Shown here: positions 1 to 64,000 of the stretch, in pieces
Position numbering within the stretch: position 1 is the stretch's first letter
Layout of the letters: every line of letters starts with the position of its first letter
Position numbers and translations under genes: made by a program
Notes under the pieces: generated by a model
What the model was told of the DNA's origin: nothing
Database searches by the model: none
What the model saw: only the letters and a program-made list of their open reading frames with translations
DNA from: a virus
Virus record (IMG/VR): IMGVR_UViG_3300019757_000093
Span: 1-64,000 of that record
DNA length: 64,000 bases
Strand: one strand, 5' to 3'

Positions 1-132
1 AACCCACACTTTTCCACCCAATTCTTGTGCATTTTTAAGTGCTTGTGCTGGTGTATTTGCAATAAACCCACGTGGAGCAGGTACGCCATGTTTTGCAAAT
101 AATTGTTTTGCTTGGTATTCATGTATATTCAT
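1..132 (-). CDS. sucC: Succinyl-CoA synthetase beta subunit, N-terminal 44 codons (runs off the window; not in ORF track)
   Basis: Manual translation from ATG at 132: [44 protein letters not shown], the characteristic SucC ATP-grasp N-terminus; starts 1 nt after the Nudix stop. Confidence 0.9.
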
Positions 133-133
133 T

Positions 134-880
134 TTATTGCCCTTCTATTCTAGTTAGAACTTCTTTAAGTTTATCTTCCGATACCAAAGCAGCTTCTTTT
201 ACATCCTTAAGATCACCAATCATTTGATTAACTATTTTTTTACCTTCTTCTTCTTGTTTAAGTAATTCTTTATTATAGTTATTAATATTCTCTAAAGCTT
301 CCATTGCTTTATATAACATATAATCTTTAATTGCACCAGCAGAACCTGCTTCCCAATTATTCTCTTCAAAAATTATTTCCAGTATATTCGACATATGAGT
401 TCTTCTTTCAACTATATCTTCCGAACTACCAAAATCAGTTTCACCTTTTGGTGTATCTTTTCCAATTACTGTTAAGAAATAATGAGCTGTTGCTCCATTA
501 GAACCAACCCCAGTTTTATATATTCCAGTTATAAATAAATTATTTGGATCTACTTCATAACCCAATTCTTCTTTAATTTCTTTAACCATAGTTTCTTGTG
601 GACTTAAGGCTGGATTATCTAATAATCCAGCACAGTTTTCATTTACAATACCTTTATTAGAATCGTCTCTATGAAGTACCGAAATTCTTACTTGTTGTAC
701 TGTAACGAACTCATCTGTATCTTTATCATAAATAACGCAATGAACTGAATCCATTGCTGGAGCTATTTCCCACTCTTTTATAGCTGGATCTTCTCCAATA
801 GTATAACTAATCTTTTGTGGTTTAATAAATTTGCTGTTTGTTAATTCCTCAACAGTTACTATCCTTACTTCTTTTAACAT
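134..880 (-). CDS. Nudix hydrolase (NDP-sugar/ADP-ribose pyrophosphatase-like) with C-terminal helical extension
   Basis: [14 protein letters not shown] and variant Nudix box [21 protein letters not shown]. Confidence 0.85.
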
Positions 881-894
881 ATTTTTTTTCCTTT

Positions 895-1455
895 TTAATT
901 TAATTTATTTTTGGCAAATTTATATTTTGAATTTGAATTAAAATTAAAATTAGTTCTAAGAACTTCTATTTCTGAGAACTCTTTAAAATTATTTCCAAAA
1001 TTTGACCAGTTTATGGGTTTATTTGATCTAATAACTGTAAAGTTACCTTCGGTACTTTTAGTTCCAAGATAACCTAATTCTATATTATAACCTAAAACGA
1101 ACTCTGTTAAGCTTGTAATTTTACGAGTTGCCGCAATTCTAATATCCAAAATTGGATCTCTTATCTCTCCATAAATAATATACTCATTCTTAAAATTATG
1201 ATCGTTAAATGGTATTTTGCTAATAAATTTATGGTCTAATAAATCTACTAATCTATATATTTTTTGATGTTTATTTATATGAGATATTGAAGTTTGACGA
1301 GCTTGTTTTTTTGTAGTAACTACTGTTTCCCCTCGATGATTAACATCATAAACGGTAGTCGTCTCTATTACATATATTTTAGTCTCGTGTGCTTTATATT
1401 GAAGAATTACTTCTTCGCCAGTTAATAAATTTCTATTTTCTTTTAAGGTTACCAT
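895..1455 (-). CDS. hypothetical protein
   Basis: 186 aa ORF, operonic, GGGGA RBS. Confidence 0.7.
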   Translation of the reverse strand: MVTLKENRNLLTGEEVILQYKAHETKIYVIETTTVYDVNHRGETVVTTKKQARQTSISHINKHQKIYRLVDLLDHKFISKIPFNDHNFKNEYIIYGEIRDPILDIRIAATRKITSLTEFVLGYNIELGYLGTKSTEGNFTVIRSNKPINWSNFGNNFKEFSEIEVLRTNFNFNSNSKYKFAKNKLN

Positions 1456-2214
1456 TTATTCCCCCTTATTAAATCTAGAAAATCTATCCCCAGTTTGAAA
1501 GTTCAAAGATGGTATATTTCTAGTAATTTCATATGGGTTTATAAGTTCTACCTGATGGACCTCTTCATAATTATAATATTTAAAAAAATCAGGTATAGAA
1601 TTGCATGTATTTACTACACCATTCTTATATATTATATTTAAATTACTACAATCTTTTTCCTTTTTAGGTAACCTAGTTAATAAAAAGGCGGTTCTTAAGT
1701 GAGTATTATCTATAATTTTTAATCTTTTAAATTTTGATTTAGATACCTCCTCTTTAAAATTATCTGCATAAATACCAGATCTTTCCCATCTACAAAGGTA
1801 TTTATCATAGATTAAAGTTTCTACTTTTTCTTTTTTTAATAACTTGTAAAAAGCTTTTACTTCTGGTTTCCGTAAGAATTCTTTTTTCTTTTTCTTGTTT
1901 TTCATTTCTTTTTTTAATACTCTTTTTACATCTTTATCAATTTGTCTTCTCATTGAATCATCTATTTCTTTATCTTTAAAATAAGCTAAAAAATCGCTTT
2001 GAAGATGGTCATAATGCTGTCTAGCATCATCTAACCAATCGATCTCATTCAAAATTTTCTCCTTTTTTCTGTATTGGGATGATATCGTTTCATACGTATC
2101 ATCCTCTATAGTCTCAGGTATTTCTCTAAGAATCCTAGCATTTATCTGATTTTCTAAAAAATTACCAGCAATATCACCTATCTTATTTTTAATTTTATCA
2201 ATTAATTTAGGCAT
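1456..2214 (-). CDS. hypothetical protein (Lys-rich helical centre)
   Basis: 252 aa ORF, AAGG RBS. Confidence 0.7.
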   Translation of the reverse strand: MPKLIDKIKNKIGDIAGNFLENQINARILREIPETIEDDTYETISSQYRKKEKILNEIDWLDDARQHYDHLQSDFLAYFKDKEIDDSMRRQIDKDVKRVLKKEMKNKKKKKEFLRKPEVKAFYKLLKKEKVETLIYDKYLCRWERSGIYADNFKEEVSKSKFKRLKIIDNTHLRTAFLLTRLPKKEKDCSNLNIIYKNGVVNTCNSIPDFFKYYNYEEVHQVELINPYEITRNIPSLNFQTGDRFSRFNKGE

Positions 2215-2222
2215 ATTAAACC

Positions 2223-5200
2223 TTAATTAAAAGTTAAATAAGGAAATACTTTATTTATAGGGATTATAGAATGATAGCTATTTTTTAGGAATATTTTTTC
2301 TAGTCCTTCTTGAATAACTTCATTATCGGTTTCTATGTTTTCTATATTAAATAATACTGGTAAAGCATCTCCACCGGAAGATTGTAAATTTTTAAGATGA
2401 TTTAATAAAAGATAATCTTTTAAATGTTCTTTTTTTTCTTCTGGGGGTAATTGTCTTACTTCATTATGACTAACAATAATATCTAATTCTCCATAACAAT
2501 CTGTTTCCATATTAATATCAAATTCCATATATCTCTTTAATACCTTAACGGTATGTATTAAATATTTGAAATTTTCATTAAATCCCTCTATCTTATTATC
2601 TTTATATTGCTGAATAAGTTCATCGAAATATTCAGTTAATAACTCATCTGTAGTAATTTCATTTCCTTTTCTTAATAAAGAAGAATTCCATGTACTATGT
2701 AAGTCAATATCTTTTAAGAACGGAATATTATTAAACTTATTTTTTCTTAGACTAGGTCTTTCAATATCAATAGAAATATCTTCGGTAGATACTTTATCTA
2801 AAAACCTCAGTAATTCATTTTTAAAAAATTGTCCTCCTTTAAATTCTGGATGTTTTAATAAATTATTGATAGTATTATTATAAATGAATTCAATTATAGA
2901 TGAATAAGAATTAAATAATTTTATAATTTTTACTATATTACTATAATGAACTTCTTTTAATAACTCATCTGGTAATAAATCACATAACAATGATTTTACC
3001 CATGTACTTATTTTAGTATTCGGACCTAACCCAATATTTTTTAAATGATCTTCATTATAAATACTTATGAAATTAGTTACTATAGTATTCCCAAATTTAT
3101 TAGGATTATCTTTAAATAACTCTAATTGATTTAGCAATATTTCTTTTAATCCCATTGTAAAATTCCATATTGTTTTATAATTTTCTTCTATCTTTACACC
3201 AGAATTCATTTTATATGGATGTGGATGAACTTTTGGATTCTTTTTAAATTTAATTGAGTATATTTCGAAAGTATTATCATTAGCAGATATTCCATAATAA
3301 TTATTATCCCCAGTATTAAAATTATATCTAAATTTAGTATTTACTCTAAATGACATAAGAAAAGAACTATATTTTAATTCTAATTCTTTTTTTGTGTCCT
3401 CATCTTTAATTGCCTCCGAAAAATTGTCCGGCAATAATGTTTTAAAATTATTTAAAATACCAGTTAATAAATTAACTGGTTGGATATGATTATAATAATC
3501 CCAAAAATAATCGTAGTAAATACTTACCTTACTACCATTATTATTAACTAAAGTAGTTTCTTTACCATATTTATTAATATAGTTTTCTGGAAGAGTAAAG
3601 GTATACTGACCATTATTTTTTTCATTAGATAATTGGTTTTGATTAACCGTATTATTAATAGTGTACGTCACATCCCCAATATTTATATTTTTCCTTTCCT
3701 TATATCTAGTATAAGAACCTTCCGGTAAATGATCAAATAAATTAAATTTAACTGGGGCTAAACTAGTAATCCCGAGTTTATAAGATAGAATATTATTACA
3801 AATATCATGTACTAATTGAAGACTATCGTTTATTTTACTTTCCACTTGTCCCATAATATTGAAGGTATCCTCCGAGAAACTATCCATATTACATCTAAAA
3901 GAATCGTTTTGAATAATATTATTTAATAAATATGGAAGGGCCAATTTAGAGCTCTCGCAATACAGACTAAATCTTTCTTGGGCTTTATCTGAACTTATAT
4001 CTAATAAAGTATTTTCATTATTGAATTCTATTTCGCTAAAACCAGTATTAACTAAAGCCTCTAACTTCGTAAAAATTTCATTATTAACTGTAATATTTTT
4101 TAATACGTTTTTATTGATTCTTTTCTTATTAGTAATATTAATAAAATAATCTTTTAATTGCAATAATTCTAGATGGGTTTCATTATTTACCAACTCTCTA
4201 CTAAGGTTAATATTATCCAATAAGGCCATTACATTTATCTGATAAGCACTTAACGATTGTTCTTGATCAGATGCTTTTAATTCATTTATATATTTTTGGA
4301 AATTGTCAACTAACTTACTATTTAATTTATCTTCAAATTCTATTAAACATTTCATAAATAAAGGTCTTGGAATATAAGTAGTGCCTCCATTTATATATTC
4401 ATTTAAACTATTAAGAAAATCATTGCTATTTTCAATAAGATTTCTTTGGTATTTATGTCTTATCTTTCCTTTTACTAACTTTTCTCTAAGTTTATTAAAG
4501 GTTATAATAACTTTAGTTTTTGTAGTACGAGTAGCTTTTCTTTTAAATTTTTCTTTGGGAGTATTTAATAGTTCCTCGCAACTTTTATATAATAAAGAAT
4601 TTAATATAAATAATACACTAGCACTAGATTTATTAATATATAAATAATCGTTACTATAAATAGTATTATTATAATTACTATTACTAAATATGCTTGGAAT
4701 ATTATTTGAAAAACGTTCCTGTACCTTTAAAATAGTTTCTAATACGGGATAAGTCTCATCTATAGTAGTTAAGATTTCTTTAGTAAATAATAAACCATCC
4801 ATATTCTCGTTATTATTTGAATTAGAATAATAACGAGAATTACCAGTTAAATTTATAAGGCCAATTAGTTGTTCTATTAAATAAACTATAAATTCCTGAA
4901 TAATAATTTCTTCATTTTGCGAAGATATTTTTGGATCAATCCCAATAGATGAAGTATATTCTGGATATATTTTTTTAAGATTATTTAAACTAGTTAAATA
5001 ATTATTAATAATTATTTTCATATTTAAAGAGAAACCTTTTTTGAATTCCCAATTTGTTAAATTAACCCGACCATCTCTATTATATAAATATCTAGTTAAC
5101 TCTAATTCCAGTAAAATCTTTTGATTTTGTATATTTATAGTTTCTTTTAAAAAACCTTCAAAGGGAGTACTACCCTCAAACGTACTTAAATAATTTAAAT

Positions 5201-6362
5201 TAAAATAATTTCTAAAAGAGTTATTGGATTTATATACCTTAGTACCACAAGCTTCCAAAACATATCTAGTTTGATTTTGATTTTTCGTCATATTAGAACG
5301 AGTTCCTGAATGATGGTAAATTTTTAATTTTTCAAATATTTTATCCGAATTAAATTGAGTACAAGCTAGTTCTAACAATGGTTGTTCTTTAATTAATTCC
5401 ATTGCTACTGTTTCAGATCTATAAATAATTTTTTTTAATAAATATTCATTCATCGATACACTATACTTATCTATATTTTTATAAAATTTAGAGTTTGTTT
5501 GAATTTCCAAAGAATTATTTGTTAAATGAACCTCTTTTACTGCATATAATATAGTACTAATTAAATCAGTAAAAGGATTATTATTTGTATTTACTAAATA
5601 ATCTAAATTATCCGAAAAATATTTTAACATATCTTTAATAGTAATTTCAGTTGGTAATGTAAAATTAAAAGCAGTAACTCCAAAACTTGGAACCGTACTA
5701 TCTCTATAAAAATATTTTTTCATCTCTGGAAAATAAGTTTCTAGAATAGTTGAAAAAGAATCAATATTTAGAACTATATTTTCTCTATCAAATACAGTTT
5801 TCCCAATTTCATTAAAATAATCATCTAGTATTTCTGGTTCCAAAAAGATAGTTTTAACAACATCCACCATTTTAAATTGAATAGCCAATTTAACCTTTAA
5901 TTGATCTAAATAAATATCAATTAAAGGTTCTAATAAAGCATCAACTCTTTTCATTCTGGTTAAAGAAATTGTAGTATCAGTAGCTAATTTTATAATCTCT
6001 TTAAGAGTATTTTCATTTAGATATAACTCTGGATTAGATAATATTATTTGCTCTATATTTACCTGGGATACAAAAACTTCATTTCCTTTATCATTTCTAG
6101 TTAATAATAATTTACATAATAAACCAACTAAACCATGTTCAATATAACCAGAAGGTCCTGGATTAATATTTCCATAATTAATTCCTTCTTGAAAAACACC
6201 ATATCTAATAGAAGCTCTTTCTGGTTGATCTGAATCTTCTATATATTTTCTAAACTCCGGAATATGTTTTAGGGAATCTATTGAATTTCCACTTAGTACA
6301 TATGAGTTAACTATTCCTGGAATTTGACTTTCGTCCAATTCTGATAAAAATTTATTCATCAT
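2223..6362 (-). CDS. large helical hypothetical protein (~1379 aa)
   Basis: Long ORF; start moved from TTG 6413 to ATG 6362, which follows the genome-typical AAGGAAAAAAAG RBS. Confidence 0.8.
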   Translation of the reverse strand: MMNKFLSELDESQIPGIVNSYVLSGNSIDSLKHIPEFRKYIEDSDQPERASIRYGVFQEGINYGNINPGPSGYIEHGLVGLLCKLLLTRNDKGNEVFVSQVNIEQIILSNPELYLNENTLKEIIKLATDTTISLTRMKRVDALLEPLIDIYLDQLKVKLAIQFKMVDVVKTIFLEPEILDDYFNEIGKTVFDRENIVLNIDSFSTILETYFPEMKKYFYRDSTVPSFGVTAFNFTLPTEITIKDMLKYFSDNLDYLVNTNNNPFTDLISTILYAVKEVHLTNNSLEIQTNSKFYKNIDKYSVSMNEYLLKKIIYRSETVAMELIKEQPLLELACTQFNSDKIFEKLKIYHHSGTRSNMTKNQNQTRYVLEACGTKVYKSNNSFRNYFNLNYLSTFEGSTPFEGFLKETINIQNQKILLELELTRYLYNRDGRVNLTNWEFKKGFSLNMKIIINNYLTSLNNLKKIYPEYTSSIGIDPKISSQNEEIIIQEFIVYLIEQLIGLINLTGNSRYYSNSNNNENMDGLLFTKEILTTIDETYPVLETILKVQERFSNNIPSIFSNSNYNNTIYSNDYLYINKSSASVLFILNSLLYKSCEELLNTPKEKFKRKATRTTKTKVIITFNKLREKLVKGKIRHKYQRNLIENSNDFLNSLNEYINGGTTYIPRPLFMKCLIEFEDKLNSKLVDNFQKYINELKASDQEQSLSAYQINVMALLDNINLSRELVNNETHLELLQLKDYFINITNKKRINKNVLKNITVNNEIFTKLEALVNTGFSEIEFNNENTLLDISSDKAQERFSLYCESSKLALPYLLNNIIQNDSFRCNMDSFSEDTFNIMGQVESKINDSLQLVHDICNNILSYKLGITSLAPVKFNLFDHLPEGSYTRYKERKNINIGDVTYTINNTVNQNQLSNEKNNGQYTFTLPENYINKYGKETTLVNNNGSKVSIYYDYFWDYYNHIQPVNLLTGILNNFKTLLPDNFSEAIKDEDTKKELELKYSSFLMSFRVNTKFRYNFNTGDNNYYGISANDNTFEIYSIKFKKNPKVHPHPYKMNSGVKIEENYKTIWNFTMGLKEILLNQLELFKDNPNKFGNTIVTNFISIYNEDHLKNIGLGPNTKISTWVKSLLCDLLPDELLKEVHYSNIVKIIKLFNSYSSIIEFIYNNTINNLLKHPEFKGGQFFKNELLRFLDKVSTEDISIDIERPSLRKNKFNNIPFLKDIDLHSTWNSSLLRKGNEITTDELLTEYFDELIQQYKDNKIEGFNENFKYLIHTVKVLKRYMEFDINMETDCYGELDIIVSHNEVRQLPPEEKKEHLKDYLLLNHLKNLQSSGGDALPVLFNIENIETDNEVIQEGLEKIFLKNSYHSIIPINKVFPYLTFN

Positions 6363-7116
6363 CTTTTTTTCCTTTTTTTTCTCTATGGAAGCTAAAGCTT
6401 CGTGCTGCTTCAAATTTTAATATAGTTATAACTGGTTTTTGAATTAAATCTTCCTCATTTTTAAATTTAAAAAAACCAAAACCTTTTAATTTATCAAAAT
6501 CATTATAATCTAATAAACGACCGGCTTCCTGAAAATTTTGGGCATCTGAAAAACTAGAATAATCTGCCAATAAATTTTCTTGTGTAAATACATAAGAGAA
6601 ATGCTTTGTCAACATATTTTTAATTCTATAGGACGTAATAACAACTTTTCTTGCATCTAATAACTTTTCTAGATCTCCAGGAACTAGTGTATAGTCATTA
6701 ATACCTATATCATTTTTTTTCAAGAATTCCTCTAATTCTTTTTTAATAGTCTCAGCATCTAATTGACTTATAAATGGGTTAGGTCTGTTCGCCATTTTTA
6801 ATTTCATTAAAAAATATAATCTAATCATTAAGGAATCCACAAATTTATATGTGGTAGTAGCATTTAGATTCATTACTAAATAAATTCCATTTAGATCTAT
6901 CATACACGTAAAATCCATTTTACTTGGATTAGTACAGTCATTTAGAATTAATAAATCATTATAAGTTATTGGGGTATTATTAATAATTTTTTCGTATATA
7001 GGTTCCTCATGAACTCGAATTTCCTGTATAGGTGAACATAAAGCCCTTTTGTATTCATCATCTTGGACATTATTAGGCAAATACCTTGTACCGTTCTGTT
7101 GTAATATATTACTCAT
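6352..7116 (-). CDS. hypothetical protein
   Basis: 254 aa ORF, operonic. Confidence 0.7.
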   Translation of the reverse strand: MSNILQQNGTRYLPNNVQDDEYKRALCSPIQEIRVHEEPIYEKIINNTPITYNDLLILNDCTNPSKMDFTCMIDLNGIYLVMNLNATTTYKFVDSLMIRLYFLMKLKMANRPNPFISQLDAETIKKELEEFLKKNDIGINDYTLVPGDLEKLLDARKVVITSYRIKNMLTKHFSYVFTQENLLADYSSFSDAQNFQEAGRLLDYNDFDKLKGFGFFKFKNEEDLIQKPVITILKFEAARSFSFHREKKGKKDDE

Positions 7117-7124
7117 AATAAGCT

Positions 7125-7730
7125 CTATACTCTTGTACCGTATCTAAGGTAATGTCTTTTATATAATAATGGTAAATGTAAGAATAATATATTTAAAATC
7201 ATATTTCTAAAATCTCGGCCAGGAGTATCTCCTAATCCCCAATCTATAAAAATATTTATAATATAGGCTACTATTCCAAACATAGAAAATAATATACAAG
7301 CCATAAAAATTACATTTAATATTATTTTTAAAAAGGTAATACCATTATCATGATCAAATAAACTTCTAGTATAATTCAACATTCCACTATATACATTTCT
7401 CATTAATATTAAATACATAAGTACCTTAATATAAATTCTTTTAGAAAGAGACATTCTAGAAGGTATGAAATTATATCGTTCTTCTGATTGTGGATTATTA
7501 TCCACTAAATTTGGATTTCCTTCTCCTCCAATATTTAAAGTACTACCATCATTAATACCTCCATTTCTAGAAGCACGTCTTCTAGTATTAACTTGAGTTC
7601 CTCCTATATCCATTTCGTTTATAGGTTCTCCTCGTTCTCTTTGTCTTCGTGGAACAGCTTGTTGAGTTCTTAACGTTTCTTGTCTTGTTCTTCTCATGTT
7701 ACTAAAAAATTGTTTAATTTTTTCTATCAT
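7125..7730 (-). CDS. putative membrane protein
   Basis: Disordered R/N-rich N-terminus, 2-3 hydrophobic helices, AAGGA RBS. Confidence 0.7.
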   Translation of the reverse strand: MIEKIKQFFSNMRRTRQETLRTQQAVPRRQRERGEPINEMDIGGTQVNTRRRASRNGGINDGSTLNIGGEGNPNLVDNNPQSEERYNFIPSRMSLSKRIYIKVLMYLILMRNVYSGMLNYTRSLFDHDNGITFLKIILNVIFMACILFSMFGIVAYIINIFIDWGLGDTPGRDFRNMILNILFLHLPLLYKRHYLRYGTRV

Positions 7731-7765
7731 GTTATTTCCTTTTATAATTTAATTTAATTTACTGG

Positions 7766-7789
7766 TAGCTAGCTCACTATACTAAGCTA
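7766..7789. repeat. AGCT-rich dispersed repeat, short form
   Basis: TAGCTAGCTCACTATACTAAGCTA, identical to 60361-60384. Confidence 0.9.
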
Positions 7790-8434
7790 ACTATCCTTAG
7801 CTACCGTTTGTCGTACTTGGTTAATTCCTGGATAAGTATTAATATAATTATCCATTACTTGTACAAATCGTTTATCATTTAAACGACTTCTATTACTCAT
7901 TTCTTTACTATGTTTTTCTATAATAGTTTTAGCTTCTAGAATAACTTTAGAAGTATCTTCCATAAAACTATCAACTTTTCTACTTCTAGGATTATACATT
8001 TTTTTAACATCATGTATTTTTATAGTAACTACACCAGTCCCAGTTTTACCATTAAATGTTAAAGTACCTAATTCTTCATTGTACTCAAACTCCTTAATAA
8101 GAACTATTGTTTTCATTCCCATAGCATTCTTAGCTGCATAAGAAAACCAAATATCTTCTCGAAAATATTCTTTTCTCATATAAATTCTATCTACTATTTC
8201 TAATTGATCGAATACATCTTTAGGACAAGAAAAGTTAATAGCATTATTTCTCATTTCGTCTTGTAATAGATATAAATCTTCTCCTGAAGCATTATCCATA
8301 TTAGAATAATCTAATATAGTATCATGATCTAATCCATAATAATATGGTTTTGGAACTGGATTAAAAAGTGAGTCTGTATATAACTCAAACCGCCCAGTTA
8401 AATCGTATTGTTTCTTTTTATATTTTTCTCTCAC
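7787..8434 (-). CDS. hypothetical protein, paralog of 8650..9270
   Basis: Shared YYYGL, QDEMR, DIWF and ILEAKxIIEKHSKEMSNRSRLNDKRFVQV; GTG start with AAGGAG. Confidence 0.8.
   Translation of the reverse strand: MREKYKKKQYDLTGRFELYTDSLFNPVPKPYYYGLDHDTILDYSNMDNASGEDLYLLQDEMRNNAINFSCPKDVFDQLEIVDRIYMRKEYFREDIWFSYAAKNAMGMKTIVLIKEFEYNEELGTLTFNGKTGTGVVTIKIHDVKKMYNPRSRKVDSFMEDTSKVILEAKTIIEKHSKEMSNRSRLNDKRFVQVMDNYINTYPGINQVRQTVAKDS
7854..7944. repeat. 91-bp direct repeat, copy 1 (copy 2 at 8687-8777)
   Basis: 90/91 identical by manual alignment, offset 833. Confidence 0.9.
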
Positions 8435-8446
8435 TGGTTCTCCTTT

Positions 8447-8653
8447 TTATTTAATGCTCGCCACTACTAATAATAATTTAGATGATGTATTTTCATCACC
8501 TTTGACGAAATGTTTTTTAATTATCGGATAACTAGTCCCTTTTATAATAATACTAGAACTATTAATAAGTACCTGAACTTCTATATCCGTTAATTCAAAA
8601 GAATCTTTATTATTTGCTGGTCGATTATTTTTAGATATTTCTATCTTCATCAT
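8447..8653 (-). CDS. small hypothetical protein
   Basis: 68 aa, AAGGA RBS, ATGA overlap with upstream gene. Confidence 0.65.
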   Translation of the reverse strand: MMKIEISKNNRPANNKDSFELTDIEVQVLINSSSIIIKGTSYPIIKKHFVKGDENTSSKLLLVVASIK

Positions 8654-9270
8654 TTTTCCTTTTTACATTTATCTAAGAAAGAATCAATTACTTGTACAAA
8701 TCGTTTATCATTTAAACGACTTCTATTACTCATTTCTTTACTATGTTTTTCTATAATAGATTTAGCTTCTAGAATAATCTTCATAGAATTCTCTTCGTAA
8801 TAATCCTTTTCTGGTTTAATTGGATAATACATTTTTATAATATCATTAACTGATATTATTTTATTTGGAATAGTTGAATAATAGTTCCTAATTTCAACAG
8901 TACCATCTTCTTCCTTATAAATAAAATCTTTAATTAATCTAATACTACTAAAACCGTTTCGATCCTGATATTGATAAGCGAACCAAATATCTTTTTTTAG
9001 ATACTCCGCTTTGACTTGTATTCTTTTAACTTTTATTAATGCATCTCTAACTAGTTTAGTACAAGAAGTATTTGTAGTCAACTCTCGCATTTCATCTTGA
9101 TGATTAAAAGTGGTACCATTAGAAGAAGAACTACTATATATAGTTTCTCCCATTAATCCATAATAATAATCATCAGTATCAGGATATTTTCCATAATTAT
9201 ATTCATAAAAGAACTGTCCCGTATCGTCTAGTATATTTTGCTCTTTACTAAAGGGTGCTTTTGGATGCAT
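8650..9270 (-). CDS. hypothetical protein, paralog of 7787..8434
   Basis: Shared motifs as above. Confidence 0.8.
   Translation of the reverse strand: MHPKAPFSKEQNILDDTGQFFYEYNYGKYPDTDDYYYGLMGETIYSSSSSNGTTFNHQDEMRELTTNTSCTKLVRDALIKVKRIQVKAEYLKKDIWFAYQYQDRNGFSSIRLIKDFIYKEEDGTVEIRNYYSTIPNKIISVNDIIKMYYPIKPEKDYYEENSMKIILEAKSIIEKHSKEMSNRSRLNDKRFVQVIDSFLDKCKKEK
8687..8777. repeat. 91-bp direct repeat, copy 2
   Basis: Matches 7854-7944 with one mismatch. Confidence 0.9.
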
Positions 9271-9857
9271 TAATATTCCTTTCTTGTTTTGATATATTTG
9301 TCCATTCTATTTTTATAAAACCCCATTAAATGATCAAGATCATGGGACTCTAATATTCCTAGTTTTTGCTTATCTAATTTATATTCAAGATATCTAATTT
9401 TCTCAACAAAAGATCTTCCTATATTAACTCCATGTAAATCGTTATATTCTTGGATGGTTTCATTAAATGAAATAAAACTTCTTAAGAATTTCATAACTCC
9501 TAACATTTCTTCTATAGAATAGTCATTATGATAGGTACATAATTGAACACAATCATTCCCAAATCTAGTAAAATATTTTTCAACATCATTCAAAGAAAGT
9601 ATTCTCATATTAATTAGATTACTTGCAAAATTATAATGGAACTTCGAATCTTCCATCATAGTCTCCGTTATTTCTAATTGCTCGGTTACTCTTTCTTTTT
9701 CCCATTCCATATCGTTTAATAATTCTTCTAATTCTAGAATTTCATTTTCATAACTACTAAGATCAATTTTGTTTTTAAAATTAATCGTTCCTTTTAATTT
9801 TTCTAAAGATTCCTTTTTTCTAAAAAGGTATTCTTTAAAATGAGCCAGAGAATCCAT
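9270..9857 (-). CDS. hypothetical protein (N-terminal coiled coil)
   Basis: 195 aa operonic ORF. Confidence 0.7.
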   Translation of the reverse strand: MDSLAHFKEYLFRKKESLEKLKGTINFKNKIDLSSYENEILELEELLNDMEWEKERVTEQLEITETMMEDSKFHYNFASNLINMRILSLNDVEKYFTRFGNDCVQLCTYHNDYSIEEMLGVMKFLRSFISFNETIQEYNDLHGVNIGRSFVEKIRYLEYKLDKQKLGILESHDLDHLMGFYKNRMDKYIKTRKEY

Positions 9858-9858
9858 A

Positions 9859-10332
9859 TTAACCCCTATAGTTTTTTTCTTGGATCTGACTCTTAAATTG
9901 ATTTAAAATATTTTCTCCAAAGTTCCCATTACTAGTTAAAAACCTAATAGGATTCTGCTGGAACTCGGCCCATTTCTGATCATGTTCGATCGGCATAATA
10001 TAAGTATCTGTAATACAATCTCGAAAAGTATCAAAATTTACTCTATTACTAATATACTTATATAATATATTTAAATCTGTAAAATTTAAATACTCTATTG
10101 ATTTATTACTTTTTGGTCTTAGTAGTAAATCCATTTCATATGAAGGAACATCTATTTCTATATCCTCTATATCTAATACTTTTTCACCAGTACGTAATAT
10201 ATCACTTACACCTACAGTACTTAAAAAAACTCTACCATAAGTCATTACTATACTATCAGTATTTAGATATTCTAGTTCGGAACTATCTCCGTCTAAAGAT
10301 TTTACTCTTAATCTTTTACCTGGTACTAACAT
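9859..10332 (-). CDS. hypothetical protein
   Basis: 157 aa, AAGGAG RBS. Confidence 0.7.
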   Translation of the reverse strand: MLVPGKRLRVKSLDGDSSELEYLNTDSIVMTYGRVFLSTVGVSDILRTGEKVLDIEDIEIDVPSYEMDLLLRPKSNKSIEYLNFTDLNILYKYISNRVNFDTFRDCITDTYIMPIEHDQKWAEFQQNPIRFLTSNGNFGENILNQFKSQIQEKNYRG

Positions 10333-10357
10333 ACCATCTCCTTTATCTTATATTATT

Positions 10358-10448
10358 ATGGATATATTTTAATAATATTAATTGAAATATTATTACTAAA
10401 AAAAGACTGATTAAAAATATATCCATTAATGTTAATTTATCTAATATA
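10358..10448. promoter_or_regulatory. intergenic inverted repeats plus candidate early promoter
   Basis: ATGGATATATTTTAAT (10358-10373) vs ATTAAAAATATATCCAT (10410-10426); inner TAATAATATT/AATATTATTA (10370-10395); TATATTAGATA on minus strand from 10448. Confidence 0.45.
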
Positions 10449-10464
10449 CCTTCTATATTAGACA

Positions 10465-11085
10465 TTAATAATCTCTTACCAATTTTAATTTTCTAATTTC
10501 CTCTTTTACTTCTTGAGAAATAGTACTACTTTCTAAATCTTGCATTATTCTAGAATGTATTAAACCACCTAGACTTCCATTTAAACCATAGATTTCTTGT
10601 TTATTATTTATCTCTAAATGCTTTAATAATAAAAGAATAATATATTCATTATTTCGCTGTAAAGCAGATAATAAAGTAGTTCCATCTAAATCTACATCCG
10701 TAACGAAAATATTATCTAATATAAACTTAAATATTTTTGGTCTATTACATTTAGCAGCGGCCATAACATTAGATTGTAATCCTACAAAAGCAGCACTATT
10801 TAATACACCATCATTATGAAACATATCTGATTGAAATAAAGTTCCATAGTAGTTATTAAATAGTAATAATAATTCATCGTCATCAAAATTAGGCATTATC
10901 TCAGCATCTACTTTAGTTGCTTCTCCTAATTTTTCTTTGAATCTTAACCACCAACCAAGTGGAGCAGATCCATTATTTTCATCACAAATCTTAGTAAATA
11001 AATCTTTAAAGTATTGTGGGTTTTTTACTATTTCTATCAGTTGATCTTTATCTAATTTATCACAAATATCCATTGTATTGTTCAT
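10465..11085 (-). CDS. ankyrin-repeat-like protein
   Basis: AAAKCNRPKIFKFILDN..DVD..GTTLLSALQRNNEYIILLLL resembles two degenerate ankyrin repeats. Confidence 0.5.
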   Translation of the reverse strand: MNNTMDICDKLDKDQLIEIVKNPQYFKDLFTKICDENNGSAPLGWWLRFKEKLGEATKVDAEIMPNFDDDELLLLFNNYYGTLFQSDMFHNDGVLNSAAFVGLQSNVMAAAKCNRPKIFKFILDNIFVTDVDLDGTTLLSALQRNNEYIILLLLKHLEINNKQEIYGLNGSLGGLIHSRIMQDLESSTISQEVKEEIRKLKLVRDY

Positions 11086-11097
11086 AGTTTCTCCTTT

Positions 11098-11307
11098 TTA
11101 TTTTAAACTAAAAGAACCATTTCCTTTTATCATTGATAAAGGTTTAGCTAGTTCTTTTTCTCTATTTTCTCGAGTGAACTTTTCTTGTTTTAAAAGTTTT
11201 AATAATTGTTTATCTCGATTACCTACTTTTCTAGTAACTTCTCTTTCCATTGTTTTTAATAATTCCATAAACGCCATACATCTCCTTTTAAGATAAGCTA
11301 AATCCAT
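11098..11307 (-). CDS. small hypothetical protein
   Basis: 69 aa, AAGGA RBS. Confidence 0.6.
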   Translation of the reverse strand: MDLAYLKRRCMAFMELLKTMEREVTRKVGNRDKQLLKLLKQEKFTRENREKELAKPLSMIKGNGSFSLK

Positions 11308-11533
11308 TCTTTCCTTTTTTTATGGAAAGCTTTTTTGATTTTTGCTTTTTTAATTCTTCTTGTTCTTTCTTGAATTTTTTTAATTCTTTATTAACAAATT
11401 TATAATATAAACCTTGGATATCGACATAAGAACTATCCTCGTTGGAGTTACTATTCCAAGTTTCCGTTCTATAATATCTGTTATTTTTATTACCTCCTAG
11501 AGAGTCCCAAAAAACATCAATATCTATATTCAT
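11288..11533 (-). CDS. small hypothetical protein
   Basis: 81 aa operonic ORF. Confidence 0.6.
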   Translation of the reverse strand: MNIDIDVFWDSLGGNKNNRYYRTETWNSNSNEDSSYVDIQGLYYKFVNKELKKFKKEQEELKKQKSKKLSIKKGKNGFSLS

Positions 11534-11535
11534 AT

Positions 11536-12594
11536 CTATTTCTTTTTATCGGCCTGTCTAAATAAGTCAGCTGAAGAAATTTTTTTAGGTTCTTCTTTTT
11601 TAGTGTATTTAGATGTATCTCCACATACTCCAGAAAATGAGAAAGTTTTATTTAGATCTACTTGATCAGCCCCAGCAAATGGAATATAATTTTCTGGTTT
11701 TTTAAAAGCATCACCTAAAACAGTATCATTAATAGCTTGTTGTTCTGGATTATTAATACAACCAGAACATGGACCAAGTACCTGAGATATATCGACTGTC
11801 ATATCTCTCATCTTATTCATATTATCTGTCGAGATTTCACTTAGATCAATAACAGTACTACATCTATCATATTCTCCAAATACTAATCTTCCTTTTTCTG
11901 TAATCATCGGTTTACAAAAAGTTGTTATACTATGAGTTTTTATATAATCAATAGCTTTAAAAAGTTTTCCGTCCATCTCTTTAAGAACGTTATACATATT
12001 AAAACAACTAGTACTTTTTCTGAAAGCTTCTTTTTGATGTTTAGTAATACTTCTCATATTATCTTTTGCCCTACCAACTGGAATAATACCATTAGGTAAA
12101 TCATTACATACTATTATTCCTAAACCTTCTCCGTACTTCTTTACTAATTTATTAAACCCTTTTTCAATTTGAGGATATCTCTTTTTATGATTAGGATATA
12201 ATTTTGGAACTGTAGTAATTTGCATTAGTAAATGATCATTATTACGTAATCTTTTAATTACCTCTTTTTTCATTTTCTTTAAATCAGCTCGTTGTAATTC
12301 GTCTTTAGCTGGTTTTTGAAAAATCTCCCCATTAGAAATAATTGTTATAGGTAGTGTTAATTCTCCATCAGGCCCTTTAAAAGCCTTCAGGTATTTATCA
12401 AGAATTGTAATAAATTCTGGATGAGTTAAAGGCTCTCCACCAGTTATTTGAATAGTAGTAGTCAATGGACTTAACTTAGAAAATGCTATCATTTTATCTA
12501 TCATTCCTAAAGTCGCATGTTCTCCTAAAACAGTACTATTTTGCATACAGTGAGGACAACCCTCCTCACAATAATTTGTAATTCTATGTGTCAT
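11536..12594 (-). CDS. radical SAM protein
   Basis: CEEGCPHC (CxxxCxxC), ITGGEPLTHP, ISNG, GRA and C-terminal Cys cluster (SPASM/twitch-like). Confidence 0.92.
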   Translation of the reverse strand: MTHRITNYCEEGCPHCMQNSTVLGEHATLGMIDKMIAFSKLSPLTTTIQITGGEPLTHPEFITILDKYLKAFKGPDGELTLPITIISNGEIFQKPAKDELQRADLKKMKKEVIKRLRNNDHLLMQITTVPKLYPNHKKRYPQIEKGFNKLVKKYGEGLGIIVCNDLPNGIIPVGRAKDNMRSITKHQKEAFRKSTSCFNMYNVLKEMDGKLFKAIDYIKTHSITTFCKPMITEKGRLVFGEYDRCSTVIDLSEISTDNMNKMRDMTVDISQVLGPCSGCINNPEQQAINDTVLGDAFKKPENYIPFAGADQVDLNKTFSFSGVCGDTSKYTKKEEPKKISSADLFRQADKKK

Positions 12595-12606
12595 TCTTTT
12601 TGCTCC

Positions 12607-13113
12607 TTACCAGCTTAATTCTTGTTCTAAAATAAAGTTCTTATCTTTATCTTCTAAACTACGTTGTTTTTTTATAATAAGACTATTCTTAATATATAAC
12701 TGTAACTCATGAGGTAAACAATTAGCCATAATAGCTTGTTTACATAAGAATCTAATATCCTCATTATCAACATTACTTGTTTCAAAGTACTTTTCAAAAT
12801 TCTTTCTTCTGAATTCATGTATTTGATTATCGTTATAATTTTCTATTAATATAATATAAATTATAAGAATTACGAAAAATAGAAGAGCGCTAATACCATT
12901 TGATACTAAACTAATATCTTGTGATCTTTCAATCATTAATAATACCCCGAAATTATATAATAAACCACACAATAAAGTTATAGTTATAAATATATTTAGT
13001 AATAGTGGCTTTAATAATTTTTTTGGAGAAGTACTTTGATTATATTCTTTGAACTTATATAATGCTATAAATTCCTCAAAATTATGTACTTCCTTATATG
13101 TATTTTTAAACAC
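12607..13113 (-). CDS. two-TM membrane protein
   Basis: Two long hydrophobic stretches. Confidence 0.7.
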   Translation of the reverse strand: MFKNTYKEVHNFEEFIALYKFKEYNQSTSPKKLLKPLLLNIFITITLLCGLLYNFGVLLMIERSQDISLVSNGISALLFFVILIIYIILIENYNDNQIHEFRRKNFEKYFETSNVDNEDIRFLCKQAIMANCLPHELQLYIKNSLIIKKQRSLEDKDKNFILEQELSW

Positions 13114-13133
13114 GTTTTTCCTTTTATTTTAAT

Positions 13134-13529
13134 TTATTTATTTTTAATGTATTTAATTTCTTCTTCGCTTAACTTAGAATATACCTTATCTAATTTTTCA
13201 ATCTTAGTTTCTTCTGTAATATCTATTTCTTGTATATTACTAACACCAACTGTTATTACCATTAGAGTACCTGGAACTATCTTATTATCATAATATTCTC
13301 CACTTTTTCTTCTAAAATCAATTACTACTTTATTACGAATATCATCGGTTGCTTTAGTAGCTTTTTTTATACCTACATATTCTATTTTAGACCAATCAGC
13401 ATATTCGCTAGTACTATCTATATTTAAACAATAAATTTCACCTGAGTTATCCTTAGCCAGGAAAATATCTTTCGTGAACTTACTATCTTGTTTTTCTATA
13501 GCTTCTTGTAAATCATTTATATTTGTCAT
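13134..13529 (-). CDS. hypothetical protein
   Basis: 131 aa, AAGGA RBS. Confidence 0.7.
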   Translation of the reverse strand: MTNINDLQEAIEKQDSKFTKDIFLAKDNSGEIYCLNIDSTSEYADWSKIEYVGIKKATKATDDIRNKVVIDFRRKSGEYYDNKIVPGTLMVITVGVSNIQEIDITEETKIEKLDKVYSKLSEEEIKYIKNK

Positions 13530-13540
13530 TTTTTTCCTTT

Positions 13541-13894
13541 TTAGTATTCAATAAGTAAATCAGATGCATTGGAAATATTATCATCTTGATATTCTTTTAT
13601 TTTTTTATCTGCTTCTTCATTAATATAAATTTCCATATATCTTCTCAAACCAAGAATAGTTATTTCTGATAACGTGCTACCAGTAATAAGTTCATAAAAA
13701 GTTTTAGTAAATGATAGAAATATTTCTTTAATATAATGTATTTGCGACATAGCAGTTGTATTATGGGTTCTCATAGTATCAAGTAAAAATCTATTTCCAT
13801 GTTGGAATAAACCTGATTTCATAGCTTCTGCCGCTAATTCAAAATAAGTCATATAATCGCATTCGTTAGTTTCTATAAATATTTTCTGTTTCAT
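13541..13894 (-). CDS. hypothetical protein
   Basis: 117 aa, GGGA RBS. Confidence 0.7.
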   Translation of the reverse strand: MKQKIFIETNECDYMTYFELAAEAMKSGLFQHGNRFLLDTMRTHNTTAMSQIHYIKEIFLSFTKTFYELITGSTLSEITILGLRRYMEIYINEEADKKIKEYQDDNISNASDLLIEY

Positions 13895-13902
13895 TTTATC
13901 CC

Positions 13903-14154
13903 CTAATTTGAAGTACGAACTTCTATTTGATCTATATGATCCGGTAAATCTTTTAAATTAATAGTACGTGAAAAACAACCATTACCAGCTCCAGTAATTA
14001 CCTCTGGAATATACGGAGATTCTTCTATAATATCCATAATTTCCTGAGTAGTCTCTAAACCTAATTCATCATTATTATTTTTAATAACTCGAGCTTTTTG
14101 AGCTCTTGTTACACTATCAGTTGAATGGCCATAAATAGCAATCGTTCGTCCCAT
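13903..14154 (-). CDS. hypothetical protein
   Basis: 83 aa, AAGGA RBS. Confidence 0.65.
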   Translation of the reverse strand: MGRTIAIYGHSTDSVTRAQKARVIKNNNDELGLETTQEIMDIIEESPYIPEVITGAGNGCFSRTINLKDLPDHIDQIEVRTSN

Positions 14155-14167
14155 TTTAAATCCTTTT

Positions 14168-14587
14168 TTATTTATTAAATTTTTTTTTGAATTCTTCTAC
14201 TTCAAATTTCATGTTAGTTAGAAAGTTTTTAAAAGATAATCCAGTAATAGCAAAACCATCTGAACTTCCTAACTTTCTAGTACCTATACCCATAGCAGTA
14301 TTTACTATTTCTATTTTATATTTTTCACTAGTAAGAGTATTACTTTTTGCCTTTTGAGTACTTAAATGTTTCATGTACTTATAAAAAAGATCACATTCTC
14401 TTTCTGGTTCAATACCAACAGCTTTTTGAAATTTAGTAATATCGTCTATGATCGTGATATTCGGATAATCTCCTCTATCATAAGCTTCTTTATTACTTTC
14501 ATCTATGATTAGCTTACATCTATTTAATAGATTAGTAGCTGCTAATAACTTATCCTCTAAAGCAATATTTTTTTCTTTTAATGTCAT
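14168..14587 (-). CDS. hypothetical protein
   Basis: 139 aa, AAGGT RBS. Confidence 0.7.
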   Translation of the reverse strand: MTLKEKNIALEDKLLAATNLLNRCKLIIDESNKEAYDRGDYPNITIIDDITKFQKAVGIEPERECDLFYKYMKHLSTQKAKSNTLTSEKYKIEIVNTAMGIGTRKLGSSDGFAITGLSFKNFLTNMKFEVEEFKKKFNK

Positions 14588-14597
14588 AATTTACCTT

Positions 14598-15026
14598 TTA
14601 CTCTATCCACTCAGAAATAAATTCTTTATGTTTTAATTGATTCTCCGTTAGTCTATTACTTTTTATATAACATACCGCTAAGAAAACCTGATCTAAATAT
14701 GGTTCTTTTACAAGAATTCTAGATCTAGTATATAATTCTGGAACTCCTTCAAACCAATCTAATTCATCCATTTGAGAAGTTGGTACTTCCCAAATTTCCC
14801 CTTTAATAATTTTACCTTCTCCTAAGGGAGCTTTTTGTAAAAAAGGAAAATATCTTTTCGATTTAAACATAAAATGGCCATATTTAGTTTCGGTTTTATA
14901 TAAAAACTCAGCTCCTAATTTTTGCATTACGGCATTATTACAACAGTCGCTTTTTAAAGTACCATATACAAATACTTTCTTTGTTTGAGGAATAGGTAAA
15001 TCCCTATCCTCGTTATTTATATCCAT
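14598..15026 (-). CDS. gamma-glutamylcyclotransferase (GGCT/AIG2-like)
   Basis: VFVYGTLK, IKGEIWEV, LDWFEG..LYTR motifs. Confidence 0.9.
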   Translation of the reverse strand: MDINNEDRDLPIPQTKKVFVYGTLKSDCCNNAVMQKLGAEFLYKTETKYGHFMFKSKRYFPFLQKAPLGEGKIIKGEIWEVPTSQMDELDWFEGVPELYTRSRILVKEPYLDQVFLAVCYIKSNRLTENQLKHKEFISEWIE

Positions 15027-15038
15027 AGTATATCCTTT

Positions 15039-15392
15039 TTAATCTTTGGAAAATTCTATATCTAAATCTTCTAATCTAAAAATACAATTCATTAATTCTG
15101 GTCTAGCTTCTCCTGGTTCAAAATCACTAGTATTAAACATTACCAAAGCCATTTTTTCATTTCTTTCTTTAATAAGTACTTTCTTACCAATAGTACCTGG
15201 AAGATTCCAAATACAAGCAAAGTTTACTTGTACTTGATTATTTAATTTAATTTCTTCTGGGAATTCTTGAAAGCTATCAGTCTTAAATTCTGCTTCAAAA
15301 GCATCCATAAGTTTTTGAAAATTCTCTTGATTCTTTTCTATTGTATCGAAAGGAGCAGCCACTAACTCATTTATTTGATATATTTTACTCAT
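15039..15392 (-). CDS. hypothetical protein
   Basis: 117 aa, GGAG RBS. Confidence 0.7.
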   Translation of the reverse strand: MSKIYQINELVAAPFDTIEKNQENFQKLMDAFEAEFKTDSFQEFPEEIKLNNQVQVNFACIWNLPGTIGKKVLIKERNEKMALVMFNTSDFEPGEARPELMNCIFRLEDLDIEFSKD

Positions 15393-15417
15393 TTTTTTCT
15401 CCGTTTTAATTTAATTT

Positions 15418-15846
15418 TTATTGTTCGAAAACAAACTTAGCTATTAATGATACTAATAAAGATATTTGAGAATCAAGTTTCTTTAATAATTCATCCACCT
15501 CAAATTTATTAGTATAATAAGTTTTTAATCTATCTATTCCCGTATGAATATTTTCAAGTAAAACATAATCTTCTACTGATAACTCATTCATGAATGGAAG
15601 AAACTTTAATTCCGTACCCAATAATTTACATTCATTTTGTAACATATTTAATTTTTTAATATTATCATTTTTTGGATTCTTAATTAAATATCTAGAAATC
15701 AACCCTATATTGGCAGCTTTTGTATTTAGAGCATGACAAAGTTCATCGTTTTCTTTTATTTTTAACTCAAGATTTTCTAGTCCAGGAATATCTAATTTAC
15801 AAAGATTTTTAAGTACTAGTTTAGGGATATTATCATTTATTAGCAT
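15418..15846 (-). CDS. hypothetical helical protein, paralog of 16000..16440
   Basis: N-termini align: IPKLVLKNLCKLDIPGLENL vs LPIESLKALCLLKVPGYEKL. Confidence 0.7.
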   Translation of the reverse strand: MLINDNIPKLVLKNLCKLDIPGLENLELKIKENDELCHALNTKAANIGLISRYLIKNPKNDNIKKLNMLQNECKLLGTELKFLPFMNELSVEDYVLLENIHTGIDRLKTYYTNKFEVDELLKKLDSQISLLVSLIAKFVFEQ

Positions 15847-16003
15847 TCTTATTACCTTTCTTTCTTTTTAATTTTCTTCTACGTCTAGAACAACTTCTCT
15901 TATCAAAACATGCGATTGGAGTTCTATGATGAATCCAACCCTCTATATTTAATTTAGAATCTGGTTGTTTGCTTTTGCATAAATAACAAGTACCTGTACT
16001 CAT
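15833..16003 (-). CDS. 56-aa zinc-finger-like basic microprotein (not in ORF track)
   Basis: Manual translation MSTGTCYLCKSKQPDSKLNIEGWIHHRTPIACFDKRSCSRRRRKLKRKKGNKNANK; fills the gap exactly and overlaps both neighbours (ATGA). Confidence 0.7.
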   Translation of the reverse strand: MSTGTCYLCKSKQPDSKLNIEGWIHHRTPIACFDKRSCSRRRRKLKRKKGNKNANK

Positions 16004-16440
16004 ACTAAGGTCTTTTCTTTATAATTACTAGCACTAATATATATAAATTTTATAGAGTTATCTATAATAATTAATTCCTTTTTGAATTTTTTAGATTCTA
16101 CAAAGCTTTCTAATGTAAAAATATTCTCTATATGTTTTATAACTACAACAATATGAGCTTCTACTCGAGGATTTATTTCTAAAAAAGTCCTAGCTATAAT
16201 ATTATTTTTTAAAGCTTTCATACAATTTTTTAAAACAGTTAATCTTTTAGATAGTACTTCGTTCCACACTACATTAGCCGTTTCTATATTCTCTATAGTT
16301 GCCTCCATGGATTGAATTCTATCTTCAAAGAATAATATTTCTTTTTCCATATTATCCACAGCCTCTTGAAGTTTTTCATAACCTGGTACTTTTAGTAGGC
16401 ATAAAGCCTTTAATGATTCTATTGGTAAATTAACTAACAT
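16000..16440 (-). CDS. hypothetical helical protein, paralog of 15418..15846
   Basis: See paralog; AAGGAG RBS. Confidence 0.7.
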   Translation of the reverse strand: MLVNLPIESLKALCLLKVPGYEKLQEAVDNMEKEILFFEDRIQSMEATIENIETANVVWNEVLSKRLTVLKNCMKALKNNIIARTFLEINPRVEAHIVVVIKHIENIFTLESFVESKKFKKELIIIDNSIKFIYISASNYKEKTLV

Positions 16441-16741
16441 ATTTTTCTCCTTCTATGTTATCTAGTTCTAATGTATTTGGTCTATTATCGGAAGCTGGTA
16501 ATTCATTTTTATAAATAATATTTCCATGCCCATCAATAACCTTAACAACTCTTCTTACTTTTTCATTACATTGTATATACATATCATCATTACCTAATTG
16601 ATAGTTACCATCAATATTATCACTAAAACAATATTTCTGTTTAAAATCTTTTAGATTCTTAATTTCATTATAATCGTCTAAACCACTTAATGGAGCAGCC
16701 GTACATATTACAGTACCATTATCTAGTATACCTATTCTCAT
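16430..16741 (-). CDS. hypothetical protein
   Basis: 103 aa, AAGGA RBS. Confidence 0.65.
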   Translation of the reverse strand: MRIGILDNGTVICTAAPLSGLDDYNEIKNLKDFKQKYCFSDNIDGNYQLGNDDMYIQCNEKVRRVVKVIDGHGNIIYKNELPASDNRPNTLELDNIEGEKYVS

Positions 16742-16767
16742 ATTATTTCCTTTAAATTAAATCTTTT

Positions 16768-16793
16768 GCTAATAGCTAGCTCACTATACTAAG
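16768..16793. repeat. AGCT-rich dispersed repeat, short form
   Basis: GCTAATAGCTAGCTCACTATACTAAG identical to 60356-60381. Confidence 0.9.
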
Positions 16794-17552
16794 TTATTTA
16801 ACCACTTTAAACTTATATACCTTACTTAAATAATCAAATATGTATTCTTGATTAGAATAATCAATATCTAATTTAAAATAAGTATTCATAAAAAAGGTTA
16901 TACCTTTAGTAGTACTTTGCCTGAACTTATCGTTAAATCCAGAAGGATTGACTCCTCTCATAAAGATACCTTCCCCTTTTTTTATTTTTATTTGGACTTC
17001 TCCGTCCGAAATAATTCCCCCATTTTTTAAATGAACTTTTAAATTATCATAATGATTTTTTATTTCATCTAAATCCGCTAGAGTAATAAAATCTAGAGAG
17101 TTACTTTCTAATTCATTATCTTCTTTAGAAGCTTTAGACTGGACTATTTTTTTTATATCTTCTTCCGTTGGGGTTAAATAATTTTGGACTTGTTTACCTA
17201 ATTTTTTATTTTCCATTTTTAAAAAAATTACTTGGGTTAGTAACTCTTCTTTTTCAACATCATTTGAAGAGTTAACATATAATGTTATAGAGGTTATAAC
17301 TGCCATTAATAGACAAATGAAGAGAATTTCAATTCTCTGTTTATAATCTCCAATAATATTACGATATCTAGCTATAATATTATTATAATTAACATCCTCC
17401 ATTTCTCTGTATCTATCCTGTAATACTAAAGATTGTTTTAAATGAAAAATTTCATTTTGTAATTTGGATACTTCTGGAATATCAGGTTTAGATAAACTAT
17501 TCCGAATAACTATTTTTATTCCTTTCTTTTGAAGAATTCCTGGTTGACTCAT
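16794..17552 (-). CDS. single-TM coiled-coil protein
   Basis: Hydrophobic helix ILFICLLMAVITSITLYV flanked by heptads. Confidence 0.7.
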   Translation of the reverse strand: MSQPGILQKKGIKIVIRNSLSKPDIPEVSKLQNEIFHLKQSLVLQDRYREMEDVNYNNIIARYRNIIGDYKQRIEILFICLLMAVITSITLYVNSSNDVEKEELLTQVIFLKMENKKLGKQVQNYLTPTEEDIKKIVQSKASKEDNELESNSLDFITLADLDEIKNHYDNLKVHLKNGGIISDGEVQIKIKKGEGIFMRGVNPSGFNDKFRQSTTKGITFFMNTYFKLDIDYSNQEYIFDYLSKVYKFKVVK

Positions 17553-17553
17553 A

Positions 17554-18177
17554 TTATACCTTTATATTAATCTGGTCTATAGTTAAATCATTCACTTGTT
17601 TATTAAATTCTTTTAATTCTTTACTAAAGATCTTTTTATAGAATTCTGGATAATTAACATATCCGTTAGTTCCGTATTTATCTTTAATATGTTCAAAGGC
17701 TAATTGTATTTTAGTACTATCATCTTCTAACTTAGAATTAAAACTTAACGAACGATCAATAATTTTATCTAAATCTGGTTTACCTCTATCGGCACTAGCA
17801 ATTATAATCTCTAATAAATTTTCTCTTTCCCCTTTATAACTTGCTCTATGCTTTCTAACAGCATCCGCCATATTAAGTACATCGTTTATATCAGTGAATT
17901 CTTTTATAAATTCATCTCTTCTTTCTGTAATATACATTCCCGCTAGTAAGTGATGTTGTTTTCTATCCTTCCAAGTAAATATATCATGGATATAAGAACT
18001 AAGAATAACTTTTTTTACATTAATAATTCCAGTGTATCCATTTTCCTTTGCCAATTCTAAGGCTAGGTTACATACATCATCAGCATGATCTATTAAATGT
18101 CCACCATCATTTTTATCGTAAAATTTTTTATAGAATTCTCTGACTCTTGATCGGTATAAAATTAATTTTTTACCCAT
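17554..18177 (-). CDS. HD-domain phosphohydrolase
   Basis: GHLIDHADDV, YIHDIF, HRAS, ASADR motifs. Confidence 0.88.
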   Translation of the reverse strand: MGKKLILYRSRVREFYKKFYDKNDGGHLIDHADDVCNLALELAKENGYTGIINVKKVILSSYIHDIFTWKDRKQHHLLAGMYITERRDEFIKEFTDINDVLNMADAVRKHRASYKGERENLLEIIIASADRGKPDLDKIIDRSLSFNSKLEDDSTKIQLAFEHIKDKYGTNGYVNYPEFYKKIFSKELKEFNKQVNDLTIDQINIKV

Positions 18178-18489
18178 TTTTACCCTTTTTTTATTTTTCC
18201 ATTTTTTTGGTTTTTTCCACGTAATAAAATAATTGTATTTTTCAATACTATCATCTTATCTGATTATAATATATCTATACTTTAATTTACTTATTTTAAA
18301 GCCTATGCTTTTATAATAGCTTAGCTTAAGATAGCTATAGCTTAGTATAGTGCTCCAGCTATCCTGTTTTTAAACCGAGTGGAATTTCGTCTCTAGGGAA
18401 TTTAGGCCCTTATCTATAATTCTTTAACTTTAAAATCTTTTTCCAGCTATATTAGATATATTAAAGATAAAAACTTTAAAGGAAAAACA
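18178..18489. promoter_or_regulatory. divergent control region with candidate early promoters
   Basis: Strand switch; GATATATTATAAT on minus (18275-18263) and TATATTAGATATATTA on plus (18448-18463). Confidence 0.55.
18315..18362 (+). repeat. 48-bp AGCT-rich repeat, full copy 1
   Basis: AATAGCTTAGCTTAAGATAGCTATAGCTTAGTATAGTGCTCCAGCTAT, identical at 61654-61701 (+) and 34997-35044 (-). Confidence 0.95.
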
Positions 18490-19236
18490 ATGTCATTAAA
18501 CGATTCTTATACCTTTTACGACGAAAACGACGTATCCTATATTCCACCTACCTCTGTTACTCCCCAACTACCAGAACCTAGAACTATTATGATTCATGAA
18601 TTAACACAGGAAGTAATGGACATATTAACCCAGTATTCTAGAAGTACTGATATTTTTACATTCGATGATGGTTTATATAGTAATTATATGAATTATAGTT
18701 TACTTAGTGCTTTTCATAATGAAAAAATATTTTTTTACAATTCGGGGATTTTAAGGAGTAGGGAGATACCTCCAAAGTCATCAGTTATTAAAGCGGCGGA
18801 AGCCCATAGGAAATTAAAAATGGATGGAACTGATGACTTTCTTGATTATATGAATCCAGACGAATTACTTTATCTAGATACATGTACTAATAATTTTTTA
18901 GGTAGTCACGGACATACTCATAATAAAATTTGCGAAACATCATTAGTTCCAAAAATTCTTAAAAAACCAAATGGTATGTCTTTAAATTTAGGTATTAAAG
19001 ATAGTTTTGAAGCTATTAAAGAAGATATTCAAAAGAGTGTTAATTATCATTATGTATTAACTGGAACTATTCAAACTAGATTTTGCTTTCCTTATAATAT
19101 AGAAAATAATATAGTTAAAAAATTAACCAAAGAGGCTGTAAAAAATCTAGAGAAAAAATTAGGTCGTAACCAAGAATTAGATATAATATTTTATGGTCAA
19201 AATAGAATAAATGTATATGATTTACCAAACTTATAA
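18490..19236 (+). CDS. polysaccharide deacetylase (NodB/CE4-like)
   Basis: FTFDDG, GSHGHTH, FCFPYN motifs. Confidence 0.85.
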   Translation: MSLNDSYTFYDENDVSYIPPTSVTPQLPEPRTIMIHELTQEVMDILTQYSRSTDIFTFDDGLYSNYMNYSLLSAFHNEKIFFYNSGILRSREIPPKSSVIKAAEAHRKLKMDGTDDFLDYMNPDELLYLDTCTNNFLGSHGHTHNKICETSLVPKILKKPNGMSLNLGIKDSFEAIKEDIQKSVNYHYVLTGTIQTRFCFPYNIENNIVKKLTKEAVKNLEKKLGRNQELDIIFYGQNRINVYDLPNL

Positions 19237-19247
19237 AAGGAAAAAGA

Positions 19248-20057
19248 ATGAGCAAAGCGAATAATATAGCGAGAGCTAATGGGCAGATACTTGGAGGTAC
19301 CCCAATAATGGAAAGTACTAAAAAAACAATATTTTTTATTGGAGAATATACATATCATGGTCAAGTTATTAAAGATAACTTAGCAGCTGCTGGGCATACG
19401 ATAGTATGTTATGATGAAAACCTAGTTAACAGAATTGCCTCTAAGAAAGAAATAAAGAATGGACCTAAATTTGATTTAGTTATTTATTTTCCTACTTATA
19501 GTAATGAAATAGTTAGTAAAAATTATTGTCAAGATAAAGAAAATAAAAGAAGTTATATCGAAGATATGATGATATCATTTGAAAATGTTTATAAATTTGT
19601 AAAGCATTCTAAAGCGGATTTTGTACACGCGGATTTAAATTTTACTGAAGTTTACTCTGATTTTAAAGAGGCTTTATTGAATAACGATTTAACCGATATT
19701 CATAAATTTGAAATAAATAAAGGATTATGTCATTACGCTAAAGAATTATTTAGTGCTTTAGATTGTAAATCTCTTCAATTAAATATTCCTACTGTTATTA
19801 GCTCAATCGTTAATGATTATCAATGGTATCCCCTTTATAAAGCAAGTCAAGAAAAAGATATGGAATTATTAAAAGCTTATTACGAAAGAGGAAATGGAGA
19901 CGTTCAAGTACTTAGTTTTGATAATTACAGAACAACTACATTAGGTAAAATATTTAATTTTATTAGAAAACCCAAGAATACTGTTTTTGATTATCCTAGT
20001 GTAAAGATGCCTTTTAATGAGGTAATACAAAGGATACAATATGGTTTTTGGGATTAG
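19248..20057 (+). CDS. degenerate NAD-dependent epimerase/SDR-like protein
   Basis: TIFFIGEYTYHG..L...GHTIVCYD Rossmann-like start, FDLVIYF, HYAK; canonical GxxGxxG lost. Confidence 0.45.
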   Translation: MSKANNIARANGQILGGTPIMESTKKTIFFIGEYTYHGQVIKDNLAAAGHTIVCYDENLVNRIASKKEIKNGPKFDLVIYFPTYSNEIVSKNYCQDKENKRSYIEDMMISFENVYKFVKHSKADFVHADLNFTEVYSDFKEALLNNDLTDIHKFEINKGLCHYAKELFSALDCKSLQLNIPTVISSIVNDYQWYPLYKASQEKDMELLKAYYERGNGDVQVLSFDNYRTTTLGKIFNFIRKPKNTVFDYPSVKMPFNEVIQRIQYGFWD

Positions 20058-20850
20058 AATTAATAAATTTTTTGAATTATTTAACGAAGATGGTACATTA
20101 AGACCTAAATATATCTTTACTGATATACATGGTTGCTATGACACGTTTGTAGCATTATTAGATAAATTACCTAATAAAGGAATTGGATTAGATGTTATTA
20201 TTACTGGGGATATAGTAGATAGAGGAAATGATTCTTTAAAGATAATTGATTTAATTATAGAAAGAGGATACCTTTGTTTATTAGGTAACCACGAAGATAT
20301 GCTATTAAAATGGTATGGGCCGGAATTAGAAAATATTTATGGGGATACTTGGATTCAAAATGGTGGATACTTCTTAGAAAGAGAATTAACTTTATTAAAA
20401 AAATTTAATCCTCATAGATTTAATAAATATATGGATTTTTTTAAGAATTTAAAATATTATGCTATTCTTCCAGACGAATATAATATTAATAATAGAAAAG
20501 TTCTATTAACTCATGCTCCTAGTAATTATTTTTTTGAATTAGGAAATGCTTTATCAAAAGACGATAGATTTAATATGATTTGGAATAGAACCATTCATAA
20601 TGATATAGATAAGAATTACTTTAATATATGTGGTCATAATCCTAGTCGAATGTTCGAGAGAGTAAATCATCCTAATTTAACTGAAGAAAAAGTTTTATTG
20701 AGAGATGATCTGGCAAGTATTGATACTAGTTGTAGTTATGGCGAAATGCTAACTTGTTTAATTCTCCCAAGTAAAGAAATTATACAGCAGAAAAATGTGG
20801 AAGTTCCAGATAGAACAGAAGTACAACAAACAAGAGGTTATAATGGATAA
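20041..20850 (+). CDS. calcineurin-like metallophosphoesterase (Ser/Thr phosphatase family)
   Basis: DIHG, GDIVDRG, GNHE, THA, GH, IDT motifs. Confidence 0.92.
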   Translation: MVFGIRINKFFELFNEDGTLRPKYIFTDIHGCYDTFVALLDKLPNKGIGLDVIITGDIVDRGNDSLKIIDLIIERGYLCLLGNHEDMLLKWYGPELENIYGDTWIQNGGYFLERELTLLKKFNPHRFNKYMDFFKNLKYYAILPDEYNINNRKVLLTHAPSNYFFELGNALSKDDRFNMIWNRTIHNDIDKNYFNICGHNPSRMFERVNHPNLTEEKVLLRDDLASIDTSCSYGEMLTCLILPSKEIIQQKNVEVPDRTEVQQTRGYNG

Positions 20851-21583
20851 ACATATACATATACTAGCGGCTCATTTAGATGATATTGAAATATCTTTAT
20901 TTGGATATCTTCAAAGAGAGATTAAAGAAGCGGATATTGGGGAATATAAATTATATATTAATACTTATATATGTAGTGCTGGATTAGCTAAAGATGGATA
21001 CATATCTCAAAGAAGAGGTGAAGTATATATTGAAAATTTAGAAAGTATTTTTGATTGTAAAAGTAACGATGAAGAGGAGGATACTTTATTTCTAAAAGAT
21101 AATAAAGAAGATTCCCCTGATTTAATTAATGGTAATTGTGTTATAGAAGCATATGAAATAGATTTATTATTTCATGACAATATATCTTCCATAAAAAAAG
21201 AATGCGAAACATTTATCAGCAATGGATATTCTTATAGTGAAGATAGTATTAATGTATTAATATATAATAGTCTAGATATTCATACTGATCATCAAGTTGT
21301 AAAGAATATCGGGGATGTTATTGCAAGACCATCTTCTCAAGGTGGGATGTACCACTGGGACGAGGTTAGAAATTTTGTAATACCAAGTAATGAATATTCT
21401 CAATATGGTATTGGTCCAATACCTCAAAATTCAGGGAACTATTTTTTAACTCTAACTAAAAAAGAGAAAGAAATAAAAAGAAAATGCATAAATAGATATT
21501 TTGAAATAGGCGTACTTAAAGAAAAAGTTTCTTTAAAAGAATTAAGTACAGAAAAACAGAATATTATATATATTCAAGAATAA
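20843..21583 (+). CDS. PIG-L/LmbE family deacetylase
   Basis: AAHLDDIE and HTDHQ motifs; ATG 20843 with GAGG RBS preferred over GTG 20795. Confidence 0.85.
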   Translation: MDKHIHILAAHLDDIEISLFGYLQREIKEADIGEYKLYINTYICSAGLAKDGYISQRRGEVYIENLESIFDCKSNDEEEDTLFLKDNKEDSPDLINGNCVIEAYEIDLLFHDNISSIKKECETFISNGYSYSEDSINVLIYNSLDIHTDHQVVKNIGDVIARPSSQGGMYHWDEVRNFVIPSNEYSQYGIGPIPQNSGNYFLTLTKKEKEIKRKCINRYFEIGVLKEKVSLKELSTEKQNIIYIQE

Positions 21584-21593
21584 AGAGGTAAAA

Positions 21594-22799
21594 ATGGAAA
21601 ATGTAGAAGAGATTCAGGAATTAGTAACTGAATTAATAGACGAGGCTTTAATTGATAATAGCACTCCGAAAAAAACTAAAAAGGTTTATCCAATGGGTAA
21701 TAAAAAAGTTTTATTACTTGGAGGGAATGGTTTTATAGGGACGGCTTTAAATAAATATTTAACGAAAATTGGATATGAAGTTCATGTATTAGATTATACA
21801 TTTGATACTTTAAATAATCCACAAAATACTTATCAATGTAATTTAAATAGTCTGGATCAAACAACAGAAATGCTTAGAGTAATCCTAGATAAAACGGGAT
21901 TAGATGGATTAACTATTTTCCACTTAGCAAGTACCGTTGGACCAGAATTAATTAATATTGATAATAGTATTAATGATTTTAAAATACATTTTAATATTTA
22001 TGAAGCTATAAAAGGGGAAATTTTTAGAAGAGGAGAAACTCCACATAAAATGATTTTTACGGGGAGTTCAGAATCTTATGGGGATATTCCAGTAATGGAT
22101 GAGTCAAAAGGTAGTTTAGTTAATGTATTAACTGAAGGAGCTAGACCATTATATTCATTACAAAAATTAGCAGCGGAAAATATATTTTTAACTCAAACAG
22201 ATTACCCAGTAGTATGTACTAGACTATTTAACGTAGTTGGAAAGGGACAAAGAAAAGATTTTATTTTTCCTAAATTAACGGATGTTATAACTAAGAATTT
22301 AGATTGTATTAGAAATTGTAAAATGGACTTTGAAAAATTTCAAGTACATGGAGACGGATTACAAAGTAGAAATTTTATTTCGATAGATGATACTGTAGTA
22401 ATTATGGAGAAACTTATTAATTGGGAAGATGATGAAGAACATATTGGTTTAAATGATTATCAAATTAATGATGGAATTATTAATATATCTTGTATTCAAA
22501 ATGAGAGTACTATATTGCATTTAGTACAAAAATTCTTAGAATTATTTAGAACTGTGATTCATAATGGTGTTAAATATCTTACCGATAAAAGTAATGATGC
22601 TATAGGGTTAGATGAATATGAATTAAATAGTCTAGAGTACTTAAAGAAAGTTATTGCTTTACCAAATGAAGATTTCATTGAATTTAAAGATGGTTTAATT
22701 GGTCAAAATAAAAGAAGTCCATTAGTATATAAACTATATAAAATTCTTAAATACAGACCAAAGAAAGATCTTAATACCTTAATAAATGATATGATATGA
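21594..22799 (+). CDS. NAD-dependent nucleotide-sugar epimerase/dehydratase
   Basis: GGNGFIG, FHLAS, GSSESYG, YSLQK (YxxxK), RLFNVVG, GDGLQSRNF. Confidence 0.92.
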   Translation: MENVEEIQELVTELIDEALIDNSTPKKTKKVYPMGNKKVLLLGGNGFIGTALNKYLTKIGYEVHVLDYTFDTLNNPQNTYQCNLNSLDQTTEMLRVILDKTGLDGLTIFHLASTVGPELINIDNSINDFKIHFNIYEAIKGEIFRRGETPHKMIFTGSSESYGDIPVMDESKGSLVNVLTEGARPLYSLQKLAAENIFLTQTDYPVVCTRLFNVVGKGQRKDFIFPKLTDVITKNLDCIRNCKMDFEKFQVHGDGLQSRNFISIDDTVVIMEKLINWEDDEEHIGLNDYQINDGIINISCIQNESTILHLVQKFLELFRTVIHNGVKYLTDKSNDAIGLDEYELNSLEYLKKVIALPNEDFIEFKDGLIGQNKRSPLVYKLYKILKYRPKKDLNTLINDMI

Positions 22800-23398
22800 A
22801 ACCGATAATAACTGGTACTATGTACGGGGAAGTTTCTTTTAATGTGGATGTTAGAAGAAACCGGTTATTGATAAAAGGGGAAATTCCAGAAGATTATGAT
22901 ACATTTCAAATTCTTGGTAAATTTATAGAGGCTTTATCTATGCTAAACAAAGACCTAGAAATAGTCGTACTATTTGATATGAAAAAAGTACCATTTATAT
23001 TTATAATGTATCTTAATAAAATTCAGAACACTATTCTATTAGAAGAAGAAAAAGAAATGATTTTTACTATAGTCTCTAGAGATAAAAAGTTAAAAAATTT
23101 CTTAGATGATTTTAAAGAGAGTTCTAATATTATGGAACAGAATGGTATTAATCCTTTTAAAGATATTTTAAAAACTATCGGAGCAGGAAATACAGATATA
23201 GATATAGTTAATATTCCAGACGAGTTCAAGGATATTATGCCAGAAGATTTACAAGAAAGTATTTCTAAAATGAATGAATTTAATCCATTACCTGATCAGG
23301 ACGAAGATGAGATTAACCTAACTGAAAAACAAGTTCAGGATATTCAGGATTTAAATATAGAACAGTTAAATAAAATTAAATTTATTTATAGAGATTAG
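22796..23398 (+). CDS. hypothetical protein, possible STAS-like N-terminal domain
   Basis: LLIKGEI..IVVLFDMKKVPFI resembles the STAS core. Confidence 0.4.
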   Translation: MKPIITGTMYGEVSFNVDVRRNRLLIKGEIPEDYDTFQILGKFIEALSMLNKDLEIVVLFDMKKVPFIFIMYLNKIQNTILLEEEKEMIFTIVSRDKKLKNFLDDFKESSNIMEQNGINPFKDILKTIGAGNTDIDIVNIPDEFKDIMPEDLQESISKMNEFNPLPDQDEDEINLTEKQVQDIQDLNIEQLNKIKFIYRD

Positions 23399-23430
23399 GA
23401 TTAAGCCTGGCTTAATCCTATTTTCATGTG
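23396..23430 (+). terminator. hairpin with variant tail
   Basis: TAGGATTAAGCC-T-GGCTTAATCCTA then TTTTCATGTG. Confidence 0.6.
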
Positions 23431-23485
23431 TTTAAATTATAGCTAACAAAGAGAAGATAAAAAATATAAAATTAAAGGAAAAAAT

Positions 23486-24304
23486 ATGTTTCAAATTATA
23501 TCTGAAGCTGCTTTTGAAACTAGAGGAAGCGTACAGATTCTAGAAGAAATGGCATTACCAGGAGAATCAAAGAGATTGATTTTCAGAGCTATTCTACAAG
23601 AAGCCGAAGTAGTAAATAATAATAAAAGAGTTTACCCAGCAGCTACATTACAAGCAGTTGTTCAACAATTAAGAGCAAAAGCTCAAGAAAGAAAATTACT
23701 TGGAGAGATGGATCATCCACAACCTCAAGGTGATAATAAAGCTAAACTTAAAAGAAGTAGTACTATTTTACTTGGTAACGTATGTGTACTTTTTAGAAAA
23801 TTAGATTTTATCGATGGAAAAATTATAGCAGAATGCGAAACATTAAGTAACAGAGCTGGAATGGATTTATATAATCTATTAAAAGATGGAGCAGTAATTG
23901 GATTTTCTTTAAGAGCGTTTGGAGAAACGGCTGATAGAGGTTCTGGAATAGTAGAAGTTATTCCATCAGGATTAAAAGCATTAACATTTGATGTTGTAGC
24001 TAATCCAAGTCATGATACAGCCGTAATTACAGAATTCTTGCAAGAGGGTACAGAAGTTTCTGAGAAAGAATTAATGTTATCTTTAGTTCAAGAAATGTCT
24101 GACTTTAAATTAAGTATGACTAAAACGAAAAGTGGTATGGTACTTGAAGAAGCACAAAGCTTATTCCAAGATATTAAACCAAAAATGAAGCCAAACGATA
24201 AAGTATGTATTAATGGAATTTGTATGAGAGGACCTATTGAAGAAACTGTAGATTATCTTATTTCAAAATCTTTTAAAAAACCAAAAATGATTAAACTAGT
24301 TTAA
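23486..24304 (+). CDS. prohead core protease (T4 gp21-like)
   Basis: LQEAEVVNNNKRVYP, LGEMDHP, GFSLRAFG, TFDVVANPS. Confidence 0.93.
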   Translation: MFQIISEAAFETRGSVQILEEMALPGESKRLIFRAILQEAEVVNNNKRVYPAATLQAVVQQLRAKAQERKLLGEMDHPQPQGDNKAKLKRSSTILLGNVCVLFRKLDFIDGKIIAECETLSNRAGMDLYNLLKDGAVIGFSLRAFGETADRGSGIVEVIPSGLKALTFDVVANPSHDTAVITEFLQEGTEVSEKELMLSLVQEMSDFKLSMTKTKSGMVLEEAQSLFQDIKPKMKPNDKVCINGICMRGPIEETVDYLISKSFKKPKMIKLV

Positions 24305-24325
24305 TCTAAATTTCAAAGGAAAATT

Positions 24326-24787
24326 ATGGAGTTAAAGGTAAATAAACAATTACTTCTAGAAGGAGTTTTTACTTCTGGGAAAAAAGTTAATCATCCAGGT
24401 AAATTTATACCTGGAACGGCAGATAGAAAGAAACATCTATCTGCTGTTTCAGCACATGGTAAAGATAAAGCAGAAAGAAACGTTACTGCTAAACAAGCTA
24501 AAGATATTAGAAGTTCTCCTAGAGTACAATCTGCTAAAAAAAGAATAAATGAAGCAAAAGCTCATGGTATGAAGCCAAGAAGTGCTGATAAAGATACAAG
24601 TACTTTAGCCCATAATTTAGTAGCCGGCGGAATTTTAAAACAAGCGCATAAGCGATCTAAATCATTAGAGGGGATTGTTAAAGATGCTACTGATACTTCT
24701 AATAGAATTAAAACTAAAAAACATACTATTGGCGATGATAATTTAATGGATAAGAAATTATCCGGCAAAGATATTAAAAGCGTTTAA
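24326..24787 (+). CDS. basic candidate internal head protein
   Basis: N-terminal KVNKQLLLE peptide, K/R/H-rich body, between protease and capsid. Confidence 0.6.
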   Translation: MELKVNKQLLLEGVFTSGKKVNHPGKFIPGTADRKKHLSAVSAHGKDKAERNVTAKQAKDIRSSPRVQSAKKRINEAKAHGMKPRSADKDTSTLAHNLVAGGILKQAHKRSKSLEGIVKDATDTSNRIKTKKHTIGDDNLMDKKLSGKDIKSV

Positions 24788-24808
24788 AATAAAGAAGGAA
24801 AAATTAAG

Positions 24809-25051
24809 ATGGAACAAACATTTAAGATAAATAAACAACTTTTGATTTTGGAAGCTACTTCTATGTTAGAAGAGGCTAAACATAATCAAAAAACTGGTGC
24901 TGGAAGTACTCTTACGGATGTAACTCATTCCGGTAAAAGTGATAGTGCATTATTTAATTCCGCTTCTGAAAAAACAGTTGATGATAAAAAAGATATCACT
25001 GATGAAAATAAAGAAGAGAAAAAAGAAATTAATACTAGGATGGTAGATTAA
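24809..25051 (+). CDS. candidate internal head/core protein
   Basis: N-terminal KINKQLLILE peptide. Confidence 0.55.
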   Translation: MEQTFKINKQLLILEATSMLEEAKHNQKTGAGSTLTDVTHSGKSDSALFNSASEKTVDDKKDITDENKEEKKEINTRMVD

Positions 25052-25359
25052 TGCAGGTAGAATTAGAAGTAAATAAATCGACTATCCTAGAAGAATTAAA
25101 CGCTAAACAATTCTTTGGAGTACCAGCCGCTACTGTAGGTGGAGGAGTAATTGGATCTACTATTGGATCTGGAGTTGGTCTTTTATCTGGAGTAGCAGGT
25201 GGAGAACCAGAAACCGTTGATGATATTGTTGGGAGTGGTGTAGCGAATGCTTTAATTGGCTCGGCTGTTGGTGGAACAGTAGGAGCTCTTGGTTCTGGCT
25301 ATATGGCAAATAATGTTTTAAGAGATAGACCAGAAGATCAAATGGTTCCACAAAAATAA
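25051..25359 (+). CDS. glycine-zipper candidate internal head protein
   Basis: N-terminal EVNKSTILEE, two GxxxG-rich hydrophobic helices. Confidence 0.6.
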   Translation: MQVELEVNKSTILEELNAKQFFGVPAATVGGGVIGSTIGSGVGLLSGVAGGEPETVDDIVGSGVANALIGSAVGGTVGALGSGYMANNVLRDRPEDQMVPQK

Positions 25360-25379
25360 AACACTTTATTTTTAGTACT

Positions 25380-25391
25380 AACTAATGTCTA
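25380..25391 (+). promoter_or_regulatory. candidate late promoter
   Basis: AACT-AATGTC-TA upstream of the capsid leader. Confidence 0.6.
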
Positions 25392-25631
25392 GAATAAACA
25401 TAGCAAAACATAATATTTAAATAGCCGATGCTATTTAAAATAGTTTGGGTTTATAGTCATCCCGCCTTAGGATGGTATAATAATATCATTACTACAATAA
25501 AACTTATTATGTACTCGTTAAGTTAATTACTTAAACGTTTTTGCAAAAACGCTTTTTAATTAGAAGCACATTAGAGCATAGCTCGTAAAAAATATAACGG
25601 GTATTTACCCAATTTAAAAAAGGAAGTCCAA
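25391..25631 (+). ncRNA. structured 5' leader of major capsid mRNA (candidate)
   Basis: Successive stems at 25416-25439, 25458-25474, 25493-25513, 25518-25534, 25536-25551, 25574-25584, 25599-25610. Confidence 0.45.
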
Positions 25632-27182
25632 ATGGCACAAATTTTAGATAATCTTATTATGGAAAACTACGATGTTTTCGTAAAAGAACATAGCACGCTT
25701 TTCGAAGAAGCTAGAACACCTTCAGAAATTCTTTTCGATGATTCATACTTTGAAATGTACGTTTCTCAGTTAACAAAAGGTCTTGAAGAAGCAACAATTA
25801 AGCAAATTACTCCAGTTCTTGATAGAGAAAGAAAAATGTTCCTTGAAGAGCATAATGCCTTATTAAGTTCTCCAGAAGCAATTGCTTATGCTGTAACTAC
25901 ATTCCCAATGTTAATTAACATCTATGCTGAGCCTCAATTAAGTAAAATTGTAACAACTTATCCTTCAGATGTTCCTACTTTATCTATCTCTAGAATCAAA
26001 TGGGTTTCTAAAGTTATTGATGAAAAAGGTGGAGTTACTGAATATATGTTCCCAACAGCTACTGAAATGGTTAGACCTAACTTTAAACAATTTAAAGTTT
26101 CTCAATCAGCTAATCTTTATACAGAATTAGATATCGCTAAAGGTGATTTCAGACTTTCTAAAAGAAATTTCAAAGTAACTGGTATTGATGTTGCAGTTGA
26201 CGATGGTTCTGCTGTTACTACAGTTAATGTTCCAGTAATTGCTATTGCAGGTGCTAGAGGTAACTTTACAGTTGAAGATTTCCTTGTTCCAGGTGTAACA
26301 GGTGGTGTTTATAAATTACAAGGTTCTGTAGACTTTGAATCAGGTTCTGTAACTTGGTCTGTAATTACTATTGAAGTTGGTGATAAAGCTGTTTCAGGTG
26401 AAAGCATTGAAGTTAAATTTAGATTATTTGGTAACGGTAACGGTAGAGGTGTTGTTAAATCAGCTCCAAAACAAGACATCATTGATGTTAATGCTGATAT
26501 TGAAGATTCTTTTGAAGTTGAAAATATCGAAGAAGTGATCCAAGATTGGTCTGCGATCTATAAACTTGATATTATTTCTGAACTTAAAAACTTCGTTAAA
26601 CAACAAATCAAGTTAAATAGAGATTACGAAATTGCTGATCTTTTAGAATCAAATATTCCTTATGCTATGAGTGTTGGACAATACAAAGAGATTGACTTTA
26701 CACAGTATACTGAATTAGGCGGATTCAAACCTTCAAATGTTCAAGATGTATTTAAAAATATTGTTCCTACTATTATGTCTCTAGTTGAGAAAATGAGAAA
26801 AACAAACAATATGGAAGTACAATACTTAGCTTGTGGTGTTGATGTTGCTGTTATCCTTAAATCATTACAAGAATTCGCAATTAAATTTGAGAAAATGAAT
26901 GGTGAATCAGGTGTTAATGGTACAGTTGGTGGATTCAATAAACTTGAAATCATCGAGTCTTATGCAATTAATGATGACTTAATGCACTTAGTATTAGTTG
27001 CTCCAGCAATGAACCAAAGTTCAATCGTTGAAGTATTATTTAAGCCTTTATATATCATTACAGAGACTACTAACTCAATCAGAAGAACATTCATTAAATC
27101 TAGAACATGGATTGGAATTGTTAGATCTGAAGGTATTGGTACAATCAGACTTAAAGGTTATGACGCTTGGGTAAATGTTTAA
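25632..27182 (+). CDS. major capsid protein
   Basis: 516 aa downstream of protease, strong high-expression codon bias, gp23-like QDW..Y.LD...EL....QIKLNRDYEI region. Confidence 0.85.
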   Translation: MAQILDNLIMENYDVFVKEHSTLFEEARTPSEILFDDSYFEMYVSQLTKGLEEATIKQITPVLDRERKMFLEEHNALLSSPEAIAYAVTTFPMLINIYAEPQLSKIVTTYPSDVPTLSISRIKWVSKVIDEKGGVTEYMFPTATEMVRPNFKQFKVSQSANLYTELDIAKGDFRLSKRNFKVTGIDVAVDDGSAVTTVNVPVIAIAGARGNFTVEDFLVPGVTGGVYKLQGSVDFESGSVTWSVITIEVGDKAVSGESIEVKFRLFGNGNGRGVVKSAPKQDIIDVNADIEDSFEVENIEEVIQDWSAIYKLDIISELKNFVKQQIKLNRDYEIADLLESNIPYAMSVGQYKEIDFTQYTELGGFKPSNVQDVFKNIVPTIMSLVEKMRKTNNMEVQYLACGVDVAVILKSLQEFAIKFEKMNGESGVNGTVGGFNKLEIIESYAINDDLMHLVLVAPAMNQSSIVEVLFKPLYIITETTNSIRRTFIKSRTWIGIVRSEGIGTIRLKGYDAWVNV

Positions 27183-27267
27183 TCCTAACGGATTAAACAT
27201 CTTTATAATTTAATAATAAAATTCTTTGATGGAAAATAGTACTAGTAATAAAGTACGGAAAATGGAA

Positions 27268-27306
27268 CTTAGATATGGACGAATCCATATCTAAGATTTC
27301 CTGTCG
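27268..27306 (+). terminator. hairpin + TTCCTGTC element
   Basis: CTTAGATATGGA-CGAA-TCCATATCTAAG ATTTCCTGTCG. Confidence 0.7.
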
Positions 27307-27340
27307 TAGCTAAAATAGATATTTTTTAAAAAGGTATTAT

Positions 27341-28822
27341 ATGGATAAATTACAAAAAATAAATCTAAAACATAATTATAAATTTAAGTATATTTCTGAA
27401 ATAAAAAGAAACTGTGATATAATTAAATTTATATGTCCGGAACATGGCGAACAAGAAATGAAATATATTAATCATTTAAATAGTCCAACTGGTTGTAAAA
27501 TATGCAATAATATTATTATATCTCAAAGAAATTCTAAAAAGAGACCAATTGAAAAAAGCAGATCAATTAGATTAAATAATCTAAATAAAAAATTTAATAA
27601 AAAATTTAAATATTTAAATTTAGATAATATTACTGATTTTAATAAAGAATTATTAGATATAGAATGTCCAGAACATGGAAAATTTAAAATGGGGTATATT
27701 AGACATCTTAATCATAAAACGGGTTGTCCTATATGTTCGTATAAAATAAATTATCCAAATATTAAAAATATAGAATATTTAAACAATAAAAATTATATTA
27801 CTAATAACTTTATTCATAATAATATATTAGATACTATTGCTATTACTAAATTTTTTAATGTTGGTATAATAAAAATACATAAAATATTAAATAATTTAAA
27901 AATTTCGTATAAGAAAAAGATTGGTGGTAATAGTCAATTAGAACAAGAAGTATTAACTTTTATTAAATCCATATACTCTGGAAAAATAATAACGAACTCT
28001 CGAAAAATTATTACTCCACTAGAATTAGATATTTATATACCAGAATATAATTTGGCTATAGAATTTAATGGTCTTTATTATCATTCATACGGATTAAATA
28101 ATATTACTGATAAACAAGCTGATTTAAAATATCAGAGTACTAGACATTTAAATAAGACTAATCTATGCGAAGATAAAAATATAAATTTATTACATATTTT
28201 TGAGAATGAATGGTTAGATAATAATAAGCGAGAAATATGGAAAAGTATTATTAAAAATAAATTAAAAATAAATAATAATAAAATATATGCCAGAAAAACC
28301 ATTATAAAAGAAGTATCTATTCTAGATGCTAGAATATTTCTAGAAGAAAATCATATACAAGGTGCTGGAGCTATTGGTCCTATTAGATATGGTCTATATT
28401 TAAATGATACCTTAGTATCAATAATGACATTTGGTAAACCTAGATTCAATAAAACTATACCCTTCGAATTAATACGTTTATGTAGTAAAATTAATTATAC
28501 CGTAGTAGGTGGGGCATCTAGGTTATTTAAATATTTTAGAAAATACCATCCAGGTGAAATAATATCGTATGCAAATAGAAGATTTGCATTTAAGCATAAG
28601 AATATATATAAAACGCTAGGTTTAGAAGAAGAAGAAGTTACTGTACCAAATATGTTTTATTTTAAAGGAACTTCCGAATTATATAGTAGACATAAATTCC
28701 AAAAACATAAATTGATAAATTTTGAGCACTATTCAAAAGATAAAAGCGCATTAGAAATTATGATAAATAATGGATATAGAAGAATTTATGATAGTGGTAA
28801 TTTAAAATTTAAAACTAATTAA
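27341..28822 (+). CDS. Hef-like homing endonuclease (CPEHG zinc ribbons, PD-(D/E)XK domain, C-terminal GNAT-like domain)
   Basis: 2x CPEHG..H...GCxxC; ELDIYIPEYNLAIEFNGLYYHS; ELIRLCSK..GGASRLF..IISYANRRF. Confidence 0.8.
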   Translation: MDKLQKINLKHNYKFKYISEIKRNCDIIKFICPEHGEQEMKYINHLNSPTGCKICNNIIISQRNSKKRPIEKSRSIRLNNLNKKFNKKFKYLNLDNITDFNKELLDIECPEHGKFKMGYIRHLNHKTGCPICSYKINYPNIKNIEYLNNKNYITNNFIHNNILDTIAITKFFNVGIIKIHKILNNLKISYKKKIGGNSQLEQEVLTFIKSIYSGKIITNSRKIITPLELDIYIPEYNLAIEFNGLYYHSYGLNNITDKQADLKYQSTRHLNKTNLCEDKNINLLHIFENEWLDNNKREIWKSIIKNKLKINNNKIYARKTIIKEVSILDARIFLEENHIQGAGAIGPIRYGLYLNDTLVSIMTFGKPRFNKTIPFELIRLCSKINYTVVGGASRLFKYFRKYHPGEIISYANRRFAFKHKNIYKTLGLEEEEVTVPNMFYFKGTSELYSRHKFQKHKLINFEHYSKDKSALEIMINNGYRRIYDSGNLKFKTN

Positions 28823-28851
28823 AATATTCCCTTCGGGGAATATTCCTGTCG
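28823..28851 (+). terminator. hairpin + TTCCTGTC element
   Basis: AATATTCCC-TTCG-GGGAATATT CCTGTCG. Confidence 0.75.
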
Positions 28852-28865
28852 TTGAATTTACTTAG

Positions 28866-28877
28866 AACTAAAACTTA
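28866..28877 (+). promoter_or_regulatory. candidate late promoter
   Basis: AACT-AAAACT-TA. Confidence 0.65.
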
Positions 28878-28897
28878 TAAAATAAGAAGGATTTGCT

Positions 28898-29362
28898 ATG
28901 GCGTTAATGGATTTTAGTCTAGGGGATATTGGTGGACTATTTACTGGTTTAAGAGAAGCAATTACTGGAGAAAAAATAGAAGACCCAGTAGAATTAGCTA
29001 AGATAGATTTACAATTACAAGAATTAGAACGCCTTGCAAATGCTGGTCAAATGGAAGTTAATAAAGTAGAAGCGGCCCATAAATCAATATTTGTAGCTGG
29101 TTGGCGCCCCTGGCTCGGCTGGGTATGTGGAATGTCAATAGCATATAGTTTTATTGGACAACCATTATTAGAATGGGGATTGGTTTTCTTCGATCATCAG
29201 ATAGCTGTAAAAACAGTAATAGATGGTTCTATAGTTTGGTCAGAGGGAATAAAAGTACCACAAATAGATTCGGAGAATCTGATGGAATTAACCTTAGGAA
29301 TGTTAGGTTTAGCTGGACTAAGAACATATGAAAAAACAAAAGGAGTCTCTCGTGAAAGATAA
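28898..29362 (+). CDS. holin (3TM, GTA-type family)
   Basis: EAAHKSIFVAGWRPWLGWVCG and LGMLGLAGLRTYEK signatures. Confidence 0.88.
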   Translation: MALMDFSLGDIGGLFTGLREAITGEKIEDPVELAKIDLQLQELERLANAGQMEVNKVEAAHKSIFVAGWRPWLGWVCGMSIAYSFIGQPLLEWGLVFFDHQIAVKTVIDGSIVWSEGIKVPQIDSENLMELTLGMLGLAGLRTYEKTKGVSRER

Positions 29363-29876
29363 ATTTTGTAATAATTGCAGTACTCCTTTAATTATTAATA
29401 TTAATTGGAAAGAATATCATCAAAAAAATTGGATTAATACGTGTACTGTTTGTATTAATAAAAAAAATAAAATTGAGGCTAGAAAAAAGTATAAAAAGAA
29501 TAAAGAAAAATTTATTTCCTCTAGTAAAAAATGCCAACTGAAATTAAAAAATAATAATCCCAAGCTTTATAAAGCTAGAGAAATGAGACAATCAGCTAAA
29601 GGAAGATCTAAAAAGAAAAATTTAGATTTTAATATTACAGTTGAAGATATTTATTCTATTATGCCAGACTATTGCCCAATTTTAAAATCTAAATTAACAT
29701 ATTCTGGAAATAAAGATAAGAATTCTGCTTCCTTAGATAGAATCGATAGTTCGAAAGGATATACTAAAGAAAATATTCAAATAATATCTCAATTAGCAAA
29801 TATGATGAAAAGCAATTCTAATGAAGAGGAACAATTACTTTTCGCAAATTATATATTTAACAAAAATAAGAAATAA
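29352..29876 (+). CDS. His-Me finger/HNH-like endonuclease
   Basis: CxxC..CxxC N-terminus; CPIL..SLDRIDSSKGYTKENIQIISQLANMMK; GTG 29352 with AGGAG RBS. Confidence 0.75.
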   Translation: MKDKFCNNCSTPLIININWKEYHQKNWINTCTVCINKKNKIEARKKYKKNKEKFISSSKKCQLKLKNNNPKLYKAREMRQSAKGRSKKKNLDFNITVEDIYSIMPDYCPILKSKLTYSGNKDKNSASLDRIDSSKGYTKENIQIISQLANMMKSNSNEEEQLLFANYIFNKNKK

Positions 29877-29899
29877 AATAAAATAAAAGAAGGAATATT

Positions 29900-30505
29900 A
29901 TGATAAGTTATGATACATTACCAAAAGAAATAAATGAGGCTTTTACTGAAGGACTTAGACTTAGAAAAGCTAATAAAAAGAAACCAGAAATTAAAGAAGC
30001 TTTAGACGAACTAAAGAAAATTACATCTTGGTATGATTGGGACTATACTAAAAATACAAATTTAGCTAATAAGAAAATGGTTTATATTTTTCTTAATCAA
30101 TTAACTAAAGATAATTTTAAATGCGATAATCCAAAATGTACGGAATTAACTCGGATTAATTCTGATATTACTAAAAATAGTTATTGTAGTAAAAAATGTA
30201 AAGATCAAGATTATAAAGAAATGAAAGAAGCATCTGAAAAAGTTTTTAAGAAAATTAGAGAAGCTAAAGAAAAAGAAATAGTAACTCCAGAAAAGCCAGC
30301 AGTAATTGCGGAATTGACTCAAAAACAATTAAATGTATTTAAGAGAAATTGTAAACTTAAATTTAATGCAAAATATGGTTATGCTAAAACTTATTTTAAA
30401 AGTACTCAAGATTTAGTAATTGTAAATTGTCCAGAACATGGAGATTTTGAAGTACAAGTAATGGATCATTTACGAGGAATTGGATGTCCAGAATGTTTGA
30501 ATTAA
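29900..30505 (+). CDS. zinc-binding protein with C-terminal CPEHG ribbon, no visible nuclease domain
   Basis: CDNPKC..YCSKKC and CPEHG..H..GIGCPEC. Confidence 0.6.
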   Translation: MISYDTLPKEINEAFTEGLRLRKANKKKPEIKEALDELKKITSWYDWDYTKNTNLANKKMVYIFLNQLTKDNFKCDNPKCTELTRINSDITKNSYCSKKCKDQDYKEMKEASEKVFKKIREAKEKEIVTPEKPAVIAELTQKQLNVFKRNCKLKFNAKYGYAKTYFKSTQDLVIVNCPEHGDFEVQVMDHLRGIGCPECLN

Positions 30506-30518
30506 TAAAGGGAAAAAA

Positions 30519-30947
30519 ATGAAGAGATCTATTTTAATAATAGAAAATCATTTATATCAAGCCGGGAATGGTGTTAATAATGGATTGACTCATGCCTCTC
30601 GTAAAAGTCATAATGCTTTGGTAAATCATTTACCAATAGAAAAATTAGTTGATTTAAATGATGAAAAAGAAATTATAGATGGTATGGGTGGAAAAAATAG
30701 ATACATAGCCAATACTAGCAATACTTATAAATTATTAGGCTCTGTTGGTGGTGCTAGTGCTGGGGTTAAAGCTGGTTTAGAATCTGGGGAATTATACGCT
30801 GATCCGGACGAACCTACTCTAGCCCTGGATTTAGCTGCTGGAGCTGCTGGATTCTTAGGTGGTGGTTATTTAGGTTCTAAATTTGGAAAAGATTATGGAA
30901 ACGCGTTAAGTACCAAAACATATAATACTATATATGATAAAAAATAA
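30519..30947 (+). CDS. glycine-zipper candidate internal head protein
   Basis: MKRSILIIE N-terminus; GSVGGASAGVKAG and AAGAAGFLGGGYLG. Confidence 0.55.
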   Translation: MKRSILIIENHLYQAGNGVNNGLTHASRKSHNALVNHLPIEKLVDLNDEKEIIDGMGGKNRYIANTSNTYKLLGSVGGASAGVKAGLESGELYADPDEPTLALDLAAGAAGFLGGGYLGSKFGKDYGNALSTKTYNTIYDKK

Positions 30948-30961
30948 AGGAAGGAAAATAT

Positions 30962-31618
30962 ATGCAAAATATACAAAATATAGCTAATCCAGAATTAGAT
31001 TATGGATTACATTCTAAACAACAAGCCGATGTATCTGCTAATAATAAAGATAGATTAGGTTCCGCTTTATTAGGAACTGGAATATTAGGTGGAACTGGTT
31101 ATTTAGGTTATCAGGGTTATCAACACTTCGATGTAGAAGATCCAGCAAGACTAGCTGGTAAAGGAGCAAAAGGAGTAGTTAATGGTGTAACTACTGGTAG
31201 CGAAAATTTAAAAGATACTGGAATAAAAGTCGGTAAAGGTATTTATAATGTGGGTACTGAATTAATAGATGATGCTAAAAGAGCTGCTGGTGCCGTAGTA
31301 AAAGGTTATCAAGAATCGAAAGAAATTGATTTAAAGCAAGTTCTTCTTAATGAGAATTATGTTTCTCCTGCGACTGGTAAAATTAATTTTAATAAAGTTG
31401 CTTCTGATGTAAAGAATAATGCGGGGTTGATAGCTGGAGCGGGGGTTCTTGGTTTAGGAACATTAGCTGGAATGGAAGATCAACCAGATGCAAACACAGG
31501 TGTTAAAGCTATGGGAGCTGGATTAATGGGAGCTGCTGGTGCCGGAATTGGTCATGTTATTCATTCGCAAGTTAAAAAGAATAACCAATTGCCTTCAGAA
31601 CCAAGATATTCTTATTAG
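30962..31618 (+). CDS. double glycine-zipper protein with internal targeting-like peptide
   Basis: Three Gly/Ala hydrophobic helices; internal EIDLKQVLLNE. Confidence 0.55.
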   Translation: MQNIQNIANPELDYGLHSKQQADVSANNKDRLGSALLGTGILGGTGYLGYQGYQHFDVEDPARLAGKGAKGVVNGVTTGSENLKDTGIKVGKGIYNVGTELIDDAKRAAGAVVKGYQESKEIDLKQVLLNENYVSPATGKINFNKVASDVKNNAGLIAGAGVLGLGTLAGMEDQPDANTGVKAMGAGLMGAAGAGIGHVIHSQVKKNNQLPSEPRYSY

Positions 31619-31626
31619 GTATTATT

Positions 31627-31968
31627 ATGATTTTAAATAATTCTCAATTAAGTTTTATTCAAGAAGATATGATTGCTACTAATGGTGGTGATCATAAAGG
31701 CGATAATGAGGGTATGTTAGCATCCAATGGTATGCTAACTTTAACTACTCATCAAGAGTATCTAAAAAAACATAAGTTAGATGATTCTATGGCAGAAGAT
31801 ACTTCTGAAAGCACTGATTTATCTAAAGAAGGAGAAGATCAAATTAATGGTGTTCCCGAAGATACGAAAAAGCTTAAAGAAGATGGTACTATGTTAGCAG
31901 CCGCGTTGGTACCAGCAAGTATTATTGGCTGGCAATCAGTAAAAGATAAGGTAGGATTTCATAGATAA
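31627..31968 (+). CDS. candidate internal head protein
   Basis: MILNNSQLSFIQE N-terminus, acidic centre, C-terminal hydrophobic helix. Confidence 0.5.
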   Translation: MILNNSQLSFIQEDMIATNGGDHKGDNEGMLASNGMLTLTTHQEYLKKHKLDDSMAEDTSESTDLSKEGEDQINGVPEDTKKLKEDGTMLAAALVPASIIGWQSVKDKVGFHR

Positions 31969-32024
31969 CATCTATGTTAAGCTACTATAAATATTATATA
32001 AAAACAATTAAAAGGAAAATATAA

Positions 32025-32915
32025 ATGGAATTACTCGGAAACGAATCGCGTCCAGCGTTCATGGACGCATTGGATAAAGTTTCTCAATTAGCCAAGATTA
32101 ATGCTCAGGAAACTGACTTAGTTATTCTTAGGGAAAAAGTTGAAATTACTCCATTAGCTGGAGATGAAGAGCAGGCTTTAAAAACTGGTAATATTACGCT
32201 TACTACTTTTATTAAAAACTTTAATAAATTATTATTCTCTAAATTAAATCTTTCGGAAGATTCTAAATTAAAAGATTATGAAACATTTTTAAAGAAATTA
32301 ACTCCACAAGATAAAGCATTAATTATATATGCATTCTCTTTAAGTTCATTTAATAAATTAGGAACTCTTGGTCATATTTGTGAACATTGTGATGAAGAAT
32401 ACCCAGTAGATGTTATACCAGAAGAATTATGGCATGATGATAGTGCACCAGAGCCTTGGGATAAAAAAGAAGACCCTTTTGAATATGTTGAGACTCAGCA
32501 TTTCTTAGATGGAGCTTTACAAATTGATTTTAAATTACCAACAGAGTTTGATCGAATTAAACTTATGGATATGTTAGAAAATCAAGTAAAGAATAATTTA
32601 GATAGTACTGGAAATACCTTTTCTGTATTAGATACGATAGCATTCTTTTGTGCTAGTATTAGAATTATAGATGCTGAGAATGGTAAAGTATCTCAAGAGT
32701 TAACTGATTTAACTAAAGAGATTTTTCCTTTCTTACATAATTTACCAGCGAAAGTAAAAGATGGAATTTATGAAACAGTAGATTTAGAAATATTTGATAA
32801 GTACATGCCTAAATTGTACCAAGTATCTAAATGTAATAGATGTCATAAAACAAATAATGTTAAGATAAACATTGAAACCGAATTCTTTCGAAAAAGCGTT
32901 CTTCTATTCGGATAG
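32025..32915 (+). CDS. baseplate hub/tail assembly chaperone (T4 gp26-like)
   Basis: LTPQDK..II, CEHC, FKLPT, MPKL..CNRC arrangement. Confidence 0.6.
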   Translation: MELLGNESRPAFMDALDKVSQLAKINAQETDLVILREKVEITPLAGDEEQALKTGNITLTTFIKNFNKLLFSKLNLSEDSKLKDYETFLKKLTPQDKALIIYAFSLSSFNKLGTLGHICEHCDEEYPVDVIPEELWHDDSAPEPWDKKEDPFEYVETQHFLDGALQIDFKLPTEFDRIKLMDMLENQVKNNLDSTGNTFSVLDTIAFFCASIRIIDAENGKVSQELTDLTKEIFPFLHNLPAKVKDGIYETVDLEIFDKYMPKLYQVSKCNRCHKTNNVKINIETEFFRKSVLLFG

Positions 32916-33096
32916 AGAGCAAAGAACGCAAATCTGGTCTCAATCGTTAGAAAATTATATTCTGTATAGTAGTATTACTAATATACCATTTTCCTATACA
33001 GAATTAATGGGTTTTCCAACATTTATGATTGAGAAAATATTCACTTTAATGGAGAAGGAATATGACAGAAAATCAAAGGTAGCTAAACAAGCTTAA
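32872..33096 (+). CDS. small tail-chaperone partner, possibly a frameshift extension of 32025..32915
   Basis: SYTELMGFPTFMIE resembles the short chaperone C-terminal module; only a TTG start with no clear RBS. Confidence 0.5.
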   Translation: MKPNSFEKAFFYSDREQRTQIWSQSLENYILYSSITNIPFSYTELMGFPTFMIEKIFTLMEKEYDRKSKVAKQA

Positions 33097-33113
33097 ATCC
33101 TTATCTATATTAA

Positions 33114-33139
33114 ATTCCCTTCGGGGAATATTCCTGTCG
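33114..33139 (+). terminator. hairpin + TTCCTGTC element
   Basis: ATTCCC-TTCG-GGGAAT ATTCCTGTCG. Confidence 0.75.
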
Positions 33140-33214
33140 TAGTTAAAACGACAGACGGAACAAAGATATATCAAAAATAATTAAAAACGAAGGAGCTATC
33201 ATGGCTATAAAAGA
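33131..33214 (+). repeat. duplicated leader (second copy ~43213-43295)
   Basis: TTCCTGTCGTAGTTAAAAC..AACAAAGATATATCAAAA..CGAAGGAGCTAT.ATGGCTATAAAAGA nearly identical in both. Confidence 0.9.
33159..33170 (+). promoter_or_regulatory. candidate late promoter
   Basis: AACA-AAGATA-TA. Confidence 0.65.
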
Positions 33215-34253
33215 AGTTAAAAAGGTTTTAAATATAGAGAAGGATCTTAGTAGTACGGATTTTATCTCCCAAAAAATGGGGGAAGTTACTAAAAGAATTC
33301 AAAATAAGTACTCTGATAAAATTGTAAAGGTAACCACTTTATGTGTACAGGATAAACAATTAGTTATTTCTTGTACAGAGGAAAGTAAGATATTTATGGG
33401 AGCACCAAGTATTGGATTAAACACACCTCTTGAACTATTAAGCCAACAAGCTTTAAATAGTTTATCTTTAGTAACATTAGATAATGAAATGATTAATACT
33501 TACGAATTAATATTAACATTCGATAGTACCATTCCAGATTATACCTCGGCTATTAATGCGGCCCAAGCTAAAGCAGATGAAATTTTTGAAGAGAATGATA
33601 CAAAAATTCCTTTAGTTACAGTAATTGATTATAGATGGGGTAATCCAAATAAAACTATTTCCGCTAGTATTTTTGGGGAAGAAGATCCAGAAGGAAAGGT
33701 AGTACCATATTTAAATGGAACTGCTACTATTAATATTACTGGTGGTAATATTAATGGAGATTTAGGTTTCTTTAATCCTATTAATTTTTATAAAACAGAT
33801 GCTTTAGTAGCAGATAATGGATTAGAATATAAATTATTAATGTTAGATTTTGAAACTCCGGCATATTTAAGTTATATTGAATTAGCTTATGTAGTTAAAG
33901 AATTAAATGGAAGAATCCCAAATATAGCGGAAATTAATAGTACCTCAATTAATGGTGGTCCAGCAGTTAATACTGGGATAGAAATAATTAATGCTTATAT
34001 ATGGGCAAAATATTATCCAAATCATAGTTTAAAAGTCGCTCCTACTAATAGAGATCAATATTGGACTATTCCTATCAATCCTCTAGAAACTAAAAATAGT
34101 TATATAGTATGGGGAGAAGAAACTAATCTTTCTTATATGAATACATTTGATACCGGATTAATTGATGTAATTAATGCAGCTGAATTTAAAAATAATGTAA
34201 ACAGAAATGCTTATGTTAATAAGGTAATAGAATATATGAAATCAGTAGGATAA
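33201..34253 (+). CDS. virion protein family member 1 (conserved ~185-aa N-terminus, variable C-terminus)
   Basis: N-terminus aligns with 34258 and 43282 products (VKVTTxC, LDNEM, TKIPLVTxIDYR, ITGGN). Confidence 0.75.
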   Translation: MAIKEVKKVLNIEKDLSSTDFISQKMGEVTKRIQNKYSDKIVKVTTLCVQDKQLVISCTEESKIFMGAPSIGLNTPLELLSQQALNSLSLVTLDNEMINTYELILTFDSTIPDYTSAINAAQAKADEIFEENDTKIPLVTVIDYRWGNPNKTISASIFGEEDPEGKVVPYLNGTATINITGGNINGDLGFFNPINFYKTDALVADNGLEYKLLMLDFETPAYLSYIELAYVVKELNGRIPNIAEINSTSINGGPAVNTGIEIINAYIWAKYYPNHSLKVAPTNRDQYWTIPINPLETKNSYIVWGEETNLSYMNTFDTGLIDVINAAEFKNNVNRNAYVNKVIEYMKSVG

Positions 34254-34257
34254 TCTT

Positions 34258-34894
34258 ATGTCAGTAAAAGCAATCAAAAAAATATTAAATATAGAATATG
34301 ATTTAACTTCGGATGAATTCATTGATCAAAAAATGGTTTTCATGACGGACGAAATTCAAAGAAAGTATAATGGGTCGTTAGTTAAAGTGACTACCTATTG
34401 TACTAGAGATAAAGAATTAGTTGTTTCAACAACTCCTGGTAATGCTCAATTTATTGGAGCTCCTACTCATATTCTTGAAAGAAAGCATATTTCTCAACAA
34501 GCATTAAGTAATTTAGATAATGAAATGCTTATGACTTTTGAAATTACTATTATGAATAATAGTACCATTGATAGCTACGAGTCGGCACTTAATGTGGCTC
34601 AAGCTAGTTCCAGATAGTGTAGATAAAAATGATATCTTTGGATACTCAGTATCGATTAGCGCTTCTCAGGCGATTGTTGGATCTTATGGTGATGACGATA
34701 AAGGAAGTAATTCTGGTTCAGTTTATTCATTTGATTTAAGTGGTGGTAATGCTACTAAATTAGTAGCCTTTGATGGAGCAAAAAATGACAAGTTTGGATT
34801 CAGTGTGGGCGCCAGTGGTACTAAGTTGGTTATTGGTGCTTATGGCGATGACGATAACGGAAGCAATTCGGGGTCTGCATACGTTATCGGTTAA
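34258..34894 (+). pseudogene. family member 2, broken by an apparent internal deletion; FG-GAP repeat C-terminus out of frame
   Basis: N-terminal homology stops at AQA (CAAGCTA 34600-34606), where the +1 frame reads KLVPDSVDKNDIFGYSV.. FG-GAP repeats. Confidence 0.7.
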
Positions 34895-34933
34895 GCTATA
34901 TTATTATATTAAAAAATTAAAAAATAAATAGAT

Positions 34934-34961
34934 AATCCCCCTTCGGGGGGATTTCCTGTCG
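34934..34961 (+). terminator. hairpin + TTCCTGTC element
   Basis: AATCCCCC-TTCG-GGGGGATT TCCTGTCG. Confidence 0.75.
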
Positions 34962-34981
34962 TAGTTTTACTAGATAACTCC

Positions 34982-35083
34982 TGGAAAAATAAGTAAATAG
35001 CTGGAGCACTATACTAAGCTATAGCTATCTTAAGCTAAGCTATTAGCTTACATACTATACTAAGCTATTTACTTATTTTTCCA
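34982..35083 (-). repeat. 102-bp element: inverted 48-bp AGCT repeat (34997-35044) within perfect 21-bp terminal inverted repeats
   Basis: TGGAAAAATAAGTAAATAGCT (34982-35002) and AGCTATTTACTTATTTTTCCA (35063-35083). Confidence 0.92.
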
Positions 35084-35115
35084 AACCAAAATCAGAAAAC
35101 GTGTTTTTTAAGAAG

Positions 35116-35127
35116 AACTAAAACATA
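35116..35127 (+). promoter_or_regulatory. candidate late promoter
   Basis: AACT-AAAACA-TA. Confidence 0.65.
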
Positions 35128-35149
35128 TAAATAAAAATAAAGGAAATTC

Positions 35150-36007
35150 ATGTTAGATAATTTAAGCTCAGAAGAACTAAATAATATTTATAGTTCGTTA
35201 AATCCAGAATTCTTTAGAGATTTTACACAAGGCAGATATTTAATAGTTAAAACTGATTTAATTACTATTCCAGAATTAGTCCAATATATTTCTTTAAGAG
35301 AATTTTCTGAAAATGATGAGTTCGAGTTTAGTCATTTTGATATTAGTACTAAAATTGAGGTTGGGGTATTATTTTTTAAGAGGGATCTATTCTTAGTAAA
35401 AAAAGCAGATGGGTATTATTTTAATACTAAAAAATTATTAGGTTTAAATAAATTCAATACTAAATTAATTAATACTATAAATAATATAAAGGAAATTTAT
35501 TATCTAGATAGAAATTTAGATACAGGAATGGTTAAATTAGAATACTTAGATAATAATACTAAAATTGCTTTAATAGAAGCTTATTTTTATAATAATCATA
35601 GGATATTAGATAAAGCGGAACATACAGAAGTTTACTTACAAAATTTAACTGATATAGATTTTAATAGAAATAAGTTCGTAATAAAAAAGAATATTAAATC
35701 ATTTATATTAGAAATATTTGGAAATTGGATAAGTACTAAAAAAGGAAGTATTCCATTTAATTCTGGATATTTTTGTAGTATTAAAGATGCTTTACAAGTA
35801 AAGAATGAATCTGTTCGTTTTAATTATTTAGAATCGGAAATAAAAGATTTCTTTACAGATTTACAATTGTTATACTCAGATAATCTAGAAGTAAAAGATA
35901 TTGAATTATATACGGAAGAAGGAAGAACGGGTGGAGATACATTAACCGTATCAATTATATTAGAGATATTTGGGGAAGCTGTCCAATTATTAATTAGACC
36001 GAGCTAG
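35150..36007 (+). CDS. baseplate wedge protein with C-terminal gp25-like domain
   Basis: WISTKKGSIPFNSGYFCSIKD resembles the gp25/GPW T..G..PF...FG motif. Confidence 0.6.
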   Translation: MLDNLSSEELNNIYSSLNPEFFRDFTQGRYLIVKTDLITIPELVQYISLREFSENDEFEFSHFDISTKIEVGVLFFKRDLFLVKKADGYYFNTKKLLGLNKFNTKLINTINNIKEIYYLDRNLDTGMVKLEYLDNNTKIALIEAYFYNNHRILDKAEHTEVYLQNLTDIDFNRNKFVIKKNIKSFILEIFGNWISTKKGSIPFNSGYFCSIKDALQVKNESVRFNYLESEIKDFFTDLQLLYSDNLEVKDIELYTEEGRTGGDTLTVSIILEIFGEAVQLLIRPS

Positions 36008-36017
36008 AGGAGAAATT

Positions 36018-37574
36018 ATGTTAAGTCAACTAGGCAAAGGAATATCAGATAGTCCTACTCAATTAAATACTAGTAATCCTGTAGAATATCAATATCAAGT
36101 TTACGGAGATTATCTAGGAGCGACTAAAAGAAATATTCAAAATTATAGTCAGAATCCTGAATTAAGTATTAAATATTTTAAAATAGATATACCAAAGAGT
36201 CCAAATATGGATGATACTAATTCAATTAAGGTTCCAGAATTTAATGCTTATGGAAAAGATTCCGAAGATGATAATAATCAAGAGATATTTAAAGGGACTG
36301 GAATAAATCATAGTTATAAAAATAATACTTATGATATTTATGAGTTTACTCCAGTAATAGAAATACAACCATTAACATATGAACCAGCAGGAGAGAATTG
36401 GATTGGTACTCATAGTAGTATGAGTATAATGAGTATCGAAAGACCATCAGTTGGAGACTTATTTACTTTTTATGGAGCTAAAGATGATATTACAGATGGA
36501 ACAGAAATATTTCAAATATCTGACGTAAGTTATCAAAGAACTTCTCATGGTTTATTACCATTATATACTTTACAATTCAGGAGTGCCCCACTTACTAAAC
36601 AGAGTATTAAAGAATTAAATATAAATGAAGTATTCTTTTTTAGTAATCATTTTAATAAATTTCTAAAAAGCGATTGTTGGGAGAGTAATCAATTTGCCCT
36701 AGATTTTTTTAATAAAAAATTAGCTAAAGATTTTGACGAATTATATTTAAAAGATAAAGGGAAGTACTTATTTAAATCGTGTCCAATGGACCCAAAGAAT
36801 ATTGAGAATAGAACCTTTATGATACCAATGGTATTTAATAATACTATTAAAAGATTAAGTTCTTTAATAAAAACTGGGTTTAAACCAGTACTTGATTTTA
36901 GTACCAATGTTAGTCTTAATGAATTTTTAGATGGTAAAAAAAAAGTGGGCTCGGAAAATTTATTTCAATTTTGTATTTACCAAGAACAAGATTTATATAA
37001 TATATATGCTGGCGCTGGTTATACTGATGAAGAAAATCCTGTTCAAGCCCCAGATCCAATACCAGAACATACTATAAATGAAATTAATGATTTAGGAGAA
37101 GAGTTTGTAGTTGTAGTTCCAGAAGCTCCAGGAGAATGGATACCAAAAGAAATAACAGACGAAACAATACCTATTGCTTTTATAGATAAAGATTTTATTA
37201 CTAAAGATTTTAAAATTATAGATAATCTTGGAAACGAAAGAAGAACTTATAATTATCAAAAGTATCTAAAATTATGGGAACTTACTAAAAAAATTAAAAA
37301 ATTATATTATTGTGGAATAGTTGAGGAACCAATCGAATTAACTCAATATGATGAAAAGGGAAGAATAGGTAAAACTAGATTCTTTAATTTTTGGAAATGT
37401 TCTGGGAGTACAATTGATGGGGATCCAGATATATTAGAGGCTAATTTAATTAATGTTAAAAATAGTTATAATGCTCATGGAGTAATAAATGACTTTTTGA
37501 AAAGAAGAATTATTATTGGAGATTTAGGTCTACCAAATGTTATATCGTTTCAGTACGGTGTGGCTTATTATTAA
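36018..37574 (+). CDS. virion structural protein, possibly neck (gp14-like)
   Basis: PSVGDLFTF..IFQISDV..YTL motif and position. Confidence 0.4.
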   Translation: MLSQLGKGISDSPTQLNTSNPVEYQYQVYGDYLGATKRNIQNYSQNPELSIKYFKIDIPKSPNMDDTNSIKVPEFNAYGKDSEDDNNQEIFKGTGINHSYKNNTYDIYEFTPVIEIQPLTYEPAGENWIGTHSSMSIMSIERPSVGDLFTFYGAKDDITDGTEIFQISDVSYQRTSHGLLPLYTLQFRSAPLTKQSIKELNINEVFFFSNHFNKFLKSDCWESNQFALDFFNKKLAKDFDELYLKDKGKYLFKSCPMDPKNIENRTFMIPMVFNNTIKRLSSLIKTGFKPVLDFSTNVSLNEFLDGKKKVGSENLFQFCIYQEQDLYNIYAGAGYTDEENPVQAPDPIPEHTINEINDLGEEFVVVVPEAPGEWIPKEITDETIPIAFIDKDFITKDFKIIDNLGNERRTYNYQKYLKLWELTKKIKKLYYCGIVEEPIELTQYDEKGRIGKTRFFNFWKCSGSTIDGDPDILEANLINVKNSYNAHGVINDFLKRRIIIGDLGLPNVISFQYGVAYY

Positions 37575-37586
37575 GAAAGGAAATAT

Positions 37587-39560
37587 ATGATAGATTTACA
37601 AGCTTTTGAAGTAGACGCGGCTATTGGTAACCTGTTTCAGGTACCACAGTTAGCTAAGCTAAATACAAAAGATCAATTAGAAGAAGTTACAAAAACATTC
37701 ATGAAAGATCTATACTTAGAACAACCAAGAGAAGTTCAACAATATTTTCGTTATGAATTAAATGATAGAATGGTAACAACTATATTTAGAAATTATGGTA
37801 TAGACGAGGTATTCTATAAAGATTTAAATCCATTACTAACTAGAAATTTAGTTTATTATCTAGAGTATCTTTTTCAAACTAAAGGTTCGTTAGAAACTTT
37901 TAATATATTTAATGATTTATTTAGTACCTTTTATAATAATATAGATTTTTATAATATATCAGTAACTAAGATTCCCGTTAATTCTGGGAATAATAAATTG
38001 GCCTATATGTTAAAGCCATTAAAACTTACAGATGATAAGAAACAGGATAAATTTTTTCCTAGTGCTGATATAGATCTTAGTGGGAAATATTTAATGTCTT
38101 TAAGTCAATATCAAAATTATCAATTCTTTCCAGTAGATACTAATATGATTTATATAGATTTTGCTGATAGTTATGGAACTAGTAATAACGAGGATTTCTT
38201 TATGCAAGGGATCAGAGCTTATAGTAATACTATCCAACAAGGTAAAAGATTTGAATTGATACTAGGTAAGTTAGGATCGTTTGAAAATATTTATATGACC
38301 GATATAGAATTAATTATAGAATATTTACAAATAAGTCTTATTAGATTAGGGGATGAGAGTTCTCAGAGAAATTATGATTTTAGTACTTCCTCTTTAATTT
38401 TTGGAACTACTTTAATTTTTGACGAAGGAACTGTTCCAGAATTAGAAGGAATACTTAGAGAATATAAAACCGTTAAGACTAATGATAGAAAGGCTATAAG
38501 TTCTATTAAAAGAAGATGGCAATTTTTATTAAATAGCAATAGAAGTAATAAAAAATTATATGAAAATTTTAATCAACTTGATGATTACATAAAAGAAGAA
38601 TATCCAAATATATATAAAAATATAGAATTATGTACCTCAGTAGATGATTTCATGGACTTATACATTCAATTATATGGAACTGTTTTAAATGTAATAGATA
38701 AAGACGATGAGTTTATAGCTCCTTATTATAGTGCTTTATTTCAAAATATTATCTCAGGTAATCTTTTTATTAAAAATTTCTTTCAGCCTTTATTTAAAAT
38801 ATTTGTAAAATATTTCTTTCCAGCAAGTATGGATTATACTCCAATGGTTGGACAAAAAGTAAAGATAAAAGATAAATTTAATGCTATTGCGACTGAAGAA
38901 TTACTTAGCACTGAACTATTATTAAATGAATTTAGTCCTCACTTACATTTTATATCGAATAGACAAATGAAAATATTTATAAAACCAGAGTCTATTATTA
39001 TATCAAGAATAGATGATATTAGAACTATATGTCAGAAAGAAATACTAGAAAATATAGAATTTAAAGAAATATTTAAGAATAGTATTACCTCTAGATTAAG
39101 TACTGATTATCAAATAAAGGATAGTGTTAGTACGTCTTCATTAATGAAGACTTATCTAGATATAAATACTAGAGATAGCTATCGAACTAAGCTAAGCAAT
39201 TCTACATTTACTAATTATTCTATTAGAGAAGATACAGTATTTACTACATTTTTACAGAGATTTACAGAAGATAAAAAAATAAGTTCTAGAAACAGAAGTA
39301 AACAAATGCCAGTAGATATTTTAATTAAAACATCGGACGATAATTCTTTAAATGAAAGAATAAATATTACTAGGTCAAAGGGAAGTTTCTACACTCTTGG
39401 AATGACAGTAAATGATTTTGAATATCGTCTAGCTAGAGAAACTGGAATGACCAGCGCTGGTCTTACTCCATTAGAAAATTTTGAAGTACTTAAAAAAGAT
39501 ATTTATCTCTCGAATGATGATACTGTTTTTGGTAGTACATATAAATGGTTTAACTTTTAG
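37587..39560 (+). CDS. baseplate wedge protein (gp7/gpI-like)
   Basis: YLFQTKGSLETF..LF motif and position. Confidence 0.5.
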   Translation: MIDLQAFEVDAAIGNLFQVPQLAKLNTKDQLEEVTKTFMKDLYLEQPREVQQYFRYELNDRMVTTIFRNYGIDEVFYKDLNPLLTRNLVYYLEYLFQTKGSLETFNIFNDLFSTFYNNIDFYNISVTKIPVNSGNNKLAYMLKPLKLTDDKKQDKFFPSADIDLSGKYLMSLSQYQNYQFFPVDTNMIYIDFADSYGTSNNEDFFMQGIRAYSNTIQQGKRFELILGKLGSFENIYMTDIELIIEYLQISLIRLGDESSQRNYDFSTSSLIFGTTLIFDEGTVPELEGILREYKTVKTNDRKAISSIKRRWQFLLNSNRSNKKLYENFNQLDDYIKEEYPNIYKNIELCTSVDDFMDLYIQLYGTVLNVIDKDDEFIAPYYSALFQNIISGNLFIKNFFQPLFKIFVKYFFPASMDYTPMVGQKVKIKDKFNAIATEELLSTELLLNEFSPHLHFISNRQMKIFIKPESIIISRIDDIRTICQKEILENIEFKEIFKNSITSRLSTDYQIKDSVSTSSLMKTYLDINTRDSYRTKLSNSTFTNYSIREDTVFTTFLQRFTEDKKISSRNRSKQMPVDILIKTSDDNSLNERINITRSKGSFYTLGMTVNDFEYRLARETGMTSAGLTPLENFEVLKKDIYLSNDDTVFGSTYKWFNF

Positions 39561-39631
39561 CTAAACTGAACAAGAAAATGATAGAACGAACTAAAAAGAA
39601 ATAACCCTATAAGGGAAAAGGAAAAAAGGAA

Positions 39632-40336
39632 ATGGGTAAAATACATAATATTATGCATTTAGATAACTCGGTTTTATCTCCAGAAGATAATACTCACGTA
39701 AAGAAAATTGAATGTACTTCAGAAAAAACAAGAAGTATAATCGGTTTACCTACGGTATCTGATTTAAACGGAAACGTATTAGCAAAGGAAGAAAACTTAG
39801 TTGTATTAAGTGGTAGAGAATTCTTAGCTCAAAAGCTAGCGGATTTAGCCTTAGATGGGAATGATTTAACAAGTTATCAAATTAGATATTTTGGTATAGG
39901 AACTGGTGGTACAGAGGGAACTCCTCCAAGTACAGTAGGTCCATTCGATACCGATATTGATTTAACTAATAAAGTAAAAATTAGTGTTGGTGGAATTTCT
40001 GATCCAGCTAATGACTATAAATATATTGATGCAGGATATCTTAAAAGAATTAATTCTGATGGTAGTATAGTAATCAATCAAGAAGAACATACTATTAATA
40101 CAAATTCTGGGCAGGAGGTTGTAAATAAATTTACTGCTATTACGTTTAATATATTAATTCAAGAAGAAGAACCAGCTGAAAAACCAGTAAAATTTAATGA
40201 AGCTTCATTATATGCGGTTAAGTATGTAGATGGTATTCCAACGGATGATAAAATATTATTTGCAAGATTTACTACATTAGATAAGTACTTAGATCTTAAA
40301 GATGGTATTTCTATTGAATGGAATATTTTAGTATAG
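39632..40336 (+). CDS. baseplate/tail structural protein
   Basis: NLVVLSGRE..YFGIGTGG..FNEASLY..LFAR..IEW motif set. Confidence 0.6.
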   Translation: MGKIHNIMHLDNSVLSPEDNTHVKKIECTSEKTRSIIGLPTVSDLNGNVLAKEENLVVLSGREFLAQKLADLALDGNDLTSYQIRYFGIGTGGTEGTPPSTVGPFDTDIDLTNKVKISVGGISDPANDYKYIDAGYLKRINSDGSIVINQEEHTINTNSGQEVVNKFTAITFNILIQEEEPAEKPVKFNEASLYAVKYVDGIPTDDKILFARFTTLDKYLDLKDGISIEWNILV

Positions 40337-40381
40337 GTTTTCCTATCTAATAAATAAAATAAAAAATAAAGGAGGCCTTAT

Positions 40382-42409
40382 ATGGCTACTTATAATATAC
40401 CAGGTATCACTACAAGTGTTCTGGATATCACACACACTACTGCTAGTACAAGTTCTGGTAGATCAGTTCTTATTTCAGGTTTAAGTAAATATGGCGAAGA
40501 AGATCTGATGGAATTCTCAGATGCTACTATTGTTGATAGTACATTAGGAACAGCTAACTATAAAAAATATGGTTTAGGTATGAAGTATTTAAAAGGGGCT
40601 TTAACTAGAACTAATAAAGTTTATTTTAAAAGATTACTTCCAGATGATGCTACATTTAGTAATGTAAGTATCTCAGAAAATAATGAAATTATTACTCAAG
40701 AGAATTTAATCGATACTGGTGCTTTAGGTGCTACTAACAACGTATTTAATCTTACTGCAAAAGCAAGAGGTAATGGTTACGATAGTCTTTTTGTACAATT
40801 TTCTCCAGCGCCAGATTTAGAAAAATTATATGCTGATGAAGAGGGAGATTTAAATTATAGATTTAACTTTTTAAGAGCAGATATATTTGAAAATAACAAT
40901 ATTGGATTAAAATCTGTTTCAAGAAGTATTTTATTTTCTTTAATTGATGATGATCCTCAAACTGGAGCTCCAATTTTAGATATGAATACATCAAAAGAAT
41001 TATTTGTAAATCAAAAATTTGCTAATAATAATACTTTCTTAGATGCCACTATTCCAGAAGATGTTGTTTCAACACTATATGATCAATTAAGTATAGATGA
41101 GATTTGTGCTAAAAATTCTCAAGAAAGATTAGTACTTACAGATACAAGTACTGGAACTAACTATGAAATTATTATTAATAAAGAAGAAGGTTTTGAATTA
41201 AAAGCTGTTCAAGTTCAAGGTAAGAATGAAGAATTTTTAGGTATGGTTACTACTGCTAGTAATGGTGAAGTAATTACTAAAAAATATAAAATCTTTATAG
41301 AAGATAAAGCTCTTAAAACAGAAGTTTACTATGGAGATAATTCTTCATTCAGTACTCTTAAAATAAATGGAGTAAATGGTTTTTACGATTTATTAATTGA
41401 TGATTCTGAAGCTTTAGTAAAACAAGTAATTTCTTTTCCTAGATATGAATTATATAATAAATTAATTGGAAATAAATTTCAATTATCTAGTGGTTCTGAT
41501 GGAGAAAATTTAATTCTTAATAATAGAATTAACTTATATGGTCCAGGTGATACTACTAAGCAAAATGCTAAACAATTATTAATAGATTACTATAATTATA
41601 CCCCAGACATTAGAGAAGTTATGTATCCAAAATATGATTTTGATTACCTTCCAGATTGGACTGAAGATGTAGATGTAATGACTGCTATTAGTAATCTTGG
41701 GGATGAATTAGGTTTCTCAATGCCGATTGTATCTTTAGGAACAAGTCTTTCTAGAGAAGAAGATTATGCTAAGAGAAGAGAAGATTATATTATTAACTCA
41801 TATAATACTGCTATCTATAGTGGACAAGATAACCTTGAACATTACGATGAAACTACTGGTGGAACTATAAAAATTCCTCATAGTTATTTAGCAATGTTAA
41901 TTCATTTAGATGTCGATGATAATTATTCAATTACTGAACCAGCGGCTAATAAGAATAAAGCAACTATTCCAGATAGTAAAATTAAATTATCTTACCAAGC
42001 CACAAGTAAAGATATTGAAGTTCTAAGAGAAGTTCAAATTAATACAATCATTGATGAAGTTGATGGTATGTATGAAATTGATCAATTAACTGCTTATAAA
42101 AAAGCAAGTAAATTATCTAGAATCAATATAGTTAAACCTATTCATAGAATGAGAAAAGATTTACCAAGATTACTTAAAGACTTTATTCAAGTAAAAGCTT
42201 TAAATAACCAAATCTCAAAAGTTCAAGAAATAGTTAATAAATACATGGATAAATATTTAGTATCTGATGATAATATTAGAGATGGTATCTTTAGTACTAT
42301 TAAAGTTCAAGTGTACTTTATTGAAGAAGAAAATAAATTAATTGTAAGTATTACAGTTAACCCAATCGGTACTATTGAAACAATTAGTATACCAATTACA
42401 GTAATTTAA
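40382..42409 (+). CDS. tail sheath protein
   Basis: PGI start, ARG.GY, LSSGSDG, EPAA, QINTI, LSRINI, V.I.V.PIGTIE.I C-terminus. Confidence 0.9.
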   Translation: MATYNIPGITTSVLDITHTTASTSSGRSVLISGLSKYGEEDLMEFSDATIVDSTLGTANYKKYGLGMKYLKGALTRTNKVYFKRLLPDDATFSNVSISENNEIITQENLIDTGALGATNNVFNLTAKARGNGYDSLFVQFSPAPDLEKLYADEEGDLNYRFNFLRADIFENNNIGLKSVSRSILFSLIDDDPQTGAPILDMNTSKELFVNQKFANNNTFLDATIPEDVVSTLYDQLSIDEICAKNSQERLVLTDTSTGTNYEIIINKEEGFELKAVQVQGKNEEFLGMVTTASNGEVITKKYKIFIEDKALKTEVYYGDNSSFSTLKINGVNGFYDLLIDDSEALVKQVISFPRYELYNKLIGNKFQLSSGSDGENLILNNRINLYGPGDTTKQNAKQLLIDYYNYTPDIREVMYPKYDFDYLPDWTEDVDVMTAISNLGDELGFSMPIVSLGTSLSREEDYAKRREDYIINSYNTAIYSGQDNLEHYDETTGGTIKIPHSYLAMLIHLDVDDNYSITEPAANKNKATIPDSKIKLSYQATSKDIEVLREVQINTIIDEVDGMYEIDQLTAYKKASKLSRINIVKPIHRMRKDLPRLLKDFIQVKALNNQISKVQEIVNKYMDKYLVSDDNIRDGIFSTIKVQVYFIEEENKLIVSITVNPIGTIETISIPITVI

Positions 42410-42419
42410 GGAGAAGTAA

Positions 42420-43187
42420 ATGGCATTTAACGCAATCTCATTTAACAATGCAGTTACAAGTAGTTACACAAATAGATATACTGGAGGATCGGACTTAGTT
42501 GATAAGGCCAATCCTTTTATTAAAGGTTATTTTTATGTACTATTTGAGTTACCAGAAATATTTGATGCAGATTCAGATACTACTGGTTCAGATAAAGCAA
42601 CTTTACAGAAGTTACTTTTAAGTTCAGCAGAAAGTTTTACCCCACCAGGTGATAGACAATTAAAGACTGAAGATATTCAAGGTATGGGTGGATTAGATAG
42701 TTCGTTCGTAACAGGTCAAACTATCGATAGAAATTATAGTATTCAATATAAAGATTTCTGGGGAGCTCCAATATTTAGAATCCATAGAAAGTGGACTAAT
42801 ATTATTAATCCATATGCTGGTGGTATGGTTAAATCAGGAAGTAATAGTTTTCAATCTAAATCTTATAAAGGTAAATGTTGGGTGATCCAAACTAAGCCAG
42901 TTGTAGGACAATCTGATACTGTTTATGAAAAATCAGATATTATTAAAGTAGATTATTTTGATGGTGTATTTCCAAGAAATGATTTAAAAAGTATTTATGA
43001 TAGTAATATTACAGATAATAGTATTGTAAGACCAAACATGCAATATTCTTTTGATGGTTTCCCATTAGATGAAACAAACGAACAAGTTCTTACCGCCGCA
43101 GTTGCTAAACTAAATGCAGCTATTAATAGCGCAAGTTCAAGTTCAAATAGTTATAAAGTTTTCGGTAAATTAGCTGATGACGCATAG
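42420..43187 (+). CDS. tail tube protein
   Basis: Follows sheath; FTPPG, W..II, FDGVFP, YSFD tube-like motifs. Confidence 0.8.
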   Translation: MAFNAISFNNAVTSSYTNRYTGGSDLVDKANPFIKGYFYVLFELPEIFDADSDTTGSDKATLQKLLLSSAESFTPPGDRQLKTEDIQGMGGLDSSFVTGQTIDRNYSIQYKDFWGAPIFRIHRKWTNIINPYAGGMVKSGSNSFQSKSYKGKCWVIQTKPVVGQSDTVYEKSDIIKVDYFDGVFPRNDLKSIYDSNITDNSIVRPNMQYSFDGFPLDETNEQVLTAAVAKLNAAINSASSSSNSYKVFGKLADDA

Positions 43188-43191
43188 AAAT

Positions 43192-43221
43192 TCTTAGCCT
43201 TCTGGCTAAGATTTCCTGTCG
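43192..43221 (+). terminator. hairpin + TTCCTGTC element
   Basis: TCTTAGCC-TTCT-GGCTAAGA TTTCCTGTCG. Confidence 0.7.
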
Positions 43222-43240
43222 TAGTTAAAACTACAGATGG

Positions 43241-43252
43241 AACAAAGATATA
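43241..43252 (+). promoter_or_regulatory. candidate late promoter
   Basis: AACA-AAGATA-TA. Confidence 0.65.
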
Positions 43253-43281
43253 TCAAAATAATTAAAAACGAAGGAGCTATT

Positions 43282-44304
43282 ATGGCTATAAAAGACGTTA
43301 AGAAGATATTACACATTGAGTATGATTTAAATTCGGAAGAATTTAAATCTCAGAAATTAAACCAGGTGACTAAAAAATATCAAAGAATGCATCCAAGTAA
43401 ATTAGTAAAGGTTACTACTTATTGTGTTCAGAATAAACAATTATTAACTAGTTGTACTCAAGAGAATAAATCTTTAATTGGTGCTGGAAGTAATATATTA
43501 GAAGATATTTCTTTAAGTAATTTTTCATTAGTAACGTTAGATAACGAAATGCTAAATACTTTTGAATTAACAATTACGGCTAGTAGTACGATACCCTCTT
43601 ATGAAGAGGCTGTAAATATTGCCCAAGCTAAGGCGGATGCTTTATTTCGAAAAGATGATACAAAAATTCCTTTAGTAACAATTATTGATTATCGATTTGG
43701 ACAACCAGAAAATACAGTATCTAGTAGTATTTTTGGAACAGTGGATGAAAGTGGAAATGTCGTTACGGAAATTAATGGTTCTGCGGATATTACTATTACT
43801 GGTGGAAACTTAGCTGCTGGTATTCTAGAGCTAGCTAAACATAATCTTAACCAAGGTACTCCACCAGTAGAAGAGTTACCATTTTATTTATATCCAACTA
43901 ACAATTTAGAGATGACTCATAATCATGGAGAAAATTTTACATACGAAAGTACTATTAATATGGATACTATGGATAAACAAATGGCTTTATTTTCAAATAC
44001 TTATATGAACGTAAGTGTACTATGGGGTACCCAAATTCGATTCTATTACGAAGATAATACTGGTCATAATATAATAGGTTTATTTAATTTTAGTACTGGT
44101 ACTGATTATGATATTAAAGTTGTTTATAACGTAGATAATAATTTAGCTCAATTATATATTGATGGTAATTTAATTGCGGAGAAAACTACTTTTGATGGTA
44201 TGAAAGACAAATTCCGTAATACTTTTACAATTGGACGACAAAATTCTACTAATCATATTCCATTCAAAGGTGAAATTAAAGATAATAAATTTACAGCCTT
44301 ATAG
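43282..44304 (+). CDS. virion protein family member 3 with LamG/concanavalin-like C-terminus
   Basis: Start reset to ATG 43282 (AAGGAG RBS, paralog alignment); IKVVYN..LYIDG..FTIG..FKGEIKD. Confidence 0.75.
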   Translation: MAIKDVKKILHIEYDLNSEEFKSQKLNQVTKKYQRMHPSKLVKVTTYCVQNKQLLTSCTQENKSLIGAGSNILEDISLSNFSLVTLDNEMLNTFELTITASSTIPSYEEAVNIAQAKADALFRKDDTKIPLVTIIDYRFGQPENTVSSSIFGTVDESGNVVTEINGSADITITGGNLAAGILELAKHNLNQGTPPVEELPFYLYPTNNLEMTHNHGENFTYESTINMDTMDKQMALFSNTYMNVSVLWGTQIRFYYEDNTGHNIIGLFNFSTGTDYDIKVVYNVDNNLAQLYIDGNLIAEKTTFDGMKDKFRNTFTIGRQNSTNHIPFKGEIKDNKFTAL

Positions 44305-44308
44305 AAAT

Positions 44309-44333
44309 ATCCCCTTCGGGGGATTTCCTGTCG
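44309..44333 (+). terminator. hairpin + TTCCTGTC element
   Basis: ATCCCC-TTCG-GGGGAT TTCCTGTCG. Confidence 0.75.
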
Positions 44334-44363
44334 TAGTTTTAACTAAGTAATCTGGGACTTTAG

Positions 44364-44375
44364 AACTAAACCATA
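44364..44375 (+). promoter_or_regulatory. candidate late promoter
   Basis: AACT-AAACCA-TA. Confidence 0.65.
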
Positions 44376-44397
44376 TAAAATAATAAAAGGAGTAAAT

Positions 44398-45747
44398 ATG
44401 GTAAATGAGTTAGATAGAGTTTACACTGGAGTTATTCTACCATATACAGATAAAGTAAATCCTTCAAAATACGCAGTACATATTCCAGAGCTTCATAATT
44501 CTGGAACTGGTTCTATGACTAGTCAATATACTTGGGCTTCTAATGAGTATAGTAATAATATGCAAAAGATTAAAAAAACGGATGGTCAATATAAAGAGTT
44601 TGGAAGTTATTTTCCTCTTGAATCAGAATTGGGAGTACTTGTAAAATTCCATAATGCCGATAAAAGTAGAAGTGCCTATATTATTGGGGTTATTCCAGAA
44701 CATAAAGATAGCCCAAAGAATGCTAATAGAGATAGTTATTATTTATTAGCTGGAACTAAGGGTGGTTCTAAAATATATATTGATGATGATAAAGATAGAA
44801 TACATCTTTCTCAAAATGGTGGTAAAACAGATTTAATGATGGATCAATATGGTATTACTATGCAAACAAGTAATACTGAGACTGATACAAATATAGTTAC
44901 TAGTAAATTAGAATTATCTGAAAATGGATTTAATGTAAGATTTGGCGAGAATCAAATGGTATTTAACGAAACTGGATTTGCTATTACTTATGGAGAAAAC
45001 AGAACCTTTTTTAAAATGACTAAAAAAGGAATAGAAATTTGTGCCGAAGATTTCTTAAATGTAAGTGCCTTTGGACCTTGTAGTCTTTATGGAGAAACTA
45101 TGAATGTTCAAGGAGAAGGAGCTTTAAATCTCAGAGGGACTAATACTAAATTAACTGGTTTACAAAAACTAGCCATGAATAGTAATATTATACATTTAGA
45201 AGGAGTTATGGATACTCATATTAAAGCTGGGATGAATCTTACTTTAGATAGTAAACTATTTTTAAATTCCCAATGTATTATATCTGATCAACAGGTTCTA
45301 GGGATGAGTAATTTCTTTAGTCCAATGGATAATAAAGTTACATCTTTAGCAGTTGAAAGTAGTTCTTTTAAAGCGGAAGCAATTCCGACAATTGCTTCCG
45401 ACGGAATGAATCTTAAAGGAATGGGGATAGCCACTAGTACCGCTGGTAGTGTTTCATCCGCTACTACTGCTACTATGCTAGGATTGAAAGCTACTATGAT
45501 GGCTACTACTACTATTTTTAATTTAGATAATATTGGTACTGCAATAGCAAGTGCTGTTATGACTGATAATACTATTGCTGATTCAGCGGAACCTTCTAAT
45601 AGTATATCAGATAATTTATTTGGATCGTTACCTGCTAATGATGATGGTACTAATTATATTACTAAATTAAATGATACAGATAAAAAATTAAGAAAATTAA
45701 GAGGAATTAAGGTAGAGCCTAATTCTATATTAAAAAATTATAATTAG
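44398..45747 (+). CDS. baseplate central spike (gp5/VgrG/gpV-like)
   Basis: OB-fold YTGVI..V.IPEL..WA..G.YFP..VLVKF..YIIG then beta-helix-like repeats. Confidence 0.75.
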   Translation: MVNELDRVYTGVILPYTDKVNPSKYAVHIPELHNSGTGSMTSQYTWASNEYSNNMQKIKKTDGQYKEFGSYFPLESELGVLVKFHNADKSRSAYIIGVIPEHKDSPKNANRDSYYLLAGTKGGSKIYIDDDKDRIHLSQNGGKTDLMMDQYGITMQTSNTETDTNIVTSKLELSENGFNVRFGENQMVFNETGFAITYGENRTFFKMTKKGIEICAEDFLNVSAFGPCSLYGETMNVQGEGALNLRGTNTKLTGLQKLAMNSNIIHLEGVMDTHIKAGMNLTLDSKLFLNSQCIISDQQVLGMSNFFSPMDNKVTSLAVESSSFKAEAIPTIASDGMNLKGMGIATSTAGSVSSATTATMLGLKATMMATTTIFNLDNIGTAIASAVMTDNTIADSAEPSNSISDNLFGSLPANDDGTNYITKLNDTDKKLRKLRGIKVEPNSILKNYN

Positions 45748-45790
45748 CTAAGAACTAGCTCACTATAGCCAGCTATCTATTAATAGCTAT
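45744..45790. repeat. AGCT-rich dispersed repeat, degenerate
   Basis: TTAGCTAAGAACTAGCTCACTATAGCCAGCTAT..TAGCTAT. Confidence 0.7.
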
Positions 45791-45811
45791 TATAAAATAA
45801 AAAGGAAAAAG

Positions 45812-48800
45812 ATGGAATTAATAAATAATTATTCGAATACAGAAGGAGATTATTCATACGATATAACAGGGTATGTAAAAACTTCTTATATTAATATTAC
45901 TGCTCAAGAAGTAGATGGTTATATTAATAATTCTGATTATTTAAATATAAATACAGATGTATCCGCAACGGTTACATCAGAGGCTGGAGATCATGGTTTT
46001 ACTTATAAATGTCATATTGATATATCAGGTATGTTTGAGATTGATTTCAATTTACCTAACTTCTTAAGTGTACCAGGAGTTAATTTAACTTTATTTAAAA
46101 AGATGGATGAATTCAGTAAACAATTAAGAGATTTAAATGATAATTTAATTAACTTTATTCAAAGTACTGGTTGTTGTGATATGTCATATCAATATAATAA
46201 AACCATGGTTCCTATATTTAGATACTTAGCAGATCATCCAGATGTATCTGGATGTAATATTGAAGATCCTAAAGTTGGACCAGGGGATGATTGTAAGAGA
46301 GGTGGAGGAAGTAATTTTATGTCTGAGATACTTAAAGTAATTACTCAGATTACTAAAGTATATACCGCTATCGAACCTATCTTTTGTATAATTAAACCTA
46401 TACCAGGAAATCCTTGGTTGCCATTCGATTTTAACTGGATAAGACCAATTCTTCCATATATTGAAAAGTACAGTAAGTTTGCAGAGAAGATTATGTCTGG
46501 GGAATTAATAGATGTAATTATTGATCCAGTTAAAGATATCAATAGAACATTATTTAACTGTAAGCAAAGTAAATCAGTTCAGACTTTAGAAAAAGGTATT
46601 ACCGCGAGTACTATAAATAATGCCATTTCAGAAATTAAAAACGAACAAGATTTTTTAGAAGCTAGAAAAGAATTTGAAAAGAAAGTTAATGATAATAGGG
46701 CAGATGCTTTACAATCATTAAGTAAATATTCTGATCTTCCTAAAGTATATGCTTTCTTAGGAGATATGATAGATCAAAATGAAAAGGATAAAGAACAAGA
46801 GAAAGCTTTAATTGCTAGAGTTCAAACTGATTTAGATTTAATTCAAGATACCTTTAGTCTAAGTAAAAAAGAACAAGAAAAAATAGAAGCTTATTCTACA
46901 GCAGAAAAGAATCAACCATTACAATGTCTTCAAGAATTATTTAAATTTCGGCCAGAACTTCCTAAGTTACCTTGGACAGAAATATCATTATTACCTACTG
47001 GAGATACTAGACTTAGAAATGATCTAACTAAAGTAATTGGTGAGACTGCTTTCGCTATTAAATATAAAGATATTTATGGGGATAATAAAGAGTTTACTAA
47101 TGCCCCTCAAATTATGGATAAGAATATTACTTTTGATGAGGATGCTGTTTATAACGCTGATTTTGTAAGTAAGTTCCGAGAGTACATGAAGAAAGATGGA
47201 CAAAATGTTAGTTATAAAAAAATACTTCCTAATGATTTTAATTTTTATTTAGATGACGCCACCTTAAAAACTTCTTCCTTTGATACATCCGCTTTAGATA
47301 ATGCTTCTGATTTCTTTACTAATAAGAGTACCCTAGAAGGAGTTATGGATAGAGATATATCAGCTTTTGATAGTACTATGTTTAGTACTGTGACAGGGGA
47401 TACTGATACGGTACTAGATAATAATAATAAAATAGCTAATTTTATTCAAAGATTACAGGAGAAAGAATCTAGTGTAGTTAAAGAATTAAATAAAGCTATA
47501 ACAGAAGATAAACTTAATTGGGAAAAAGCTAAAGCTAAATCTCAAATAGTTCTAGATAAAATTATAAAAGATTATAAAAAAAGAATTAATAAACCTATAG
47601 AAGATGCTTTTAGTTATTTAAGTACCCAATTAATAGATATTTCAGTAGAAGAAGCTCAAGAAGCTCATTGGAATTGTTTTGGAAAATATTTAGAAATAGA
47701 TATTATTAATGATCCATTTGATAAGACTAGTACTGATGGGTATGAATTTCTAGAAAGTGTAGATGGGGAGGTTGCTCAACAACAATCTATTATTAATGGT
47801 TATATTAGACAAAGAAAAATTCTTTTAGGTGGTTTTGCTCAAAAATATTTTAATAAACAATTTGAATTTTTAAAAGAAGAATTTGATACATGTACTAATG
47901 CTGCTAATACTATAAAGAATGGAGTAATACAATTATTAAGTCAAAAGATTTCTCAGATAGAAACGGGTGGAGTAATTAAAGTAGTGACTGATAGTGAATA
48001 TGACGCTGCGGATAATACTGATTTATTATATAGAATTTCAGATATTAGATTTGATATATTAGATAGTTTTGAGGGTACTCCTTACGAAAGTACAGTAACC
48101 GATATTAAAGAGGCTCAAGAAATAATAGTAGATAATATTGTATTTAATAAATATATAAAAAGAATAGAGAAATACGTTTCTGTAATTGGTCCAGGTTTAT
48201 ATTTTCCAATAGCAGATGAGAACGATAATATTTTAAACGTTTATGATCTTGGAACTGTAATTAGTACTATGTATGATAAATTACTCAGTATTATAACCTT
48301 TCCAGATGCTAGTGATAGTGATAGTAATGATACTAATATAGAAGGACTATTACTTAGAACTTTTAAATATGAGGCAATTAAAAAGACTTTATTTACTACC
48401 ATAGATGATAATGTCGCATATACTTTTTATGTAACCTTTACTCCAGAAATAACTATTGGTTGTAATATTATTTGCGAACTTATTCAATTTATAGTTAACT
48501 ATTTGCTAGCAGCCATAAAGAAGATATTAAAAACTTTAATCTTTTGGTTAATAGATTATTTAATACCAGATTGGTTAAAGAATATTATTAGATTAATTCT
48601 ATATAAATTAAAATGTTTTTTAATGATTGCTTATATGCCAGAAAGATTATCTAAAATAGATGATACATATGATTCTTTTATGGAAAGTATTAAGAATAGA
48701 ATTGCTTTATATCCATATGATGCATGCGCTAAAAAAGCTATTGATAATGCATTAGCTAATGAAGCGGCTGAATTACCAGATACAGAAGAGAACGAGGATA

Positions 48801-49885
48801 CTATTATTGATGTTGCTAGTACTCATGTTCTAGTGGCAGAATTCGTGGACGAAAAGTTGAATACTGTTAGAAGTATTTCTAAATATAATTATCAAAATAT
48901 TAAAATTAGATTTAAAAAAGATCAATTAGCTACTTTAAATAATGTAGTACTTAAAGATTTAGATGATGATTTATCCGGAGCTTCCGCTATTAACTTAACC
49001 GAAATGGTTCAGAATTTTGATCCAACAGATGAAGTAGATTATGATAAGCATTTTTACATTATTTCTTTAAATAATGGAGACTTACTTATAAATAATTTAG
49101 ATTTGACTTTATTAAGAACAGAGTCATGTATAATCCAAGCAGAAAGTTTTAAGAGTACTGCTACTCAACAGAATTTAAATGCTAGTCATGTTATTACAAA
49201 TAGGTTTACTTCTATTGGAAATAAAAGTGATAGTATTATTCAGCTCCAGGATGAGAAGACTTCTTCCTATACCCAATTATTACAAAGAAATAAAAGATTT
49301 TTAAAAGTTTCATTTCAAGAAAAGTTAGAAAGTACTATTCTAAATATAAAATTAGTGGATAAGACTATACCAGTCCAGGCCCAATTACCAACCACAACAA
49401 CAGAAGAAGTAATAGGCAAACAACCATTACCAACAGTAATTATAGATTTATCTCATTACAAGATTTTGTATGATAGTAGTACTAATTTAAAATATTTTAT
49501 TTATGATTGCACAAATTTCTTTCCAAAGAATACGGAAATACAAGCGGAGTTAAGAACGATATTTAATGGAAGTACTACTATAACGACCGATGCTATATTT
49601 TGTCAGGAAGATCCTGGAATTAATAATAATATCAATTCAGATATAGGAGATATAGCAAAAACTATTAATGACCAATTAATTACTAGTGTACCAGTTACTA
49701 ATCCTGGTATAAATCCAAATCCTCAAACAGCCGAGGAGTTAGCAGCAAAGGGTACTTCCCAAGCAAGAAAATCAGTTCCTATTTTATTTGATTGTGAAAA
49801 TAGTAATGGTTTAATTACTTCTGTGGTAGCAGCAAATTATGAATCATGGATAGCCCTTGGTTTAATACCAGATCCAAATAACTAG
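45812..49885 (+). CDS. large virion protein with Cys-rich and amphipathic segments
   Basis: 1357 aa after spike gene; amphipathic stretch IICELIQFIVNYLLAAIKKILKTLIFWLIDYLIPDWL. Confidence 0.6.
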   Translation: MELINNYSNTEGDYSYDITGYVKTSYINITAQEVDGYINNSDYLNINTDVSATVTSEAGDHGFTYKCHIDISGMFEIDFNLPNFLSVPGVNLTLFKKMDEFSKQLRDLNDNLINFIQSTGCCDMSYQYNKTMVPIFRYLADHPDVSGCNIEDPKVGPGDDCKRGGGSNFMSEILKVITQITKVYTAIEPIFCIIKPIPGNPWLPFDFNWIRPILPYIEKYSKFAEKIMSGELIDVIIDPVKDINRTLFNCKQSKSVQTLEKGITASTINNAISEIKNEQDFLEARKEFEKKVNDNRADALQSLSKYSDLPKVYAFLGDMIDQNEKDKEQEKALIARVQTDLDLIQDTFSLSKKEQEKIEAYSTAEKNQPLQCLQELFKFRPELPKLPWTEISLLPTGDTRLRNDLTKVIGETAFAIKYKDIYGDNKEFTNAPQIMDKNITFDEDAVYNADFVSKFREYMKKDGQNVSYKKILPNDFNFYLDDATLKTSSFDTSALDNASDFFTNKSTLEGVMDRDISAFDSTMFSTVTGDTDTVLDNNNKIANFIQRLQEKESSVVKELNKAITEDKLNWEKAKAKSQIVLDKIIKDYKKRINKPIEDAFSYLSTQLIDISVEEAQEAHWNCFGKYLEIDIINDPFDKTSTDGYEFLESVDGEVAQQQSIINGYIRQRKILLGGFAQKYFNKQFEFLKEEFDTCTNAANTIKNGVIQLLSQKISQIETGGVIKVVTDSEYDAADNTDLLYRISDIRFDILDSFEGTPYESTVTDIKEAQEIIVDNIVFNKYIKRIEKYVSVIGPGLYFPIADENDNILNVYDLGTVISTMYDKLLSIITFPDASDSDSNDTNIEGLLLRTFKYEAIKKTLFTTIDDNVAYTFYVTFTPEITIGCNIICELIQFIVNYLLAAIKKILKTLIFWLIDYLIPDWLKNIIRLILYKLKCFLMIAYMPERLSKIDDTYDSFMESIKNRIALYPYDACAKKAIDNALANEAAELPDTEENEDTIIDVASTHVLVAEFVDEKLNTVRSISKYNYQNIKIRFKKDQLATLNNVVLKDLDDDLSGASAINLTEMVQNFDPTDEVDYDKHFYIISLNNGDLLINNLDLTLLRTESCIIQAESFKSTATQQNLNASHVITNRFTSIGNKSDSIIQLQDEKTSSYTQLLQRNKRFLKVSFQEKLESTILNIKLVDKTIPVQAQLPTTTTEEVIGKQPLPTVIIDLSHYKILYDSSTNLKYFIYDCTNFFPKNTEIQAELRTIFNGSTTITTDAIFCQEDPGINNNINSDIGDIAKTINDQLITSVPVTNPGINPNPQTAEELAAKGTSQARKSVPILFDCENSNGLITSVVAANYESWIALGLIPDPNN

Positions 49886-49893
49886 GAGGTAAT

Positions 49894-51114
49894 ATGGATA
49901 TTAATATAAAAAATATAATAAGTATTACTAATGAAGATTTAGTTTATGAAAAAGATACTACTATTACTCAGATGAATAAGAACTCATCTGGGACTTTAGG
50001 TAACTTATTAGAAAAAGTAAGAATACCTACTAAAGATATAGTACTAGGTAGAATTAATAGAGTTGACTTTATACCATTAATAAAAGAGGGGATTCCAACT
50101 TGGAAATTCGATACTAGAAGTTATTTTGATAGTGGTTTCCCAGATGAAATAGAGTTATTCATGACTTTATATTATAAAGAAAATAAAGAAGATAGAAGTT
50201 ATACTATCCAAAGAATATTTAAAGATACTGAATTTATAATAGATCTAAGTACTATAGATAAGGACATAAAATCCCTAGAAAAGTTAGATATTAAAATTGG
50301 TACCAAATTTCAAAATAAAGAAGATTATTTTTATAGAACATGTGATTTAAAAAAGATAGAGAGTAGTTTTTATTTATATGATTACTATATTAGAGAAGTA
50401 CCTATTCCAGCTTTTCAATTAAATAATATATCTTCTTTACCAAATCATTTAAAAAATAAAAGCACTAAATTATTAGAAACTATTAATCAATTTAAATTAC
50501 CTAATCTAAATAAAGTACCATTAAATAAATTCTCGGAAAGAATTTATATTTATGATATTCCTTATTTTGAAGACGGTTTAGTTGAATCGTGGAATAGTGC
50601 CTTAGTACCAGAGTTTCAATCTGGGTTAACACGCTATCTTAATAAAACGAAATTTAGTAAAATTGGGGAAGAGCAAATATTTATTAGAACTCCTAAATTA
50701 CCAGATGATAATCCAGGTAATGAATATAACTATTATATTTATATGGATGATAACTTCTATAATATAGCTATAGCTATATCTAGCAACCAGCTAATTAAAA
50801 AATTTCAAAGCGAAATAAATAGGGATCTGTCTTTATTTGTAAAAGAAATATTTTTGAGAGAAACGGATATTTATGGAATTGATATTGGTACAATGAAACT
50901 ATCTTTTATTAAATACAAAAGATTAAGTACTTCTGATTTAAATGTAGTTTATTTTGTACCAGTACGATGTAAGGTACAACCATTAAATTATGGAGCTGTG
51001 GAATATTCCCCACCCGTAGTAAATATGCTTGGAAATACACAAACCATTATTCATAAGACTGGAATCTTTTCAGCTGGAATGGGGTCTGTATTCTATTTTG
51101 CTAAACAAAAGTAA
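49894..51114 (+). CDS. hypothetical protein (structural region)
   Basis: 406 aa, GGAGG RBS. Confidence 0.7.
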   Translation: MDINIKNIISITNEDLVYEKDTTITQMNKNSSGTLGNLLEKVRIPTKDIVLGRINRVDFIPLIKEGIPTWKFDTRSYFDSGFPDEIELFMTLYYKENKEDRSYTIQRIFKDTEFIIDLSTIDKDIKSLEKLDIKIGTKFQNKEDYFYRTCDLKKIESSFYLYDYYIREVPIPAFQLNNISSLPNHLKNKSTKLLETINQFKLPNLNKVPLNKFSERIYIYDIPYFEDGLVESWNSALVPEFQSGLTRYLNKTKFSKIGEEQIFIRTPKLPDDNPGNEYNYYIYMDDNFYNIAIAISSNQLIKKFQSEINRDLSLFVKEIFLRETDIYGIDIGTMKLSFIKYKRLSTSDLNVVYFVPVRCKVQPLNYGAVEYSPPVVNMLGNTQTIIHKTGIFSAGMGSVFYFAKQK

Positions 51115-51148
51115 ATAATTAAGATATAAAGATATTAAAAAAGAAAGG

Positions 51149-53101
51149 ATGCCTATGAGCACACTAGGAGGTAGTATAATTACTACAGCAGGTTTAAACG
51201 CCTTAGTTGAAACTGGATCAAGTATTGTTCCAAAATATTTCAAATTCAGTTCTCAAGATCTATCGTTAGATGCTGATCTAACGGAAGATGATTTTACTGG
51301 TTGGATAGAACAAGATATTAATTTATATCAAAAAATAGATGATAGTACGATAGAATTTGTCTGTGACGTTCTTCCCGATATAGCTACAGAAAATACATCA
51401 GTATGTGGATTATTTTTAGAAGATGGTACATTATTTATGTTGGCGAAAGCCCCAAATATATTCCCATCGGATTTAAGACAAACCTTCAGAATTCAATTAG
51501 TATATGAAAATGTAGATGCGGTAGTAGATTTTAAATATATAGATTTAAGTAATACTGATATTAAATTTGATGAAGTGCGGGAAGAAATAATAGTGCTTCG
51601 AGCTGAAATTGCATCCGATATAGCTACAGCAGTAAGTACTTTAGAAATAAAAGTAGATAATAACGCTGGAGATATATCGAATTTAGGATTAGAAGATGTT
51701 GCTTTAAATTCAAGAATAGATTCATTAACTACGGTAGTTCAGGATAATAAAAATACTTTAGATACTAAAGATATTGAACAAGATACTAGAATGGATAATA
51801 TTGAAAGTAATTCTAGTATTAGAATTACCTTAGAAGATAATTTATTAAATGGACTTAGAACTGATCTTGATGCAGAGATAGCCGATACAGACGATAAACT
51901 TAGAATTATTACTGACGATATAGAAGTACTTAGATTAAATTCAGGTGGGGATACTATTGATTATACAAATTTAATTAATGGAAATAAAGATTTGGCTGAT
52001 GATGAATTCAGGGTTATTACCGAGAATATTGAAAATATAGAGGCTACTTTATCTAGTAATTCCGGAACTATTACTTCTTTAGAAACTACATTAAATAATA
52101 ATAAAGCTTCTTTAGATACGAATATTAATATATTAAGAAATGATTTAAATGATGAAATAGCTTCTACTAATACGGAGATAACTACTCTTACTAATAATTT
52201 AAATACTAACGTAAGTAATCTACAAACAAGCATTATTAATAATACTAATGCTATTGCTTTATTAGAATCAAATGATGGTGGGGCATTACAAACAGAATTA
52301 ACTTTATTAACTGAAACAGTTATTACTAATAATAATAAGGCGATTCTAAGAAATACATCAACTAGAGAATATATAGATACTGAAATAGCTATAGTTGATA
52401 ATAAAACTAGTATAACTGAAACTAGTATTAATAATCTAAATAATTCATTAAATATATTAGATACGACAGTTACTGATTTAGGTACTTTACAGAATGATAA
52501 TAATATAGCAAGAATACAAGAAATTGCCTCTATTAATTCTATCTTAAGTACAGTACCAAGTGGGGAAGAATTAACTATTGTGGTTTCAAATGTATATAAA
52601 GCAGTGGAAGATATTGAAGCTCATACTGTATTAATAGATGATAATACAGCCTCGATATCTAATATAGATACTAGTAAATGGGATCATGCTAGAACAATTA
52701 CTCTTAGCGGAGATTTATCAGGAAATGTATCTATAGATGGTAGTTCAGATGTAACACTTAATGCTACGTTTGAAGGGGAAACATTACCAGCTGGTGGTAC
52801 AATAGGACAGGTACTTACAAATAGTGGTCCTGGAATTGGATCTTGGATCGATGCACCAAATATCAGTAAAGTTAAATATGAACAATCTATTAATAGTAAT
52901 GGGGAATATAGTATTACAGTTCCAGATCCAGAAAATGTTATAGTAAATGTTATGGTTCTTGATCCAGATTCTGGAAGTCCAACTTATAATAGATATATTA
53001 ACGCAGAAGCTGTTTCAGTTATTAGTCTTACTTCAACTCAAGTAAAGGTTAATAATTTATACGAAATGGCTTTAATGTTTAAAATTCTAATCTGGAGCTA
53101 A
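51149..53101 (+). CDS. tail fibre with tail-collar (DUF3751-like) N-terminus and long coiled coil
   Basis: ITTAGL..CGLFLEDGTLF; ARTITLSGDLSGNVSIDGS; LPAGGTIGQVL. Confidence 0.8.
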   Translation: MPMSTLGGSIITTAGLNALVETGSSIVPKYFKFSSQDLSLDADLTEDDFTGWIEQDINLYQKIDDSTIEFVCDVLPDIATENTSVCGLFLEDGTLFMLAKAPNIFPSDLRQTFRIQLVYENVDAVVDFKYIDLSNTDIKFDEVREEIIVLRAEIASDIATAVSTLEIKVDNNAGDISNLGLEDVALNSRIDSLTTVVQDNKNTLDTKDIEQDTRMDNIESNSSIRITLEDNLLNGLRTDLDAEIADTDDKLRIITDDIEVLRLNSGGDTIDYTNLINGNKDLADDEFRVITENIENIEATLSSNSGTITSLETTLNNNKASLDTNINILRNDLNDEIASTNTEITTLTNNLNTNVSNLQTSIINNTNAIALLESNDGGALQTELTLLTETVITNNNKAILRNTSTREYIDTEIAIVDNKTSITETSINNLNNSLNILDTTVTDLGTLQNDNNIARIQEIASINSILSTVPSGEELTIVVSNVYKAVEDIEAHTVLIDDNTASISNIDTSKWDHARTITLSGDLSGNVSIDGSSDVTLNATFEGETLPAGGTIGQVLTNSGPGIGSWIDAPNISKVKYEQSINSNGEYSITVPDPENVIVNVMVLDPDSGSPTYNRYINAEAVSVISLTSTQVKVNNLYEMALMFKILIWS

Positions 53102-53102
53102 T

Positions 53103-54590
53103 ATGGCAGGTGAATTAATTAATTTAAATCCCGGTCCAAGTATATATCCAAATAATTCTTTATCCTTAACTGGGACAAAAGATCCAGAGGTACAAAGTAT
53201 TATATATACTACTAATGGGGATAGTCCAACCTTAGCAAAATATATAGCTTATGATACTTTAAATCCACCTAATCCTTTTATTGCTACTGTTCAAGATGGT
53301 AGGGGTAATGTAATTTTTGATGGTGGTTTTCCTAAATGGTATGATATCTATTGGAATTCGGCTTCATCATTTAGTGCTTTAAATGCCTCATGTAAATATT
53401 TATATAATGGTATAAAATTTATAGCCAATAAAGAAAAAGAAGCCAATGGTAATAAAAAAATATTAGTTCTTGGAGATGCTGATTCAGGGGCAGGTTATAA
53501 TATTATGCAAGGTGGTTCTCATAATTTTCATAATACTTTAAGTGGAGTAGGTTCTTTAGCTGGATACGATTTAGTTTTTAAAACTAGATCTAGTTATGGT
53601 AGTGTTTTAGATCCATCTTATACCGAGTTAGATCAATATGTTGCTTGTATCTTTTTTAGTACTGTATATACTGATTCTCAACTTATTACCGATACAGCTA
53701 TTTCTAATTTTGGGGCCTTTCGAGAGGCTGGAAATGGTATTTTCTTTATTACTGATCATGGAACTGGGCACGGACCTGGTACTACTGGTTTTTATAGTAC
53801 AGCGAATTATGTTATGACTCAATTTGGGGCATACTTCGAAGGAAATTTTACTAGAAGTCCAGTTAATGTTGGTTTCTTACGAGCTAATTATGGAGACCAT
53901 CCTTTATATAATAATCTGGATGATTCCGAGTATATACATGCTGGTGGTTCAGAATCAAAAGTATTTGTAACTGAATATACTAAATATACTTCTCCGCCTA
54001 ATATTACAATTTCGGGAGAGGGTTATCATAATGTACGATTTTTATTACAATTGCAAAATGGTGAAATTATTACTGAATCATATACTTATGGTTTACAAGT
54101 ACCAGAGCTCGTTGATTTTAAAGATTATACTGGTACTGTAATAAGCGATCCAGAACCAACACTATTAAATCATTATCGATTAAATTTTACTTTAAATCAT
54201 GATACTTATCCAGTTATATCTGGTCTTATTAAAAATGGGGATGTTGTAAAAGGAACCTTTAGTAGTAATTCATTTCAGAATGGTATAGCTAGTGTTTCTT
54301 GGTTAGAGGGTAATGATAATATATTTTTAAATGATGGTAATAAAGTAACCGTTCAAGTTCAGACTCCCTTTTCTTATTTTAAAAATATAGATTCGGGTAG
54401 AGTTTATGTTCCTAGAAATGGAGTTTCTTTAGCTAGAAATATACAAAGCTTAAATCAATTAGAACTACATGGAAATCCTTTTAAATTATTAAGTAATTCT
54501 GATAATAATTTAATTTTTCCATCTACTGTTAGCTTACCATTTAAATTAAATAAATTATATAATACTCTTACTGATAATGTAGATGTATAA
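53103..54590 (+). CDS. tail-associated protein with GATase-like fold domain
   Basis: IIYTTNGDSPT start; KKILVLGD..ELDQY..FREAGNGIFFITDHG; follows fibre gene. Confidence 0.5.
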   Translation: MAGELINLNPGPSIYPNNSLSLTGTKDPEVQSIIYTTNGDSPTLAKYIAYDTLNPPNPFIATVQDGRGNVIFDGGFPKWYDIYWNSASSFSALNASCKYLYNGIKFIANKEKEANGNKKILVLGDADSGAGYNIMQGGSHNFHNTLSGVGSLAGYDLVFKTRSSYGSVLDPSYTELDQYVACIFFSTVYTDSQLITDTAISNFGAFREAGNGIFFITDHGTGHGPGTTGFYSTANYVMTQFGAYFEGNFTRSPVNVGFLRANYGDHPLYNNLDDSEYIHAGGSESKVFVTEYTKYTSPPNITISGEGYHNVRFLLQLQNGEIITESYTYGLQVPELVDFKDYTGTVISDPEPTLLNHYRLNFTLNHDTYPVISGLIKNGDVVKGTFSSNSFQNGIASVSWLEGNDNIFLNDGNKVTVQVQTPFSYFKNIDSGRVYVPRNGVSLARNIQSLNQLELHGNPFKLLSNSDNNLIFPSTVSLPFKLNKLYNTLTDNVDV

Positions 54591-54622
54591 TTATATGAAA
54601 GAAGAGGCTAATAATAGTATCC

Positions 54623-54634
54623 AACAAAGATATA
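54623..54634 (+). promoter_or_regulatory. candidate late promoter
   Basis: AACA-AAGATA-TA. Confidence 0.6.
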
Positions 54635-54655
54635 TTATAAAATTAAAGGAAAATT

Positions 54656-55816
54656 ATGAGTATTTATGAAGGGAGTGTATTAACTAATCGGTGTATAGAT
54701 AAGATTACTAAAACCGATGAAAAATTAGTACCAAAATATTTCAAATTTAGTTCCGATAAAAAAATAATTCATGCAGACTTTGAAGATAAAGATCTCAAAG
54801 ATTGGTATTCTGGTGATATTACTTCTTGTCTTATGACAGGAAATGATAGAATAGAATTTACTTGTGAAGTTCCAAGAGAAAAAGCAAAAAAAAGTACTAA
54901 TCTCTGTGGTTTATATCTAGAAGATGGATCATTATTTATGGTGGCAAGGGTTAAATACCCTATACCATCTAAATTGAAACAGAAATTTAAGATAAAACTA
55001 ACACATAAGAATATTTTGGATCGAATGGATTTAAAATATATTATTCAACAAAAAATAGATAATGATCAAATTTTTAATAAAGATAATTTACCTGACTTTA
55101 ATAGTTATTTAAATACATCTCATGATTTAAAAAAGAAAAAAGAATCTAAGTATAATGATGATAATGATGATTCTAATATATACAAAAATAAATCACCTAA
55201 ACCACCTAAATCTAAGCATGTTGAAGATAAATATCATGATAAGAATAATAAATATCAAATAACTAAATATCATTTTCATAAGAAACATATTCATGATGAT
55301 GAACTTTGTGAGTACAGAGACGAAGAGGATCATGAAGATAAATATCAAACTACTAATTATCATTTTCATGATAAGCATGTTCATAACGATATCCTATGCG
55401 ATTATAGAGACAATGATCAGGACGATGATGATGATTGCGACGATAATAAAGAAATAAATTGTACATGTGGAGAAACTCCAGATCCAGAATGCGATTTCCA
55501 TTACGGACATGGTCACGGACATGGTCATCACGATGCTGATTGTGGTGAAGATTTAGCTCGTACTGGAACATTGGTACCATATTGTGAGAGGGACATTCTT
55601 ATAGTAGGTAACAAATTCATAAGCAAGTATATACCTGAAGACATTGGTAGTTATTGTGTTAATAATACAATAGAGATTATGTATGATGACGAAGAATTAG
55701 GTTGTTTGTATGATGCGTATTACGATATCATTTTTCATGATGGAGAATGGATCTTAAATACATTTGAATATGATGGAGCGAAAGCTACGGTAACATATTT
55801 TCATAGAGTTCTTTAA
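54656..55816 (+). CDS. tail-collar-domain paralog with His/Asp/Cys-rich centre
   Basis: N-terminus aligns with 51149 product (VPKYFKFSS, IEFxC, CGLxLEDGxLFMxA); HFH, HIH, HVH, HGHGHGHH. Confidence 0.7.
   Translation: MSIYEGSVLTNRCIDKITKTDEKLVPKYFKFSSDKKIIHADFEDKDLKDWYSGDITSCLMTGNDRIEFTCEVPREKAKKSTNLCGLYLEDGSLFMVARVKYPIPSKLKQKFKIKLTHKNILDRMDLKYIIQQKIDNDQIFNKDNLPDFNSYLNTSHDLKKKKESKYNDDNDDSNIYKNKSPKPPKSKHVEDKYHDKNNKYQITKYHFHKKHIHDDELCEYRDEEDHEDKYQTTNYHFHDKHVHNDILCDYRDNDQDDDDDCDDNKEINCTCGETPDPECDFHYGHGHGHGHHDADCGEDLARTGTLVPYCERDILIVGNKFISKYIPEDIGSYCVNNTIEIMYDDEELGCLYDAYYDIIFHDGEWILNTFEYDGAKATVTYFHRVL
55249..55411 (+). repeat. intragenic tandem duplication, period 90 nt
   Basis: KYQITKYHFHKKHIHDDELCEYRD / KYQTTNYHFHDKHVHNDILCDYRD. 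Confidence 0.8.
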
Positions 55817-55896
55817 TTTATTAAAGACTCGATAGTCCCCCTGACAATAACTGGTATCCATAGGATATAAAGGATTTTATTTAATTAAGGATTTTT

Positions 55897-57456
55897 ATGG
55901 CATTCCAAGGTTTAAAAATTAGACATAAAAAATCGATTGCTGGTTTAACTCAAGAACTAGCAGGTATGGTATTAGCGACTAGTACAGAAGTTGCAAGAGC
56001 GCAAGCTGCTGAAGCTCAATTAGGTTCAGACATTGCTGCTGAAGCTGCAAGAGCCCAAGGTGTTGAAGGTTCATTAGGTAACTTAGTTACTGAGAACAAG
56101 ACGTCATTAGTTAATAGTATCAATGAATTGCATCAAGATGCTATCAATGAAAAAGCTTTCAAAGATACTTCTCTTTCTGCTGTAAATACTAGAATTGATA
56201 CAGAAATTAATGATAGAACTGCTGGAGATTTAAATCTTCAAAATCAAATTAATTTACTAGAAACTGCAAGTGGTGGAGATACTGCTGCTCTTCAAACTGC
56301 ATTAGCAGATGAAATTGCTAGAGCAACTACAGCGGAACAAGCAAATGGCGCTGCTATTACTTCTGAAGTAGGTACTAGAATTTCTGAAATTACTAGAGTT
56401 GAGGGGTTAATTTCTCAAGAGGCTACTAATAGAACTAATGAAGATTTAGCTATTGATGGAAGACTTGATATTATTGAAGCTGGTATGACTGCTGGTACAT
56501 TATGGAAAGGTTCTGTTGAAAATGTATCTGACTTAGATGGTTTGGATGAATCGGCTCAAGTTGATGGTTTTGCTTACTCAGTAACATCTCAAAATGATGC
56601 CTATGTATATACTTCTACAAGTGCGGGCGATTACCAACCTGTAGGATATACTGGTGGATTTATTAAGTTTGCTGACTTTACAGAAATTTCTCAATTAGTT
56701 AACGGAGAAGAAGCTAGAGCTGTTGCAGCTGAAGGTGTTCTTACTACTGCATTAGCTAATGAAATTGCTGATAGAGTTGCTGCTGATGCTGCTCATACTC
56801 AACTTATTACTGACGAAGTTACTAGAAGTACTGCTGAAGATGCAACTTTAAATGCTGCATTAGCTGCCGAGGTTACTGCTAGAGAAAATGGAGATACAAA
56901 TCTTCAAACTCAAATTGATAACTTAGGTGGAACAACAGGTGCTGCGGATGCTATCCAAGATTCTAGACTTGACGTAATCGAAGGTGATTATACAGTTGCT
57001 GGTTCAGTTGAGAAAGCTCTTTTTGATGCTAAAGCATATGCTGATACAGAAAAATTAGCTAAATCTATGAACTTAGCCGACGTCGCTGATGTACCTGCTG
57101 CAAGAATTAATCTTGACGTAATGAGTACTTCTGAAATTTCAGAAGCTATTAGATTAGGTGGATCTGTTCCAATTTTCGATACAGTTGTTGTATCAGGAGA
57201 TAAAGTAACATTTACTGAAGTACCTAAAAATGGTGTTATCTTTGGTGGTGTTATCGAAGTTGAGTATACAGAAAATGGATACATGATTACAGATAGAGTT
57301 ACTGCTAATCCAGATCCAGCGGATGCTACAGGTAAAGTTTTCATCTTAGACGTTGAAACTTCTAACATGTATGATACAAACGAAGCTTCTGCTACATATA
57401 TTTATGTTGAAGACGCATCTGGTATTGATGGTGGAGTTGATGGAAGTACTATCTAA
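55897..57456 (+). CDS. coiled-coil fibre/whisker protein
   Basis: Recurrent E..RA..AE..L and E...R...D..LQ units; K..NLADV.D..AAR.NL fibre motif; high-expression codons. Confidence 0.75.
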   Translation: MAFQGLKIRHKKSIAGLTQELAGMVLATSTEVARAQAAEAQLGSDIAAEAARAQGVEGSLGNLVTENKTSLVNSINELHQDAINEKAFKDTSLSAVNTRIDTEINDRTAGDLNLQNQINLLETASGGDTAALQTALADEIARATTAEQANGAAITSEVGTRISEITRVEGLISQEATNRTNEDLAIDGRLDIIEAGMTAGTLWKGSVENVSDLDGLDESAQVDGFAYSVTSQNDAYVYTSTSAGDYQPVGYTGGFIKFADFTEISQLVNGEEARAVAAEGVLTTALANEIADRVAADAAHTQLITDEVTRSTAEDATLNAALAAEVTARENGDTNLQTQIDNLGGTTGAADAIQDSRLDVIEGDYTVAGSVEKALFDAKAYADTEKLAKSMNLADVADVPAARINLDVMSTSEISEAIRLGGSVPIFDTVVVSGDKVTFTEVPKNGVIFGGVIEVEYTENGYMITDRVTANPDPADATGKVFILDVETSNMYDTNEASATYIYVEDASGIDGGVDGSTI

Positions 57457-57471
57457 TCGATAGTTCAACCT

Positions 57472-57512
57472 ATATTTAGATAAGGATAAACCTTATCTAA
57501 ATATTCCTGTCG
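57472..57512 (+). terminator. hairpin + TTCCTGTC element
   Basis: ATATTTAGATAAGG-ATAAA-CCTTATCTAAATAT TCCTGTCG. Confidence 0.75.
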
Positions 57513-57526
57513 CTCAAATTCATAAG

Positions 57527-57538
57527 AACTAAAAATTA
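57527..57538 (+). promoter_or_regulatory. candidate late promoter
   Basis: AACT-AAAAAT-TA. Confidence 0.65.
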
Positions 57539-57558
57539 TAAAAATAAAAGGAATACCT

Positions 57559-58182
57559 ATGGAAAAAATTATATTTGAAGAAGACAAATTATGTTCATCT
57601 TCTTTTAATAAAAGAATTGCTAAAGAACTAGACTATAAAAAAGTTAAAGTTTTTATTGGTGGAATTAAGTACAAGTTACTTAAAGTAGAGTTTGCTATTA
57701 GTGCAACTGAAATGGATACTGGTTATCATTTAATTGATACTAAGACAAATGAATTATTATCTTCTGAAGTTTACGATGGACCAGGAAGTATTTATTTAGA
57801 TTACCAAGATGAGATAGAAAGTATTCAAATTGGGAAGAAAATGTATTTTCCAGGAAGTTATCAAAAGAAAGACGTACTTAAATTATTTGAAGATGGTTTT
57901 GATATTTATTTATTAATAGATACATTTCCTCAATTAAATGGTAAGCAAATGGCACAAAAATTTAAAGACCTTCAAAAATTAGAATGGTGTAAAGTAGCTA
58001 AAATAAATAAAGCATTTATCGGATCCCCGTTTGCTTATGTACTTACTACTGTAAGAACTAGAATTCAATTACCATTTGAATTTAGAACACTTAAAGAATT
58101 AGAACAGAATAATATTTCCGTGGTTTCCGCTATTAGAAATGAAAATAATTTATTAGTAGAATTAAGAGAAGTAAATAAGTAA
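57559..58182 (+). CDS. hypothetical protein
   Basis: 207 aa, AAGGA RBS. Confidence 0.7.
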   Translation: MEKIIFEEDKLCSSSFNKRIAKELDYKKVKVFIGGIKYKLLKVEFAISATEMDTGYHLIDTKTNELLSSEVYDGPGSIYLDYQDEIESIQIGKKMYFPGSYQKKDVLKLFEDGFDIYLLIDTFPQLNGKQMAQKFKDLQKLEWCKVAKINKAFIGSPFAYVLTTVRTRIQLPFEFRTLKELEQNNISVVSAIRNENNLLVELREVNK

Positions 58183-58189
58183 AATAATT

Positions 58190-58214
58190 AAATCCCTTCG
58201 GGGATTTTCCTGTC
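58190..58214 (+). terminator. hairpin + TTCCTGTC element
   Basis: AAATCCC-TTCG-GGGATTT TCCTGTC. Confidence 0.75.
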
Positions 58215-58228
58215 CCAGATTAACGAAG

Positions 58229-58240
58229 AACTAAACCTTA
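58229..58240 (+). promoter_or_regulatory. candidate late promoter
   Basis: AACT-AAACCT-TA. Confidence 0.65.
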
Positions 58241-58259
58241 TAAAAATAAAGGAGAAACA

Positions 58260-60350
58260 ATGCCCAATATTATAACAGATGCTATAGTAGTACCAGCAGA
58301 AATATTTAATATTGTTCCAGAAATAGAAGATATGAGATCCTTTCCATATCCTGGAGCTATATTTAGTACCGCTCAATATATAGATAGATTTAGTATTTTT
58401 ATTACTTTTGAATTGAACCCAGTATCCTATTACGCTGATCAACCTCTTAGTATTAATAAAACCGATTTATCAGCAGACACTATATCTCAATTAGATTTAA
58501 CAGAATTTGGATTTGATGGAAAAGTATCTGACTTAGCTAATATAGAAGCCATTAAACAATTAACTGGTACTAATGTATTAAATGAAATGCAGAATTCCGT
58601 TAATATTATGGATAACCTAGAAGAGTTAAAAGCCAATCCATTAAACCAAGTAAGTTGTCCAGAATTAACTACAGAAGAACAATTAGAATTAGAAGAAGCT
58701 AATTTAATGACTACTGAGATTAGAGATACTGAAGGAAATGTAATTGAAACTATTCAAACTCAATTATCCGAACAGCCTTTTAGTTGTCCTAATAGTACGG
58801 ATCCAGCCGCCGAACTTACTGCCAATATATTAAATGGTTTAGTAATTCCTAGTGCAGATAATCCATTGGATACTAGTACCGAACCAGCAGTATGTCATAT
58901 TCCAGAAGGCCCTTATCAAGATATCGTTAAAGATGCTTTAACTACAGCGGAAGTACAAACTAATGTAACTACCCTTGATGTTAATAATATAACTAATAGT
59001 TTAACTGCGGTAGTAGATCGACAATTAGAACTTATTGGAAATAATACGGCTATTGATCCAGATACTGCAGAAGAAAACGTTGAAGTAATTAAAGATATGC
59101 TTGATGATGTTGAGTTGGTACAATACGGTATTCCAGTACTTGTTATTAATAAAGAATTAAATATTATTATTCAAATAGTCAATGGAGAATTACGAGTACT
59201 TAATTTTGATAAATTCATTACAGATATACCTGGATTAGAAATTCCAAATACCCCAAGTGGTTTTAAACCTAATATTTCTACATTAAATCCTGAATTAAAA
59301 ATTGATATAGTTGAGAACCCTGGCGCCAGAATTCTACCAGGTATTAAATATACTCTTATGTATTCTAGAAGATTTAATAATCATAAAATAGAATTACAAA
59401 GAGAATTTAAAGATGAAGTCTATCAGGCCGAAGCAGTTGCTGGTATAGATACTGGTATGTTTTATTTAGGTACAGATAAAGCTGGGTTAAAACATTTCTG
59501 TGGAAAATTTCACGATGTTCATTTAACTTTAGATGGTTCCGATTCAGTTCGAAATTATAATCGTCAAAATTCATTTATGAATGAAATTTATGGGGCATTA
59601 GCTTTTTACGATTTCTATAATCCAGGAGATTCTATTTCTAATCAAGCTCTTAGTAGAATTAAATTTAATAAAGTTTATCCTTATAAGAATATTACTAATG
59701 CTATTAGTATGAGAGGAGATTGGAAATTAGAAGATAGATTGACTAATAATTATACTTTTATGAATCATGGATTCATAGATGATATTTTCTGTAAAGATTT
59801 CTTCTTGAAAAAATCTTTTACTATTAGCGTATGGATTAATAAAAATAGAAGGTTAGATAATCCAGAGGATTTTCGATATAAAAAGAGACAAATGATTATA
59901 TCTGATAATATTAATGAGAATTATTTTTGGTATGATGAAAGCACATATGAATTTAATATTCAATTTCATGGTTTTCATTATCGAATGTTCTTTAATATTA
60001 TTCCTCAACTATGGAATATGGTAACGTTTAGATACTCAGCCGAACTTCAAAAGTTTTATTTAGATGTAAAAATTAAAACTAAAGATATAGATGGAATTTA
60101 TACAACTGAAACATTCTCGGAAGAATTTCAGTTAGACACCGATTTAGAAGTAGCTAATAAAAAAGAATTTAGATTACTTAATATTTTTGCAGAGTATATT
60201 TGGGATAAGAAAGAACATCAAAATATTTTTGATTGTTTAAGCGGTCCTATTATTCTTTACGATAATTTCCAAACTGATTTAATTATTAATAATAATTTTG
60301 AAAATCAATGGCCTGTGTTAGATGAGTACTTACTCTCTGGAATTTCATAG
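58260..60350 (+). CDS. virion protein with LamG-like domains
   Basis: FSIFITF, FYLGTD..FCGKFHDV, SFTISVWI, WNMVTFRY. Confidence 0.6.
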   Translation: MPNIITDAIVVPAEIFNIVPEIEDMRSFPYPGAIFSTAQYIDRFSIFITFELNPVSYYADQPLSINKTDLSADTISQLDLTEFGFDGKVSDLANIEAIKQLTGTNVLNEMQNSVNIMDNLEELKANPLNQVSCPELTTEEQLELEEANLMTTEIRDTEGNVIETIQTQLSEQPFSCPNSTDPAAELTANILNGLVIPSADNPLDTSTEPAVCHIPEGPYQDIVKDALTTAEVQTNVTTLDVNNITNSLTAVVDRQLELIGNNTAIDPDTAEENVEVIKDMLDDVELVQYGIPVLVINKELNIIIQIVNGELRVLNFDKFITDIPGLEIPNTPSGFKPNISTLNPELKIDIVENPGARILPGIKYTLMYSRRFNNHKIELQREFKDEVYQAEAVAGIDTGMFYLGTDKAGLKHFCGKFHDVHLTLDGSDSVRNYNRQNSFMNEIYGALAFYDFYNPGDSISNQALSRIKFNKVYPYKNITNAISMRGDWKLEDRLTNNYTFMNHGFIDDIFCKDFFLKKSFTISVWINKNRRLDNPEDFRYKKRQMIISDNINENYFWYDESTYEFNIQFHGFHYRMFFNIIPQLWNMVTFRYSAELQKFYLDVKIKTKDIDGIYTTETFSEEFQLDTDLEVANKKEFRLLNIFAEYIWDKKEHQNIFDCLSGPIILYDNFQTDLIINNNFENQWPVLDEYLLSGIS

Positions 60351-60352
60351 AA

Positions 60353-60400
60353 TTAGCTAATAGCTAGCTCACTATACTAAGCTAAACTATTATTAGCTAT
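60353..60400. repeat. AGCT-rich dispersed repeat, short form
   Basis: TTAGCTAATAGCTAGCTCACTATACTAAGCTAAACTATTATTAGCTAT. Confidence 0.9.
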
Positions 60401-60422
60401 TTAATTAAAAAAGGAATAAATA

Positions 60423-60596
60423 ATGATCGATAAGATTATGACCGAAGAAGAATTTTTAGAGGAATGTAAAATTTCTTCGGATAATGAAATACCAATAGAG
60501 AGGGTTACTTTTAGGGTAGAGACAGCAGAAATGATAGTTCAAACTTTTATGGAGTATATTGAAGAAGAAGATTTAGAACTTTCAGAGGCTTTATAA
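60423..60596 (+). CDS. 57-aa acidic microprotein (not in ORF track)
   Basis: AAGGAA RBS; MIDKIMTEEEFLEECKISSDNEIPIERVTFRVETAEMIVQTFMEYIEEEDLELSEAL. Confidence 0.65.
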   Translation: MIDKIMTEEEFLEECKISSDNEIPIERVTFRVETAEMIVQTFMEYIEEEDLELSEAL

Positions 60597-60597
60597 T

Positions 60598-61332
60598 TTG
60601 TCTATTCAAATAAGAAGAAATAACTATTTTAAAAAAGCGGAACGTATTCATAAAGATAAATTCTCTTATAATAAAGATAGTTATATTCATTCTAAGAAAA
60701 AAATAGAAATCTTCTGTCCAGAACATGGGAGTTTTTGGCAAAGACCGGATCTTCATTTATCTGGAAAGGGTGGGTGTAGAGGTTGTAATCCTATCAGTGA
60801 TTATACTTTTAAAAAAGGACATCGCCCTGCGAATACTCATAACCAGGACGATTTCATAAATAAATGCATAGAAGTTCATGGTAATAGATACGATTACTCG
60901 ATGGTAATATATAAAAATAGCACTTCCAAGGTACAAATTATTTGTCCAGAACACGGAAGTTTTTGGCAAAGAGCATCTGATCATAAAAATGGATGTGGCT
61001 GCCCAAAATGCTGCGAAAGTAAAGGAGAAGCTAGAGTTAGAACTTATTTAGAAGAGAATAAAATTTCTTTTAAACAAGAATATAGCTTCTCTAAATTAGG
61101 TCTATATAGATTCGATTTTTATTTAGAAGAATATAATCTCTGTATAGAATATGATGGTCGACAACACTTCGAAGAAGTAGCTTGTTGGGAACCCTTGAGC
61201 GAAGTCCAAAAGAGAGACGAGATTAAAAATAATTATTGTAAACACGAAGGTATAGATTTAATCCGTATCCCTTTTACTAAGTTTAAGTTAATAAAAGAAA
61301 TTTTAGATAATAAATTAAAGGAATTAAAATGA
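60598..61332 (+). CDS. homing-endonuclease-like protein (2x CPEHG ribbon + PD-(D/E)XK/DUF559-like)
   Basis: CPEHGSFWQ x2; SKGE..L..QEY..RFDFYL..IEYDGRQHF..D..K..YC..LIRI. Confidence 0.82.
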   Translation: MSIQIRRNNYFKKAERIHKDKFSYNKDSYIHSKKKIEIFCPEHGSFWQRPDLHLSGKGGCRGCNPISDYTFKKGHRPANTHNQDDFINKCIEVHGNRYDYSMVIYKNSTSKVQIICPEHGSFWQRASDHKNGCGCPKCCESKGEARVRTYLEENKISFKQEYSFSKLGLYRFDFYLEEYNLCIEYDGRQHFEEVACWEPLSEVQKRDEIKNNYCKHEGIDLIRIPFTKFKLIKEILDNKLKELK

Positions 61333-61649
61333 GTACTGTAGCTAGAATAGGAGACCCTTGTTTCGGAATATGTATGTGGCCACCGTAACCTCCGCCATCA
61401 GGACCAGGCCCACAACCCTGCAATGGTATAATTACTAGTGGAGACCCACAACATTTAAGTGGTAGTACTCCGGTAGCAAGATTAGGTGATTTCGCTTCAT
61501 TCCCTATTGGACCAGCTCAAATAGTATTTGGTACTCCAAATGAATTAAGTGCTGGTCAACCGGTAGCAAGATTAGGAGATTCAGTTTTAGGACCATTAGT
61601 AACTTCTGGTATAATTACTGGAGGAAATCCTCAGGATATTAGTCTTTAA
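61329..61649 (+). CDS. PAAR spike-tip protein with in-frame TAA at codon 20 (61386-61388); not in ORF track
   Basis: MSTVARIGDPCFGICMWPP*PPPSGPGPQPCNGIITSG..PVARLGD..PVARLGD..GIITGGNPQDISL: three PAAR motifs in one frame. Confidence 0.85.
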
Positions 61650-61653
61650 ATTA

Positions 61654-61701
61654 AATAGCTTAGCTTAAGATAGCTATAGCTTAGTATAGTGCTCCAGCTA
61701 T
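61654..61701 (+). repeat. 48-bp AGCT-rich repeat, full copy
   Basis: Identical to 18315-18362. Confidence 0.95.
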
Positions 61702-61756
61702 TCCATTTTTTTCACGACATGAAATTACAAAATGGAGAATTGAGGAAAGGAATTAA

Positions 61757-62866
61757 ATGATAAATTTTTATAGTGTTGAGAATCAAGCCAATGTTATACC
61801 GATATCAAAAGGGAATGATTGGCCTATCATTGGACACGTAAAATTATATACTGAAAATTTTAATAATTTTAATAATCAATACAATAGTTTATTTCAAGAT
61901 ATAGATACTTATGTAGCCGATAATAATAACGGTGAATGTTTACATCAGGATACATATGCTTTCTTTAAAGAACAATTCAAAGATAAACTTCCTACTTTAT
62001 TAGGAGATTTAACGGCTGGAATGGATAGTATGTATTTGGATAACATGAGAACTTCTGACGTTCCATCATTTACAAGTACTGCTGGAATATTTGCTAAGTT
62101 AGTAGATGTATTAGATACAGGGGCCGATAATTTTTTAAATAATTATAGTATGGCGAGACAGATGGAGAAGTATGAATGTTCTTATCTAACATTATTTAGA
62201 TTCTTGATGCAATTACAAGGAACTATTAAAAGTGGAACTATTATGGGATACTTTGATAATATATATAAAGAATTTAAAGAATCATTAGACGCTTTCCGAA
62301 ATTATATTATATTAGATACTAGAACTAATCCTCCATCTTATAGAAGTACTTGCGAGCAATTAGAGGCTATCCATTTTGGATTATATAATGAATACGAATA
62401 CGCTGGCGAAACTTTTCCAGCTTTTAATAATCATTTTCAAGAATATCAAGCTGCCTTATTAGAAGGGTTTGAAGATCTAAATTTAATATTAGATACTTTT
62501 CAAGGCTTCTATGATGAATTATATTTAGGTATGAAAGTAATATCAGCTATTAATATGGTATTTTATTCTGATCCACAAGATGCTGATATGATTAGAAATG
62601 AAGGAGCGAGCAATTTTTCTTTTTTAACATTAAGTACAGAAGGAAATGATGCGGAAGATACTAGAACATTAAAGGCCAGAACTCTTTATTGTATTAGTAT
62701 TTCGATACCGATGGCATTGGATGCTATTCAATATATAGATAGTACTAGAAGTAATATCAATACTATTTTAGCCCAATTAATTCATAATGTATTAGATGCT
62801 TTAGGAATTCTCCCAAAATTAACTGCTATGAAAGAGGTCGTTTTAACTCAAGGTGGTGAACTATAA
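61757..62866 (+). CDS. hypothetical helical protein
   Basis: 369 aa, AAGGA RBS. Confidence 0.7.
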   Translation: MINFYSVENQANVIPISKGNDWPIIGHVKLYTENFNNFNNQYNSLFQDIDTYVADNNNGECLHQDTYAFFKEQFKDKLPTLLGDLTAGMDSMYLDNMRTSDVPSFTSTAGIFAKLVDVLDTGADNFLNNYSMARQMEKYECSYLTLFRFLMQLQGTIKSGTIMGYFDNIYKEFKESLDAFRNYIILDTRTNPPSYRSTCEQLEAIHFGLYNEYEYAGETFPAFNNHFQEYQAALLEGFEDLNLILDTFQGFYDELYLGMKVISAINMVFYSDPQDADMIRNEGASNFSFLTLSTEGNDAEDTRTLKARTLYCISISIPMALDAIQYIDSTRSNINTILAQLIHNVLDALGILPKLTAMKEVVLTQGGEL

Positions 62867-62871
62867 GGTAA

Positions 62872-62894
62872 ATCCCTTCGGGGATATTCCTGTC
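62872..62894 (+). terminator. hairpin + TTCCTGTC element
   Basis: ATCCC-TTCG-GGGAT ATTCCTGTC. Confidence 0.72.
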
Positions 62895-62924
62895 CGTAAA
62901 AAAAGACAGGAGTTTGTAAGCTAT

Positions 62925-62936
62925 AACAAACCTTTA
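62925..62936 (+). promoter_or_regulatory. candidate late promoter
   Basis: AACA-AACCTT-TA. Confidence 0.6.
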
Positions 62937-62961
62937 TAATAAAATATTCAAAAGGAAAAGT

Positions 62962-63510
62962 ATGGGAGCTAGTTTAACTAAAGACGAAATAAACTTCGGT
63001 AAAAGTAATAGAAACTACGAACAATACATGGAAAATTCTTTTAAAAGAACTAACATGATATTGACAAAACCGAAAGGTTGGATTATAATGGATAGTTTTA
63101 ATAATAAATATTTTCCAGTAAAAGAATTTGAAGTCGATAGCCTTAAATTTAATTCTGGTAAATTAAAAACTTATTTTACTCAACATTATGGAGGTAATCC
63201 TAGGGATTTATTTTTACCGTGGCATTATATAGTAGAATTAGTAGAGGGCGAACAGCCTTTTGTAATGAATACTAGACCATTTAATTATAAAAGTGGATTT
63301 AAAGGATACGAACAATATCTTACTATTATGATTATAGGTAATAGTAATAATGATATTTATCCAGGAAGATTCTATAAGCAGATAGCACATATGATAATGA
63401 ATCCTATGGCTTTTATGAAAGGGTTCTTTATTCCTAACGAAAGTTCTAGACGTCTTTATTGGACAGGAACTAACTTTAAGAAAGAAGAATTAGAGTTACA
63501 TCTTTATTAG
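62962..63510 (+). CDS. degenerate amidase_2/PGRP-fold protein (tentative)
   Basis: PWHYIVE..G..RP..LTIMIIGN pattern; Zn ligands not evident. Confidence 0.4.
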   Translation: MGASLTKDEINFGKSNRNYEQYMENSFKRTNMILTKPKGWIIMDSFNNKYFPVKEFEVDSLKFNSGKLKTYFTQHYGGNPRDLFLPWHYIVELVEGEQPFVMNTRPFNYKSGFKGYEQYLTIMIIGNSNNDIYPGRFYKQIAHMIMNPMAFMKGFFIPNESSRRLYWTGTNFKKEELELHLY

Positions 63511-63511
63511 T

Positions 63512-63523
63512 AACTAATGGCTA
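63512..63523 (+). promoter_or_regulatory. candidate late promoter
   Basis: AACT-AATGGC-TA just upstream of AAGGAGG RBS. Confidence 0.55.
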
Positions 63524-63536
63524 ATAAGGAGGAATA

Positions 63537-64000
63537 ATGAAAAAAACTTTAATAGAACATATAGAAGATTTTAATAAAATACATAATAATAAATATAATT
63601 ACTCGAAGGTAAATATATTTACTTGGAAAGGGTATTTAAAAAAGATACCAATAATTTGTCCAGAACATGGTTTATTTTATCAAACTCCTTCCGATCATAA
63701 ACGTCCAAATGGATGTAAAAATTGTGGAATAAAAAAAGGAAGTAAAAAGAGAATTATATCTTTTGATAATTTACAAAAAGAATTTAATAAAATACATAAG
63801 AATAAATATGATTATTCAAAAGTAAAATATAAAAATATTAGTACTAAAATAGATATTATTTGTCCAGAACATGGAGTTTTTTCTCAATTACCTATGTCTC
63901 ATAAATTAGGATATGGTTGTAATAAATGCAGAAAATATACAATATCGAAAGAAAAAATAATTAAACATATAGAAGAATTTAATAAAATACATAAGAATAA
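63537..64000 (+). CDS. CPEHG-repeat homing-endonuclease-like protein (runs off the window)
   Basis: MKKTLIEHIEDFNKIHNNKYNYSKV..ICPEHG..H..GCKNC..KYDYSKV..ICPEHG..GCNKC. Confidence 0.78.
   Translation, partial: MKKTLIEHIEDFNKIHNNKYNYSKVNIFTWKGYLKKIPIICPEHGLFYQTPSDHKRPNGCKNCGIKKGSKKRIISFDNLQKEFNKIHKNKYDYSKVKYKNISTKIDIICPEHGVFSQLPMSHKLGYGCNKCRKYTISKEKIIKHIEEFNKIHKN

Follow-up and report, generated by a model that had tools for sequence, protein, structure and literature searches.

How do transcripts end in a phage whose rightward genes are followed, again and again, by a hairpin and one short tail in the place of a U-run? The DNA comes from an uncultivated jumbo phage of a microbial mat, with a genome of ~280 kb when complete; the contig represents about a quarter of it (about 26%), and the window analyzed here is a stretch of 64,000 nt, positions 1 to 64,000 of the record. 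A preliminary description had listed nine plus-strand gene ends at which a stem-loop is followed at once by TTCCTGTC, and we recovered all nine, coordinate for coordinate. The window contains 11 copies of TTCCTGTC versus 1.15 expected, and none of 100 shuffled sequences reaches 11. Nine of the copies are on the plus strand, versus about one by chance. The nine are all intergenic, 21-116 nt downstream of a plus-strand stop codon, and have a hairpin directly 5' of the tail (dG -7.8 to -15.7 kcal/mol). The two minus-strand copies (54835 and 63462) are intragenic and antisense, and have no hairpin. A tenth site, a hairpin with TCTCCTGTCC, lies outside the window at contig positions 73870-73911. 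Also as described, G follows the tail at seven sites, six hairpins carry a c(UUCG)g loop, and a variant module (23396-23430, plus strand) joins an 11-bp hairpin to TTTTCATGTG, retaining the pyrimidine run and TGT. This variant is located before the start of the late-promoter region.

The nine modules of the window are all on the plus strand. Module 1 (27268-27306; 12-bp hairpin, loop CGAA, followed by ATTTCCTGTCG; dG -15.7) lies 116 nt past a capsid-like gene (25632-27182) and upstream of a homing endonuclease gene, and module 2 (28823-28851; 9-bp c(UUCG)g hairpin whose final TT is part of TTCCTGTCG) 21 nt past the stop codon of the Hef-like homing endonuclease gene (27341-28822). Hairpins of the c(UUCG)g type are also found in module 3 (33114-33139, with ATTCCTGTCG), module 4 (34934-34961, 8 bp, with TCCTGTCG; dG -13.9), module 6 (44309-44333, with TTCCTGTCG), module 8 (58190-58215, 7 bp, with TCCTGTCC) and module 9 (62872-62895, with TATTCCTGTCC). 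Module 7 (57472-57512) has a 14-bp A/T-rich hairpin with loop ATAAA and TCCTGTCG (dG -15.2), and module 5 (43192-43221) an 8-bp hairpin with loop TTCT and TTTCCTGTCG. The latter follows gene 42420-43187, the neighbor of the tail sheath gene on its downstream side; related phages have a hairpin with the tail about as far past the sheath gene.

Pooling our contig (G000) with three relatives (G001-G003) gave 41 sites from four genomes. The relatives that share the module have a sheath identity of only 37-56%, and the tail is nevertheless identical across the 41 sites, with conservation running a few bases past it (G-Y-N-R-A-A). The hairpins at these sites are of 39 different sequences (mean 12 bp, dG -15.7, z -6 versus shuffles), and the identity among 3' arms, 0.31, is that of background. 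Unrelated stems thus carry the same tail, in agreement with the earlier claim that hairpin and fixed tail form one signal. UUCG loops, present in six of the ten hairpins of our contig, are seen at 5 of the 41 pooled sites. Some hairpins are near copies (a CCC-UUCG-GGG type in our contig, and one stem found six times in G001/G003), so part of the site count is owed to duplication.

All 41 sites are intergenic, at a median distance of 31.5 nt from the co-oriented stop codon. At 38 of them the tail begins at -1 to +3 nt relative to the end of the stem, and its full 8-9 bases, TTCCTGTCG, occupy the place of the usual U-run. One or two T's at the start of the 8-mer often close the stem as its last pairs, which leaves (T)CCTGTC(G) as the invariant core outside the pairing. 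With U at 5 of the 9 bases of UUUCCUGUC, the tail is not U-free but moderately U-rich, and a loose terminator scan for a hairpin with a T-rich flank accepts some of the sites. Such a tail could serve any RNA polymerase as an interrupted U-tract, its constancy being otherwise caused, a point that counts against a dedicated terminator. Within coding sequence the tail was observed once versus 2.2 expected; there is no detectable avoidance, and hence nothing that shows activity of the tail alone.

In all four genomes the tails are co-oriented with genes, and in G002 they follow genes of both orientations (3 after plus-strand and 16 after minus-strand genes). Forward and reverse counts of TCCTGTCG are 10/1 in G001, 3/13 in G002 and 5/0 in G003, and 0 for a reversed-pattern control. 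Among intergenic hairpins on the gene strand (n=71), 29 are followed by the exact tail and three by a tail with one mismatch, versus none of 61 on the opposite strand. This restriction to the gene-sense strand fits the action at the level of transcription or RNA that had been proposed for the plus-strand modules. More distant relatives have tails of their own: TCTTGT[CG] follows 13 hairpins in G005, where TCCTGTC follows none, and the tails are TTCTTGTC in L147, TTTTGTG in L151 and CYTGTGCC in L150 and L163. With TCTTGTC/G, TTTTGTG and CYTGTGCC, the core of the clade becomes TC-Y-TGT-S. Tails that are uniform within a genome and differ between lineages are expected of a trans-acting reader. 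The constant tail said to replace the U-tract is constant only within a lineage; across the clade it varies (TCYTGTS).

The preliminary description had also proposed a stop/restart cassette, from an AACWAA box after seven of the modules. All seven boxes are present, 14-31 nt past the 8-mer, and have the form AACWAA-N4-TA of a putative late promoter, on the plus strand: AACTAAAACTTA at 28866-28877 (start codon 21 nt on), AACAAAGATATA at both 33159-33170 and 43241-43252, AACTAAACCATA at 44364-44375, AACTAAAAATTA at 57527-57538, AACTAAACCTTA at 58229-58240 and AACAAACCTTTA at 62925-62936. Late boxes stand 14-31 nt before start codons. The cassette at 43241-43252 is a duplicate of 33131-33210, which makes the ATG near 43283 the probable true start of the gene downstream, and the sites at 33131 and 43213 are not fully independent; their hairpins nonetheless differ. 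In our contig a late box precedes the next gene at 9 of the 10 sites (at eight the tail is no more than 40 nt away, at one ~160 nt). Over the four genomes, AACWAA-N4-TA occurs within 100 nt past the tail at 18 of 41 sites, versus a background of ~0.02 per 100 nt, which upholds a restart promoter as a common sequel of the module; the other 23 tails have no canonical late box in this interval. Moreover, tails and late boxes occupy the same genomic blocks. The 0-100 kb block of G002, with the RNAP genes inside, has three tails and no intergenic late box, and its late block 17 tails and 16 boxes; the leftward block of our contig has no tails, as noted before.

These boxes resemble the late promoter of phage AR9, AACA-N6-TA/G (PMC5312081), which the non-virion RNAP recognizes on the template strand by means of gp226 (PMC5312081, PMC5449584, PMC9209446). 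AAC[AT]AA-N4-TA fits AACA-N6-TA, occurs after tails on the gene strand only and is kept in relatives, although here AACT equals AACA in frequency, and the likeness covers the restart half and not the tail. Indeed, our scan of AR9 (102 co-oriented intergenic hairpins with a perfect stem of at least 8 bp) gave T-runs or flanks rich in A/T, with no tail in common; AR9 terminators being of the plain U-tract type, the analogy backs the reading of the promoter and not that of the tail. No RNAP gene lies on our contig (~26% of the genome). G002, at 37% sheath identity, encodes a split beta subunit (PF00562, E 2.7e-25) and the N-terminal part of beta', nearest among isolates to PBS1/AR9/Goe21 and S6 (22-24% identity). 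The late-gene polymerase is most likely an AR9-like multisubunit enzyme, as known from this relative. The earlier attribution of the signal to a phage late RNAP agrees with this split enzyme, but not in its comparison with T7: four related contigs gave no match to PF00940, for a T7-like RNAP, and ATCTGTT, the consensus of T7 class II signals, is absent.

We consider it probable, from these sequence patterns, that the modules are terminators of late transcription in which the U-tract gives way to an element specific to the lineage, with the phage polymerase or a cofactor as its reader. They would end the late (virion-gene) transcription units transcribed by the phage's own AR9-like multisubunit RNA polymerase. 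The nascent RNA would fold into a stable hairpin of arbitrary sequence, and the next 8-9 nt (UU-UCCUGUC-G), in the place of the U-tract, would form the RNA:DNA hybrid from the base of the stem to the release point. The tail would thus act as a sequence-specific pause/release element, recognized by the polymerase or a cofactor of the phage, with transcription restarting at the AACWAA-N4-TA late promoter 14-31 nt downstream. We infer both the reader of the tail and the formation of RNA 3' ends at the modules by termination rather than by cleavage.

By analogy, the closest precedent is the hairpin-plus-TATGCCG-type terminator of phiKZ and 201phi2-1, described by the motif 5'-BCCYCCCCHWWDGGGRRGGBYTTATKYYGT-3' (Putzeys et al. 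2024, PMC10914365; motif A of PMC11512511), where 3'-end sequencing maps RNA 3' ends to hairpin and conserved tail (PMC10914365, PMC11512511). These too are jumbo phages with a multisubunit RNAP and many copies per genome of a gene-end hairpin with a conserved tail that is not a U-run. The tails are unrelated, however (TTCCTGTCG here, TTATGCCGT-like there), and in phiKZ the hairpin sequence itself is conserved (CCYCCCC...GGGRRGG), whereas here stems are free and the tail alone is fixed. Our phage also differs in an RNAP nearest to AR9/PBS1 and in a late promoter AACWAA-N4-TA instead of TATG; and 3' ends are mapped there, the modules here being known from sequence. The termination code had been called undescribed: this is true of the tail and the clade, but the kind was already mapped in phiKZ and 201phi2-1 (PMC10914365, PMC11512511). 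What is new is the tail sequence, the hairpin rule and the phage clade; terminators made of a hairpin and a conserved non-U tail were already known.

The modules share with intrinsic (Rho-independent) terminators, including those of AR9, a stable co-oriented hairpin right after the gene, a pyrimidine-rich segment of 8-9 nt at the stem in the place of the U-tract, and an upstream A-run that pairs with the first U's in the lower stem. Unlike them, only two or three U's lie past the stem before the invariant CCUGUCG, which puts 3-4 G/C pairs in the hybrid, and it is sequence that is fixed, not composition alone. T7 RNAP reportedly pauses or terminates at a class II signal, ATCTGTT, and here too a phage polymerase would stop at a short defined sequence containing CTGT and not at a generic U-tract. 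Class II signals are hairpin-free, belong to a single-subunit RNAP and need a downstream U-run; the consensus is different here and a hairpin is always present. T4, also a large virulent phage, likewise has extra-stable tetraloops where its genes end, as C(UUCG)G hairpins in its intercistronic regions, and no fixed tail is known to follow them.

The main rival to termination, which we regard as unlikely, is a signal for RNA processing or stability: a phage or host endoribonuclease would cut long late transcripts at UCCUGUCG beside the stem, the tail being the cleavage code and the hairpin shielding the new 3' end from exonucleases. It predicts equal anatomy (plus strand only, intergenic, very stable hairpins, c(UUCG)g tetraloops of extra stability among them); nucleases and RNA-binding proteins typically have sites of this kind, an 8-mer that is single-stranded, strictly conserved and next to a structure; and lineage variants of the tail fit coevolution with a phage nuclease equally well. 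The 23 tails without a nearby late box also suit it, but a cut polycistronic RNA would need none of the boxes that precede the next gene at nearly all sites of our contig. Neither is there a downstream cistron that needs processing where the next gene is convergent (G002 61644, G001 27911, G003 33463, and the variant at G002 98450-98480). Moreover, the conserved block matches a terminator U-tract in length and position, adjoining the stem, and we found no candidate nuclease here. For the analogous phiKZ-type modules, enriched primary transcripts led to a classification as terminators, and in a reporter assay several of those of 201phi2-1 did terminate (PMC10914365, PMC11512511).

It is less probable still that these are ordinary intrinsic terminators for any bacterial-type RNAP, with a tail kept constant for reasons unrelated to termination: the spread of a copy-and-paste cassette, a DNA site for a regulator or roadblock, or an upstream element of the next promoter. 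The U content of the tail and the sites that pass the loose scan are in line with this, as are the near-duplicate modules, the cassettes at 33131 and 43213 being clearly duplicated along with genes; in four cases in G002, 14 nt separate the tail from the late box, and the conserved bases past the tail could suggest a DNA site. Recent spread, however, cannot explain why the tail is identical when 39 of 41 hairpins have different sequences and protein identity between genomes is 37%. Over the four genomes the tail-to-box spacing varies from 14 to 39 nt, and over half of the tails are boxless within 100 nt, whereas the tail-to-stem spacing is fixed, which makes the tail part of the hairpin and not of the promoter. 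The related polymerase of AR9 manages without such a tail, so a specific reader is needed to explain why the tail is so strictly conserved here. A signal in DNA rather than RNA (a target for nicking, recombination, packaging or the homing endonuclease, beside palindromes by chance) would account for the strong strand bias of the motif and for the two modules that flank the Hef-like gene. We hold it to be very improbable: there are ten sites versus one endonuclease gene, they lie only past stop codons and follow gene orientation in both directions in G002, UUCG tetraloops have meaning only in plus-strand RNA, and there is no intragenic enrichment.

The tail itself can be drawn into a second structure, described earlier as masking. 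At module 3, CTGTCGT pairs with ACGACAG to form a second hairpin (33134-33154, plus strand), and at module 9 the tail is able to pair with GACAGGA at 62905-62911 (within 62888-62911); both pairings, 7 bp each, are as described. Masking is a minority feature: a downstream complement of the tail of at least 7 nt is present at 4 of the 41 sites in the four genomes, versus 0 of 41 control windows.

The 8-mer TTCCTGTC, with its core TCCTGTC, has 11 copies in the 64-kb window where 1.15 are expected, a number that none of 100 shuffled sequences reached. Part of this number is owed to duplication: downstream of the tail, the cassettes of sites 33131 and 43213 are duplicates. Nine copies lie on the plus strand (27298, 28843, 33131, 34953, 43213, 44325, 57504, 58207 and 62887); all are intergenic, 21-116 nt past a plus-strand stop codon, and each stands directly 3' of a hairpin (dG -7.8 to -15.7); the leading T's of the 8-mer often form the last pairs of the stem. 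The two minus-strand copies are antisense within genes and have no hairpin. The preliminary description had reported these nine modules of gene-end hairpin and fixed tail, and its details were confirmed: seven sites extend with G, six have c(UUCG)g hairpins, and the variant at 23396 is real, consisting of a hairpin followed by TTTTCATGTG. A tenth module (hairpin plus TCTCCTGTCC) lies outside the window, at contig positions 73870-73911.

The window is the beginning of a 74.3-kb contig (G000) of 27-28% G+C, rated by IMG/VR at ~26% of a genome and traced to three sequencing runs, all of DNA from microbial-mat metagenomes and none of RNA. According to ORF picks made within this analysis, its genes read leftward over 134-18177 and rightward from 18490 to the end. 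The few recognisable genes include an epimerase (21594-22799), a major head protein with a weak match (25632-27182), a holin-like protein (28898-29362) and the tail sheath (40382-42409); most genes adjoining the modules have no recognisable identity. GenBank contains no close isolate, the best sheath match being 24% identical. Relatives identified through the sheath protein include contigs of 181-295 kb, which makes this a clade of jumbo phages.

We found the same arrangement in these relatives. TCCTGTCG occurs on the forward and reverse strands 10 and 1 times in G001 (sheath 56% identical to that of G000), 5 and 0 times in G003 (53%) and 3 and 13 times in G002 (37%), and the reversed pattern is absent from all three; these counts partly reflect duplication, with one stem found six times in G001 and G003. 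Nearly all copies stand directly 3' of perfect hairpins that are unrelated in sequence. Few copies depart from this: five within genes (four antisense, one on the sense strand), two that form part of tRNA genes of the opposite strand, and a small number in intergenic positions that the hairpin filter rejected, one of which turned out to follow a longer branched stem. In G002 the tails switch strand together with the genes. When intergenic hairpins of G000-G003 were read on both strands, the tail followed 29 of 71 on the gene strand exactly and another 3 of 71 with one mismatch, and 0 of 61 on the opposite strand.

We pooled 41 curated sites from these four genomes. They comprise 39 distinct hairpins with a mean stem of 12 bp, mostly closed by tetraloops (29/41), with a mean dG of -15.7 (z -6 versus shuffles), and are found at a median of 31.5 nt from the stop codon. 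The identity among 3' arms (0.31) equals background, and in 38 of the 41 the distance between the end of the stem and the T of TCCTGTC is -1 to +3 nt. The logo of the sites reads W-T-T-TCCTGTC-G (33/41)-Y (40/41)-N-R-A-A. The proposal that the tail is masked by pairing with a downstream complement holds at 33134-33154 and 62888-62911, where the pairing is real, but does not extend to the module in general: a complement of at least 7 nt follows 4 of the 41 sites, versus 0 of 41 control windows. Activity of the tail alone, with no hairpin, found no support, as avoidance of the tail in coding strands was not detectable under synonymous-codon shuffles (1 observed, 2.2 expected), a comparison that has no power.

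A hairpin with tail is located ~0.7-1.3 kb past the end of the sheath gene in at least 11 lineages, with a different stem in each; these were matched by their similar distance, not as the same intergenic position gene by gene. The relatives were taken from the sheath-protein search and not from a scan of viral contigs with the exact pattern TTCGGGG-N3-4-TTCCTGTC, whose 88 single matches are at chance level for 15 specified bases and fell in unrelated contigs of 39-62% GC. The tail itself varies among sister lineages. In G005 (181 kb; sheath 38% identical), TCTTGT[CG] follows 13 co-oriented hairpins and TCCTGTC follows none; L147, the closest by sheath (63%), has TTCTTGTC; L155, L158 and L162 have CTTGTGG; L151, TTTTGTG; L150 and L163, CYTGTGCC; and L153, CCTGTCTG. 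The core across the clade is thus TC-Y-TGT-S. Such uniformity within a genome together with divergence between genomes is the behaviour of a cis signal that co-evolves with one trans-acting reader. We also considered whether the tail could be an ancestral feature of the group of AR9, a Bacillus jumbo phage whose own multisubunit RNAP is the closest polymerase relative to have been characterised. This idea was dropped: the 102 co-oriented intergenic hairpins of AR9 are flanked by T-runs or A/T-rich sequence and share no common tail, TTGT is not enriched after them (8/102 versus 9/68 anti-oriented), and TCCTGTC occurs in AR9 and phiR1-37 as often as its reversed-pattern control. Judged from these genomes, the tail is a derived feature of the clade of the source phage.

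An AACWAA box was indeed found after seven sites of the window, 14-31 nt past the tail. In the pooled set, AAC[AT]AA-N4-TA occurs within 100 nt downstream of 18 of the 41 tails; the background rate per 100 nt is ~0.02 for the gene strand and ~0.004 for the other. G000 contains 18 such boxes on the plus strand and 2 on the minus strand, and eleven intergenic late boxes lie 14-31 nt upstream of start codons; the box is kept in G001-G003. The box 3' of the tails, which has the orientation of the late genes and lies a short way 5' of them, fits, by its sequence, the late promoter of AR9, AACA-N6-TA/G (PMC5312081). The spacing from tail to box ranges from 14 to 39 nt and that from stem to tail is fixed, so the tail goes with the hairpin rather than with the promoter. 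We also set aside the tail as an anti-Shine-Dalgarno sequence or promoter upstream element, since the distance to either signal differs from site to site and a good many sites have neither signal close by. Tails and late boxes occupy the same genome blocks. Both start after ~25 kb in G000 and, as the preliminary description had noted for tails, both are absent (0 and 0) from its leftward block; in G002, 3 tails and 0 intergenic boxes fall in the 0-100 kb block, where the RNAP genes lie, and 17 tails and 16 boxes in the late block. An early-class TTTTGTAA tail was suspected in G002, but intergenic hairpins in the block concerned are too few to support it. Matches to sigma-70-like promoters were no more frequent than in shuffles.

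A candidate polymerase was found in the 227-kb relative G002, in which an RNAP beta (PF00562, E 2.7e-25) is present in split form together with the N-terminal part of beta'. The nearest isolates to its beta fragment, at 22-24% identity, are the Bacillus phages PBS1, AR9 and Goe21 and Staphylococcus phage S6. No multisubunit RNAP gene was found in the ~26% of a genome that G000 represents. The large late proteins of AR9- and phiKZ-type phages include subunits of the virion RNAP; two long ORFs of G000, 2223-6413 (minus strand; 1396 aa) and 45812-49885 (plus strand; 1357 aa), gave no Pfam, PHROG or PDB-sequence match.

How does the module compare with known terminators? It shares with intrinsic terminators a stable, co-oriented hairpin just downstream of a gene (41 sites), but not the uninterrupted tract of ~4-8 U: the tail, (W)UU-UCCUGUC-G, has 2-3 U's and then an invariant core containing C and G. 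Terminators made of a hairpin and a conserved tail are already known as a kind. Those of the jumbo phage phiKZ, mapped by ONT-cappable-seq, follow BCCYCCCCHWWDGGGRRGGBYTTATKYYGT (PMC10914365), and motif A of 201phi2-1 matches that motif (PMC11512511). Like them, the module is a gene-end hairpin abutted by a non-U tail that is constant throughout the genome. It differs in its tail, TTCCTGTCG and not TTAT-K-YY-GT / TATGCCG; in its hairpins, of which 39 of 41 are distinct, whereas that of phiKZ is conserved in sequence (CCYCCCC...GGGRRGG); in the AR9-like phage lineage and promoter type; and in the tail variants visible between sister lineages. AR9 itself, in contrast to the fixed tail here, has hairpins with no common tail. 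The parallel initially drawn with T7 class II terminators did not hold. These have an ATCTGTT consensus, are hairpin-independent and are used by a single-subunit RNAP; here the tail lacks that consensus, all 41 curated sites have a hairpin, and PF00940 (T7-like RNAP) has no match in the incomplete genomes G000-G003, a search in which control genomes gave none either. A literature search returned no description of the tail, TTCCTGTC and TCCTGTCG matching only primers and macrophage papers.

On this sequence evidence, the module is probably a terminator of late-RNAP transcription with a sequence-read tail. An AR9-like non-virion RNAP of the phage would end its late transcripts at the module. The conserved block corresponds to a U-tract in length and position, matching the RNA:DNA hybrid from the base of the stem to the release point. 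Since its sequence does not vary and includes G/C pairs, the principle is not simply weakness of the hybrid; the tail would be read by the core of the polymerase, by one of its sigma-like subunits or by a factor of its own. Endonucleolytic formation of 3' ends, corresponding to the processing signal that had been proposed alongside termination, seems unlikely to us, given that a late box precedes the next gene at nine of ten G000 sites and that some sites have no downstream cistron. We give less weight still to an ordinary terminator with a tail maintained on other grounds, a DNA roadblock site included. Some sites do pass a loose scan for a hairpin followed by T-rich sequence, because the tail is not U-free (UUUCCUGUC holds 5 U in 9), but its invariance over unrelated stems and deep divergence speaks against this explanation. 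That the module acts as a signal in DNA only is very improbable.

A stronger form of the terminator reading, which we put forward tentatively and consider somewhat doubtful, is that the polymerase reads the tail as a genuine code for termination, with tail and reader co-evolving. A non-canonical multisubunit RNAP, or a sigma-like specificity subunit retained in elongation, would recognise YY-TGT-S after the hairpin, in the transcription bubble or hybrid, and release the RNA. Such co-evolution would explain TCCTGTCG, TCTTGTG, TTTTGTG and CYTGTGCC across sister lineages. On its template strand the late promoter (5'-TTTWGTTCY-3') resembles the tail (5'-TCCTGTCGY-3'), with an echo in phiKZ, where the terminator tail carries the TATG of the promoter. 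Should this similarity have a meaning, a single protein surface would read the signals for both start and stop.

The structural study of the AR9 enzyme states that no aspect of termination by the non-canonical multisubunit RNAPs of jumbo phages has been defined (PMC9209446). With hairpins free to vary and an 8-9-nt tail fixed in each genome, the clade is an unusually clean natural experiment, and its one- or two-base tail variants are a ready-made mutant series for the study of sequence-dependent termination in vitro. They are also candidates for orthogonal terminator/polymerase pairs in synthetic biology, and the rule of a hairpin plus TCYTGTS, then AACWAA-N4-TA, would permit annotation of late transcription units from sequence in uncultivated phages of ~280 kb.

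Several further features were observed. A canonical hairpin + TTTTT terminator (AAACGTTTTTGCAAAAACGCTTTTTAATT) lies at window 25568-25600 (plus strand), just 5' of the capsid-like gene, so that plain U-tract terminators coexist with the tail type. Several tails stand where the next gene is convergent, and two G002 hairpins lie at or near convergent junctions: that at 61616-61644 has the tail (CCTGTCG) on one strand and a T-run on the other, and that at 98450-98480 a one-mismatch tail variant (TTCCTGCCC) on one strand and neither tail nor T-run on the other. The near-identical cassettes at 33131-33210 and 43213-43290 comprise the tail, a second hairpin, a AACAAAGATATA box, a 5'UTR and a start (ATGGCTAT), and precede two paralogous genes; the terminator hairpins upstream of them differ. 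For the ORF called at 43237-44304, the ATG near 43283 is the probable start. Seven intergenic spacers (7775, 16782, 35007, 45761 and 60370 on the plus strand; 18352 and 61691 on the minus strand) contain an AGCT-rich repeat of ~24 nt, TAGCTRGMKCACTATACTAAGCTA, whose CACTATA core is like that of a T7 promoter. It is in mixed orientation relative to genes, and may be a regulator site or else the promoter of the early or middle class; a CTCACTATA-like repeat had prompted the PF00940 search.

In G001, a non-coding stretch of ~500 nt (L089:1291-1810), with a counterpart at the matching place in L091, lies 3' of a cluster of five tRNA genes and ends in a branched hairpin followed by ACC and TCCTGTCG. 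It has no match in Rfam and could be a phage non-coding RNA carrying the clade's terminator. A PAAR-like ORF with ARIGD/ARLGD motifs (window 61329-61649, plus strand) occupies a 424-nt gap between called genes and is broken by an in-frame TAA at 61386-61388, which could reflect a sequencing error, a pseudogene or recoding. The gene of a Hef-like homing endonuclease (27341-28822, plus strand; PHROG 3339, E 4e-108) sits between the capsid-like and holin-like genes, and its DNA is similar to Campylobacter phage hef genes; AR9 has Hef-like genes as well. With a hairpin+TTCCTGTCG module on each side, it looks like a free-standing insert that brings its own terminator.
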